A stretch of DNA of 64,000 bases, from positions 11,596,591 through 11,660,590 of the forward strand of contig CAJINV010000002.1 of NCBI GenBank assembly GCA_905178155.1, read 5' to 3'. Shown piece after piece: positions 1 to 64,000 of this stretch (position 1 is the stretch's first letter; every line of letters begins with the position of its first letter). Origin of the DNA: Amoebophrya sp. A120 (Eukaryota; Protista; Dinoflagellata). The notes under the pieces are model-generated. The model saw only the letters and a list, made by a program, of their open reading frames with translations, searched no databases and was not told the origin of the DNA. A program made the translations under genes and the position numbers.

Positions 1-2063
1 GTACCTGCCCCTGATCGTCGACTTGAAGCACTCGACGTAATCGTTAATGAGACCCCACACGAGCTGGATTTGCTCGCGTTCTTCCAGGGGCACGCCCTCG
101 CCGAGCTCGTCCAACCGCGTTTGCACGGTCCGCATGCGCTGCTGGATTTCGGACTTGATGTCGGGGAGAAAATGCCGAATGTGCTTGAACAAAATCTTTG
201 TCAGCTTCTCGATCAGGGTGGGAATCCCAGTCATGCCCGGCGGGAGTCGCGAATAGCGCGGGTGCTCCGCGAACCAGGACTTTTCGGTGGAAAGCGCGGC
301 CTGAAATGTTTCATTTGGTACAAATCAATTGGCAATCCTCAAGCCTGTTCCGTTACAGATGGCGACGCGCTTTTGCTATGCTGTAATGGCCACCCCGCAT
401 TCATAACCAAAAGAAGTATTTACTTCTATCTACATATCTCCTCCTACATCCACATAGGGTTAGGAAGGGGAGACTCAGCGCCAAAGCTGCACCATGATCT
501 ATCACGGCGTACCTTTATTTTTTTCTTGTTTGCGATGTCTTGTTGCGACCTGAGCTTGACCCCGACGTATCCGAGCATTAGTGGCACTTCCTCGCCTTTC
601 AGCATCTTGACAGCATCGGTACCTCTGTCCATGATGTCAATCTTCGTTATCACACCAATGGTTCGCAGGCCCTGCGGGTCAACGACCTTAGCCATCTGAA
701 GCGAGTCCGCGTTTACGACATCCTGGTTTGCAGGAAGCACGGCGAGAATGATGGTTTTCTGATTGCTTATGTACCTGGTGTCATGTTTATGTTGCCAGTT
801 GATGAAGGTGGGAGGGTGAGAACATCAAAACAATAGGCATCGCGCTTCGTAGTGAGTGGTGCCGCAAGTAGTAAATAAAGGGAGGTAGAACTGCAAATAG
901 ATGCACGTAGCTGCTGCAACTCAAGACCAACGCGTGCGGTAGGAGTAGGTACCTCATGGTCATGTCTTTCGTTATTTTCTCGATGTCCTCGTTTTGGTCG
1001 GACCCTTTCATGGGCACCAGAGTGATACCAGGTAAATCGATTAAGGTCAAGTCGGGTGCGTTGGTCGCGTGAATTTCCAGCTTGATCGGATCATCCACAA
1101 TGGCCTTGTTTTTACCTGAAGAAAGTTGAGGTAGGCTAAATCTTCATGCATGCCCTTCTAGAAGAAGATAAAGAAACCTTATTTCTAATCAGCGCCGAGT
1201 AAAAAATCTCCGAAAGAATTCCAGCTCGCGTCGATGCTGCACAGCCGTCCTTTAAAATTATATTCATCCGGCGCACTGCCATCACATCAGAGCAACTGCA
1301 AGCAAGTACCTGCAATCAAGTCGGTCTCCTTTTCAATCTCCTCCCTGACTTGGTCGAAGTTTGTGAATTTCTTTTTTGTGCGCTCGAAAATTGCGTATGC
1401 CGTCTCGCCCGGGTAATCCTGCGGGTTCAGGTGCTTCATGCGCAGCTCCAACGGCCGTCGTGTGCACAGCCCGTCGCCCCGCGGGAGAAAATCGAAGCCC
1501 GCAATCGACTCTGTGAAATGAAAATGTCGTAATCTGATGAGAACCAAAAGCAGAAGAAGGGCAGCAGCACTACAAATTGATGTTCTCATGGTTCGTTCGC
1601 GAGTGAGTGTCCGGCGCCCGATCAAAAATCATGACAAAAATTCATCTTGCTGCGTACGGAACAAACGGACAAAATTGGCAAAATCAATGCCGAACGTCAC
1701 TCGGTCTGCCCTGACTTTGACCATGAACGGCGCCTGTCTACACATGATCTTCAACGGCGACATCACCTCTACAGTAAGTAACGAGCTCGAGGTACCTATG
1801 ACACTGGACTTTCCGCTGGACTGGGATCCGATGGCGACGATGCGCGGGAGGTCAATATACTGTTGGAGGCCCACATCCCGAAGGTCGTCCACGACCTGAA
1901 TCAGCTGTTTCAGATTGTCGTACAACTGCGGCGCAGCTTCCGTCGAGGAAGACGACGAGGAAGTTCGGGGAGCCGCCGCCGGCGCATCGAAACCTAGGAC
2001 GTCCTTGGAGGCGCCCGAGGAGACGCCGTTTGGCGTGGGGCCAAACAAATCGAGATCCGGCAT
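1..2063 (-). CDS. Dynamin-related GTPase, alveolate DrpB/DYN1-like; multi-exon, 3' end beyond window
   Basis: Motifs LPRIVAIGSQSSGKSSV, FLPRGDGLCTRRPLEL, LTLIDLPGIT and TIGVITKID. Exons 2063-1796, 1510-1310, 1115-953, 774-513 and 300-~1 join in frame across GT-AG introns. Confidence 0.93.
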
Positions 2064-2881
2064 GTTGGTCCGGCCAGCCATGCACGCCGAGGTTTGGTCG
2101 CCGGGTCGATGCCTGAAGCTCGCCAGAGCTACTGCGGTCACCGACTTAAGAACGTGCTATCCGGATCATAAACTTAGGACTTTCAGAAGCATCTATTCAT
2201 GTGCTAGAAAACCCATTTGATTTCGTAAAAGTAGAGATGAAAATACTCGCCGCTACCGATTGAAAAAATACATGTGGTCCATGACGCAAAAAAGGAGCTG
2301 AAGATGTTGAAGTCTATTACTGGCAGCTATTTCCCAAGTGAGACTGAGGACCACGGTCGTGGCTCACTGACTAGACTTACGTTTTCCAGAATAGGTTTCG
2401 TTCGTCCTTTATCCACAAGGAAGATGATCGTAATTTCCGTATCTTTGTGTGCTATTTCGAGACTTCTGCAGAGCCAGAGAGGAGCTGAACACTAATTTCG
2501 TTTTGGTCAGTTGCGCATTTTGCCATGCGGTTAGTGCTGTGCTGCATGCTCCGCAGTGGCACACATGATGTTGTTGCACGTCTGAGTTGTACATAGTATT
2601 ATCATACAGAAAGAGAAATGTGAAATGTGTAACGGGAATAATCGATTGGACTTCTACTGGAAGCAGAACGACATTATGGGGTATTTTCTTGTGCAGCTGC
2701 AGGGTGATAGATTTTTACCATAACTGAAAAGTCGACTTTGATTGCTTCTGTAACTACTCTACTACATTCATGATCTATGAGTTGAAATTGGGTGAAGATT
2801 GCTTCAGAAACTCTGCAAAAAAACGATGAGTATCCACGTAAAACAAAGTAAAGACGGCAATGCGAAAGCGCTTTTTGCCAT

Positions 2882-5764
2882 TCATCGAACATGCGCCCGA
2901 TTCACATTACGCGTCTGTGGTCTTGCCGCCATCCGGCGAAGCATCTCTCTCCTCCGCTGGCTCATCTGTCGCCGCAACCGGATCCACCGAGCCAGAGTTG
3001 CTTCCAGTGGCATTTGAACTGTCTCCTGCCCCAGTCGCCTCGCCACCGAGATCTTCATGTTTCCCGCAGAGCCCCCTGCTAGTTCTTCGTCTGTATGGAC
3101 GTCCTGGATGGGACTCGCCTCGGGCACCAAAGGATGCGCCGGGTCCATGTCCAGGCCGAGGGCCTTCCACCGGTTGGTGTCATCGCAAAATGCGTCCAGG
3201 TCGAGCGGGTACTGGGGAGCAGGGAAGTCGTTCTTATTCGTGTAGTGGCTGCAAAACTGCGGGACATAACCGAGCATTGCTCTGTACTTACAGCACGTCA
3301 CCCGCTTGTGCACGTGCGACATGCGATCCGTCTCGCGCGGGCCGGCCATCAAGGACTTCTCGGTACTCAGACCGGTGCAGTACTGCTTCTGTGTACACCC
3401 ACCGCGCACACATTCGGCCAACCCGTTGCGCACCAGGTCCTGCCACTTCCAACAGCACCGCAATTCGCTGCCCGATTCCATGTGCTCCGTGAACGAAGCA
3501 GCAGCCTCGTCCTGCTCGTCGACTTTTGCCAAGTTTGTAGATGAAGCCTGCTCATCTCCTTCTCCGGAAAAGGCTCCCGGAGATATATTGTTCCCAGGTG
3601 CATTTTCATCATCTCCTGCTCTGGCGGAGCTGTCTTTTGCACTTCCACCTTCAAGACCTGTTTTTTGCACTGCTACGAACTCCGCAGAAGTGGTGTTACT
3701 CTTACTTGCGGGAGCTGCTGCGCTTGTAACGCCGTTTGATGCTTCGAAGCTGTCGCCCGCGCCAACACTCGCTTTCGTAAACTCGTCGAACTTCGTGGGG
3801 TCGTGCTCCCATCCGCAGTTCGGCGATTTGGCCAGAATCCGGCGGTCTATGAACGTGTCATACTCGTCTGTGATGCCAAACATCGCGTGCGACAGTTCGT
3901 GCGCGAGCAGCGCAGCGCGGAACGATGCGGTTTCCGAGGTCCGCGCGGACATGATCATCATGTTGCGGCCCCACTCGCCCCAGCCGTACTGCTTTCCGTT
4001 CAGCACGACCAGGTCGTCGTAGGTCATGTATACCTGGACGGAAAAAGTGATGTGCTTCATCGTGGGGAGGTCCCCTCGGCACAGTTCGTAGGCGTGCCTG
4101 GCCAGCGGCTCCCAGTCGGTGCACTTGACCGGAAACCCGTCCGCCGCACCCACCGCTTTCAGTGCGTTGGGCAGCGTGGCGGTGTGGTAGCAGTCGGTGC
4201 TGCGCACGCTGTGGTACTCGGACTTCCGGGGCCAGTGGTTCACCCGCCACACGTTGAAAAACTCGTTGCCCAGCGAGGAGAAGGGCGGGAACAGTTCCTC
4301 CATTCGCCCCACCATTTCCGAGGTGTAATCTCGCCACGCACGCAGCCCGGTCTCGTCCTCCTGGGGAGCGGGGGGAGCGGCCGGAGGGGCGGGGGGTAGA
4401 TCTGGGGCGGTGCTGTCTCTGGTGGACGTCGCTGCCGGAAGAAACATCTTCGCACCCGCGCTGCTGCGCTCATGTAGTCCTGCATCTGCTCTCTCAACAT
4501 CACCGGCGTTCCACGACGATCCTGTACGAGCCGATCCTGTACGAGCTTCTTCGTCATTCCCCTCCTCCACCGTCAGTGCAGAACCCCCGGTGCCGCGGTG
4601 TTGCCCTGCTCCTCCCGCATCCGTCTCTCCGTGACGATGGAAAGAGGTCGCATCTTGTTCCCCATGACTCCGGAAAGCAGCAACAGAGCCTCCAGCTGGT
4701 TGTTCGCGGGTTTGCAAGGTCGTGGTCGCGCTCGCATCGCGCGGCTCTGACTCCTTCACCGTCTGTCGTGAAGCTCGTGTTCCGGGCAGCTGCTCACCCT
4801 GGGTACTACTAGGCGGCCTCGGGGGGAACGGCCTCGGGGGTTCCGGAGGTCCTCCTTCGGAGGAGGCATCATCATCAGAATTCGCTCGGCCCACACCGGT
4901 TCCCGGCCACCCGAAGGGGATTAGAATGACGTTGAACCGATTCGGAGTTCTTGCGAGTTCCTCAGCTGTGGGGTTCCAGTTGGGCGCTATGCGCTTGCAG
5001 TCGACTGGGTTCGGAGTCATGCTGTCAACATCGACTGCGCTGCCCAACTGGCCTCGGCCAAGCTGCTCAGAGCCACTGGCGGCAAGAAGGTTCTGCTCTT
5101 CCGCCCCGCTGCCGCCGCCCGGAGGAGAATTGCTGGGAGGCGGCAATTTATTCGCCTCCGCCAGAGCGGCTTGCTGCTCCTCCTGTGCGGCTTTCCAGGC
5201 CGCTTGTTGTTCGTTTCTGGGCGCTTCAAACTCTTGTGCTTGCCTAGATTCGGCCGGAACCGCCTTCCGCAGAGCGCCCTTCTGCGCTATCTTGGCTACG
5301 TTTCCCATGGTAGGAAGACACGCTTCCTTCTTCTTCTCTAAGAACACGCGAGCTAACTTTGACTTAGGGATGGCTCTTCGCGTTGTCCTCCTCTTAGCAG
5401 GCGCCGCGTCTTCTGGAGCGGACGGTAGCGAAGTCTTCCGTCTGCTGCGCTCCCCGCCAATCTTCAAAAAGCTCTGTCGCCGTTGAATCGGCCTCGCTTG
5501 CAGCCCAGTATTGAGGGGCCGCAGTGAAGAGCTGCTAGTTGCAACAGATGGAATCTCGAGCCGGGCATTCCTGGGCCTTTGGTCTTGCTTCGCGATTCCA
5601 TCTCGTTCGGATGTCTGGATCTGGTGCGATTCCGACGAGTGCGTCGAAACGTCGAGCGTCCGCGTCGCGCTTTGCTTCGCGGACCGCTGAGCGGACGGAA
5701 GCATGATTCCCAGCACGGCAAGCGCCTGCAGTGCCGGGGCGCGAATCAATGCTGCGCGCAGCAT
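2882..5764 (-). CDS. Putative secreted zinc metallopeptidase, M64 (IgA peptidase)-like, paralog 1, intronless
   Basis: Long ORF. Hydrophobic N-terminus from ATG 5764 (MLRAALIRAPALQALAVLGIML). Motif LAHELSHAMFGITDEY (HExxH...DEY) and a Cys-rich C-terminus. Confidence 0.75.
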   Translation of the reverse strand: MLRAALIRAPALQALAVLGIMLPSAQRSAKQSATRTLDVSTHSSESHQIQTSERDGIAKQDQRPRNARLEIPSVATSSSSLRPLNTGLQARPIQRRQSFLKIGGERSRRKTSLPSAPEDAAPAKRRTTRRAIPKSKLARVFLEKKKEACLPTMGNVAKIAQKGALRKAVPAESRQAQEFEAPRNEQQAAWKAAQEEQQAALAEANKLPPPSNSPPGGGSGAEEQNLLAASGSEQLGRGQLGSAVDVDSMTPNPVDCKRIAPNWNPTAEELARTPNRFNVILIPFGWPGTGVGRANSDDDASSEGGPPEPPRPFPPRPPSSTQGEQLPGTRASRQTVKESEPRDASATTTLQTREQPAGGSVAAFRSHGEQDATSFHRHGETDAGGAGQHRGTGGSALTVEEGNDEEARTGSARTGSSWNAGDVERADAGLHERSSAGAKMFLPAATSTRDSTAPDLPPAPPAAPPAPQEDETGLRAWRDYTSEMVGRMEELFPPFSSLGNEFFNVWRVNHWPRKSEYHSVRSTDCYHTATLPNALKAVGAADGFPVKCTDWEPLARHAYELCRGDLPTMKHITFSVQVYMTYDDLVVLNGKQYGWGEWGRNMMIMSARTSETASFRAALLAHELSHAMFGITDEYDTFIDRRILAKSPNCGWEHDPTKFDEFTKASVGAGDSFEASNGVTSAAAPASKSNTTSAEFVAVQKTGLEGGSAKDSSARAGDDENAPGNNISPGAFSGEGDEQASSTNLAKVDEQDEAAASFTEHMESGSELRCCWKWQDLVRNGLAECVRGGCTQKQYCTGLSTEKSLMAGPRETDRMSHVHKRVTCCKYRAMLGYVPQFCSHYTNKNDFPAPQYPLDLDAFCDDTNRWKALGLDMDPAHPLVPEASPIQDVHTDEELAGGSAGNMKISVARRLGQETVQMPLEATLARWIRLRRQMSQRRREMLRRMAARPQTRNVNRAHVR

Positions 5765-6740
5765 ACTGATGTTGAAAACTTCGAAAAGTACTATGTGTGT
5801 AACGCAAAAACGCAAAATAAAAACCAGATATGCGAGCACACGGGTGGGAAAGTCAAATGGTGGAACAAGAACATGTTTTTCCTGAAAACGAAGTGGAAGC
5901 AAAACCAATGACAAGGATCAACGCTTGGTCGTGTAAAACGATCACGACGAGCAACGATGTTGCAAGTGGGAACGAAGTCATGTACTCAGTAGTAAAACGA
6001 GCTGCCAGTGGAAGAACGACAAGTGCACGAGTGCGCTTTAACGACAAAACTGCATCCACAAACAACTATGGCTTCGGCACGACAGAACGATAATGACGCG
6101 GACGATTTGGTTTGGTTTTCGTACGTATACGAAGCTGGTGAAGATATCTATTTTGACGCATTTCTCTTTTGTTTGAGATTTGTCTTGCGTGTTGCCGTCT
6201 CCAACACAAAAAAAAAGTGAAAGACTCGCGAGCGCGAGCCCAGAGGGGACTATACAAGCAAAAGCACAAGCCTGAACTTTCCATAAACTTTCCAGAATTT
6301 CTTTGAAGCTTTTCCTACCTTGTTCGAAGTACGAACAAACGAAATAGCAGGCCGCTATCGAGGTCGGAGGGAGAGGGCTATCATATTGCTGATCAAACAT
6401 ATTAGATCCAATCTGGCTCGTCTGCTACTGCTTTGAAGTATGGGATATACATAGAATTACAATTCGAAGAAACGCTTTACGTCCTGATAGAGCAAAGAAA
6501 GAATTGCGTGCGTGAGCGGGAAAAATCCTCCCAAAAATGTTGTGTAATCCTAGAAGGTAAACATATATGCAGTGGTGAGAATCACCTCTGCACACCAGAT
6601 AACCAGCCACCACCAACTTTAGCTGGAAGAAAAAAAGAGAATAAACTTCTCAAAACGCCTAACACTTGAATTGTCTTTATGCTAACCTCGTCTGACACTC
6701 TGAATTGTACTTTCGTGTTTTTGTGAAGTGCCTACTTTGT

Positions 6741-9596
6741 CTAGGCTTCCGCAGCTTCTCCCCTTGTGTAGTTATTTCCCGTCCCCACCACAAGCCCACC
6801 GGTACGGCCTTGTGCTCCGCCCCCACTCGCCTCGACCCGGTACTCGGGATGTTTCGGGTCCAGGTTCAACATCAAAGCTTGCCATTTGGAACCATCGGCG
6901 CAAAAAGCATTCAGATCCAGCCCCAGCGAAGGCTGATTGTATTTATCGCAGTATCCTGGTAGGTGTTTCAACATGGTGAGGTACTTGCAGCAGGTGACGC
7001 GAAGCTGAACATGCGACAGGCTGTCATCCTTCCGCGGCCCGGCCATCAGGGACTTCTCGGGGCTCATTCCGACACAATACTGCTTGTCGATCCCGCAACC
7101 CGGCTCACACGTGGCCATGTCATTCGCGATCAGATCTTCCCATTTCCAACAGCATGCCGGAGTCGTGGAGCTGTAGCTAGCCCAGGAGATTCCCTGGCGC
7201 CAGGTCTGTCCGTCGCTCCATGACATGCCTTTAGGAATCCCGCAATTCGGCGACTTAGGCAGCTCGCCTTCGTCAGTATGCAGATGCGAAACGGTCAGCG
7301 TCAAGCCGGACGAATGCAAGCCCGTAGAAGAGACCCCGCGTGCGCGTAAACAGCACCGGGCGTTTGGCTACTAACTTATTCAGAGGACCCTTTAGAAATA
7401 CATCAAGCGTGGTTTGATGCGAAATGGAAATCACTTATTTTATAGCAGAGTAGAGCATCTGACTTGCCTAAACTCTAAATCACTCAGTACGAGTACGCAG
7501 TCAGAAATTACAATCGATGCATGCTTGTGCGTGCATGCAGATTTTACTTACGTTTGCAGAATATGCTCTCGGGTAGCCGCGGCAGCAGGTAGACTTGACA
7601 ACTCACCCATTTCACGGAGATACTATGAAATTCGCACGTTGTACTCGTCTGTGAGGCCAAAGAGCGCGTGCGACAGTTCGTGCGCGAGCAAAGCGCCCCG
7701 GAACTCCGGGCTCTCATTCGTCCGCGCGCTCATGATCAGAAAATTCTTGTGCCAGCTGCCCCATCCCCATTGCTGCCCTCGTAAAGCAGCGTCATCGTCG
7801 GCGCTCATGTAGACTTGCATTGTGATGGTCATGTGCTTCATCGTGTCCAAATCCCCCCGGCACAGCTCGTAGGCATGTTTCGTCAGTGCCGCCCAATCGG
7901 TGCAATGAATAGCAAACCACTCGTCGCCGGCTCGCGCTTGGTCCGGTACGATGTCTCTGTGATAGCAGTCGGCGTTCCTGACGTCTTCGTATTGGGAAAA
8001 GCGAGGCCAGTGATTCACACGCCATACGTTGAAGTACGGGTTGACGACGGTGGAAAACGGCGCAAACAATTTCACCATACTCTCCACCGTTGCTTCCGTG
8101 TGTTTTATCCACTCCTTTGTCCCGTCCACGCCCTCCGCCCACCACTCCGTCGATGGGCCCTCAAGCTCCTCGTCACCGCCGGCGTCGTCATGATCGCCGC
8201 CGGTCTCGTCCGATCCACCATTGAGTACCGCTTCTGGCCAAGGAACACCACCAGGGAAACCCATTGGTCCCTCGGGTGACTCGCCCTCCTCCATTCCAGG
8301 TATGAACGGCCAGCCCGTGGTGTTTGTTTCGTTGTCCGCACCAGAGCGCCTGCTGTTCGTTTCGTTGTCCGCAGAGCGCGTTCTACTTGTTTCGTTGTCC
8401 ACCGGAGAGCGTGTGCTATTTGTTTCGTTGTCCGCAACAAGCAGGGGTACTTCTGAAGGATGATCAAGCACTCCTTGTTGGGCCCCTTTGCCTTCACGAA
8501 GGAGATCCAGGCCATTTTGAGTTTCATCTGCCCCGCCAAGAACATCCTCGTCTGCTACATCTGCGAAGGACGAGTTCTCCAATTCCACAACCAAATCCTT
8601 CCTAATCCTATTTCTATTCCTACGTGCGCCACGCAGTAGTAGTTTCCTCTCACCCTCCTCGTACTTCTCGTTATTAGTTTTATTTGCCCCCTTCCTTTTG
8701 CGGCGCAAAGCCGGTGGTAGTTCTTCGGCCTCAACCTGAAGCATCTTGTTGTTCCCGCCCCCGTTCCGCTCCGCCCAGTCCTTCTTCCACTTATCGATCG
8801 GATTAAGGCTCTTGTCGCGCTGTATCATGTCCTTCACTCCCGCAATCAAACCTGCATTTTGTCGGGCCGTCCTCACGTCCATTCTCTTCGGTGCATTGAG
8901 GTTGATCGTTTTCGAAGAGGAGGCTTCGTGGCCAGCCGATAAATTCTTCTCGTCTTCTGAGGCGGGCCACCCGAATGGTACCAAGATAATGTTGAAGCGA
9001 TTCGGGTTTTTTTCGAGTTCTTCCGCTGTCGGATTACCATCGGGCGCGATCCGCGTGCAGTCGGCTGGGTTTGGCGCATTGGTGTAGTCGTCACTAGCGA
9101 CCGGAGGTGGCGGGACTGGCATTGATGACGCATACTTGCTGCGCTCTTCTTCAATCTTTTGCCGCGCGGCCCATTCATTCACTTTGGCGTCAACGTATTC
9201 CTGAGCACCTTGCTCGTCGCGCCGGATGGCCGGAACCGCCGCTTTAGCGACGTTTGCTTGTGCGGCCACCGCCACATCGCTCATCGTCGGGAGACACGTT
9301 TCTTTCCTTCTTTCCAACAGGGCGCGACCAAGCGGACGGGACTTCGCTGCCACCCCTTTTGGCTTTCCGGCGGTGCTGCGCCCGAGCAAGTCTTTTCGCA
9401 ATAACGACCTCTCCAACACTTCCGGATGTCTCCTCGCTTTTGTTTCAGTTGTCGGGTTTGACGGCGCTCTTTCCGCCGTGCCTTCCTGAGCTCCTGTGGA
9501 TCTGCTTTTTTTGCGTCGCAGCATGGCATCAGTTGGCAACGAGGCAACTAAAAGCCAAAAATTGGCTACATACCTGAGATGGTACCTCCGTCGCAT
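6741..9596 (-). CDS. Putative secreted M64-like metallopeptidase, paralog 2, two exons
   Basis: LAHELSHALFGLTDEY in ORF 7623-9653. The C-terminal part (KSPNCG, CCWKWEDL, EKSLMAGPR, RVTCCKY) is in ORF 6741-7319 and is colinear with paralog 1. Intron at about 7283-7636. Confidence 0.75.
8320..8436 (-). repeat. Four ~30-bp coding repeats (DNET units)
   Basis: GTTTCGTTGTCC recurs at 30-bp spacing and encodes ADNETNS/VDNETSR. Confidence 0.8.
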
Positions 9597-10589
9597 ACTG
9601 ACGCACGAATGCGCTTGCGCAAGAATGTGTGCGTTTGTTCCAGCACCGTCCATTACGACATATTGGTCATCAGCATCGAAGCACTTTAGCGAATTTCAGT
9701 ATCGGTTCATTTAAGGCAACCTTTAAGAATACACAACGCGTGGTCTGTTGTACTTGTAACGTTTCCTGTAACTGGAAACTGAAGCTTGCTAGCAGTTTTA
9801 TCTTTGTCTTTGGATCCGCATCTATCACGTTGGACTCTACATCCGTCGAAGATTGGGAAACCTTTTCTTATACATAGTTAGGGGTAGCAATTTATTAAGA
9901 ATCTTGCAAGGGAGCTCTTCCACGGAAATGCTGGTACTCTTACTAATCACTGGAACTACTCTTCATCATGAGTAAGACATTTGCGGACACAACAAAAATG
10001 AATTTGTGTGGCGTGTTTGGCTTTGGGTAAGTACGAATACGATGTGGGACAAGGTTGACGACTTGAAATTGTACGACGGAAGTAGAAGTTGTGCTCGCGA
10101 TTTATTTTCCTTGGTCGTACGACAACGCTTTGAAGTGGCAGTATCTTTTTCTGCGCGAAGATAACCATGCGCGACAAAAACAAAAGAGACGACAACGAAG
10201 CAGTTTCCTCAGACGAGGCTCGAAAACTACGTAACCGCTTAACGAAAATGAAGCAACGCACGAAACTGAAGTGTGACGGTGAACACTGTGACGAGCACGA
10301 TCTACATTTCACGAGAGCCTTGCTGAAGACAAGTCTTCTATTATGTGAAATTCGGTCGAATCGGCCAAATCGCATGCACTCAAGACAGAAGGAATCAGCT
10401 TCACTCGAAGCGTGGCAGCGCAGAACAAGCAGAAGATAATACCAAGTGGGAGGCAGTCGCTCGGTTGTTTCATTTGAGAAGAAAAGCAAGATGTTCACAA
10501 TCAAGCTAGTTCGGTTCGGAGGCTTGAGCCAACCGACCAGGAGAAGGAATTGCTCATCAGTCTCATCATGTGCACGTTGTTCGTAGCTA

Positions 10590-10700
10590 GCTGACGACGT
10601 CACTTTCTCAACGACAACGATCCCGACGAGTTCTACGAAAGTCACGGCATCAACTTCGTCCCTTTAGCTAAATTCGTTATTTCATAATGACGAATTTCAC
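10590..10700. repeat. Dispersed ~105-bp repeat, copy 1
   Basis: GCTGACGACGTCACTTTCTCAACGACAACGATCCCGACGAGTTCTACGAAAGTCACGGCATCAACTTC...ATGACGAATTTCACA; near-identical copy at 14066-14169. Confidence 0.9.
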
Positions 10701-10986
10701 AGAGAACCAGCAGGAGGAAAGCGAAAAAGATGCTGAGCTTCGGTCTTCGGAGAACAAGAACGAACACCGTTCCGCCCGCGACCGCGCGCCCCATCCAATT
10801 TTTATTTGATCGCGATTCGCGAAGTTGTAGCTTCATCCAATGAAGTAATCATACACAGAAGAATTCTCTTCAAACGACCATCATCTGCTTGCTTTTTCTC
10901 GTCCAAAATTCCGCATTTTATTTTCCGGAATAAGAAGTACCGGCTTCATATAATGTATAAGTGCGGGATGATTTTGATCATGCTCA

Positions 10987-11140
10987 TCGTACATGATTTC
11001 ATACCGATGAAAGCGCATGCTTTTTCCCAAAAAGTAGAACGTCGCACATTTTCAAAACAGCATCGTCGTACATGATTTAATAGCGATGAAAGAGCATGCT
11101 TTTTCCCAAAAAGGAGAACGTCGCACATTTTCAAAACAGA
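10987..11140. repeat. Two-copy ~79-bp tandem repeat
   Basis: TCGTACATGATTT...GAACGTCGCACATTTTCAAAACAG is present twice. Confidence 0.85.
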
Positions 11141-11175
11141 ATCGGAAAAATAGATCAATAAAGTTGGAAAGTGCT

Positions 11176-11574
11176 TTCTTATCAAGATCAACCCTTTGCT
11201 CGCCTCTTATGGCCTGCGAGTAACTGCCTGACATATACAGCTAATAAATCCTGAGAGTAAGTCCTTTGCGAAAGCTTGAGGGAGCTTAGGCACTACAACA
11301 AGACCAAACACCACCCGTTTTAGCGGTGAACGACCAAGCGTAGGGAGTCGCACAGTATGAATGAATCCGAAAACTCACTGCTGCTGCGCTTCAGATAAGC
11401 ATCACACTACCACCTCATCCGTGTGAGCGGATCAACCTCCAAAGAGCCGCCAGTGCTGAACAACCCGCCTTACGTGCTCAACCTGACGTCAAACCGGATC
11501 CAAGAACCACAGCGCTACCAAGAGTCTAACTGACTCTCGAACCGCCGGAGTTCAAGAATTCTTATCAAGATCAA
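11176..11574. mobile_element. Possible ~367-bp non-coding insertion flanked by a 16-bp direct repeat
   Basis: TTCTTATCAAGATCAA at 11176-11191 and 11559-11574. Confidence 0.4.
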
Positions 11575-11951
11575 GAATTAAAGGTACAACCTCAATAAAT
11601 CGATCGATCTTCGAGCTCCGTGTGCTCCACAATTCTGCACCAATAAGGCGCAAAAGCCGACGTGCGTCACGCTCACCGGAAAAAAAAAGAAACAAAGCAG
11701 AGAGGTAGCCGCGAGCGGCTTTAGAAGAGCGTAGAACTACTATACTAGCACACCGAAGGACAGTAGCTTACGCTGCCCGTGTGTCAACAAATCCCGACCC
11801 CGAGCTGTAGACTGTGCCTTTACCAAGATGGGTTCAGTAAACCAACCTCCCTGTATACTTTGCCCCGGAGTCCGCACCATTAAGAAAATAGTTCTTCACT
11901 TCTCACGCCAATCAACGTCGGTAAAAAGCCACAACAAGGTGGTCGTCAGAA

Positions 11952-13259
11952 TCACCGATAGCAGTAGAGAAGTGGTCCCGCGGCCGTTGCGCCCAGGGCA
12001 GCGCCCACTGCGGCGCCGCGGCTGAGGGTGGAGCCCATCCGCTCCCACTCCCGCTGCCTGTGACAGTTCTCCGCTTGCTCCCGTGGCGGGCCACCTCCAT
12101 CTTCGAGCCAGGCCCCCATTTCTACCAGCCGTTTCGCCCGCTCACGATTCGCGGACCCGGACGGCTGCGCGTTCGCCAAGGCCTGCTCTTGGCGCCGGAG
12201 GCGCCCGAAGAAATCCTCCGGCCGCGAAAAGTCCCCGAGGTGCTCCCCCGGCCGCGAAAAGTCTGGCGTAAAGGGTCCGGTCGTAAGCGCGCGCCCCAGG
12301 TGGTCGAAGTAGGCAACGCCACTCGCGTCAGGACAGCGCTGCAACGGCCCCCCGTCTTTCGCGTAGTACTTCGCGACCTCCTCCGACTCCAGCGGTAACT
12401 CCACCCAACTCCCTGCCGACAAGTCTTGCGATACTAGCAGCTCCACCGCACGACGGTCGTCTTGGTTGTATGCATCGCGCTCCCAGCCGCACGCGTAGTG
12501 CAGTAACCCGTTTGCGAGTCCCCCGATGGCTGCTCCGCTCGCCACGCAGCACGCCGCCGTGGGCACCAACTCTTTCGCGGCATTGGACACGCGCCGCAGC
12601 ACCTTTGGCACCCGCTGGAGCTTCCGGCGCGCGCGGCGCAGGTTCTCAGGATTCAATCCGAAGTTCCGACGACGAGCTGCGTCGCGGGCCTTGGTTTGGG
12701 CCTTGGCGCGCCCCGCTTGCTCTGGCGGAGTGCTTCCAAGCTCGAAAAAGTCCTCCCCCGGGGCGGAAGTGAACACATCGTCTGTCGCTCTCCCTTTTTT
12801 CCACAGAGATCGCGACGGCCGCGAGGACGACTTCTTATCTCCCACAGCACTCCCCGCGGAAGGCTTCCGGCTTAGCCGGCGCAGCTTCCGCACCTCCTCT
12901 TGGCACACTGGACAAGTGTTCCCTAAGCGGAACCATTCCAGGGCGCAAGCTTCGCACATTGCATCGTGCATGCACGGGTGGCAACGGACGTTCACGGGCA
13001 TGCCGCCCCAACACACGACGCATCCGCAGTTTTCAACCGTGTACGGCTCGGATGCACCTGGTGCATCAACTCCATCTTCATGTTGGTCTCGTGCCTCACC
13101 AGCCTGCGACGGTGGCTGCTGCAAGTTCCGCCTTCCGATCGGTGTCGGCTCCAGGTCAACATCGGCTGCGTCTGCACGGCGGCGGGAGGGGGAGGTGACG
13201 CAGTCGATGACCCGCAGCTGGGTCGCGCCGACGGCGAGTAGGACGATAAAACTCTTCAT
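11952..13259 (-). CDS. RING-HC (C3HC4) zinc-finger protein with signal-peptide-like N-terminus
   Basis: CVVC...CHPCMHDAMCEAC...CPVC. MKSFIVLLAVGATQ from ATG 13259; alternative upstream ATG at 13319. Intronless. Confidence 0.8.
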   Translation of the reverse strand: MKSFIVLLAVGATQLRVIDCVTSPSRRRADAADVDLEPTPIGRRNLQQPPSQAGEARDQHEDGVDAPGASEPYTVENCGCVVCWGGMPVNVRCHPCMHDAMCEACALEWFRLGNTCPVCQEEVRKLRRLSRKPSAGSAVGDKKSSSRPSRSLWKKGRATDDVFTSAPGEDFFELGSTPPEQAGRAKAQTKARDAARRRNFGLNPENLRRARRKLQRVPKVLRRVSNAAKELVPTAACCVASGAAIGGLANGLLHYACGWERDAYNQDDRRAVELLVSQDLSAGSWVELPLESEEVAKYYAKDGGPLQRCPDASGVAYFDHLGRALTTGPFTPDFSRPGEHLGDFSRPEDFFGRLRRQEQALANAQPSGSANRERAKRLVEMGAWLEDGGGPPREQAENCHRQREWERMGSTLSRGAAVGAALGATAAGPLLYCYR

Positions 13260-14065
13260 CTGAGCCAAAGGGACCAAGCGCGAGGACGCGCTGCTTTTCA
13301 CATGGGAGCGGGACGCCATCCTTTTCCTTTGCAATAAATATGGATCGTGGAAGATCTGAATTAACGATCAGACCCAGACGAAAGTGAGTACTCACAAAAA
13401 AATGCGATAAAGTATGCTTGCTGGCTTGTGGGGCCGGGCAATTAGTGAATTTCCGTAAGTACCGGCGCAAGAGTAACAAGCTTCGGTACAAAAAATAAAC
13501 GTTGTCGGTTGCAACAGCAAATTAATAGTAGAAGTCAATGCCCAAAAATAGAGTACTTATGTATGAGTACGAGTTGATATGCTTGCGAGATCTATCTCCT
13601 ATCGAGTCTCAAGGTCCGTGTCCGACCAGAGTGTTTTAACTGTTGTCGTGGTCGTTGAAGCGTTTACATACCTCCTACTACATTTTTTCGTTTTCATTGA
13701 TTTCCGGATCAATGAAGAAACCATACTCGAGCCCAACGGCCCTCACTTTCCCTTAGCGGCGGCTTCGACGAGGACGAATGATCCACGTCTAGTACACCGA
13801 CATGGTCGACGATCCTCTCTTTTATTGGTAAGAATCTTTATTTCGAGCATCGGCGATCATCAGGTATTTCGGATCAAAAACGATTTTTCTTCCACTATGG
13901 TCCATCTGCACCACAGACGCAAGGGGTCACTCGAGCTCCCATTTACTGATACCGAAAAAGGTAGCACAGACTCAACATACAGGGCTTCGACTGCTCGACT
14001 ACAGATGCTAGAGTTAGTCCACATGAATCACTTCATTGTGATTCATTGAGTGAATGGCCTTCATT

Positions 14066-14169
14066 GCTGACGACGTCACTTTCTCAACGACAACGATCCC
14101 GACGAGTTCTACGAAAGTCACGGCATCAACTTCTTCCCTCTAGCTATTTCACAATGACGAATTTCACAA
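14066..14169. repeat. Dispersed ~105-bp repeat, copy 2
   Basis: Near-identical to 10590-10700, same orientation. Confidence 0.9.
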
Positions 14170-14604
14170 TTAACATAAACATGATGTAACCAGAAAGTGT
14201 GTCGAGCCAGAGGTTGCTCCACCTGTGCAGAAGTAGGGCACAGCCAACGACTGTACTGAGTCTCGAGCCAGCAAATCTGTTGCATCTTACAGTGACTGGA
14301 AAAGCCATCCCAGTCAGAATGGACGTACATGTTTGTAGTTGTTCATTGGTACATGTAAAAAGGCAGTGTTAATGCGAAAACAACGAAAAGGAAAACGTAA
14401 GGAAAAATGCTGTAGTAATAAATCAAAAATTCGTCAGAGTCATTTTATGAGAATCATTTACACATTCTGTACGTGGAACTGCTTGTATTTGTTTTGTTGA
14501 ACCAATTCTCGATCTTTTGGGCAGCGCGGCGCTGTACTAGAGTTGTTCTTTTGGACCAGCACGACACGTTTCGATCCGCGTCTGCGGGCCCGAACGGGTC
14601 CTAG

Positions 14605-16972
14605 TTAGACAGGAGGTACTCCACGTCTGTTTGAAACTGTTTTAGTGTGAGATCTAATTCGCTCACCAGTGTACGGAAGTTTGCACGTGGCGATTTTTCC
14701 GGCGAGTAGAAGCGTTCTTGATGTGGCCGTTCCTCCGGTGACGCTGCCGCGGCGCTTGATTTTTTCCCTGGCGACGCGCTTTTCGGAGAAGGCAGGGGGG
14801 GTGGTGCCTGGTCTGCAATAGCCCTTCGCGGGGACGCCCACTGATCCTCACCTTGAATTTCGCGTTTATTGTCATGAACTTTACATTCACCAACAGAAAG
14901 CTAGGCAGTAGCTTCTATGTTTGTCGTTTCATGCGTACCAAAAAACTCTCAATCTACCTGTCCCCGCCCGTACAGCCCGGTGCGCACGTTTGAGCAACTG
15001 CTTCATGCAGACGCAGTGCGCGCACGAGAGTTCCACGAGCTGTTTCCGAAGCTTATACTGACGCTCCTGCTCAATTTTTCGCTCTTCCAAGAAGCGCACT
15101 AGGGCGGCGCCGTTAAAGGGCGACGCCGGTTCCGCGGCATCGACCTGCTCCCCCGTCGGGTCCGCTTCCGTGCGAAGATTGATCATTCTACCGTCGACAA
15201 TCCTCCCCCGATAGATGCGCTCGACACTCTGCTGCAGACTCTCCGACTCCATCCGCTTCGCTTTCTCTTGGAACAGTTTGTCGTCAAACCGCCCCTTGCA
15301 AACCTGCAGCAATTCCAACACTTTTGCCACGGAGTCTGCGCTTTCTAGCTGCTGCTCGAACCGTGCAGCCCGCTTTGAGGACGTCGCGGAAATTTTCGGT
15401 TGTCCCACCGCAGCTCCAGCAATTTCAGCGCTGCCGCTGTCTCCGTCGGCGGTATTCGCTGCGCCGGTGCCATGTTGAGCGCTCAAACTGGTTCCGCCTT
15501 CGCTTGTGGGAGAGTGGACAGTCGGGAGAAAAATTTGCAGCACGCCGTGCTTCAGCAATTGCAGCTGCTCTTTCTCAATGTCTTCTGCAGCCGCCTGGCG
15601 GTCGTTCCCTGTGGTGAAGATGTTTTGAATGAAAGGACCTGCTCCTGTGCAACGCTGTCACATAACTTTTTGGTTCAGGTACTAACATCATCATGCATGG
15701 CTTTTTGCTTCCACGACGCGCCCCGCAATCCAGAGCCAGATATTCTACTTCGTTCGTCAGAAATAAATCAAGAAATCATCATGTCGGCGCAGCATCATCA
15801 GTACCAATTTTCCTCTCTTCCAGCAATGACGCGTGGTCCTGCTGTAGGGTGCACAAATCTGTGCGCAGGTGGGCGATCTCTTCCTCCAGCTGTTCCACTT
15901 GCTTGTCTGCCTCGACTTTGGCGACCGCCTTCGTGCGGGCCAATTCGTCTAAACTACGTTCACTCCGGTCTAGCTTTTTTTCTAACTCTGCAACGTGCAA
16001 GCTCGATTTTTGCAACGAATCCTCCAACACAGCACGCTCAGCCACATCCCGTTCCGCGCTGCTTAACAGAACTTCCAGCTGCTTTTCCAAGCTCGCGATC
16101 TCCGTTTTTTTCTGCGCCAGCAGGCTAAAAGAACCGTTGCTGAGATGGAGAAAAGGGTCTTCTTCCTCGACTACTGCCCGATCATCATAATCGGACAGAA
16201 TACTGGAAGCATTGATCATAGACGTGCTCGAACTAGCCGGCTGCGAACAAAATTTCCTTTTGCCTCCGCCGCTGATCGCACGCGTGGAAACGGAAGCACG
16301 GTACGCTATCGGGTCGGTGTTGTTGTGGCTCCGCGTGCTGCTGCCCTTTTTCAGTGCGAGCCGTGCTGGTGGTCCGCCCGCAACGGGGGTTCGTGAGGAC
16401 CCGACTGAAGATGAAGACTGGGTGGCGTGGTAACTATCCGCACCAGCAGTGGTACCACTCTCGCGCGGTGGTGGCCTCGTCGGGACACTCCTAGAGCAGG
16501 AGGACGAACTGCTACTGCCGTGTGCGGTCGTGGTGCTGCGGGTCTTGGGTTGAAAGGGCTTCTTCATGACTTTCAGCACCGGTGGGGCCTGGTTCGCCAT
16601 TCCTCCGGCGCCAGAAGTCTTCGCGGCCCGAGAGCATGAGGTTGACGAGGCGGATGAGGCCGAGGAGGAGGAACTACCTGGGCGAAAAAAACTGTGTTGG
16701 TCCCAGGTTGAGGTATTGTGCGTAGAGCAGCCGGAGCTCGTAGTGGTACCCAGGGCCTTTTGTCTGCCAGCGTGCAGAAAAACCGGCGGCGGTTTCTTCG
16801 GTGATTCCTGCAGGTGAACGCTCAGCTCCGACTCGAACTGCACAAAACTATACTCGCTGCCAGGCTTCGCGATCCGCACAGGCTCATCTCCGTTCTGCGA
16901 GCGCACACTGCTTAGCAGGTGCCCAGCCAGCTGTTGCCGACCCTCGCGCGTACGGGTAAGAGTGCCCATCAA
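14605..16972 (-). CDS. Hypothetical Ser-rich and coiled-coil protein, multi-exon; both ends uncertain
   Basis: ORFs 15779-16972 and 14929-15558 can be joined in frame through a GT-AG intron at about 15639-15804. Heptad-rich segment IASLEKQLEVLL...LEEEIAHL. Confidence 0.55.
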
Positions 16973-17868
16973 ATCGAGGTGAAAGTGTGCTTGTTTAGGT
17001 ACTAGTTCTTTCTTTCTTGTTTTTTCACTCTGCTGCTGCTAGAGGTGGACACATCATGGGTAAATTCATCTTTATTGCCGGTACTATTGTTGACAACGCC
17101 CAAAATGGATGCTCCACGCTAATATTCAATGAATGAAGCCGCAGCGAAATCGAAGGCGTGTTCAACAGCTAAGGAACAAAGCCAGTCAAGAACTACCGAA
17201 CACGAGGCAGAGACGAAGCTTACTCTCCTGGAGGATTATTCAGCCAGTAGCAGACGCCGACGACAGCCTCCAAGACAAAGACGAAGCTCGCTGAAGAGAA
17301 GTGCAGCGAGTCAACACTCGGACTCTCCTAGAAATCGCAGCAGCTCGAAGTAGATAAACTCACTCGGTCAAGCTGTTGGGAACCTTATCGTCCGGCGCGA
17401 TCCCGGGAGTTATTTGATCACGCCTCGCTGGATGTGCACTCCTGCTGCTTGTAGGACAAAGATGAGGGGAAAAGTATCTTTTGCTTTGACTTGCTCTTCC
17501 ATTCTCTTTCATCTGTCGGCATTTTACAACAGCGTACATTCCAATAAGGCGAATTTCGGAAAGAGCGGCCACATTATTCGCCTTGCACAAATGCATTGAT
17601 GTACTGCTTTCTTTCATCCTTGTAGTGTTTGAAGCTACAACATTCATACAGGTGAGACAGAGAGCTACTGCTAATGGACTGCAATTTTTACATTCTATCA
17701 AAATCAACAGTGAAGAGGCCGGTGTGTTACGCAAATGGAAAATTGTGCAATGAGTTCGTCCACTGAATTCTATCGAGGAAGACGTTTTCTTTGTTCATGT
17801 CTACAGTTGCAAATGGTGGATTCATAGCACCAAGTCGGGCCTGACTGTCATCAAAAGTATTTGTTCCC

Positions 17869-20800
17869 TCAAGCTGCCTGCTGCCTTTGTCGCAGCAACC
17901 GTGGCGCATCGACGCGATACTCCGAGCTATCGTCCACGTTCGACCCCGGATCCAAACAGTCAGCGTACAGCCATCGTGGGATCTCACAGGTTCTCCCGTC
18001 CTCCTTTTCGTCGGGCACGTCATCGTTGAACATCTGGTCCACAATCTGCGACCGGGTGTAGCTGTCCACCTCGTTCCTTCGCACCCGGAAGGAGGGAATT
18101 TTGGCCATCCAGTGCCGAATTCCGCCCGTGGACTGTTGCTGTTCGCTCTCGCGCATTCTCTGCGCGTACGCCTCCGCCTGCGTCTGTGCGGGAGTAGTCG
18201 ACCCAGAGGACTGCGCGAACGACAGATCCCAGACCGTTGCGGGGGTAATCGTTCCGTCCTCGTAGGCGAGTGCACTATCATTTGGATTTTGTTGAGTAGT
18301 GACTCCGCCCGCAACAACTACAATTTCCTGGGGAGCTACTTCACCGGTCATCACGCGTGCGTTGTTGCGTCTAGCGCGACCAGACGAAGTTTCCGAGGAA
18401 CTGGAGGAAGTCGCCGAGAAAACTTCTTGCTGTTGCTGTGCTGTCGTGCTGCTGGGAAACAAGGTCTGCTGAGCACCTCCGTAGTTGTTATTCGCGCGTG
18501 CCTGTTTTGGATTTCCGTCGTATCCTGATTAAAAATGTCCCCACACCATGGTCAAGATGGGGAATTTTTTTTTTTTGCCCGGCCCCCAATTTTCAATTGT
18601 ATTGTATTGTATGTGATTGTGTGACGGCGGGAACGGCACCCGCCCGTTGTGCTTAAAAATGCGCTCCCACGCGCGAATCTTTTTCATCTTTTGCATTACA
18701 CATGCACAAACATTTTCAACCCCCTAAACCAACAGCATTACTCATCTTCTGCTGCCCGCACGCAACAGAACTACTCCTGAAGCGCGGGAACAACCCGGAG
18801 GTTGTTTTGCATCACAAGTTCTGCAGCAGGGTGCATGCAGCAGTGGGAGATACAAAATTAAATATTCAAAACCCTAAACCCGCACAACGCACTCGATCCT
18901 AGTTAACGTCCAGAGCCGTAAGCCGCGGCAGACGTCCACCAGGGGAGGTAGAGGGAGGTCAGATCACAGTCTCCGTAGGGCGATAAGTGCAGTAAGCCGC
19001 TGCACTGAAAGATAGTAAAGATAGGGAGAGACCACTGTATAAAGAGATAGTTGCGCCTAGTGCGCGCTATTCGGGTCGAAACCCGAAATATATGGTCGAG
19101 CTGGATCACAGATACTAGCCATAGGGCGCAGCCGACCCGAATCGCATTAATAGAGGCTGCGCGACCTGACGAAGAACATCATATGACCCAAGCCGAGGGA
19201 CGTCAGTGAAAAATACTCCGGACGCGTGTGCAGCCTCGGCCGATGCAAAACGGGCGACCGCTGTAAAATTTGCAATCTACTGTAGAATTATTTCTAAGTG
19301 GTCTCTTTAGGGATGGGGGCCGTTGAACCCACGACGAGGGGGGGCGGGGACCGTTGAACCCAGAGTGCTTTCTTATCTTCCCCGCGACAAAATCCGCTGG
19401 CAAGGCGGAAAAAAAGACAGCTGCCCCTGCAAGAACGCGGGATGCGCGGGCTAGCGCTAAGAAGGCAAGTCAGGCAAAACAACAAAACTAAACGACAGAA
19501 GATATAAAAGGGTAGAGATCTAAATCTACGTGGGAAAACGGGGGCAGATGGGAAGATCGAATTTTATAAAGCAGGAGGAGCGCACGAATTTACGATCAAG
19601 CTCCTGGAGACAACGAACGAAGAGCGACACACGTGCACGAACCGACGCTGCGCAGTAAGCCGCTGCGCATATAAATTTTTCATCATTCAGTTATTCTAGG
19701 AGGCCGGTGTGCGTTACTTAACATGTGATGCAGTTCTACGAATTCACCTGCCTGCCGCAGCAGGTCAAACAGGGCCGACACCTTTCACACAGTTAAGCAG
19801 TGCGCGTGTATGCGTGCATTTTTGTTTTTTGCTCTTACTATCGACGCCCGGTCTTGCAGGGCTCTCGCCCTGTCGTTCAATTCAATTCAATTCATGGAGC
19901 GGCCCCGTGCTGGAACACTTCTGATGGTGGACGTGAGCGCGAGATTTGCGGCTTCGCGCCGCGGCGACTAAATGGGGGTCTCGCCCCCCACCCTCCGCTT
20001 TCAAGAATCCCGTTTGTGCGTGCATGCTGCAAAACTACCACAACGTGGCCAAAATGAGTGCAAGCTCTCATGCACCATACACAAAAAGAACAAATGAAAA
20101 TCATCAGGAGGAGATTGTAGACCGCAATTTATGACGCCAGTGGCAGCTAAAACCCGAACGGCGGGGGGGTATCTACCGCGCCGAGCGCGCGGATTCGTTT
20201 TTTCGTGTCGAGCCGGTAGCAGCGGCACACGCCACATGGTTCCATCTCGCAGCCTCCGGAACAATGTGGAATGGGGATAGCAGTGCGGGGGGATACTATC
20301 TACTGCGGCTTCGCAGGGCCGGATTTTGTCATGCAAGTTTTTTGTCGTGCAAGTTCTTCGATAGTGCCAATTTTCTAGAGCTAACAAGTCACCGCGTCAA
20401 GTCCTAAGCGTCACCCGCAAGCCATTTAGAAACTGCGCGACCTGAATTTTTTTTCTATCTACTGACCCGGTAGCAGCGGGCGAATTCGTGCAACTAGGAA
20501 ACTACACCGGTCACATGAAGCAGTTAAAGCAGATAGCAAGCAGGGCGCTTCTAGTAAAACCAATAAAAGTTGTCATGCAAAGCCGGAATACAGCATGCAT
20601 ACAAGCTTTCATGCGAACCTAACACCCCCCCAAGCAACAACCCGCTGGCTAGGCGGAAAAAAAAGAGAAGCCCCTGCGAGGACGCGGGGTCCGCGGAACG
20701 ACTAGCGCTACAAGACGTGGATCAAGTAAGATTTTCATCATTCAGCTATTCTAGTCGGGGCGGTGGGCGTTTCCAAAAATGTGAAGAACCCCGCCCACCC

Positions 20801-22304
20801 TCCATGTTATTCACATATAAGGAATTGCGCAGGTATACGGCGTTTTTTTTTCCCGATATCTTACTTTTCCGCTCTTGTCCCCTGCTCCAGCCTGCTGATT
20901 CTCGCTCCACTTTCGTACTGCGCCCCTTGTTCTCGTTTCGCCTCCGTTTTCCCCCTCCTCCCCCGCGTGCGTATGCCCAGCGGCCTAGTATTCCTCATTC
21001 TGTGGCCCCAACGACACGCGCAGATCTTGCAACCCCCCGCCGGCTTCGTGTGGTTCCGTCGCGCTCGGTGTCGTTTTCAATGTTTCCGACTCCGCGTGCC
21101 ATTCTCCATCATGATTATGAATTCTAATACTTGTGCAATGAAGTGACGCGAAACTAATCCAAAGATAATGACAAAGAGAAAGCGTGAAGAAAGGCCAAAA
21201 AAATAAAAAATGTTTGAAGCAAGATAAGTATAGGAACGCACTACCATCATATTTGCATTTCTAACCCCCGGCGTTGCCCCACGTCCCACAGCCAGCCGCT
21301 GCTGGAAAAAAAAGAAAACTCCCTGGCGTGTTTTATTTATAGGCGCAGCGGGTGGGGGGGACCACATTGGCCCCCCCCGCACGCTGCTAGTGTGTTGAAG
21401 TATCTGCTTCGTCGCTTTACATGAGCCTAAGTGAATACGTTTTGTTTTACGAAATGCTTTTCCTTACGAAGTGCTTTTCCTTACGAAGTGCTTAAGGAGT
21501 CAAGATGGGGAATCGGCTAGACAAATCCACAAGTTTTGGTTGCTTTGCATCACAAATTTGGACTCGTAGTGTAGTGCTGTTTGAGCTAGCTCAGCAGCAT
21601 CACAGACCTAGCACACCATGCTGATTGGAGCATGACAAATTGGAAAACACGACTAGAAACTGCTTCTCATGGGGCTCCGCATGAGAAACATTTTCAGCAT
21701 GCAGATTTGCATTACAACTATGGGGTGGGGACGTTTTTAAATAGGATACGTCGAAATTGATCGTCTCTTCCAGCCGCAGCTGCGGCAAGGGAGTATCAAA
21801 TGTAAAAATGTCTGGGTCTGGAAGGTTGGAACTTGTCATGCTAACTCTAAATGATGCAAATATCTGTGTTGCGTGAGTGCCAAAAGCTGTCCGCTTTTGA
21901 CCAAGTTGAGAGGGAGTTTCTCATGCAGGAAAGGCATGATAGAGACCTCAAAGAATCTGTCATGCTGGGCCTCGCATTCCAGACCTCGTGGGTCATGGAA
22001 AACATGCATCACAAACCTGGCATTCTTCCAGACCCAGACATTTTTGCATTTGATAGGGAGAGCAAACCAGCAACTCGGGTGCAGTTGGCGGCGGAAGACT
22101 CACTGGGTAACTTCTTGTTTCATGATCCTGGGAGGTGCCGGAAAAGTACTCACTGCCCATGTTCCGCCGACGGAGCGGGCTGGGGACCTCACTAGCGGGA
22201 GGGAGCACGGACTGGACGCTGTTGCGCGACAGGTTTCCGATCGCCTGGTCGGGAGTCAGGCATCGGTCGAGCAGGCTGGACACCGGGGAAGCAACGGGTG
22301 GCAA
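17869..22304 (-). CDS. Hypothetical protein interrupted by two TIR elements; 5' end unresolved
   Basis: Removing 21794-22055 and 18521-21748, each with one 5-bp repeat, gives continuous ...ELLVCSP-LPQLRLEETINFD-GNPKQARANNNYGGAQQTLFPSSTT..., in frame with ORF 17869-18462. Confidence 0.65.
18521..21748. mobile_element. Family B TIR introner-like element expanded to 3228 bp by a nested insertion; TSD CGTCG
   Basis: Left end TATCCTGATTAAAAATGTCCCCACACC at 18521. The remainder at 21499-21748 differs from 37386-37635 at only about 6 positions. CGTCG at 18516-18520 and 21749-21753. Confidence 0.9.
18566..21498 (-). mobile_element. ~2.9-kb non-coding retroposon-like insertion with poly(A) tail and 15-bp TSD
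   Basis: GTCAAGATGGGGAAT at 18551-18565 and 21499-21513, single in the intact element at 37356. T12 tract at the left edge. 17-bp tandem repeat at the other edge (21447-21493). No convincing ORF. Confidence 0.8.
21794..22055. mobile_element. Family A TIR introner-like element, 262 bp; TSD GGGAG
   Basis: 31-bp TIR TATCAAATGTAAAAATGTCTGGGTCTGGAAG. GGGAG at 21789-21793 and 22056-22060. Confidence 0.93.
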
Positions 22305-24898
22305 CCTGATGACCGAGGTTTGAAGGATCTTTCAAAGGGTCCGTCTTCCAACCGCACTGAGAGAAGTTCCTTGCATGTTATAGGGACGAGCCAAAGCACG
22401 GTAGTACATCTACGAAAAAAAGAGCTCTGGTGAGCGTGTAACTATTCTAGAAGCAAGTAAGTACTTGCATATACCTTTCGTCGTCTCTGTCATCGGAAAC
22501 GCTATGTCCCGCCGTTGAGTAGGCCCGCTGCCGCGGCCGAACAACATGCACCTCCGTTGCCGTCTCCGTGGCGGTTGGCTGCGAACAAAGACCTGTGACG
22601 TCCAGGGAATGACTGCTCTCGTAGTACGTCCGCAAGGGCGGAGCTGTCTGGACCTGGTGAGCGTGATTCGTGCCTGTGGTCTCACAGAAGCCGGTAAGGA
22701 GGGAAGGCGCTGTAGTTTGGAGATCGGAATGAAACAGTTTCACATATAGAACTTGTCATGATAGAGCTAGAACAGAGAACTAATTCGCCCGCAGCTCCGA
22801 TAGATTATCAAACGATTTTCATCATTCATTGTGGCGCACTCGTTTTTTCTGGCTATTGGAGACACCTGCAGCTTGTTCACAGCTTTCTTCCACCAACGCT
22901 GGTATACCTCTCGAAGCTTGAAGGTTTTGCTGCTGCAGGCGTGGGGTGACAATCCGTTCCTGCGCCTCACGTTCGTGCTGCAGAAGGTCGCGTAGAGAGA
23001 AAATCGACATCTTTACGATTACGTTTCAGTCTATGCATGAACATCCATAGCAATACCCAAAGCCGAACCCAGCTAAGATTTGTCTTTGTGGGATAAAAAA
23101 ATAAAAACTGTACGGAAAGCGACGAGACTTCGTCATTTCTTTTTCACCCATCGGCGACCAAACGTTTCAAATAATATGGCACAAGAGCGAAAGATACCAC
23201 ATGGCAACTACTCGGATCCTCATTTTCGCACGTTTCCTTGCGTATCAACTCTTCGTCGCTTTGCAACATATCTCTACCGCACTGCAGATACTCACACGAC
23301 CGCTCGAAACGCTCATACGATGGCGCTATCCCACGCGACAGTCAACGGGGAAAGGGAAAGCAGATAGAGTATATCACTCTGGAAACAAGAAGAGCCTGGC
23401 GGGTCTCAATAGCGACGCCCCCCTGCTCTCTCGGGGAGGCGCCACCACGGAGTGCGCCTACGCGTCCAGTTGCTTGATGAATGTGCTCGCCGTATATGCG
23501 TAGCAGTCGTTTGGTTTTTCACTATACTTGGTTTCAATCGTAGTCGTTCCTTGTTTCAACACCGGTAACGTCACTTTCAAATCGAATCATCTCGTTGTCT
23601 ACATTCGCACGACACCCGCACCATTCTGCTAGAAACGCTCGATCATTCCTGTTAAGTCGCCAACAACCTGCATCGCCGCGCAAAGCCCCGCAAATCCAAA
23701 AAGCATTTGCACTTTCCAGATCCTGTTTTATCATTTTTTGCAAACATTTCATGTCGAGCCACCATGCTCATTTGTACGCTAAACTAGAAAAGATCGCACC
23801 TGTCATATGCCTCGCGCTCGCCCTCTGTATATATGTACAAACTTGTGGCTCCATATACTAGCACTACGGTTCTCCAACAACAGAAAGTACAGCTCCAGGG
23901 TTGCTTTTGATGGCGGTTCGGTTCCTTTTGGCGGTTCGGCTGGAGCTGCCTCTTTTTTCATGTTCCACATGGCTTGTGTGTTTCTTTACCGCAAAGAACG
24001 GTAAAACGGGCGATTTATCTTGCAACTTCCTCAAAACTAGCGTACACACACACTCTTCAAGACAGTCACAGGATATGGATAGAACTTGGATGCTATTGGA
24101 AAAACGCAATAAATTCGATCACAAAGCATAAATATCAAACTTCACAACTCTTCTTCGCACAAAAAAAAATCACAGACCGTGCCGAGAATGGACCATCAAG
24201 AGACCTGCTTCATCATCATCGGGATCGACGTTTTTTCAGTGGATTCAAAACAAAACAAAAACTCCAGTGCGTCGTGACGCCCGCTGCCAATGATCTTACT
24301 TGCTGCCATCCAGCAAGAGGAGGATGCCTGTAAGCTTTAGAAAATACGGAGATCGATCTCAGTCCGCCGCCGCGACAACACAACGCAACGGCCTTGAAGA
24401 TTTTCCATGCAAAAATGAATCTCGATCTATCTCCGGTGCATTGATGAAACTAGTCGTGCTGCAGATATCAACAAGTGGGAGAACACCACAGTGCTTTCAC
24501 GGCGCAGCCATATCGCAGAAAGAGCGCGCGGTGCGGAGCAAGTTACTAAATAACTGGTTGTTTATTCAAGAGGTTTAAGTAGCAAGTTCAAAAATGAAAA
24601 TCTCGTTTCAAAGAAATGTACAGCTGTATCCTAATTTCATCGGGTTTCGTCTTTCACTCACGCACTCTCGCGATGGTGTGCAACGAAGTTCCATTTCCAT
24701 TCTGTAGGTTGTTATTATCCGTCTATCATTTTGCGCTTCTTGCAAATCAATGCAAGTCAAACAATTTCATAAAACGATTCGCATAAATTACTAATGTCAC
24801 TCTGTTCAAAATTCGAATCCCGCAAGCAGATTTGTCAGGAAAACAACTATCAATCCGCGAATTATAGATCTAGCGTCTCGATAATTTGTGTAAATTTA

Positions 24899-26778
24899 TC
24901 ACCTGTAGCTCAATTTTTTACCTGCACCTTCTTCATCGCATTCCGCTAGAAGCGAAAAGTTTTTACGGTGCCCCCATTACCACGGTCCACACGTTGGGAA
25001 TGCCCTGGCGCCGTAATGGATAATCACCTGCGGTGGATGGAGAATTGAGCATCACCCTTGTAGTTGTTTCATCGGTGGCACGGACGCCAAGCCAGGACAT
25101 CCACATTTACATGTACATGATACACGACTTCTAGTTCTACTCGTTGCATCAAGAAAACAGTGAATCGAGACAAGTTTCAAGATACCAGTAATCATGCCCT
25201 TCTGCTCCGAGCACAAGTTTTGCGTCTTGTTGGTCGACACGTAGTTGTGGCAGTGGACTTCAAATTCTGGTCCGAAGATATTCTGGTAAACTATCTTGTC
25301 GGAGGCGAGGAACGAACCTGTTTTGGTTGTGATTTTGAGTGGTTCAATTGGAATTCGACTTCGACAGACATGGATTTCATCTCGTGACCATTTGCACACA
25401 ACACGAGAGAGTATCAGTATGTGCTAGCAAAAGCGAAGTCTCCAAATAAAAATATACCCGTGTGCACATGGCGAATGCACAAGGGTGCATCGCAAGCGAC
25501 AGCCTGTCCCTCCATCTCGAAGCGTTGCTGTTGTATTGTTTGGTCGTGATGCCCTACGCTCGTAATTGATCCCGAGTAGGGTAGGCTTGGCAGATATGCC
25601 ACAGACTATCTCAGCGCCACCTTCTCCTTGCCTTCCACAAATCCATTAAAAACCAAATCAAAATTTTTAGACTCGGTACCTTCACATCTGGCCAGCACAT
25701 TTGGAAGAGGCACTTGCCTCCCTGGCTTGGGAACATGACTACTTCCTGTTTTCGTGAAAACTTGGAGGCCGCGAGTGGCGTGATCGCCTCTGACTGGAGA
25801 AAGCTGTGCAATTTTTCATACCGAGAGCATCATTTTTGTGCACCTCGGTTCAATCGCAAACACGCGGCAGCAGAGTTGCACGAGAAAAGGTAAAGGAAAA
25901 GATACTACTTCACGAAATAATAACCCATGACGAGGTATGCGTATTCATTAATTGTGCAAATAGGAGAAGTACTGTGGGACGGTGATCGCGCCGAAGGATT
26001 CTAATCGGAGGCAGAAATCTTGCCCGTAGTGCAACACATCCGAGTCACCGAAGCCGTCGTTTTGTCTTGCGCGGGTGATGATAAAAGTGTTTCGGTTGCA
26101 TGGCGCAGCGTTCATTGATGTGGTGACAGGCCGGCAAACTTCCTCCTTTGGCACAGTCTCAAATGGGTTCACCGAGAGGAAAGCTGTTTTGTTTATGAGA
26201 TATTCTCGTTGATACACATACAGGTCTATTTCTTGCCATGCATCGCATCCATTTAGATTCCCCACCTGAAGTGGATGTAGACGCATCGAAGCGACTCACT
26301 TATTTTCGAGAAAGTGGAAGCACCTTCTGACTTGTGGTTGACGAGCATTACGGTGGAGCCAAATTTGATAATCTTGTCCTCAGGTGCTGGCGTCAAAGTC
26401 ACGGGCCCGAGTGCCGCTTCTAACCTGCAGGGGTAGTTTCGTGATTTTTGCCATAGACGCCGATATTGAGTTTCGGCTCCGTGATTTTTTCAAGCGCAAT
26501 TACCAAACAGCACGACCACCGTCGGCATTTACAATTTGCATCGATTGCACTTGCAACAGCAACACGCATCCAAGTCCAACATACCCGATGCATGAGAACC
26601 AACAAGCAGCATTTTACTTCTTTTGCTTTGCGTTGACCAAGAGGTCGCCCTCCTCCTTCTTCATGAGGTAATCCTTCAATTTGAGCTGGTCCAAGTCCGT
26701 ATCCTCTGACCAGTTTCCGAGGCGGGTCCGGTTCGAAAACCGGCTCCCGCCGACGAGCTGCTGCGGTGTGAACTGCAT
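24899..26778 (-). CDS. CFAP161: Cilia- and flagella-associated protein 161-like; multi-exon, 3' end approximate
   Basis: Exon 1 MQFTPQQLVGGSRFSNRTRLGNWSEDTDLDQLKLKDYL. Later exons IKFGSTVML, APCNRNTFII...DVLHYGQDFCL, QRFEMEGQAV...IRHVHTG and FGPEFEVHCH. The junctions checked are GT-AG. Confidence 0.8.
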
Positions 26779-27245
26779 TTTTCTCTCTGGCTGACAACTT
26801 CAACGAAGCTCCCAGCACGAAACCTCTTGTCCGCTATCGAAAAAAGTTTTGTTGATGATAGATTTTTTTCGAATGCGAATGAGCAAAACTATAACTACTA
26901 CTTTCACACGATAATTACGATCTTTCGGCTAAGTGCGAACATTCCAAGTCTTCCTCGGTGGTTCATTCCCACAAGAACTCGCCAGCTGCAACTGCTGCCC
27001 TTCGACTCATCGAGCGATCTCTCCCAACGGTTACATACTCACGTAGCAGCGAACTTTGACCTCTCATAATCTTATGACTATCTCGTAAGTCTCGAGAAAA
27101 AATATAAAAGCTACCCGCCAACGGCCCCGGGAAGGGTACTAGCAAGAAAGTTTGATGCTGACTGCATCCAATCATGGCGTTATCATGTTGAACTTGAATA
27201 AACATGTAGATGCGAAGTAAAGCTGGATGGAAAGAACCACACTCC

Positions 27246-30200
27246 TCAGCTGTCGAAAATTCGAATGCAGGCGATCGCCGGCTCGCGACACACGGGGCAC
27301 GACCAGGTCGCGCGCGGCTGGTTGGTCAGCAGCTCGCGCCCGCAGCGGGCGCAGACCACTTTGTGGCCGCACGGAATGAACGCGTGCGTCCGTCGTCGCT
27401 CCAGGCACGCACAGCAGAGTTCTCTTTCGTCCAGGCCCGCGACGTTTTCCCCTTCATCCTCGTCTTCCTCATCTGCGCGTGACACGTTCGGAATCGGGTT
27501 AGCAAACAGCGCCGACTGGGAGGTGGTGGACCCGAGAAAAGTGGAGGGGTTAATTCCCCCCTGCACTAAAGTTCCGCCGTGCCCGTCGTCCGCGGGTAGT
27601 GGTCGCGAGCTCATTATGCGGATTCGCCGCGAGTTCCGCGGCAACAGCATCTCCGGAAATTCGAACTGCCCCATGGAAAAGTTTCCCTGCGAGCGGTTCA
27701 CCGCGAGCGGCAAGTGCGGCGTCGGGCCGCGCCCCGAATCCACGGACGAATTCGGAGATCGGATGGGCGGGCCCGTGTTGGTGGTCGAGTGATGTTGTGT
27801 GTTTAACGACGATGCCGACCAGATGATGTGCTCATCGAGCGAATGGACCACGGGCTGTTGCTCCTCGTCCTCTTGTTCCTGCAGGCGTTCCTGCGCGACT
27901 CCTATCAGAGTATGCTGCGGAAAAGGTAGTTGATCAGAAGCTGTTGCAGCCTCTCCAGCTGAGACCGTCCTTCCGACGGATGCTAGCGACTCATAGGATG
28001 GATCGCCAGCCAGTCTCGGGGCGGGCGGCGAGGCTACCGGGGACGCCTTTGGCCGCGGAATGCGCACGGAACCGGCGAGAGACAAGGAGGTGAAACTTTG
28101 TTCACGACTAGGGAGTTCTTGCATTGGGACTTCCTCAGGAAACAAGTGGTTGACTGGCTGCGAAGCCACCGGCGGTCGGACCGGCGCACCAGCACCTGAC
28201 GCGGTTGGTATCGGGTCCATTTCGTCGGGAATCGTGCTGTGCTCTTCGTCGATGATGACCGTAGAACGCTCTCCCATCGAGCCCGAGGACTGCACGGGGA
28301 GAAGACCGACAGGTTCTCGAAGTTCCTGCTGCAAAAAGTGTGTCGTGCCTCGGTTTGGCGTTGGCGGAAAGTTGTTGGTTGTGCCTTGTACTACGTGAAG
28401 ACTCGTCCCTAGTCGTCCAGTCGAGAGGTTATTGAGCGGGCCTGCAGGTGTTGCAGCTGCTGCCGTCGCAGTTGCTGTGCTTGTTCCACCGAATGCAAAC
28501 AACCGTTGCATCATCGTGCCAAACACACCAGGCTGCAGCTGCTGATCGCGAGAGGAATCGGCCCCGCCTCCGAACCGCAAGCCAATCGACACTATCCTGA
28601 GTAAAAACGTACCCACCCCAGAGTTGTCATGCAGATTTGCCATGACAGGAACATTTGTGATGCGCAACCCCATGACAGGCCTTTTCAATTGCGTTTGGGA
28701 ACTTGTAATGCTGTAAACAGGATCAGCAAATCGATTTGTGATGCGGCTTTCCTTGCTAACTTGCACTACCTTACGGACTGAAACTTGTCATGCGTGACTC
28801 CCAAAACTCCTAGGTTTGTGTTGCAAAATCCCCATCTTGACTCTGGTGTGGGTACGTTTTTACTCAGGATAGACACCGTTGCAGATTCACCCGCGAGGTT
28901 GAAGGCCGAAACTGTGATCAAATAGTCCCCTGGCTCCGGCATCGCGGCCTGTACTGGAATGTCGCAGGAATCCAAAGCCGTGTTGCGGCACACCAGCACC
29001 GTTTCCCGAGAGAGACTCCCCAGATCGCTACTGGCCGCGGCGACGCGGACCAGCACGCCGTCGGCCGGTGGACTGCGTGCCAGGCGCACCTCGATGCTGA
29101 TGGCCCCCGCGGCCCGATTCTTCGCTTTCTTCACTGTCGTCGGCGGCTCCGGTTTCTGCAGGCCCAGCAGAACCGCACAGAAGACCTCACGTATCCGTTC
29201 TGCCTCGTCGCGCTCCTGCTGCTCGTAGTGCATTTTCACGGTTTCAACCATTTCAGATTCGGGCACGACGAAGTACCGGCTCAGACGCGTGTTCAGCGAT
29301 GTGTGCTCCCCACTGGTGAGCAGTGTTTCCTCTTCATCGAGCATCATGGGAATCACCCGACTACTTCGGACCTCTCGTGCGGCGGGCGCAGCGCTACCGG
29401 CGGTGTTTTCCCCGCCTCGCGGCCGGGTACCATTGCGTAGCACTCGTTGCTGGAGTGGATTTGAGGTACTGCTTCGTCGGCCGTCGAGCATCAATGACGC
29501 CTCACCATCTTCCGTTGCGGCATTCTGCGAGGGCGCCACGACGGCAGAGGCGAAATATTTGTCGAAGAACAGTAAACGCCAGAGCATGGGTTCGAGCAAG
29601 TGCAGCATCTGCCGCAAATACACATCCAGGTCAATCCTCCGTCGCTCCGCAACCTCATCCTCTTCCCCAAAAATCGCGGCGACCACTTTCGAATGCTTCT
29701 CTGGAAACGAGGGCACCGCCGGGGGCGTGTGAGAGTCCACTGCTGTGCTCTTGCGATTCTGTGAGTTCGTCGAAGTATTACTAGACACGCCTCCTCCCGC
29801 CGCATCTCGGGGGACAAGGCTCAGCACTCCGGTGGTTTTTGCGACACAAGGTTCCAAAGTCACGGGAGCAGCTGCAGCGGATGCTTCGAGTCCGGCTCCT
29901 CCTCGCAGCATTTTGAACAGAAACCGTCCGTCTGCTGGGCCATTTTGATTCACCGCGGCGGCGGAAGTAGACGCGGACCCCCTCGGCGGAGGCGGCCTGG
30001 TACTCGAGGAGCTCCCACCTTCCTGAAAATTGGGCGAAACTACCCCAGAAGCCGTCGTTGGCGCAAGCAAGCTGCTCAACAGCCCCCCGGGTCCCGCAAA
30101 GTGGTCCGCCCCGGGCGAACTGGTGGAGCTCCGCACCTGCAACCCGGTCGTCGGAATGCCCTCTTCGCCGTGCACCGCCCGCGTCGCGCGGTTTTGAAAC

Positions 30201-30478
30201 ACGCTGTACTCTTGCTGCAGGTAATCGTTGTAGGGAAGCAACAGCCGGCAAATCTCGTCGTGGGCCTCCTTGAGCACCGAGTACCGGCGCCAAATGCCAT
30301 ACTCGCTGGTGGACCGGTGTTGGAAGGTGAAGTGATACTCGACAAAGTCCTCAACGAAACGCGTATCGTCCACGCTTGCGGCCAGTGAATACCCGAACTC
30401 CGTAACCACGGGCTGTCTCGCCTGGGTGTCACCGCCGGAACCACTGCTGCCGGAAGTATACTGTTGGAGATGGTCCAT
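27246..30478 (-). CDS. PX-like, FN3-like and C-terminal RING-HC protein; one gene split by the element at 28593-28871
   Basis: PX motifs IWRRYS, FPEK and ERRRIDLDVYL; FN3-like PGDYLITVSAFNLAGES; RING CCAC...FIPCGHKVVCARC...CPVCR. The two ORFs fuse as ...ESATVS-IGLRFGG after element removal. Confidence 0.8.
28593..28871. mobile_element. Family B TIR introner-like element, 279 bp, inverted relative to other B copies; TSD GACAC
   Basis: TIR TATCCTGAGTAAAAACGTACCCAC. GACAC at 28588-28592 and 28872-28876. Confidence 0.93.
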
Positions 30479-31354
30479 GATGCATGCATTGTGTCACACC
30501 ACATGAGAATTCGAGCTCCTTTGTTTCGGACTGCTTCTGCGTCTGCACGTATAGTTTCTGAAAACACTCTCGATCTCTTGTCACCCCGACGAGTCTGTGC
30601 TGTGCCGCATGATATGGCCCGGCGCAGCACCACTCTTGCTTTCAATTTGTTATCTCTCTGTCTCTGCTCTCCCTCCACAGCCAAAAGATAAAAAAAGGAA
30701 AAGAACCTACATGCTCACGAGCACACAATTGAGGCTCTGTGAGGTGCTCGCCAATACATTCGATCGCGTGCTAAACGAGAGAGTTTCTCTTTTTCTGCTC
30801 ATGCTTTATTCTCAGATTAATACCGCAGTGTGCATACATTCAGAGAGTTCATTCACAAGGTTCCAGCAAAACGCTAGAGTAATCGACTTCCCGGGTCGCA
30901 AGGAAGCACACCCGCACGACCCGCCTCTACTCGCGCTGTATTAACAAACTTCTAATAACCAGGATACTAGCAGTTAGTATTTGAAATAAAGCAGAACGTG
31001 AGACGTTTAGACCCAGCAGGAGAAACAGTTAGTTGTCTCTCATCTACCAGTCATTCGTGCGCAGATAGCACTAAACGAAGATAAGTGTCAATTTCTGTTT
31101 CGGTAAATTATTCCATTTAGTTTTTTTAGCGTAAGAAGAACAAGTTTGTAAGTGGTTTCCATTCGAGTTCTAGTGTTTACTCAATTCGCGATGTTTCTAA
31201 AGTGTTTCATCTCGCACTCGCTTGTCAAAGCGAACACGTAGCTGAAGACGCATCTGTAAATGGTACAACTGCATTTGAGGAAGGCTATAATAAATAGCGA
31301 GGGAGTTCTTGCCTTGAAAGATTCATTCTGAATATTTGAAAACGAAAAACTTCA

Positions 31355-34300
31355 TCACTTCATGCCGGCCTGGGCGAGGCTTTTGGTGGCGCTAATGTTC
31401 GTTTTGATGAAGTTCTTCTTCTTCTCGTTCCTGTGTCCCAGCTGCGACGCCAGGTCGCGCGACAGCCGAGTCGAAACCCGCGGTTTATCCACCACCGGAG
31501 CGATGTACTTGGGATGCAATCCCTTCACCATGTAGCTCCACATAACGTCCTCGGTTTGAATGATCAACCGTCCCTGCACCTGCTTGCCGTACTCCGTGGG
31601 CCGGTAGCTCACAACAAACGTCGTGCCCTGCGGATTCCCGGCGGGTTCTAAGACCCCCTGCGTTGGACTCACAGTGAACTCGGCGGCCGCGTCACTATCG
31701 AAGAAGGCGTCGAATTCCGCATAGGAGGCAGTGTGATTACCTGTTTCAGTCGTTGTTATTTCAACAATACTCGACAAAGTCACAGGAACTCGCAAGACAT
31801 AATCAGAATCGAGATCCAATCGAAACCGAAAGCAAAAGCAGTGGAAGCAATACAGAGTTTGAACGCCACGCTCGCGGGCTTATTCAATGGTGACTCGATT
31901 TCGATGATGTCGTCTACTGCGGGTTCTAAAGAGGTCAGGTTTAGGTTGAACCGCCACCTGCCGCCGCCCTTGAGTTTTGAAAACAGAAGGAACGCGGAGG
32001 TGTTAAAGGGCCTCAGTGGGGCGAAGAGCACCCGCATGTTCACTAACGCGCCCTGTGAATCCTTGTCGGCGTTCGGCGCGCCGTAGCTACTGGTGGCGGA
32101 CTTGGTCAGACTAGCGGCCGACCGGTCGGTTTGACTTGACCTTGGCTTCCCGTTTTCCCCTTCCGCATTCTCGTCCGCGGGCTCCGCGATTTCAATCTGG
32201 AAACACCTGTTTACCAGAGGTTCGATTTGCTGGGACCCGACTTCGAGTTCGCAACGCAGCAGGTCCAAGGGGTTGTCGTCGGGGCCAAGCTCCAGACCAA
32301 TGAGATTGAAGCCGTAGATCTGGTCCACTGTCTCTCGCGCCTGGCATTTGAAGTTGTGGACTGTGCTGCTCACCGGGGCCTCGGCAATACCTGAAAGAGA
32401 AAAGTGATGTGAGGCGTTCTTTCATTCGATTGAAGCTGGAAGTGGAAAGAGCCCGTTTTTTCGTGCACCACAAACCGCAAGGAAAGAAAAACATAAAACA
32501 TGTTGCAGCCCTGGCGCGCAAGAAGCTGCAAGACGATTATCAAGACAGAGCGGAATTGATTTGCAAGTACCTCTAATCAGGTAGGTCCAGCTCATCATGT
32601 TCCCAGCGTCGAGTGAACCCGTTGCACTGCTCGCTGAAAGACTAGACATTTTTCCCCCTGCACCTCCTGGAAGAACGCTTACTATTACCTTCGCAGTCTG
32701 CTCGTCCATATTGCTCGGATTAAATTGGACCTGTAATTTTTTATACAGATTCTAAATTTCCGTCTCTTCGCTTCAAAAAAAAACGTCTCGGCTAAAATGT
32801 TCTACGCTGGCCGCACGCTGGTGCGGTTTTTACCGCCTTTTTTCCGCACTATGAGAACCTTTTGGTGACCCGCTACCCGGACGTGCTGGTGCTTCTTTCT
32901 AGGAAGCTCAAGCAGTCGAGAAGTATTTCGGTTCGTGGCGCATTTTTCGCCTGTTTGGGACGGCGCCTGTAGATCCGCTATCCTGACGATGTTCTCGTTT
33001 TCAGCAAAGCCAAACAGTCGCGTGGTGCGACTTTTCTCTGCACAGGCCCGACCCTATTTCGGTTTTTGGCGCATTTTTTCTGTGCTTTGGACGGCGCCTG
33101 TAGATCCGCTACCCCGACGGGGTGCTCGTTTTCCGCAAAGCCAAGCAGTTGCGTAGGTACAACTTTTCTCTGCACAGGCCCGACGCTATTTCGGTTTTTG
33201 GCGCATCTTTTCTGTGTTTTGGACCGCGCCTGTAGATCCGCTACCCCGATGGGTTGCTCGTTTTCAGCAAAGCCAAGCAGTCGCGTGGGTACAACTTTTT
33301 TCTGCACAGGCCCGACGCTATTTCGGTTTTTGGCGCATTTTTTCTGCGTTTTGGACCGCGCCTGTAGATCCGCTACCCCGATGGGTTGCTCGTTTTCAGT
33401 AAAGCCAAACAGTCGCGTGGGTGCGACTTTTCTCTGCACAGGCCCGACGCTATTTCGGTTTTTGGCGCATTTTTTCTGTGCTTTGCACGGCGCCTGTAGA
33501 TCCGCTACCCCGATGGGGTGCTCGTTTTCCTCAAAGCCAAGCAATCGCGTAGGTACAACTTTTCTCTGCACAGGGAGGCCCCACGCTATTTCGGTTTTTG
33601 GCGCATTTTTTCGGTGTTTTGGACGGCGCCTGTAGATCCGCTACCCCGATTGGTTGCTCGTTTTCAGCAAAGCCAAACAGTCGCGTGGGCACGACTTTTC
33701 TCGGCACAGGCCCGACGCTCTTTCGGTTTTTGGCGCATTTTTCCTGTGTTTTGGACGGCGCCTGTAGATCCGCTACCCCGATGGGTTGCTCGTTTTCAGC
33801 AACGCCAAGCAGTCGCGCGGGTGCAACTTTTCTCTGCACAAGCACGACGCTATTTCGGTTTTTGGCGCACTCATTCTGCGTTTTGGACGGCGCCTGTAGA
33901 TCCGCTACCCCGATCGGGTGCTCGTTTTCAGCAAAGCCAAACAGTCGCGTGGGTACAACTGTTCTCTGCACAGGCCCGACGCTATTTCGGTTTTTGGCGC
34001 ATTTTTTTTTGTGTTTTGGACGGCGCCGGGAGATCCGCTCCCCCGATCGGGTGCTCGTTTTCAGCAAAGCCAAACAGTCGCGTGGGTACAGCTGTTCTCT
34101 GCACAGGCCCGACGCTATTTCGGTTTTTGGCGCATTTTTTCTGTGTTTTGGACGGCGCCTGTAGATCCGCTACCCCGATGGGTTGCTCGTTTTCAGGAAA
34201 GCCAAACAATCGCGTGGGTACAACTGTTTTCTGCACAGGCCCGACGCTATTTCGGTTTTTGGCGCGTTTTTTCTGTGTTTTGGACGGCGCCTGTAGATCC

Positions 34301-37300
34301 GCTACCCCGATGGGGTGCTCGTTTTCAGCAAAGCCAAACAGTCGCGTATGTGCAACTTTTCTTTGCACAGACCCCACGCTATTTCGGTTTTTGGCGCATT
34401 TTTTCTGCGTTTTGGACGGCGCCTGTAGATCCGCTACCCCGATGGATTGCTCGTTTTCAGCAAAGCCAAGCAGTCGCGTGGGTACGACTTTTCTCTGCAC
34501 AGGCCCGACGCTATTTCGGTTCTTGGCGCATTTTTTCTGCGTTTTGGACGGTGCCTGTAGATCCGCTACCCCGCTGGGGTGCTCGTTTTCAGAAAAGCCA
34601 AGCAGTCTCGTAGGTACAACTTTTCTCTGCACAAGCCCCACGCTATTTCGGTTTTTAGCGCATTTTTTCGGTGTTTTGGGCGTTGCAAACCCGCTATGTC
34701 GATGAGGCGCCTGTTGCCTCTGACAGCTCCTAGCAGTTCAGTTTTTGTATCTCCTTCCGCGCACAGCGCCAGCCGCAGTAAAATTTGGGTGTTTGTGCTC
34801 TTTTTCATTTTTGCGTATTGAGTGTTTCGGAAAGCACCTCCACAAAAGAAAAAATCTACCGGTATCTGACAGCTTCCGAGCGGTGCGACGGGTAGTCGTG
34901 CCTTCTTATTCAGCAAGCTGAACACGTTTTTCGGCGCTTGCGTCTCGAGCACCACCAGGGCCTGGACCGCCTCCAAAAAGGGATTTTTGAAGGTTATGGT
35001 TGTGGTTGCGGGTCTCTGCACCTGCGACACGCTGATCACCTCCTTCGCGTCCCTTGGCGCGTGCCCCTTGCCCTGCATGACGTACACCCAGCTGCCGACC
35101 GCCGGGTTTTCAAGCGTGATAGTTGCCTCCTCGACAATCTCAATGCTGGACGGAAAGTACCGGATCTCCACGGGGGTCTGTCCAAAGGGTTGCAGAAACA
35201 CCGCGCTCTGCATCACTTTGAAATTGATCTTGTTCGTACTCTTCGCCCGCAGCGTGACCTCTTGCCCTGTCGGGTTCTCGATGATCACCTCCGTACTCGC
35301 GTGCTGTCCGAGTTCGCACTCAAACATGGGGAGCTGCATCGGGGGCGCCTGCTCCGCGATTAGTTCCAGGTCGTACCAGAACTCCCCCACTCGCTCGGAC
35401 ACAAAAATGGCTTGCCCCTTTTTCTTCGCCGGCAGGAAGGGCGAGAAGACCAGCTCGTAGGTGGCGGTCTCCTTCGGGGCGAGGACAAACTCCGGCTCGC
35501 CCAACAGCCCGTCGCCGACCAAAGTGACGTCAAAGACAATGACATCGTCTAACGGGTTCACCAGCTGAATGTCCACTGCGATCGCCTGTCGCACGACACA
35601 GCTCAGGGAGAGGGACTGCTGTGCCTTCGACGGCGAAGTTTGTACCTCCACCGTAAACCAGCTGAACTGCCCACTGTTGCTGTCACGAAACATGATGCAC
35701 CCGGTCACGTTGCCGGCCTGGAGCGGCAGAAAACTCAAGTTGTAGCCCACCGTTTCGCCGGGAGCCTGTACATATTTTTGTTTGTAAAAGTTTTGTAACT
35801 TTGAACGTTGACGCATGTCAACCACAAAAAGCAGTTCACTCTTCCACCACACAGAGCGTTATCAACCTCCTTCGCTTAAGTCTTTCGCATAGAAGAAACA
35901 TATTCAAAACCAGCAGTATAGCTATACTGCTCGAACGTGACTGGGTCCGCTGATATGCAGGATGTCGGACTCGACTTCGAAGGTCGTTTCCCTGTTGCTG
36001 TGGTTACGAACCATGAATTCGTGGTCCGTGCGCTCCCTCGCTTGACACATGATGATCACGTGGTCCTCTGCCAGAGGCTCGTCCGCCGTACCGGTGAGCT
36101 CGTATTCGTACGTTTCGTTTGCCCCCTCATTGACCAAAGCCAGATGGCACACCTGCTCGCACACCCACGACGGTTTGAACTTCAACTCATAGTACGTCGT
36201 GGTTGCAGTGCCGCTCGCGCCCCGCTTGGACGCGGTAATCGCATTGGGGCCGGAGAAGAATCGTTCGCCGGTCTCCGCTGATTTTCAGTACGATTGGCGT
36301 TGAGTTAGGCTTCAGTAGGTGATGGATTTAGCACTAGTTAGCTAGCAAATCTTGTACGTGAGATTCTATTTCTAAGTCAATCTGCATCTGGGTGAGTGAC
36401 ATACATTTCTTTGGCACACTTCTTTTCAAAAAAACTAGCAGAAGAAAAGCACTGCTATACTTGGCGGATAGGTGAAGATCGCCTTCAGCGGCCAGTCGTT
36501 TGGTGTTGGATTTACGATTGGTATTTCTTGTATCACCTCCTGGCGTGCGTGGCTGTGGAAGGTCATTGCGCACTTCGTGTTTGGCGCTGTCCCGGTACCT
36601 GTGAAAAGTTCGCTTTTGTTTTTTTCTGGTACTGGAATTGCTTCGGTGCGTCCGTCGTGTCCGCGAACGGCGAGTGAAAGAAAATGCACAACATCTACTT
36701 CGCACAGGCACAAGAGCGATGAAATAAACCTAAATCCTAAACGCAGCAACCTCACATACTAAACCCTTATTTCTCACCTTCAATCTGGTATATCCTTGTG
36801 TCCAGATTGCTGTGCAGAGTGATACTACACGGGTACACACCCGGCTCCTTCGGGCGGAACTCGAGCTGCAATTTCCCTGATGCCGCCATTTCCGCTTCGT
36901 TGGCTGGCTTTGCGTAGGTGGTAAGGTCTTTCGACGCAAATTTGTAGTAGGGTGAGGACAGTTGTATGTCGTACACCGCTTTGTCGGGCAAGGGTTTTAG
37001 CACCTGCAAAACCGCCGCCTGCGTTTTCCCCTCTCGGACTAGTTTCGCCTCCAGCCACTGGCGCGCCTTGTCCATCTGCGGATTGCGGAAGGGGATCACA
37101 ATGTCTTTCAAACCCACTTCCTCGACCTTCATGGCGACCTTGAACTGTTCCAACGGTGCCGGCGTGGAGGAACTCCCCTGCAACTCGATGTAGAACTCGC
37201 CTGCCTTGCTGTCGTAGAACTGCAATTGGGTGACAAAGTGCCCCACTTCGAAGGGCAGGAAGGAGACGGAAATCTTCGCGGACCCGTTGCCTTTTATCTT

Positions 37301-40300
37301 CACGTGGTTTTGCGACAGGTGGAACGGGTCGATCGGGTGCTGCAGGCTCGACGCTTATCCTGAGTAAAAATGTCCCCACACCATAGTCAAGATGGGGAAT
37401 CGGCTAGACAAATCCACAAGTTTTGGCTGTTTTGCATCACAAATTTGGACTCGTAGTGTAGTGCTGTTTGAGCTAGCTCAGCAGCATCACAGACCTAGCA
37501 CACCATGCTGATTGGAGCATGACAAATTGCAAAACACGACTAGAAGTTGCTTCTCATGGGGCTCCGCATGAGAAACATTTTCAGCATGTAGATTTGCATT
37601 ACAACTATGGGGTGGGGACGTTTTTAAATAGGATAACGCTGCCTTGTTCATCAGCTCGTTGCCCTCCCCAAAATATCAAAAGGAAAAATCCCCCCACCCC
37701 ATATCGAAAACGTATCCGTCTGAAAATTTGTGATGCGCATTTGTGACCTCAAATCCTGTCTGTCTTGCAAGAAGGCAAGTCCAGAAAGCCTTTCGCATTT
37801 TGCAGGAGGTTTGTCATGCTGTTTGGCTTAGAGCATACACGTTTGTCATGCTAGGCGCCTACGTCAAAGCCTCTCAACTGAGGCTTGACATATGCCTGCA
37901 CTCCTCTACTGCAATACAAATCTGATTTGTGTATGGAAATCCAGCATCAGAAACTTCGTTTCGATATGGGGAGGGGGGATTTTTTCTTTTGATACAAAAG
38001 CGGTCGTCACCGCCGACCCCGGCGGCGCGGACGCGTGCGCAAACTCCGTGACCATCTGGAAGGGTTGCGCACTGATTTTGAAGTCCGCGTCCTCGCCGTA
38101 GGGGTTCTCGATCTCGATGTCCTCCTGACCGTATCAAATGTAAAAATGTCTGGGTCTGGAAGGATGCGAACTTGTGATGCTGCCCTTGGATTCCCAAAAA
38201 ATCTGTATTGCATGACTACCAAAGGGAATGCAATTTTTGCTATGCTGAGAAGGCATTTGTCATGCGGAATACGCATCAAGAAGCCCTCAAAAAATCTGTA
38301 TTGCTAGGGTATGCATCACAGACATCATGGCTCATGCAAAACGTGCACGACAAGCGTCAGAATCTTCCAGACCCAGACATTTTTACAGTTGATAGACCGA
38401 CCTCGTAGACCACCGCCGTTTGGTGGATCACCTTCCGCGGCTTCTTCCCGGTACACTTGCTCTGCAGCTTGAACGTGATCGCCGCCGCGTGCTGGTTGCC
38501 CTCGCGCCGACTGGTGAAGGTCAGCTGCGCCTCACTGCTGCGCGTAAACTTGCTCACGAACTGCACGGGGAAGTTGCAACTTTGTTTCGGCTCGATGCGC
38601 AGCGGTTCCTTCTGCAGCGCCACGAAATCGCCCGACCCGCGAAGGGTGCCCGTGTAAGTCACCACCCGCTTGCTCGGGTTGGTCAGCTCGATGTTTTTGG
38701 TCTGGTTCGTACCCAGCAGGGTCTGGTACAGAATGGTAGACTTCGGCACGTAGTGTGGCAGGTTTTGGAACAGAAAGAGGGAGAGGAGCAGAAAATCCCG
38801 TGGATTAGGGTCCTGCATAATGTCCTGCGTTGTCAGAGGGTACTGCAGTTGCAACTCCCGTAGGCCCTGCAAGACGCAGTTCGCATTCGTCTGCAATTGC
38901 AAGGCAGTGGTGCAGGGGTACCTGAAGAATTGCGAAAAATATGAACTAGATCTGTAGCTTTTAATGCGTATTGTGCGTAGACTCACGCGTGAGCGAAAAT
39001 CTAGTCTTCGTCGTCCCGTACGGCGACGCACTTTTTTGCAAAAAAAAAGCAGCTTCCAAATTTTCACCATGACCGGTCTGGGTCCGCTAATTTTCCGAGA
39101 TGGAAGGCTGTCTTTCAATCCACAACACGTTTTCTCTTTCCCGACCTAGTGCTCGTTGCGCTTCCTACCTAGCAATGCGCTTTTTCGCAAAAAAAAAAGC
39201 TACGAATTCCACCATGACCGGTCTGGCTCCCATATTTTTTCAAGACAAGGACTTCCTTTGAAATCGCAAGCCGTTTCCGTTCACAAACGCGTGCTTCTCA
39301 CATCTGCAAAGCCCAAATGCGCGAAAAAAAAAACACTGCGTCGTGTGAGTATGTAAATATACTTCATCGCACGCAGGGAATCGCCAATGTGTGGTGCGTG
39401 TGACCACAAGACCATGCCGAAGACGCACATGTCTTGCAAATCCGTGTCAAAGTTGTTGACGACGCGGGCCGGAAACCTCCTCTCGACGTTGTTTATCTTC
39501 CAAAAGTGGTAATTCAGCCAGCGAAGCAGGATTGACTCCGACACGCCGTAAACCTGCGATTTGTATGGACGTAGGTATACGAAGCTCAGCGACATCGACT
39601 GAAGATTGAAGAAGGAGCGGAGGAACAACTACAAGCTCGCAGCAAAGCGGGTCGTGAAGAAAAAGCTGATGTAGTGATCATGTTCTGAAAATTCAAATCA
39701 TGCGCGGAAGATAACAAAAGACATACGTTAGAATCCGCCATCCCGCGAACGTCCAAACACGTTTGTAATTCGATCGGAATCTTTTTCGTTGCGCCCGGAT
39801 CATCGTCGTCGTCTTCCGGCATCATACCCGGTAAATCTTTGCGGAAACTCTTGGGCGTGACGCGGTTCAGCAGAAACACCTTTACCACTTGCAGCACGAA
39901 GTTTGTCCACGACTCGAGCGACTGTCCGACGTAGTTCTTCTCCAGCTGTCGCTTGCTAACCGGCCCACCGCTCGACTTAGATGCCGTCAATTGCACGTAC
40001 CTGCGAAAGTGAAAGTGTTGATAAATGAGATTTCCATTTCAGCCAGCGGTCTAGTTTGTCCAAGTCAGTGGTTTCGCCACGCTCCTCAGTGAACACAGCA
40101 AAAATTAATTTCTTCTAGCAGGAAACCGTTTTCAAAACTGACTTCATCATACCACAGAAGTACCTGACAAACAAGTCCTGCGACAGTAGCGTTTCGGGGC
40201 GCACCATGGAGAGCAAACAGCCGTGTTGTTTACAGAAGTTCAGCGCCTTTTCGTACACCGCGATGGTGCTATTAATTTTCACCAGATCCTTCGGCACGGC

Positions 40301-43300
40301 CTTCCCCGTGTCGGCTTTCTCCGGTGCGTGGCCCTGTGGCCTCTCCTTCAAAGCTGTAGTCAAAGCGTTCTTCCCCGAAAAGAATTCGATCATCTCGAAG
40401 ACCGGCTTGCCCTGCTGCAGGATCAGATCCTGTGGGAAGTTCTCGATGGGCACTTTAAACGCTACCCCGTTCAGCCATCTGACTAGACTGTCCGCCCCCT
40501 CCTGGTACGCCTTGGAATCGTGCGTCGGCGTGCAGGGCGAGGACGTTTTCAACGTGACAATTTGCTCCCCCTCCAGTGCGTAGTCTGCGGTGTTCTCCAT
40601 GAGGTACTGCGACGTGGACAGAACGCAGTTGTCCGCCGTGCCGGAGATCGGGATCACGTAACTCCGGTTGTCCGCGTCCACGAACTCTAACTTCGCCGTG
40701 AAGGAGAGCGACTTCGTGCTGCAGAACTCCACCTCCACCGGTAGTTTCGTTCGGCTCAAGGTCAACTGCTGCCCCTCCGGGAATCGAACCTGCAGCGGGA
40801 TTTTCGCGTATTCGGCGGGTAGCCGGTATTCCGCGTCCATGGACTCGTAACCGTCGTTCAGGATGTTAAAGGTCGCTTTAGCGGTGACACCTAACGGGAC
40901 GGTGGGGAGTTGAATCATCCGCTGGTCGAACGTGAGTTTCGGAACCGAGCCCTGCCCGCGGAGGCGGAGTTCCAGGTAAGGCAACGCGTCGTCTTCAATC
41001 GGGAGCGGCTGCGTCACGTCCGCGCGACTGCCCTCCTGCCGCGGGGGAGAGATGTAGACGGGGAGCTGCGCCTGGTACGGGACCGGCTTGATCGGCAGGA
41101 AGGAACACTTGATCACCTGGTCCTCTTCCGGGGGTAAGAGACCCGACACCGGGTCGATCACAAACACGTCGGACATGCCGGCCGTGTCGATGCGCCACAA
41201 CAGCGGGAAGTCGTCCGCGTTGTGCACGTGCAGCTCCAGCACGGACGCCTGGCCTTGCATGCCGGTCGGAACGACTTTCGTCTTAAAATCGAAGGTCGTC
41301 GTGGAGAAAAGCATGCGCGGGCGGAGGGCCTTGCCGTGCACCACGCGCTGGCACCCAGGGGCCTTTGCGTTGCCGGCGGCGACAATGGGCAGGTCGAAAA
41401 AGTGCTGGCCCAAGTCGGTGGGCTGGTAGGTGAGCTGCAAGGCGAGGGTGCCGTTTGCGGGCACAACCAATTTGAAGATTTGGCTGTCCTCGTCGTCATC
41501 GTCGTCCTCCTCGACCAACTGCGCCTTCAAAGCATTACTGCCACCACCGGACATGCCAAAAACGTCAGCTGGAAAAGTGTGTTTCATGAAGCTACAATTT
41601 TCAGCGGTTTTTTTGTAGAAAATCATAGCAGAGGAAAATGAACGAGCATGACCCCGCCCGCAATCTGAATCAACTTCAACAACGACAACCTGCGCAAAAA
41701 CGAAACTGTACATTTTCCTCCCTTTCCCTTTCCGCCCTTGCTGTCCTTCTTCTCGCCGCCACCGACCATGGTCAAATACTGGTCGTAGGTGAGTCGCTCG
41801 AAGTACACAGCCATCGCGGGATCGGAATCGTCGACCGCGGTGAGTGTGAACTCCGGGTAGTCCTGCAAGTTGATGTACAAAGTCCCCTCCACCGCGCTCG
41901 AGTTTCGCAAGGTCATGGGCAACGTGTGCACCGCGCCGAGCGTGAGGCTGCCGAACTCAAACTCGGCCTCTTCCAGTTCGATGTTGGGCACCACCGCCTG
42001 CGCCGATATTGGCAGGCGGATCGTCTTCCCTCCGCGAATCAACACGTTGACCACGGAGTCCAGGACCTGGGGCTGCTCGAGGGTTACACTTATTGTGATC
42101 TCCGCGGTCGACCCGATCGGCACGGATCCGCGCTGCGGTTGGATCGTCACGCCCTCGAGCTGTGATTCCACGAAAAAGACCGCGTTCGTACCGCCCTCGT
42201 TCTTCAGCGTTGCCGTCTTCTCGGCGGTGCTGCCCACGGAGAGAACGCCAAAGTCCACTTTTTTCTGCGAAAAGACCGCAAACCCCTCCTGGCAGCTGCC
42301 GCTGCAAGTAATGGCCTGGTCAAGACCGTCCTCGATTTTGAGGGTCAAGGAGGTCTCTGCGTTCGTGCTGTTCGGAAAAGGTGTGTAGGAAATGCTGACG
42401 GCGATATTTGCGTACGGCTTCACCGTTCCCTTCTCCGGCGACACGGTAAAGGCCGAGCCGGGCTGCACCTGCCAGTGAAACCTCGCCATGGCGTTCCCCG
42501 GGTTCTCCAAGACGATCGTTTCCGTCAGCGTGCGGTCCAAATCGTCGCCGAAGTTGAACACCAGTTCCGCAGTCGGTAATAGGAGGGTCACCGGCGTGAC
42601 CTCGCCGCAGAGCTGCAGTTTCTGCTGGTGGAAGCCGTTGATCGTGTAGGTGATGGTCTTATCCAGGATCTTCGGCGTCGGGGAGCTCATCACAATGTCG
42701 AACCCGCACGCGTGCGCGGAGGGAACCACCTGCGACAAAGGCGTCGTTTTCGACAACACGTCAATTCCATCGAGTTGCAGGGCGAGCAGCACGCTGTGCG
42801 GCAGGTCGTTGAAGATGGAAAAAGACTTAGAGATGGAACTCTTCACGAACACCTTGCCGAAATCGATCTTCTTCGGGCCGCAGGAGATCAGACTGAGCTG
42901 CGCGTCAAGCAACTGCGCCGTGCAGTCCCGCACCTCCGCCTGCGTCGTGGGCGCCGTCTTGAATTTCTTCCGTATTGGCTTGTTCTCGTCGTGCGTGTAC
43001 CGCAACCCGGTGACCCCCCGAACCACATCCGGGTCATCGTCCAACGGTCGCGCGAGCCACAGCTTTTCTGACTTCACGTCGTGCACGGAGTACTTCGGGG
43101 ACTTCAAGCCGCTCCCGGCTTTTATCCCGATGTCCGCGTCGTCTTCGAAGAAGATGTCAAAGTCCTTGGTCGGCCGCCCGCCCTGCTTCTCCCAGTACTC
43201 CTCGACCTTGCGCTTTTTCCTCGCGTCCTTCAGGTACTGGTTGTAAATCTGTTTGTTCTTCACGAACTCCTGCATGGCGCTCGGCGCCAGCGTGTGCATC

Positions 43301-45072
43301 GTCGGCTCCGGCTGGTCAGCCATCAGGTTCTCCAAGGCGTGGGTCGCCTCCAGCGACTGCACGTCCGCCTTCATGATAGCGGTGAGCGTCGACATTTGTC
43401 TTTTGAACGGCGGTGCGGTCGTGAACAATTCCTCCACATTCACGTAGTGGTACTGCGGTTCAAAGTCCGCGGCAACCTTTTCCAGCCCTTTGACCTGCTT
43501 CTGCTTGTACCCCATCTTTACGGATTCGCCGATCAGGTAAAGCACCACGGTGTACCTGAATTGGTGATTTTTCATGCGAGCGCACACTTGAGGAATACTC
43601 ACTCATCTTTGTCTTTCTACCGTGAAACAAACAGTAGACCCACACGCATCAACATGATCGAAACATATGTTCGAAAATAACACCACATTCAAGAAGTACA
43701 GATTTTTGCAGTATTTGACTTCCAGTTGCTGTTGAAACACACCGAGCTGCTTCGGCAGAAAGCTGACGGTGATGTTGATCACTTGCCGGGGCAGAAGCTG
43801 TCCCTTGCTCGGCGTGCAGCGGTAGTTCGGCACGATGGGGATGTCGAAGTCCACGGGCAGCACGTCGTGTGTGTTCTCTAATTTCACGACGACGTCTCTC
43901 CTGTCGTTCGTGTCGCACAACCCGAACTGCAGCGCTTCCGGTGTGGCCTTCAGCGCCGGGACCAAGGCCTTACTGCGGAGCTGGAGCTCCACGGTTTGGT
44001 CCTCGCGTAACTCCTCGGATTCGATGAAAAATTGCACCCCGAAGTCGAACAATTTGTCCTGCGGGCGGCGCGTACAGACGAACCCCTTCGTTTCCTCATA
44101 GGGAGGTGGCTGGAACGTGATGGTCACGGGAAGACTGCCGAACTCGGGCACCGTGCCGTTGGAGGGCGAAATCACGTACGAGTTTTTGATCGTCTGGCTA
44201 TCCGAGATCGGCTCAAGGTTGGTGGCGTTCCCGTCTTCGTTCCTTTGGTTCTGCACGTACGCGATGAAGCTGAGCGGCTCGGGGCCGTCGTTGAGTAACT
44301 GTATCGTCTTCACCACCGTCGTGCCGAAGTACGCGTGGCCGAACCCCAACTCCTTGATCTCCTGCGCGTCGTAGATGGCGTGCAGGTTCTGCCGCAGGAT
44401 CGTCCCGTGAATGTCCAGCGACTTCTTGTTGGCGACGAGCGAACTTTGATTCTTCAGGTTCACATCCAGAAGCTCGTGCACCGTGTGTGGCGTGTCGTAG
44501 CAGGTGAGTTCCAGATTCACCGTGGTGCTGCCGCGAGCCGGGACCTCGCCGGACGAGGGCTGGTACTCGAGCGCGAAGTTTTCGCTGCGAATGGCATCCG
44601 GAAACTCGAAGCCGCCGGGTCGGGACCCGGTGTTGTAGATCGTGAGTTCCTCTGCGAACTTTTTCTGCACGATCACGTTACCAAAGTTGAGAAATCGTGT
44701 GAAATCCAGTATCGCGCAAGGCATGGTCGCCTGCAGTGGCACTTCGAACCGGAAGTCGTCGCTGACCACCAGCAAGCGGTCGACATAGTCGCCCGGCTCC
44801 ACGATGGAGCAGAATTCGACTTCCACCGTGATCGCGAGTCCCGGTGAGATCGCCAGCTTGTTGTCGTAAATGAGCCGAAACTTACTGTCATTCCTCGCCT
44901 GCCCGGATTTCACGCCGGGGGCCACGAACCGGATCCGCCGCGCGTGCGCCGTCACATTGCGGATCACGATCTGTTGCCGGTACGAAACACCCACCTCGAT
45001 GTCCCGGAACGCGACCTTCTCCGGTTCGACGGTCAGCGCCGTCTGAAACGAGTTCCGCGATTGCGTCTCCAT
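31355..45072 (-). CDS. CFAP47: Cilia- and flagella-associated protein 47 (repeated ASH/MSP Ig-like domains plus calponin-homology domain)
   Basis: Many Ig-like repeats (LxFGxV...xNxG...FxVxPxxG). CH-like LLRWLNYHF...NNFDTDLQD and PNPRDFLLLSLFLFQNLPHYVPK. Exons join through about 11 GT-AG introns and three TIR elements. Confidence 0.88.
32924..34682. repeat. 132-bp tandem repeat, ~13 copies, inside the 2.1-kb GT-AG intron of CFAP47 (32731-34859)
   Basis: AGATCCGCT recurs at ~132-bp spacing (33101, 33233, 33365, 33497 ... 34558). Flanking exons join as SCQIP-VQFNPSN. Confidence 0.95.
37356..37635. mobile_element. Family B TIR introner-like element, 280 bp; TSD ACGCT
   Basis: TATCCTGAGTAAAAATGTCCCCACACCATAGT...ACTATGGGGTGGGGACGTTTTTAAATAGGATA. 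Removal gives CFAP47 NKA-ASSLQHP. Confidence 0.93.
37674..37994. mobile_element. Family C TIR introner-like element, 321 bp; TSD CAAAA
   Basis: ~35-bp TIR TATCAAAAGGAAAAATCCCCCACCCCATATCGAAA. Removal gives VTTAF-GEGNEL. Confidence 0.92.
38132..38394. mobile_element. Family A TIR introner-like element, 263 bp; TSD GACCG
   Basis: 31-bp family A TIR. Removal gives VYEVG-QEDIEIENPY. Confidence 0.93.
39030..39255. repeat. Degenerate two-copy repeat in a CFAP47 intron
   Basis: GCAAAAAAAAA...CACCATGACCGGTCTGG occurs twice about 145 bp apart. Confidence 0.6.
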
Positions 45073-46114
45073 GTTTTCGTAGTTCTCGCCTTAGGTGGAG
45101 CGGTAAGACGGCGATCGAGATGACCGGAGGTGACACGCGTTGTCTCTCGTCCTGTTTACGACTTACAGAAATCCGGGGTCGAGGCCGGGTGGAGCGGAAG
45201 GACTTCTCGTTTGATGACAACTCCGGCGGCGGCGTCGTCTCAGCGCTTTCGAGCCGGTGCTGGCAACAAACATAGCTTTTTTCTTGCAATCATTCAACAG
45301 CAATTATATGTCTTCACTCTCCAAAAAACAAGCTCCTGGGGAAAGCAGAAATCCAATTTTTCTCCATTGCAAACGAAAAGTATTCGGGCTCTCTCGAGGC
45401 GCAATGCGACACGAACGAAACGATTTTCGCTCCTCCCTCATGTTTCTCCTTCTTGTCCGGTCCCGGAAAGTGTTACATCGCTCGACTCAAACGTGCAAGC
45501 GTGATTACAAGCAGACGCAGAAGGAGAAGTGACGAGAAGCGATAATGACATAGCTGCAGAGTCAAACCTCCTTGGAAAGCGACGCTGAAAGAGCTAGAGC
45601 ATATGGCATCGGCCCTTTTGCATGGGTTTCCGCCTGGCAAAGTAAAGTGACGACGAATCATCAATTTCTAAAGTAGCTTGAAAACAACGAAAGGCTCGCA
45701 TACTTAGTACAATGTTCTTTTGTCGCTTTGAATTAGGGGTGGTAGTAGTGTCACATCCTGTTTGCTTGAGGAAGCGTTAGTTACGTCTCGCATCATCATA
45801 CACATCACTCTGTCTGCACCTTGCTATACCTGCCGTTGCCGATACGCGCTTGTGCATGTTTTCATCAAATTTTACAAATCGAGGTCTATAGCGAGGCAAA
45901 TTCTCCTACGAGGTACATACAATATTCACGAAGTAACAATTGATTCAGTCTACGCAGAATTAATCCTCTAGGTCCTAGGTGGAATACTAGATACAAAAGA
46001 TCATTGATTTTGGTACAAAAGGCTAAGACTCTGATTCGTACTAGCAGTTGGTACAAGGGTGCGCTGCTTTTCGAACGCGAAAATTTTCCTGTCGATTCGG
46101 TGACAACAAGACAG

Positions 46115-47076
46115 TCAGATGCACTCGCTCGCGGAGGCGCTGATGTCGCTGGTCTGCAGCAAATCCGGGGTGTAGACGCCGCTGCCCTCGGGATGCAGGC
46201 GGAAGCGCACATCTTCCATGCGCGGGCTGTCTTCGCCTTTTCGACTCACCTTCGCCTTGAGATCGTCCACTTCCCGCTGCATGGCCTCGAGTTTGAGCTG
46301 CTGAACGGACCGTCGCCAGGCGCTCTCGATCAAAACCAGGAGCGCAAAAGCGAGCACACCGAAAAAAACGTGTTTCCACCCACCATAGGTGATGCCGTAT
46401 CTGAAAGAGCGGCGTTTTTATCGGCATGCTTCGTACATATATTCGATTTGTGGCTGAAACACATCTGATCCTGTTCATGAGAAATCAAAATCGCATCAAA
46501 AAAATTACAAAGCAAATACTTGGCGTTCAATGGCTCGGCGGTCACGCGCTTCCACACAAACCCTCGCTCTGCTTCTTGGAACGAGGTTTTGCTTTCCTCT
46601 TCCTCGGGAGAATCAGCGACGACATTCGCGGAGGAAACTTCTTGCTCCGCAGGCGAATCTGATTCCGAGTCTCCCGACGCAGCAGACGCCTAGAAGTGTT
46701 AAAATTTCAACATACTTTTAATTTGAAGAAGATCCAAAAGAACCTTTTGTATCTGTCCCCGAGCAAGGCAATTAGATTTGCACTCATTTACAATCGCAGA
46801 ATTTGGCATCAGTTTCAGTGTCAGGGTTTTTCCCCGCACATCAACTAATTCGAAAACAAAGTATACATCGACGCCCGACAGATCCGGTTTGACATTTTCC
46901 TCGTCCGCTGCCGCATCCGCATTTTGCAATTCGTTCATTCCCGGCTGCCAGGAACGGACCCCAGAGTTATGCAACAAGCTGGAATCATGGTTCGCTCCGG
47001 ATGTCATCGCGCGAACACATGACAGCAGGTTTCCGGAAAACAAAATTCCAGTCAAAGCAAGAAAACCCCGGCTCAT
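46115..47076 (-). CDS. Possible hypothetical membrane or secreted protein, multi-exon, structure unresolved
   Basis: Signal-like MSRGFLALTGILFSGNLLSCVRA in ORF 46699-47076. Hydrophobic stretch plus short coiled coil in ORF 46115-46357. Confidence 0.35.
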
Positions 47077-48031
47077 CTTTGGTCCTGGAATCGGTGCACT
47101 TTTCTTCGAAAATTAACTGTCAGAAAAAACTGTCGTGGTCAAGATGAGAAGGGCGCAAAAGCAACTTCACCACTGTCTGCTTTAGTTTTCGAAAGTGATT
47201 GCGTGAAAATGAAATCGTGTGTCAGTATACGAGCGATCGAGATTGATCACGCTTACGACGAAACATCGACTTCGAACCTAAGCATGAGTCCAACCTTTTG
47301 ACAGGACTCTTCGTGTTCTCGACGACGCACCAGACAAAAAGTCGCTGTAAAGATTCATCTCCGATTACTTCTCTCAACCTAAATCACGAATCTTGCTCGG
47401 TCATTGATTGCCCGGCCAGGACATGTACAGGCCAGTCTACGAAGGAAGTACGATGAATCGAAATACAACGAAGTAAACGACTTCGATAAGGAAACAAAAC
47501 GAGCTGCGCGCCCGTCTCGAAGATCTTACCGGCGACCTACGAGATAGATAGGGAACAACGAACTTCACTTTCAAATTCAATGGCTTTATTCTTGAGCCGT
47601 ACATACGAGGCCATATTATTGATATCTTACCACGAATTCCGAGCCTACGCACAGTGAATGTTCGCATACACGAATTTAGCGGTTTTTGTAGTCCCAGAAT
47701 GGATGTGGGATAATCACGTCAGCTCAAAGTACGCACCAAAAATACAATCCGCCTGAAAGCAAACTGCATAGGTGGTTTTGTGCCTGAGCCATGCAACGAG
47801 CCAAAAAGTCGGGGTAGCTAGAGCGTGCCTTTGTCGCTTTGGGTGTAAAACATCTAGGTTCGACTTTCATGGAAAATCCACAAAGGATTTTACATTGTTC
47901 GAAAAATCAACACAGCAATCGATTTCCTCGGGCTCTACTTGTGCTAAGGCTCTACTTGTGCTAAGAAAAGTTCTTCATCAAACACAAACTATCCTAGTTC
48001 TGAGTCTTTCAGTAACACAAGTCGCCGCTCG

Positions 48032-48817
48032 CTATTTCTTCTTGCCCCCTCCCATATAGGCGTTTGCGGATATCGTCGCCTTTGCTGCCCCGCCATTTGC
48101 TTGTGCGGCAGCAGTATAGATTGTAAAAATGTCTGGGTCTGGAAGAGTCATGCTGTTTTTGCATGACACAGAAGGTCTGGCATGGAAGCTCTAGCATCAC
48201 AGGTTTCGAGAACCTTCCGCAATGCCGAATCCGCATGACAAGTCCCCTAATTTGCTGACAAAAAGTGGGAGCTTTTGCTACGTATGCATGAGAGACTTTT
48301 CTGTGTTCTGAAATACGCATTACAAGTTGCATTCTTCCAGACCCAGACACTCTTACATTTGATAAGCAGCTTCTGCTTTCTTTTTCTCGTCCGCCAAACG
48401 CTGCTTTTCCCGCATCGCCTCGGCTATCCTGAGTAAAAACGTACCCACACCAGAGTCAGGATGGGGATTTTGCAACACAAACCTAGGAGTTTTGTGAGTC
48501 ACGCATGACAAGTTGCACTATGCAGTGTAGTGCAGGTTAGCAAGTGCAGCCCGCATCACAGATTCGTCTGCTCATCCTGTTCACAGCATCACAAATTCCA
48601 AAACACGATTGGAAATGGCTCTCATGGGGATGCGCGTTACAAGTGTGGCTGTCTTTGCAAATCTGCATTACAACTCTGGTGTGGGTACGTTTTTACTCAG
48701 GATATCGGCCTGTTTGGCCTTATCATCCTGGGTCAGTTTTTGTCCGCCTCCTGCGTTTTTCTCGGCACGCGCTGCGGCGCGCGCGCGATCCTTTTCTCGC
48801 TGGTTACCGCGTGTCAT
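48032..48817 (-). CDS. SERF: SERF/4F5-family small EDRK-rich protein, 81 aa, interrupted by two TIR elements
   Basis: Reconstructed MTRGNQREKDRARAAARAEKNAGGGQKLTQDDKAKQAEAMREKQRLADEKKKAEAAAAQANGGAAKATISANAYMGGGKKK*. MTRGNQR is the family signature. 786-255-285=246 nt. Confidence 0.88.
48115..48364. mobile_element. Family A TIR introner-like element, 250 bp, interior inverted relative to the 21794 and 38132 copies; TSD AGCAG
   Basis: TATAGATTGTAAAAATGTCTGGGTCTGGAAG...CTTCCAGACCCAGACACTCTTACATTTGATA. AGCAG on both sides. Confidence 0.92.
48425..48704. mobile_element. Family B TIR introner-like element, 280 bp; TSD TCGGC
   Basis: Perfect 32-bp TIR TATCCTGAGTAAAAACGTACCCACACCAGAGT. TCGGC at 48420-48424 and 48705-48709. 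Confidence 0.94.
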
Positions 48818-49494
48818 TTTTGGGTAATGTCAGGCCGATATGCTATCAAACTGACAGACAGGGCAGAAAGGCTGTACGGCTGCTGGTGTGTTGGAGATTT
48901 CTGTGTGGTCTTCAGGAGAAGTAAATCAAGAAGGGGTTTCGCTTTTCAAATACGATCAGAAAAGAATTCGGTGTTCTCAAAAGTGCTAACACGCTGCTGG
49001 CCCTGGAAATCGTTAGTTCAAGTTGGCTGATGCTTCTCGTCATATGAATACCGACGATACGACGGACGAGCGCCGAAACATTTTTTTGAAAAGCAGGCAT
49101 TTCGAACTTTCCTCGGATCCTTTGCTGAATTTCCTCTTTCTAGTTTCGATCCTTTTGTTTCCTGAGTGAAGTTGTTTCGTGTCAGTAGCACAAGCAAACT
49201 CGCCAGAAAGGTAGTTCTCATTCTCGCACGACGAACACACTAGCCGCTACTCCAATTTCTATGTATTAGTAGAGCTGATGCGTTCTATTGGAGTTATTCA
49301 GTGCTTTTTACGAAAAAACCCTGTCGCTCGTCTTTTTTAGATGTCCATAAAATCGGTCTTGCAGATCGATGTGCCGCAAGTGATCAGTTAGTCAGAATCT
49401 GGTGGAATCGAAAATGAAATAAAGGCCAGAAACCGAGGATCCTCCTATTTATCAAACACGAAGCTCGCGCGTCCGCTTTTTATCTTCGCATTCC

Positions 49495-51315
49495 CTACAC
49501 ACAAACCGCTGGCGCCTCGTTGTCCCGCTGCGTGTATCGGTATCGCAAGGTCGAAAGTAGCGACGAGTAGCAACACTCCTCGATGAATTCCGAGAGCTCC
49601 ACGACATTGCCGTTTTCGCATCTGCTCGTTTCAAGCGCTGCGACGAATCTACCCCGCTTCTCCCCCACTTCAACCAAGGCCGGCAGGGCGGCAGCCAACC
49701 CGGTGCGGCGCAATAAGTGCAGGACCAGGAGACGGCTAAGTCGGCCGTTGCCATCGCGAAACGGATGCAATGTCGTCAAGTGAACAACGCTGAAGGCACA
49801 CACTCGCATGACGCGGTCTTGCTGAGCACGGGGATCGAGCATTGGCTCATTTGTAAGATCGTCCAGAAGCTCGTTAATTGACCGCAAAAGCACATCCATT
49901 CCCTTCTCCACTCGCGCGCCACCGGGCGGAAATCTAGTTTTACCGCAGTGCACACCTACCCCCGGACCGCGCAGCCTTCCAGCGAAACCGTGTTCTCTCC
50001 CCATGATCGTTCGGTGCCAGGTGAGAACATCACTCAGGGTGATTTCTTGACCGGAATCCGCATGGGCGAAAACGAGTTGCAGGACCTTCGCGAACTGCGC
50101 CTTCTTCTGCAGTTGCGTCGCCGCATCGTCAAACTTGATCGCCCCGGCGGAAGTGCCAACGGACCCCAAAAGTGCGTCGAGTCGCGGATCGAGTGCCCGA
50201 ATCTGCTCAAAGTCGTCAAGGTCGACATTGGTCATATCCACAACTCCCTGCGCTGGCAGCAGCGCCGCAAGTTCTTCAAGTGGCGGTAGGATCTTACTCG
50301 GAGAGAGACCACCCCCAAGAATCGAGCCTGTGTGACCGGCGGCCCCGGTCCCAACGCAACAAAAAAGACTATCCGGAGCTTCCTGCTTCATCAGTGTGTC
50401 CAAGTCGAAACCTCCAGCACGTGCAGATCCGTCCAACAGGAAGGGTACAGGCGTATTGCCGGTTGATTTTTTTCCGCATTTCCGCGGGTTGTAAAGAAAA
50501 TACTTTCCGAAACTGATGCAGTCGCTCATGCTGCTGCTGTCGCTGCTCGACGAATCAGCGCCGTCGTCGGCAGCACCGCTGGACGACGAATCGGAGTCGC
50601 TCTGGTCACAAGACGACGAAGAATCGTCGCCACCTTGGTTGCTGTTCATGTTCACATCGGTACTGTCGGATGACGAGTCGGTGTCATCGTCATTATCGCT
50701 GGTTGAAGATGAGTCATCATCATCGTCGTCGTCCCCGTCGCCTGCAGATTTAATGTCCAGGAAGCTGGTGCAGATTGCCACGTGGACGTGACGCCGTTCC
50801 TCTGGTTTAGTTGAAGGGGAAGATGAGTCGGAAGAACTGCTATCGTCATCATCCTCGTCAAACTCCAGGAAGTACATATCTCCCCGATTCCAATAAAAGC
50901 GCACAGGATCGTTGTTGCTCCCGTCGGCACGGACCAGGTTTTCATTCTGCCGGCGCGAAAGCTTTTTCTTCTTGGGAACCAGAAAGATGTTGTAAAACAC
51001 GTGGTTGCTGGTTTTACTGGCGTTGCGGTACGCAGCTTGATTCCGCGGCCGGTACGGATCCCAGATGTTGCTGATTTTCTTCAGGTCACTGGCCTCAATC
51101 TTAAATCGCTCGCCGCTTCGTTTCTTGCAGCAAATCTCCGTCTTACTTTCGGCGCACGCCCACACCTTGGTCATATTAATCTCCGCGCAGCTGGGATTCG
51201 CGTCATTTTTTGTCCCCTTCAGACCACCGGAACGGCGGATCGCCGCCGCTGCGTTAGACGAGTGATACAGCTCGCACTTCGTTCGTTTTGTCGGCATCTT
51301 TGGAAATTTGTTCAC
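49495..51315 (-). CDS. Fic/DOC-domain protein (putative AMP transferase) with Asp/Ser-rich tract
   Basis: Canonical HPFRDGNGRLSR motif, preceded by WHRTIM...AGRLRG. Intronless 606-aa ORF. Confidence 0.9.
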   Translation of the reverse strand: MNKFPKMPTKRTKCELYHSSNAAAAIRRSGGLKGTKNDANPSCAEINMTKVWACAESKTEICCKKRSGERFKIEASDLKKISNIWDPYRPRNQAAYRNASKTSNHVFYNIFLVPKKKKLSRRQNENLVRADGSNNDPVRFYWNRGDMYFLEFDEDDDDSSSSDSSSPSTKPEERRHVHVAICTSFLDIKSAGDGDDDDDDDSSSTSDNDDDTDSSSDSTDVNMNSNQGGDDSSSSCDQSDSDSSSSGAADDGADSSSSDSSSMSDCISFGKYFLYNPRKCGKKSTGNTPVPFLLDGSARAGGFDLDTLMKQEAPDSLFCCVGTGAAGHTGSILGGGLSPSKILPPLEELAALLPAQGVVDMTNVDLDDFEQIRALDPRLDALLGSVGTSAGAIKFDDAATQLQKKAQFAKVLQLVFAHADSGQEITLSDVLTWHRTIMGREHGFAGRLRGPGVGVHCGKTRFPPGGARVEKGMDVLLRSINELLDDLTNEPMLDPRAQQDRVMRVCAFSVVHLTTLHPFRDGNGRLSRLLVLHLLRRTGLAAALPALVEVGEKRGRFVAALETSRCENGNVVELSEFIEECCYSSLLSTLRYRYTQRDNEAPAVCV

Positions 51316-52051
51316 TTTTTGCTACTCTCTTAAGTGTATCTGCCCAAAAAACGAAAGCAAAACTCGATGTATCAAAAACGTCACATTCGAGAGATAGGAA
51401 TGCGGTACCAATTCTCCTGAATGTCTTACTGTAGCAGACTTGTCAGTTCTTGTCTGTTCCTTGATGCCGTGGCAGAAAAGACATTCTTCGATCACCTTCG
51501 CGTTCAGTTAGCGTCAAAGAATTTCGACCAAATGGCGTGCAAGTCATGATCTATCAATCTAGGTGTAGCCCCCTTAGTCGAGCGATATTGGTTTACCTAT
51601 GACCTTTTTTACAAAACAGCAACACCTTCAACTCTTCGAAGCAACACGTCGTCTCGTGCAGAAGCTCTACTTTGACATATTGTTGTATTTCATTTTTCTT
51701 CTTCTGCCTGGTTCTTTTACTTTTGGTGCAAGCAGTTTTTCTTGTTCCGCTGACAAAGATAAATATCTCCTTCACGCGTTTCCAGGTAGTTCCCTAGTGG
51801 AAGCTACGAGCAAATCTGAGTTAGTTTTTCTTCATACTTGAGTTTGGTTTGAGTTTGAGTTTCAAGACAGATGCCATCTGTTGAGTTGTTAGTTTGGTTT
51901 GAGTTTGGATCGATCCTCGACAAGTAAAAAACAGATAATTGACTGAGACGAGACAACTTTACTTACTCTAACCGAATTGTCCCATGAAAGCTGAGGCTGC
52001 AAACTACAGCCATCGCAGGGGAAAAATCGGGCAGTACTATTATACTTCCCG

Positions 52052-55000
52052 TTATTGTTGCGCACACGACTCCTTGTTGATGGAGTCCCGCCTGGTGCCG
52101 CTGGCCTGGACGAAGGACCGCATGTCGGAGTGGCCTTTCAAAACGGACTGACGTTGCGCTTTCTCCCCAGCCTGAGAAACGCGCACCATTTCCAGCTCCC
52201 GCTTTAGCTCGTTGATGATCTGGTCCTTCTTTTCACTTTCCTCTTTCCAGAAATTCATCTGGTTGCTTTTCACACCGTAGTCCTTCACCTCGCGGGAAGC
52301 CTCGCGGAACGACGACTTGAGCGTGTTATTCTCCTTCCGGAGCCGCTCCACTTCGACCTGCTGCCGTTCCCGTAATCTTCTTTCCTGCAGCAGGTCCTGC
52401 TTCGACCCGGTGAGCGCGTTTTCGGAGCTCAGCTGCTGCACGAGCGCCAGCTGCTCGTCCAGCTTTTCCTGGACCTGCACCAGCTCCATTTCCTTCCGTT
52501 TCAGTTCCGTGTTAGCCTCCCGGGCGGTTTCCTCCAGTTTCTCCTGCTTTTCTTCGCTCTTCAGCAGCAACGAACGAAGCTCCTCGACCTGCTTCTTTTG
52601 GGTCTGGAGCATCTGGTGCGTGGACGAGGCCAGGGTGGAATCCTCCTCTCTTGTAATCGTGGTCGCAGATCCCAGCCAGTCTTCGACGTGCTGGCGCTTG
52701 ACCCGGTCCATCTCGCGCTCTAGCTCTTCCACGCGCTTTTTGGCGGCGTCGCGGGCATCCGCCGCTTGCTGTAACTGCTTCTTTAGATTCTCGCGCTCCG
52801 CGGTTACCTTCGTTTTTTTTTTTCGTTTCATGAAATTATTAGAAATGTTCTTGAGCTCGTGTTCGTTGCAAAGTTAGTCTACGCTGTGCGCCTACAACTT
52901 GCTGAAATACTTACTGGAAACCGAGCATCTACTTTCGGAAGCACCATGCTCATTTTGTTTTTTACTTGAGTTGCATTGGCATTCGCTTGGAAGGTAGAAA
53001 AAATTTTGTGCGTACCTGTGTCATCAGTCCGCCCAGCTCTGTGGCATCCCGGTGGATTTGGTCTACATCACCGCATCTTTCCTCAAGTTCGCTATTCCGT
53101 TCTCGCTCTTCTTTCAGCTGCTCCTCGAGCTCTCTCACCGCCTTGGAAAATTGGTCGCGCTCGCGCAGCACCGTGTTCAGTTCAAATCGCGCGTCCTGGT
53201 TGTTCACCCGGGCCTGCGATAGCGCGCCCTCCACCTCTACGAAGCCAGTTTTCAGTTGCTGTGCTTCTTGCAGCCGCTTTTGGTAATTCGTTGTCTCGGC
53301 CTGCGCCTGTTCGACCTGCTTGTGCAACGTCTCCGCCTCGTTTTCGAGCGCCAGCAGCTGCGCCTTGCCCTGGTGAATTTGCGCGGTGAGCTTGTCCCTT
53401 TCTGCTGTTACAGCGAGCACCGCCTGCTCGGATTGTTGCAGTTGTTTCTGTGCCGTTTCGTACTTCGCTACCGCTTCCTCCTTTTCCAAGCGCAGCGAAT
53501 TGCTGTCTTGCTGAAAAGTCTGCTGCAGCTCCTGATTGAGTTTTTCCGCCTGCTTCTTCTCGATCTTCACCGCACTGAACTCTGTTTGCAACTCTTCCAG
53601 CTTTGCGCTTTCTGCGGTGAGGGTACTCTGCAGCGAGCAGATTTCCTGGTTGCGCCGTTGCACCTCGGTGAGTGCGTCGTCGCGAGTTTTCTTCAGCTGC
53701 GAAAGCTGGGTCTCCAGGTCCGTCAACTGCAGCTCTAAGTGTTCCCGCTCGTCGAACAGCTTCTTCTTTTCCTCGGCGTCTCGTTCCCATTTCTGTTTCT
53801 GCATACGGAAGTCCGCGAGCTCATTGTCTTTCTTGTCGGTTTCCTCCAGGAGCTTCTCCGCCTCGCCTACGACCTCCATGTTCTCCTTGGCCCTGTTCTC
53901 CAGCTCAACTTTCGTGTTATTCAGCTCCTCCGTTAGTCTCGCCACTTCCGTGGTGTTCTCGTCGATCTTCTCGTACGCTTTGGCGAGCTCCGCCGTGTTT
54001 TTCGCAACCTGCTGCTGCAACTGCTCGACCATCCGAACCTGGCTCTCCATGGCGTCACTCTCCGTCTTCTGCTCCTGCAGGTCTAAGAGCTGCTGCTGCA
54101 ATCTCGTGATCTCTTCCTTATTGGTTTGTCCCAACGCCTGACTGCGTCTTTCCAGCTGAGTTTTCGCAATTTCCAGTTTCGCCAATTCGTCCCTTTTCTC
54201 GCGGACTTCAAACGTTAGTTGCCGCTCCTTCTCTTCAAATCGGTCGCGCAGCTGCTGCGTCTCGGCGGCGGCCGCGCGCGCGACCCCGATCTCGCGCTCC
54301 AGTTCCTCCGCTCGGGCCTGCGCCGCGCGCCCGTCCGCTATTTGGCTCTGGTAGCAACTCAGCTGGGCCTGCAACGCCGCTTTCTCCTCCCGCACGGCGG
54401 TCAGCTCTCGCTGTCGCTTCTCATTCTCCTCGCGAACGGAATTAGTTTTCGCTTCGTTATTCTCTCCGCTAGCGGCCAACTGCTGGCGCAAAGAATCGAG
54501 TTCTGCCGTCAATTGGACAATCTTTTCCGCCTGCTCTTTGATCTCAGCATCGTACTCGGCCGACACGGTCTCCACATTCTTCATCATTTCCTCTAGTTCG
54601 GCACTCTTTTCGTTTTTCACGGCTTCGATTTCTTGTTCCATGTGCGTGATTTCGCTCGTCTTTTTGTTCAGCTCCGTGTTCTTCTGCGAAACTTCCTCTA
54701 CGAGCTCGTTCCGCTCGTCCTGGAGTGCTTCCACCTGCTGCGCGAGCTGCTTTTCCCGTTCCTTCTGAGACAGGTCCTCTGTCACAAGTTTCTGGTGGAC
54801 CTGTTTCTCCGAATGTCGCAGCTTCTGCTCCAGGTCCTGCTTCTCCTCGAGCAAGACCGCTTTTTGCGCACAGGCATCGTTTATTTCGTTCTCCAGCTTC
54901 TGGGCCCGGTCTGTGTCGGCCGCCAGCAGCTCCTGCTCGCTGGCCTCCAGCTCGGCAATGCGTATTTCGAGTCGCGCGACTTTCACGCTCCAGTCGTGTT

Positions 55001-58000
55001 CCATTTGTTTCTCCGCCTGCGCTAAGCGCGTGGCGAATTCGGCCTCCCGCTTCGCGTTTTCCTGGTTGAGAACCTGTTCCTGTTGGGCAAGCACCTGGTT
55101 CTCGAACTCTTCACGACTCTGCAGCTCGGCTGCGAGCTCCCCACTGGTCCTCTTCGGTGTGTTGAAAACTTTATTTGCTGTGGAGGAACTCGAGCCGCCG
55201 ATCTGCAGCAGTCCTCCAAAAGCAGTCTTCACCCCGTTTGGGTGCTGCACCACGGGTTCGCCCACCAGAGATTTGCGGCTGGAGCTTGACGCCGACCCAG
55301 CTTTGTGGTTATTTTCCTGGTTCACAAGTTGCACTCTGTTGCCAAACCTGGGACTCGCCGGAGAAGTCAGCTTCAAGTGCTTTCGCGGACCTGGGCGCGG
55401 CTCATCCGAATCGGTGCGTTGCCTCTTTCGAGCCTTTTCCTTTTCCAGCTCCTCCTCTACAGAACGAGCCCGCATGCGCTCGGTAGCGTTCGATTGCTTT
55501 GCAACTGCGGAAAATTTTTTTATTCCGAGAAAATAAAGACCTGCAAATGCGATTCAAACTCCTCTCTTTTACTGCGCCGCTTTTCGACCACATCAACGAA
55601 ACGCTGTGCGACAACAAGAATGAAAGTGAAACACTAAAACAAACACTTCTGACAGACAAAAAAATAAAATAAACGGAGTCACGGAAACGGAAACGCTGTC
55701 AGACAAAACTCATCAGGCAATACCATTCAGATCTCGGCCCATCTTGCCCAGATGATCGCGCAACGACGATTCCTCGCGACTTCGAAGTTGCAGCTCCTGC
55801 TCCCGCTCCGCGAGCTGGTTGGCCAGGCACTTCACCTCGCCCTCGAGATCGTGTATTCGGATTTTCTGTTCGTTGTTCTTCTCCTCGAGGTCTTTACAGT
55901 CCTGCTCAATCCGGCGGTTCACACTGTCAAACCACTGCAACCGGCTTTCGAGTTCGCGAATTTTCTTCTCCTTCCCGCGCTCGTTTTCCTGCAGGTGTTG
56001 CAGTTGAGAAAGAAGCGAATCCCTCTCCTCACGGGTGAACAGGGGACTCGGGTTGGCCTGTTGTGCTTGTGCGGACATGTCCCGCACCAGCTGCAAGTCC
56101 GTGCGCGCTTGCTGCAATTCCTCCTCCAAAGCCCGAATACGGCCTTCCAGCTCTTTCTTCTCCCTTAGGAGTTTCATTAGTTGCTCCGTCTGCGTGGCGT
56201 TAGTAGCGCTCGCGCTTCGTGCAGTGGGCATGGCGGAATCTTCATCCATGTCCTCGTTCTCTCCACTTTCGTCCACCTCCGCCAGTGACTGTCCGTTGAA
56301 AGCGACGGCCTTCTGCTTCTTCACGCCACCTTTGTTGACACCGCGCGAGGTAAAGCTGGAAATCTGCAATGGTGGAATTTGAGTTATGTTTGGAGACACA
56401 ATGAATGTCAGGATGAGACACGGAACTAGATATCTTCTGCAAATACGCGAAAGCAGCCCGCGGCACAGTCAGAGGACAGTGACACACGCATTGGGTATTG
56501 CATGCAACGCCTTCAGAAGGCAGTAGTGGATGAAATTCAAAAATGCTGAAATTCTTTATACTGGTGATGAAAACACTGGAAGATCGTTTTTTCCACCGAC
56601 AAAAAAGGTGTGCCTCCGGTTCGGCTCCTTCGCTTTGCGGGGCGTGTGCGTCAATTTCTCTCCAGGGAGCGCTTGCAGGATCTTCGGCATCGTGCCCTGG
56701 AGGTTGGAAATTTGTTCTTCCAAAGACATCTTTTCCCGCAAAATTTGTTCTCTCTGCGTTTTCAGCTCGTTGTTCTCTGACGACAGAATAGCCACTTTTT
56801 CCCCGCTCGTCACGTCGGCCAGTTTTTGTTTCAGCTGGGATATTTCGGCGAGGAGGCGCTTAACATCCATTTCATGGTCCTGGAAAACGTTCACCTTGAC
56901 CTTGTTCTTGATCTGCTTGGCCCGCGCCGCGAATTCCAAGGTCGATTTAGTTTCGGGGTAGTTGGACGGTGCACCCGATACGGCTGCAATAATGACTGTC
57001 TGCGCGTTCCCGCCCAGGCTGGTCTGCAAAATCCTGGTCAGTTGCGACTCGCGAAAGCCGACAAAGTTGTTTTTCTCCGAGAGCTGATTGATCACTTTTG
57101 TCAGCGAAAGCAAACTCTTATTGATATTCGCTCCCTCCACGCGACGCTCCCCTGGCAAATGTTGTAAAAGTGAGTCATGGATTTCAAAGTACTGGTGTTG
57201 AAATGATCGCACTGGAGGCAGCTGCATAAGCCTGATGCAGTTCACAAAAACATTCGGATTCCAATGGCAAGCGAGTGCGAGAGCCACAAGAAACAATAAA
57301 CACAGCGTACCTGTGGCCTGGGTGCGTTTCAAACCTTCACTTCCTGCCAAATCGACCAGGTGCAACACGGACGTGAGCACCTTTTTCTTGTTTACCCCGC
57401 CTCTGGACTCGAGATGCAGACGAAAAATGGTGTGCGACCGAGACGAGCGCTCGTTCATGCGCGTTTCACCAATGTGCCGTTTCTTTTCCCCGCGGACCAG
57501 ACAGTCAAATACCTCCTCGCAGCCCCTTTCCCCTATCTGGACCTCAGTTAGACCCTGGATGTTCAGCGTCCCATCTGTCCGGTCCTGAAGCTTGATCTGC
57601 GGCGGGGCCGAAGTGGACGCAGGAGCCAGCAGATCAATGACGTTCTCATTGTAAATTTCCAAATAGCTGACGGTTAGCAGGTACTCGGTTTCGGAACTCT
57701 GCTCCTCGAGCGAGTTACTCATGGCGTCATTCTCCTGGTCCTGCTCCCGCTCGCTCATATCAAATGCAAAAATGTCTGGGTCTTGAAACTTGTGATGCTA
57801 AAATGTGACTGGTGGGCGGACTGCAATACGCAGCGAAGCATGACAAATTTTTCAACTACTACTGTGCCTCGTTTTCCGCATGACAAACTGCGTTTTTGCA
57901 TGACAGGCAAGAGGCCATTTTCCTGCTCATGCATTACAGATTTATGAGTCATGCCAGACAAGCATGACAAACTTGCATTCTTCCAGACCCAGACATTTTT

Positions 58001-58584
58001 ACATTTGATAGCTCATCTGCTGAAACATCTCCAACACGGCGTACGGGATGATCCCGTGCCTTCGCTGGTCGCCGTGCATGGTAAACGTCTTCCCACTGGC
58101 CGTCTGGCCGTAGGCAAATACCGTCCCATTGAACCCCTCCAGACAGTTGTGCACCTAAAGGATGGATTGTATTCAGCCGATTGAAGATCAACACGGCTCA
58201 CGAGAACCTACACTCTAGAAAGAACCATTCCATTACTGTCTGTGCGACATCAACATGATCAACACATTGAAACAACTCAACAGCTGCTCGTGTGTGGAAA
58301 TCATGGAGTACGGAACAGACTACTGGGACTTCTGTGTAGTTGATGTGTTGTTGAGAAAACTTAAATTTGACAAAATTTTTTGGTACGATTTCCTTCACAT
58401 GATTGTCGAAAATTTCTCGAGTGTTCGACTTCGGCGCGTACACCTTGTCAAAGGTCCACTGGCCGTGACCGCCGGCGTTGTCGCAGACACTATCCTCGTC
58501 AATCCGCCATGTGGTCGCGTCCTGTTCAATTCCGCGGTAGTCACGGTATCTGATCACCACCGAAATCCGGCGATCCTCCGACAT
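52052..58584 (-). CDS. Kinesin-7 (CENP-E-like) motor with long coiled-coil tail; multi-exon
   Basis: [39 protein letters not shown] and [13 protein letters not shown]. Downstream coiled-coil ORFs 55713-56399, 52962-55475 and 52052-52831 are joinable by GT-AG introns. Confidence 0.88.
57758..58010. mobile_element. Family A TIR introner-like element, 253 bp, in the kinesin motor domain; TSD GCTCA
   Basis: Family A TIR. Removal gives [17 protein letters not shown]. Confidence 0.93.
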
Positions 58585-59641
58585 CGTGCACGCAGGTCAC
58601 AGGGAGGCGGGCGTCCCCAGACTAGAAACAAAGTGCTTGTCCTTTGTCAGCAAACGAAAACTGCTGCTCAAAGAACTGTCAAAAAAACCCAAACATCGAT
58701 GCGCAACCGGCCGCCGCGATTGCGGCAGCTGCGCCAGGCACGGTAAATCCTATGCTAGTAGTGGGAAGGACCAAAATGAGTCGAAACATGTAAGGTCTGC
58801 AGTTAGTACCTACACAACGCGCTACGAGTACGAAACACTCATCCAATGAATGACTTTCATCTCACAACGACCACTATCAATTCCTCAAGCTTGCACAATC
58901 GAATATCGATTTCCTCGAGCTATGTATGACGTGCAATCATCGTCCTCTAGCAAACCACGATATTGACGTTGCAGCAGTACTAGCTATCCAATATTCATTT
59001 CTCACAGCTTTCCAGGGGTTGTTGCTTCGTGCTTTTTACAGTAGTAAATCTCAAGCTGCACCTCGTTCTTCAACATCATCTTCTCGCTACGTAAATGCAA
59101 CCACTGCAACGCGTATTCTTCTCCATTCGCTCCTAGTGCACCGCTTTCTTTATCGCAAAAGCTAGAGCCAACGGAAGCTTCTACGAACAGACAGGTTAAG
59201 GGAAGAAAGAATACCGCTTTTGGAGAGAGAAAACTTGCACTAGTACGCAGAACAATTCAGACACTTTTCCAGTTGTTTCTTTTGTTCATCTTCTAGACCC
59301 TTCATTTACGTTTTGCTTTTGCGTTGAAACAGATACATTTTCAAGATGGCGGGTAAAGAAGAATGAATTGCACACGATTTTTCATCTTCGATTCTACATC
59401 TTTATCTTTCAAGCAAACAGCGCACTGATTTAGATACCCTCAGTTCCATATACTTACACAGACGTATTTCTATTTGTATTCTTACATCAAGTCATCGACT
59501 GATCATAGGCAGAAAGCTGCATCGAGACCAACATTAAATGACGCTGTATGTCTCGAACACACAGGTATGAGAAAACCCCAATAAGAACGAACAACCTAAA
59601 TGAAAAATGCAAAATTCGGTATTCCCAAGACCACGAACAAC

Positions 59642-62418
59642 CTAATAAAGTGCTAGAAACAACGCCATCCGCTGAAGCGCGCTCAATTCGTTTTCGACTT
59701 CCATTGGATCTTCCTCACCGTCTGTCAAGCCTTCCCGCTCCACAGCAAGCACCTGCACCAAGTTTGGCCAAACCGGATCTTTCGCCAGGGGACGCACCAA
59801 TTCGTCGTAGAGGCTCTTTACCTGCTTCTTCTCCTGGAACAGCTGCAAAATCGTATCAACTTCCAATCGCAAATCTGCAAAGAAAAGGTTTTGCCAGGAA
59901 AACACCATCTTCTCATTTCCCGGCGCGGCGTGCGGTAGCATGGTCGCGCTCTCAGCGAATGATTTTTCGACCTGTGCGTACGAAAACGTTCTTACTGCCG
60001 CAATCGCGAGGTGCGCGCGAAAGACCAAAAGCTCTCGAATCGCCAGCTTGTTTTGGAGAACGCGCTGGAGCAGAGGCGCTACGGTTTCATGCCCCGCAGA
60101 ACTCGCAGGATCAATTTGCTCCTTCATGACCTCCTCGAAACCACCCACAAAAGTATTGCGATCTCTGCCTCGAAAGGCAAGCTCAGTGGTGTCGCCTGCG
60201 CCTCCCAGTCTCAGGTGTGCCGCTGCAAGAAGCTTGTCCGTCTGGAAAAAAATCAGCCACGTCCACAACCGCGCTTCGAAGTCCCGTTCTTGATGCACAT
60301 GTATGCCGGCATCTTTCCCTTCCGAAATGCGGGCGCCTGCTTCTTGCTGCCGTCGATCATTATTTGGCCCATCAACCGGCACAGGGAGAAACGTCGGAAG
60401 ATTGGCACGAAAAACTATTTTGCGCTGAAACTCATGAAGTAAACTTGGAAGGAAAACCGCAAGCTGTTTTGTGGACAGGAAGTGCTCGCCCCAAATTTTC
60501 CGATTTCTTCTTTCAGCGTCGTTGCTATCGCCATTATTTGCGGAGTCTGGCACGACGAGGAAAATGATCACGTCCCGCAACCGCCGCTCCAGACCGCGGA
60601 AGTAGGTTGCAGCCTTCTTCTCACTCTTCCCGAAGTCGTAGTCTAAGTTCTCAACCACGCGCCACGGTGCCGTGGCTACCAGTTTGCCGTCAAGCAGCAC
60701 GAAGCCACCAGCGGCGTCTTTGTGTGAAGATGATGTTTTTGAAAAAACATACTCCGTCACGACTTCCGCTATTTTCTCCTCCTGCGCATCCAGTATTGAA
60801 GAAACCCCCAAAAGCTCATCAAACGTGTTCTGGTCGCGCACCTGCTGAAGACAGAACCCGGCGACTCCTCTAAGGGTTTGCGCTGCACGGAGCCACTCCT
60901 CGTCGACGCGGGTCCGCTTGTTAAGCGTGTCTGTGATATGCAAGAAAAAAACTCTGTAAGTGTAACTTTGTCTTGCAGATGTTGCAATACAGTTACACTT
61001 GTCATGCCGGATATGCATCAGAGGCTATTTTAATCACGTGTTTTCGCGTAGTAGCTACGCATGACAGGTCAAATCTGTGATGCTGTTCCTGCAAAAAAGT
61101 TACACTTACACAGTTTTTTTCTTGGATATGTGAGATCTTTGCTGTACCGTCCGAGGGCATTTTGGTCCTCCATCGTCCCGACGCGCGGCTGCGAGAACAA
61201 TGCTTTTCTCAGCTTCTTTTCCTCCCGGTAGTGGAACTTAGAAAAGTTTTCGCCGTGCATGTACATCGCAAGAGAAATCCCGAACTCCACCCGAAATTTC
61301 GCCGACGAGCGGGGAAGCCACCGGGCGAACAGCTGCTCTGTCAATTCCAGCGCCCTCGCGAAGGCCGCGGAAGCGGGGAGCTCGTGCGATTTCGAGACGA
61401 GTCTTTGAACCGGGAACTGTTGTCGCCCGAAGCCCTTGCAGTTCAACAAGGTGCAAACCTGGTTCTGCGCCAAGAAGAGACTGAGAATCGCGGTGATTTT
61501 GTCAACATCGGAGTTTAGCAGCAACGCAGTTCTGTCGAGAGGAATTTGAATCCCCTTCTGCGGCACGAGCGTAGTTGAGTCCCCTTTTTTCCGGTACGGA
61601 TCGAACAGTGCAAGAACGTGGAACAGAAACGGGGTCTGAATCAGCTCCTCGAGCAACTTCACGCGGTGGCTGCTCGACCAGTCACTGTCCGTCCGCAGCA
61701 GCAGCCTCGCTAGCAACTGCGGTTTCGGTACCACGAGACTCGCAAACGGTTCGGAGTAGGGAACGAAGTCCGTGCGGCCGTGCTCGTCGATAGTTTCGAC
61801 CAACTCCTGTAAAGTGGCCGGCTTTTTTTCGCGAATGCGCCGCGCCAGCTCGCTGTCGGAATACGCGATTGGCATACTGTCGTACAAAATTTCCTGCTCC
61901 CACAGTGCTAGTGGCTGATGATTCTGCGCCCGCGCCTCGCGCCACCCGCGGAACTTTCCGGTCGTCGTTCTCACCACTGTTTTCGAAAAAGCATTTTTTC
62001 TGCTGTCTTCGAAAAGTTGCAAATGTCCTCGGCTCCCTTGCGAAAGCAGCGGAAATGGGTCATAATCGGCCACAGTCGTGCATATGCTTCGATCGCAGGC
62101 GGGTCTCGTTCTTTCCCGCACCAGCGAAAAAGCCTTCCTGCGGACGGCTTCACGAAGGTCCTCGCCTGTTAGGTCTTCTTTACCTGCTGAAGGACCACAC
62201 AAGAAGCTAGCGCTGACCGACCCAAACGGGTGCAAGACGAAAAAGAGGCTACTTCCAAAACCGAAGGCCTTGAACTCAGGAAGCAGCATATTGGAGATTG
62301 ACTCGAACCAAGACAAGGACAACCAGTAGCACGAAATGCCAGAAAACGTTTTGATACACACAACTAGAGATAAAACTACGGCTTTGGCCTTTTTCGTCCA
62401 CAGAATCCTGGCCGACAT
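59642..62418 (-). CDS. Hypothetical protein; two ORFs fused across the family D element, start uncertain
   Basis: ORFs 61069-62418 and 59642-61018 join as ...GRYSKDLT-DTLNKRTRV after removal of 60937-61128 plus one TGTGA. Confidence 0.7.
60937..61128. mobile_element. Family D TIR introner-like element, 192 bp; TSD TGTGA
   Basis: ~33-bp TIR TAT(G/C)CAAGAAAAAAACT(C/G)TGTAAGTGTAACTTT. TGTGA at 60932-60936 and 61129-61133. Confidence 0.9.
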
Positions 62419-62740
62419 GAGTGAGATGAGATCGCTGAGCCGGTGTCATCTTGCACCACGAAGTGACAGAGCGAATAAGAACAGTGGGGGTAAAGTAAAC
62501 ACGTGAAGATACACGTGCGCCACGAAGCCGTCCAATACCCAATCGAATTGGGAATGATTTTGGTGATTTTTTACTTTTCTTGGAAAGTCATGCAGCGTAA
62601 ATCCGAAAATCGGTTCTGCCAAAGCAAAGCCTGATCCTCGAAGAATTGAATCTACATCATGTAGTAGACAATTACGCGTAACAAAGAACTTGTTTTCACG
62701 ATTCCCTTTACTTATTCTCATCCTCCAGTTCGCATTCGCT

Positions 62741-64000
62741 TCAAGAACTTGCATTTTTGCCTTTCCCCTTTCCTCCTTTCCCTCCTTTCTTGCCACCGCC
62801 CTTGCCGTTACGCCGCTTGTTTTCGGACTCCGGGAAAGAAGTGGACGAACTTTGCTGCGGACCGGAGCTGCTCCCCTTCTGATTTTTTGATGATTTTTCT
62901 TGCTTTCCGCCATTCTTTTTCCCACCTCCTTTCTGACCGCCACCACCGCCGCCACCTTCAATGCGCAGACCCGGGACGCCTTTGAGGCCCATCATTCCGA
63001 CGGTTTTTTTCATCAACGTGGGCTGTTCGTCGCAGTACAAAACCCGCTCCGCGTACAGATTCGCCTGCTCGACCAGTTTCTCCTTGCTCCACGATATGCG
63101 CTTCGGGCAGAGACCGTTGTAGTACCCGAGCCAAGCGGCGTAGCACTGGTCCTTGGTCTTGCCCTCTGCGTCAGTCGTCGTGTCGCCACCGAGCAGCAGT
63201 TGGAACACTTGGTTTTTCGCCATGATGTCCGCCACAGAAAGAACATTCGATTTGTCGAAAACATCGGGATCCGAGCTTGCTTGGAACAGTGCCTTCCAGG
63301 TGGGTTGACTAATCTGTCCGTAGGAGGACGTCGTAGTTGTGCCCATATTCCACGAAGTAGAATTTTCGCCTTCCCTCCCAAACTTCCGCACCGTCGGGAG
63401 GTGCACACGATCTTGCTCCGCGAACCGCTTTACGAAGTCGCGGCCCAGCACGTCCTTCTCAAAATCACACAGGAGCAATACGCTCTCGCCCATTTCGCCG
63501 GCGCGAGCGGTCCGGCCCATGCGGTGGGTGTACTGCTCAAGCGATGCGGGCGCGCCGATCTGCAGGACGTGCGTCACATTCGGGTAATCCAACCCACGGG
63601 CAGACACGTCGGAAGAAAACAGAATTCCGGTGTCGGCTTCGCGAAACGCATCCGAAGTCTTGGTCCGCTGCGCCTGCGACTTGCGGCTGTGGATCTCGTA
63701 CGTCTGCGGGACGTAAATTCCTTTCGGACTGTTCCTCTTGAACTCGGAAAACAGCGAATTCGCGACCTCGGCGAAGAACTGGGTCTGCCGGGCGGTTGGT
63801 AGAAAGCAGATCACCTTCGCAGTCGGCTCTTTCCCCTTGGAGAACCAAATGCGAAACAGCATGGAGAAGCACACCTCCAGAATGTCCCAGGCCCCGCAGG
63901 TAAAGAACCGCTGGTGGATCGCCGCGGGCGCGGATTCGTTCTTGCACGTGTCGACAAAGGTGTAGTCCTTTTTCAACACCAACTGCAACACCTCCTTGAT
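62741..64000 (-). CDS. DEAD-box RNA helicase (Mss116/RH31-like), C-terminal half
   Basis: Motifs VICFLPT, IHSRKSQ, SDVSARGLDYPNV, YTHRMGRTARAG and YAAWLGYY, with a Gly/Lys-rich tail. Confidence 0.92.
   Translation of the reverse strand: MKEVLQLVLKKDYTFVDTCKNESAPAAIHQRFFTCGAWDILEVCFSMLFRIWFSKGKEPTAKVICFLPTARQTQFFAEVANSLFSEFKRNSPKGIYVPQTYEIHSRKSQAQRTKTSDAFREADTGILFSSDVSARGLDYPNVTHVLQIGAPASLEQYTHRMGRTARAGEMGESVLLLCDFEKDVLGRDFVKRFAEQDRVHLPTVRKFGREGENSTSWNMGTTTTSSYGQISQPTWKALFQASSDPDVFDKSNVLSVADIMAKNQVFQLLLGGDTTTDAEGKTKDQCYAAWLGYYNGLCPKRISWSKEKLVEQANLYAERVLYCDEQPTLMKKTVGMMGLKGVPGLRIEGGGGGGGQKGGGKKNGGKQEKSSKNQKGSSSGPQQSSSTSFPESENKRRNGKGGGKKGGKGGKGKGKNASS

What the first reader, a model, noticed from the sequence alone, without database searches (positions are those of the whole stretch)
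18516..61133. Ten TIR transposon-like elements sit in exons and must be removed precisely without GT-AG signals
Seen: ten elements (starts 18521, 21794, 28593, 37356, 37674, 38132, 48115, 48425, 57758, 60937), nine of them 192-321 bp. Each has 31-35-bp terminal inverted repeats and a different exact 5-bp direct repeat. Deleting the element plus one repeat restores the protein at every site, including conserved genes (CFAP47, kinesin motor, SERF). I slid the boundary through all six equivalent registers and none of the ten gives GT-AG or GC-AG, although neighbouring introns in the same genes are ordinary GT-AG. Known: introners, and inverted-repeat non-canonical introns in Amoebophrya, have been reported, so the general phenomenon is not new. 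Inference: a second, end-directed removal system works alongside canonical splicing, and I know of no established mechanism for it.
Basis: partly seen in the sequence, partly recalled or inferred. Interest (0 to 1): 0.92.

Follow-up and report, generated by a model that had tools for sequence, protein, structure and literature searches.

The report
Hairpin transposons cut from Amoebophrya mRNA
Ten hairpin-ended transposon copies without normal splice signals interrupt genes of the algal parasite Amoebophrya A120 and are likely cut from the RNA by measuring from their paired ends; the elements are already published, but the enzyme that removes them is not known.

Summary
The window is Amoebophrya sp. 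A120 (its kinesin exons match an A120 protein), and the ten elements carry the published A120 introner end motif, TAT+7 nt+AAA. All have an exact 5-bp duplication, in-frame stops and no GT/GC-AG register. A spliced contig lacks exactly the three CFAP47 elements (by length) while DNA keeps them; six of ten rest on reading frame alone. Added here, from 309 more copies in related loci: they sit in either orientation, show no enrichment for GT-AG targets, and one in five has a mismatched duplication that marks the cut. Three such sites could be polarised and together suggest a cut 1 nt before and 4 nt after the hairpin, a register the 2021 paper left open. Poly(A) inserts recur at one internal motif. 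Likeliest: end-guided RNA splicing by an altered spliceosome; a separate nuclease-ligase is a close rival; reverse-transcriptase skipping is not excluded by cDNA. The scan noted similar elements in other genomes, none on this DNA.

The parts
18521..21748 (.). Element, family A; 280-bp core 97.6% identical to 37356 plus nested insert; repeat CGTCG (18516-18520, 21749-21753)
   Evidence: flanking segments each score best in the joined frame; no RNA evidence
18566..21498 (-). Nested 2.93-kb insert, poly(A) tail on the minus strand, 15-bp duplication (18551-18565, 21499-21513), no coding signal, no Rfam family; likely a non-LTR-type retroposon
21794..22055 (.). Element, family B; repeat GGGAG; 40-nt mini-exon separates it from the previous element
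28593..28871 (.). Element, family A, opposite orientation to 48425 (85.7% identical); repeat GACAC
37356..37635 (.). Element, family A, in CFAP47-like gene; repeat ACGCT
   Evidence: absent from spliced contig by length
37674..37994 (.). Element, 321-bp family, in CFAP47-like gene; repeat CAAAA
   Evidence: absent from spliced contig by length
38132..38394 (.). Element, family B, in CFAP47-like gene; repeat GACCG
   Evidence: junction gapless against 7 of 7 homologs that span it
48115..48364 (.). Element, family B, in SERF-like gene; repeat AGCAG; outer arm tips mismatched
48425..48704 (.). Element, family A, in SERF-like gene; repeat TCGGC
57758..58010 (.). Element, family B, in kinesin motor domain; repeat GCTCA
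   Evidence: the deposited A120 protein P0010 has exactly this junction
60937..61128 (.). Element, 192-bp family; repeat TGTGA
17872..22331 (-). Host frame (320 codons after removal), no Pfam family in the part scanned
27249..30493 (-). Host frame (987 codons after removal), RING finger at its end
34569..45185 (-). CFAP47-like host gene (approximate extent), with canonical introns and three elements
48032..48817 (-). SERF-like host gene, 81 aa after removal of two elements
52055..58584 (-). Kinesin host gene matching A120 protein P0010; five GT-AG introns and one element
59645..62445 (-). Host frame (868 codons after removal), no Pfam family

Best explanation
These are copies of the Amoebophrya A120 introners, small non-coding transposons with inverted ends and a 5-bp target duplication, and the cell likely cuts them from the pre-mRNA by measuring from the hairpin that their ends are predicted to form, probably with an altered major spliceosome. 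Shown: identity with A120, anatomy, high copy number, presence in DNA, exact absence of three from a spliced contig, insertion in either orientation, no use of GT/AG. Inferred: a transposase acting in trans inserts them with a 5-nt stagger; in the transcript the 30-35-nt arms pair; one cut falls about 1 nt before the 5' arm and the other about 4 nt after the 3' arm, so that exactly one copy's worth of the repeat is left and the first intron bases read N-U (U at +2, as in GU). Because the two offsets sum to the duplication length, any insertion in an exon is healed at once, which explains how tens of thousands of copies are tolerated. Which catalyst does it is the weakest step. Confidence: 0.97 that these are the published A120 introners, about 0.85 that removal is on RNA and end-guided, about 0.5 for the whole statement including the spliceosome.
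For: A120 identity: kinesin exons 99.6-100% identical to P0010 where no intron is included. End motif, repeats and mean length as published. RNA: contig X6 record 9 has 165 letters between 37350 and 38395, which is 1044 minus 285, 326 and 268; its outer pieces stop at the repeats with no element bases; the same run skips GT-AG introns, so it is spliced cDNA. DNA run X1 runs from flank into element without other letters at 37383, 38369, 48144, 48680. Related loci (same species: 100% to A120 protein P0130): 240 of 309 copies have an exact 5-bp repeat; 147 of 159 sites with independently callable frames fit keeping one 5-nt copy; both orientations occur (family B 54:37, A 7:5, other 27:30; also in the window); GT/GC-AG registers 10 of 148 against 13.5 expected. 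Arms pair in 9 of 9 short elements, z -5.1 to -8.8. Register: L026:3767 keeps the upstream copy at repeat positions 2 and 4 (K in A120, A25 and a third strain; only registers 4 or 5 fit P0130); L026:5294 keeps it at position 1 (G in 117 of 120); L052:5513 keeps upstream at position 1 (M in 74 of 79 and 103 of 131 homologs) and downstream at 5 (P in 0 of 79 and 0 of 131; R in 5 and 19). For the spliceosome: nearly all its proteins and U2, U4, U5, U6 were found in A120, U1 was not; the first T of the 5' arm was changed in 0 of 203 copies against 4 of 203 in the 3' arm (not significant); all nine commonest published A120 non-canonical sites have T at +2.
Against: No test here touches the catalyst. 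All RNA evidence is cDNA, one contig, with the two mini-exons inferred from length and not displayed; the raw-read runs X9 and X10 had no reads on the exons; no RNA piece across the two SERF elements was displayed (tables cut); five elements were never laid on RNA. The register rests on 3 of 61 mismatched copies and assumes one fixed register; L026:5294 also has a GT-AG option at register 2. The codon-score test over all 35 usable mismatched copies was null (10:6 for positions 1-4, p 0.45). Mismatches fall at third codon positions in 24 of 41 cases, which fits a variable register as well as a fixed one. The arms show no excess of G-U over A-C oppositions on the sense strand (112 against 132, p 0.22), so selection for an RNA stem is not seen. 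No branch-point signal common to both orientations was found: the A seven bases before the inferred 3' cut is changed in 2 of 203 copies. The T at +2 in the published table may come from the aligner sliding towards GT-AG (BLAT was used; its sliding is recalled).
Confidence: 0.5

Rival explanations
1. A separate, non-spliceosomal system (structure-specific endonuclease plus RNA ligase) cuts at fixed offsets from the stem and joins the exons, releasing the element as a linear or circular RNA, as proposed for euglenozoan non-conventional introns.
For: Neither intron end keeps G or AG, either orientation works, and single changes are tolerated at every terminal position taken over both arms. Euglena introns have a fixed short 5' spacer and a longer 3' spacer (3 and 5 nt), like the 1 and 4 inferred here, and are reported to leave as circles (via a review). 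RNase III or tRNA-splicing-type routes are proposed for diplonemids.
Against: No such enzyme was looked for (no genome held). No sense-strand G-U excess in the stem. The spliceosome is nearly complete in A120 and a tunicate precedent shows a spliceosome adapted to non-canonical ends (via a review).
Confidence: 0.32
2. The junctions seen in cDNA are partly or wholly made by reverse transcriptase jumping across the hairpin between the direct repeats; in the cell the elements are dealt with in another way or less completely.
For: Stable hairpin plus 4-8-nt direct repeat plus no GT-AG is the described signature of such artefacts, reaching up to 70% of reads. All RNA evidence here is cDNA; a search for Amoebophrya with direct RNA sequencing found no relevant paper.
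Against: Unremoved elements put 3-36 stops in conserved genes, so the cell needs some removal. Protein conservation shows which repeat bases are used in the cell. A jump would be expected to keep the downstream copy (inference), yet the A120 model keeps the upstream one at L026:3767 and 5294.
Confidence: 0.07
3. The element is skipped at the DNA or transcription level: RNA polymerase slips from one repeat to the other across a template hairpin, or the transcribed DNA has the element excised as in ciliate IES removal.
For: Orientation does not matter; the arms trend to G-T on the template strand (A-C 132 against G-U 112 on the sense strand; 158 against 129 in the looser set, p 0.10).
Against: DNA contigs cross the element ends without a break at the repeat, though contigs drop rare variants. 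Slippage would keep the whole upstream copy, but L052:5513 points to the downstream base at position 5. Run X6 holds element-containing contigs, which may be pre-mRNA or DNA.
Confidence: 0.08
4. The mRNA keeps the element and the ribosome hops from a codon in the first repeat to the same codon in the second; a 5-nt repeat always holds one whole codon.
For: Arithmetic of the 5-nt repeat (sequence shows directly); L052:5513 would read M then R under a hop.
Against: The dominant contig lacks the elements; at L026:3767 the two codons differ at two of three places; hops of 200-3200 nt over a 30-bp stem have no precedent that I know (recalled).
Confidence: 0.02

Closest known systems
Introner elements of Amoebophrya sp. 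A120 (Farhat et al. 2021, PMC7789003)
   Same: Same genome; ends TAT + seven variable + three or more A; 3-5-nt direct repeats over the borders; mean length about 240 nt; 29,850 copies in 1,954 families; RNA-seq-supported non-canonical junctions; co-oriented gene clusters.
   Different: The paper gives 8-20-nt inverted repeats and variable 3-5-nt direct repeats and leaves the border unknown. Here arms are 30-36 nt, the repeat is 5 nt in 240 of 309 copies, and a 1+4 register is proposed. Orientation independence and nested inserts were not in the sections I read.
A120 TIR-DNA introner families of Gozashti et al. 2025 (PMC12130899), incl. family 38
   Same: Family lengths 149, 209, 252-260, 278, 319-322 bp with 27-33-bp TIRs match the size classes here; family 38 is noted '5-bp TSD, TA/TA termini' with homology to Copia/Gypsy elements, a lead for the transposase.
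   Different: No coding copy was found here (longest in the loci 972 bp). Their 3,852-copy family 3 is classed non-LTR; the nested poly(A) inserts seen here may explain such labels (inference, untested).
Euglenid non-conventional introns (Nomura et al. 2025, PMC12501133)
   Same: No GT-AG, paired ends, MITE-like origin, short 5' and longer 3' spacer around the paired motif, unknown machinery.
   Different: Code is N3-CDG...CH'G-N5-6 then a purine; A120 elements have TAT..ATA, 30-bp stems, a constant 5-bp repeat, and a purine after the inferred cut in only 4 of 10 window sites.
Fritillaria borealis non-canonical introns (seen only through review PMC11282704)
   Same: MITE-derived introns with TIR and TSD removed by an adapted spliceosome.
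   Different: They keep preferred ends (AG-AC, AG-AT) and a preferred target; here the repeat has no base preference.
Falsitrons, reverse-transcription artefacts (Schulz et al. 2021, PMC8240250)
   Same: Hairpin flanked by short direct repeats, no canonical sites, junction seen in cDNA.
   Different: There the unskipped RNA encodes the protein; here it is broken by stops.

Membership tests
A120 introner elements (Farhat 2021) | Host is Amoebophrya sp. A120 | tested here: met
   Kinesin exons match P0010 [Amoebophrya sp. A120]
A120 introner elements (Farhat 2021) | Inverted repeat starting TAT, seven variable bases, at least three A | tested here: met
   All ten left ends and nine right ends match the pattern; the right end of 48115 has one change in the A run
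A120 introner elements (Farhat 2021) | 3-5-nt direct repeat overlapping the borders | tested here: met
   Exact 5 nt at 10 of 10; 240 of 309 in related loci
A120 introner elements (Farhat 2021) | Repeated in the genome | tested here: met
   Summed contig depth 29,000-176,000 over element bins against 26-42 elsewhere (not a copy number); 12-137 near-full-length hits per element in the loci, overlaps included
A120 introner elements (Farhat 2021) | Removed from transcripts without GT-AG | tested here: met
Non-autonomous TIR DNA transposon (MITE) | TIRs, constant target duplication, no coding capacity | tested here: met
Non-autonomous TIR DNA transposon (MITE) | Cognate autonomous element with transposase | tested here: inconclusive
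   None in the window or in 142 loci; none in viral contigs; no whole genome held
Ginger transposons | Ginger termini and Ginger-like transposase | tested here: not met
   Termini are TAT..ATA, not TGT..ACA (Ginger termini recalled); the 2025 paper says family 38 lacks Ginger termini and homology, though its dataset labels it Ginger
U2-type spliceosomal intron | GT or GC start and AG end | tested here: not met
   0 of 10; 10 of 148 against 13.5 by chance
U2-type spliceosomal intron | Branch point and lariat release | not testable with these tools
   No raw reads covered the locus
Euglenid non-conventional intron | CDG / CH'G motif and purine after the 3' end | tested here: not met
   Ends at the inferred register read N-TAT and ATA-NNNN; purine follows in 4 of 10
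Euglenid non-conventional intron | Release as full-length circle | not testable with these tools
   No intron RNA ends seen
Reverse-transcription artefact (falsitron) | Hairpin with direct repeat of 4 nt or more | tested here: met
Reverse-transcription artefact (falsitron) | Unskipped RNA encodes the working protein | tested here: not met
   3-36 in-frame stops per element
Reverse-transcription artefact (falsitron) | Junction absent from direct RNA reads | not testable with these tools
   No direct RNA run listed
DNA-eliminated sequence (IES-like) | Joined form exists in DNA | tested here: inconclusive
   DNA contigs keep the elements at four ends shown; 291 joints not displayed, table 5b not given, one DNA sample

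The most novel reading that the evidence does not exclude
A120 has a splicing activity that reads no terminal dinucleotide at all: it recognises a transposon's paired ends in either orientation and cuts 1 nt before and 4 nt after the stem, offsets that sum to the transposase's 5-nt stagger, so the host's RNA machinery is tuned to undo any insertion of one transposon superfamily. It is a separate nuclease-ligase pathway convergent with Euglena's, and it has opened a safe haven that a poly(A) retroposon now targets at the element's internal motif.
Probability: 0.25. Interest if true: 0.88.

Novelty: already known. Interest (0 to 1): 0.42.

Why it matters
The elements are published, so the window adds no new kind of system. 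The open question behind them is real: about 65% of validated A120 introns are non-canonical, their true borders were left unknown and five searches of the held library found no paper that settles the mechanism (subscription journals are mostly missing). The useful addition is a way in: one copy in five has a mismatched target duplication (61 of 309 at 3-4 of 5), and these natural markers fix the cut register and separate splicing, polymerase slippage and reverse-transcriptase skipping with RNA-seq that already exists. A ruler-type, orientation-blind excision would explain mass intron gain without splice-site co-option and could give programmable, scarless introns.

Tried and rejected
Whole-genome work: no genome held. 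Run search listed no holder on record as RNA; X6 was shown to be spliced only by the lay. X9 and X10 covered only element copies from other loci. The 3.2-kb element as an autonomous parent: rejected, longest frame inside it 186 codons, strongly non-coding in six frames, 15-bp internal duplication and poly(A). Rfam: nothing at gathering score in the window, three chance hits in the insert. Family-B end in viral contigs: 0. Sense-strand G-U test: null. Codon-score polarisation: null; a hand tally of 13:3 in my notebook mixed homology and codon score and is superseded. Weak-base polarisation: no pattern. Third-position test: undecided. Arm asymmetry: positions 1-3 7:8, 11-13 9:16; position 13 alone 2:10, one of six positions looked at. 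More polarisable sites: 23 and 82 flank pieces scanned in Pfam gave one conserved junction (KIN17-like), with no usable solved relative. The A120 protein for L052 was not among 150 representatives. The kinesin junction lies beside an A120-specific insertion, so distant homologs do not test it; two of the three CFAP47 junctions lie in a gapped region. Rows dropped: of 309 copies, 8 with 0-2 repeat matches and 9 with short flanks were left out (292), and 183 passed the strict coding call; loci were chosen by a family-B end, so the sample is biased to dense, young copies. Nearby cryptic GT-AG pairs were excluded only for the three CFAP47 elements and the kinesin model.

Full report
1. Observation. 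Deleting element plus one repeat opens a long frame on the minus strand at all ten sites, and no equivalent register reads GT-AG, GC-AG or AT-AC on that strand. Left in place each element brings 3-36 stops. All long frames with family matches lie on the minus strand. The elements fall into families: A (18521, 28593, 37356, 48425), B (21794, 38132, 48115, 57758) and two singles; both families occur in both orientations, and all carry an internal TTGT-N-ATGC-like motif, 50 times in 5.6 kb against 5 times in the other 58 kb.

2. Source. The kinesin frame finds a protein named Amoebophrya sp. A120; its exons match the window at 99.6-100% wherever the aligned stretch holds no intron, and it has exactly the junction predicted at 57758. 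Its five other introns have GT-AG registers. Farhat et al. 2021 describe, in this strain, introner elements whose inverted repeats start TAT, continue with seven variable bases and end in three or more A, with 3-5-nt direct repeats, 29,850 copies, and state that the border position remains unknown. Gozashti et al. 2025 list A120 TIR families of the same lengths and note a 5-bp duplication with TA termini for family 38. The finding is therefore a rediscovery in the type genome.

3. RNA and DNA. Four runs were laid on 36000-49500. Contig run X6 skips GT-AG introns and so is spliced cDNA. Its record 9 aligns at 36776-37350 and resumes at 38395 with 165 record letters between; the window has 1044, and the three elements plus one repeat each are 879. 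The two mini-exons were not displayed, so this is by length. DNA-like run X1 passes from flank into element with no other letters at four ends shown, and element bins have summed depth of 29,000-176,000 against 26-42 elsewhere. Raw-read runs X9 and X10 had no reads on the exons. No RNA piece over the SERF elements was displayed. So removal is shown for three elements, backed by a deposited gene model for a fourth, and inferred from frame for six. The junction at 38132 is gapless against all seven CFAP47 homologs that span it; for the 18521/21794 host, each of three segments scores best in the frame that removal joins.

4. A larger sample. The family-B end found 144 stretches in one metagenome assembly (142 loci, 556 kb with overlaps), of the same species by protein identity. 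They hold 309 distinct elements: repeat exact in 240, 4 of 5 in 48, 3 of 5 in 13, fewer in 8. Where the frames of both flanks could be called alone, 147 of 159 fit keeping one 5-nt copy (this fixes the length only modulo 3). Among 183 coding sites both orientations are common, the repeat has no base preference, and a GT/GC-AG register exists in 10 of 148 exact cases against 13.5 expected. So neither polarity nor splice dinucleotides are selected.

5. The register. A mismatched repeat shows which copy the protein uses. Three of 61 such copies lie in conserved protein. L026:3767 keeps the upstream copy at positions 2 and 4; only registers 4 or 5 reproduce the A120 protein. L026:5294 keeps it at position 1, but could also be spliced GT-AG at register 2. 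L052:5513 keeps upstream at position 1 (methionine in 74 of 79 and 103 of 131 homologs) and probably downstream at 5 (proline in none of 79 or 131; the best hit has M-R). If one register holds, it is 4: the removed piece is one base, the element, four bases. That puts U at intron position +2 always. Consistent hints: the first T of the sense 5' arm is unchanged in 203 copies while the 3' arm has four changes (p about 0.13), and the nine commonest published A120 non-canonical sites all have T at +2, although the aligner may favour that. Against over-reading: codon-score polarisation was null, third-position share did not separate fixed from variable register, and the stem shows no sense-strand G-U excess.

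6. Mechanism. Shown: exact removal, end symmetry, strong predicted stems. Inferred: cuts measured from the stem with offsets summing to five. The catalyst is open. I favour an altered major spliceosome (0.5) because the machinery is nearly complete but lacks a detectable U1, because of the U+2 hint, and because of the tunicate precedent. A separate nuclease-ligase (0.32) fits the loss of every other signal and the Euglena geometry. Polymerase or DNA-level skipping (0.08), reverse-transcriptase artefact as the main source of the junctions (0.07; signature met, but the genes need removal) and ribosome hopping (0.02) remain. None was tested directly.

7. Nested inserts. The 3.2-kb element is a 280-bp copy, 97.6% identical to 37356, with a 2.93-kb insert flanked by a 15-bp duplication and ending in poly(A) on the sense strand. 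It has no coding signal. Related sequence lies in L043 and L061. Four poly(A)-tailed inserts (window, L043, L061, L063) sit 44-61 nt from an element end, just before the first internal motif; only 1 of 304 short elements has a comparable A run. Two more inserts (L040, L041) duplicate the same motif and one (L022) does not (read). Loose ends in X10 show the insert's other end beside a family-A site. This suggests a retroposon that targets introners; a search for nested cases found nothing relevant.

8. What I read. PMC7789003: abstract, sections 10-12, 16, 25, passages, and supplement text (legends S19-S27, Tables S4, S5, S7); figures not seen and they may already show the 5-bp repeat and orientation. 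PMC12130899: passages and 38 of 58 A120 rows of one dataset; two supplementary files not searched. PMC11282704: passages and section 6. PMC12501133: abstract, sections 8 and 12. PMC8240250: abstract and passages. PMC12621601: passages. Roy et al. 2023, Henriet et al. 2019 and Guminska et al. 2021: not read, seen only as cited in the review. Ginger termini, BLAT sliding and limits of ribosome hopping are recalled.

9. Verdict. The mechanism is an open question, and the mismatched-repeat test makes it approachable with existing data. Interest 0.42.

Noticed in passing
window 18566-21498; L043 about 854-1090; L061 6013-6985; L063 8961-9457: Poly(A)-tailed inserts nested in introners at the first internal motif, 44-61 nt from an end; three share sequence; possible retroposon that targets introners.
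   Followed up: partly
L loci, 183 coding sites: Insertion phase is uneven: 89, 53, 41 (p 4e-5), most often with a whole codon centred in the repeat; unexplained.
   Followed up: partly
all ten elements: Internal TTGT-N-ATGC-like motif, 3-7 per element, first two often 31 bp apart; likely transposase-binding sites (inference).
   Followed up: partly
L026:5294-5550: A change in the downstream repeat creates a GT-AG register, a possible step from non-canonical to canonical intron; not enriched overall, 2 of 35 against 10 of 148.
   Followed up: partly
window 32924-34679: 132-bp tandem array, 13.3 copies, 90% alike, between genes or at the end of the CFAP47-like gene.
   Followed up: no
window 49498-51321 (-): Long frame with a Fic/DOC domain, E 7e-10.
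   Followed up: no
window 38919-40159: The spliced contig holds 464 letters for 1241 bases; this stretch has short imperfect direct repeats and its introns were not resolved.
   Followed up: no
run X1, table 5c: Other loci have elements separated by mini-exons of only 24-40 nt, as at window 37636-37673 and 21749-21793.
   Followed up: no
window 57690-57757 (-): The A120 kinesin has about 15-17 extra residues just after the element junction compared with A25 and other homologs.
   Followed up: no
L052 about 5251-6050 (+): Gene for a bacterial-type UDP-GlcNAc dehydratase (PseB/FlaA1-like) carrying an introner.
   Followed up: partly
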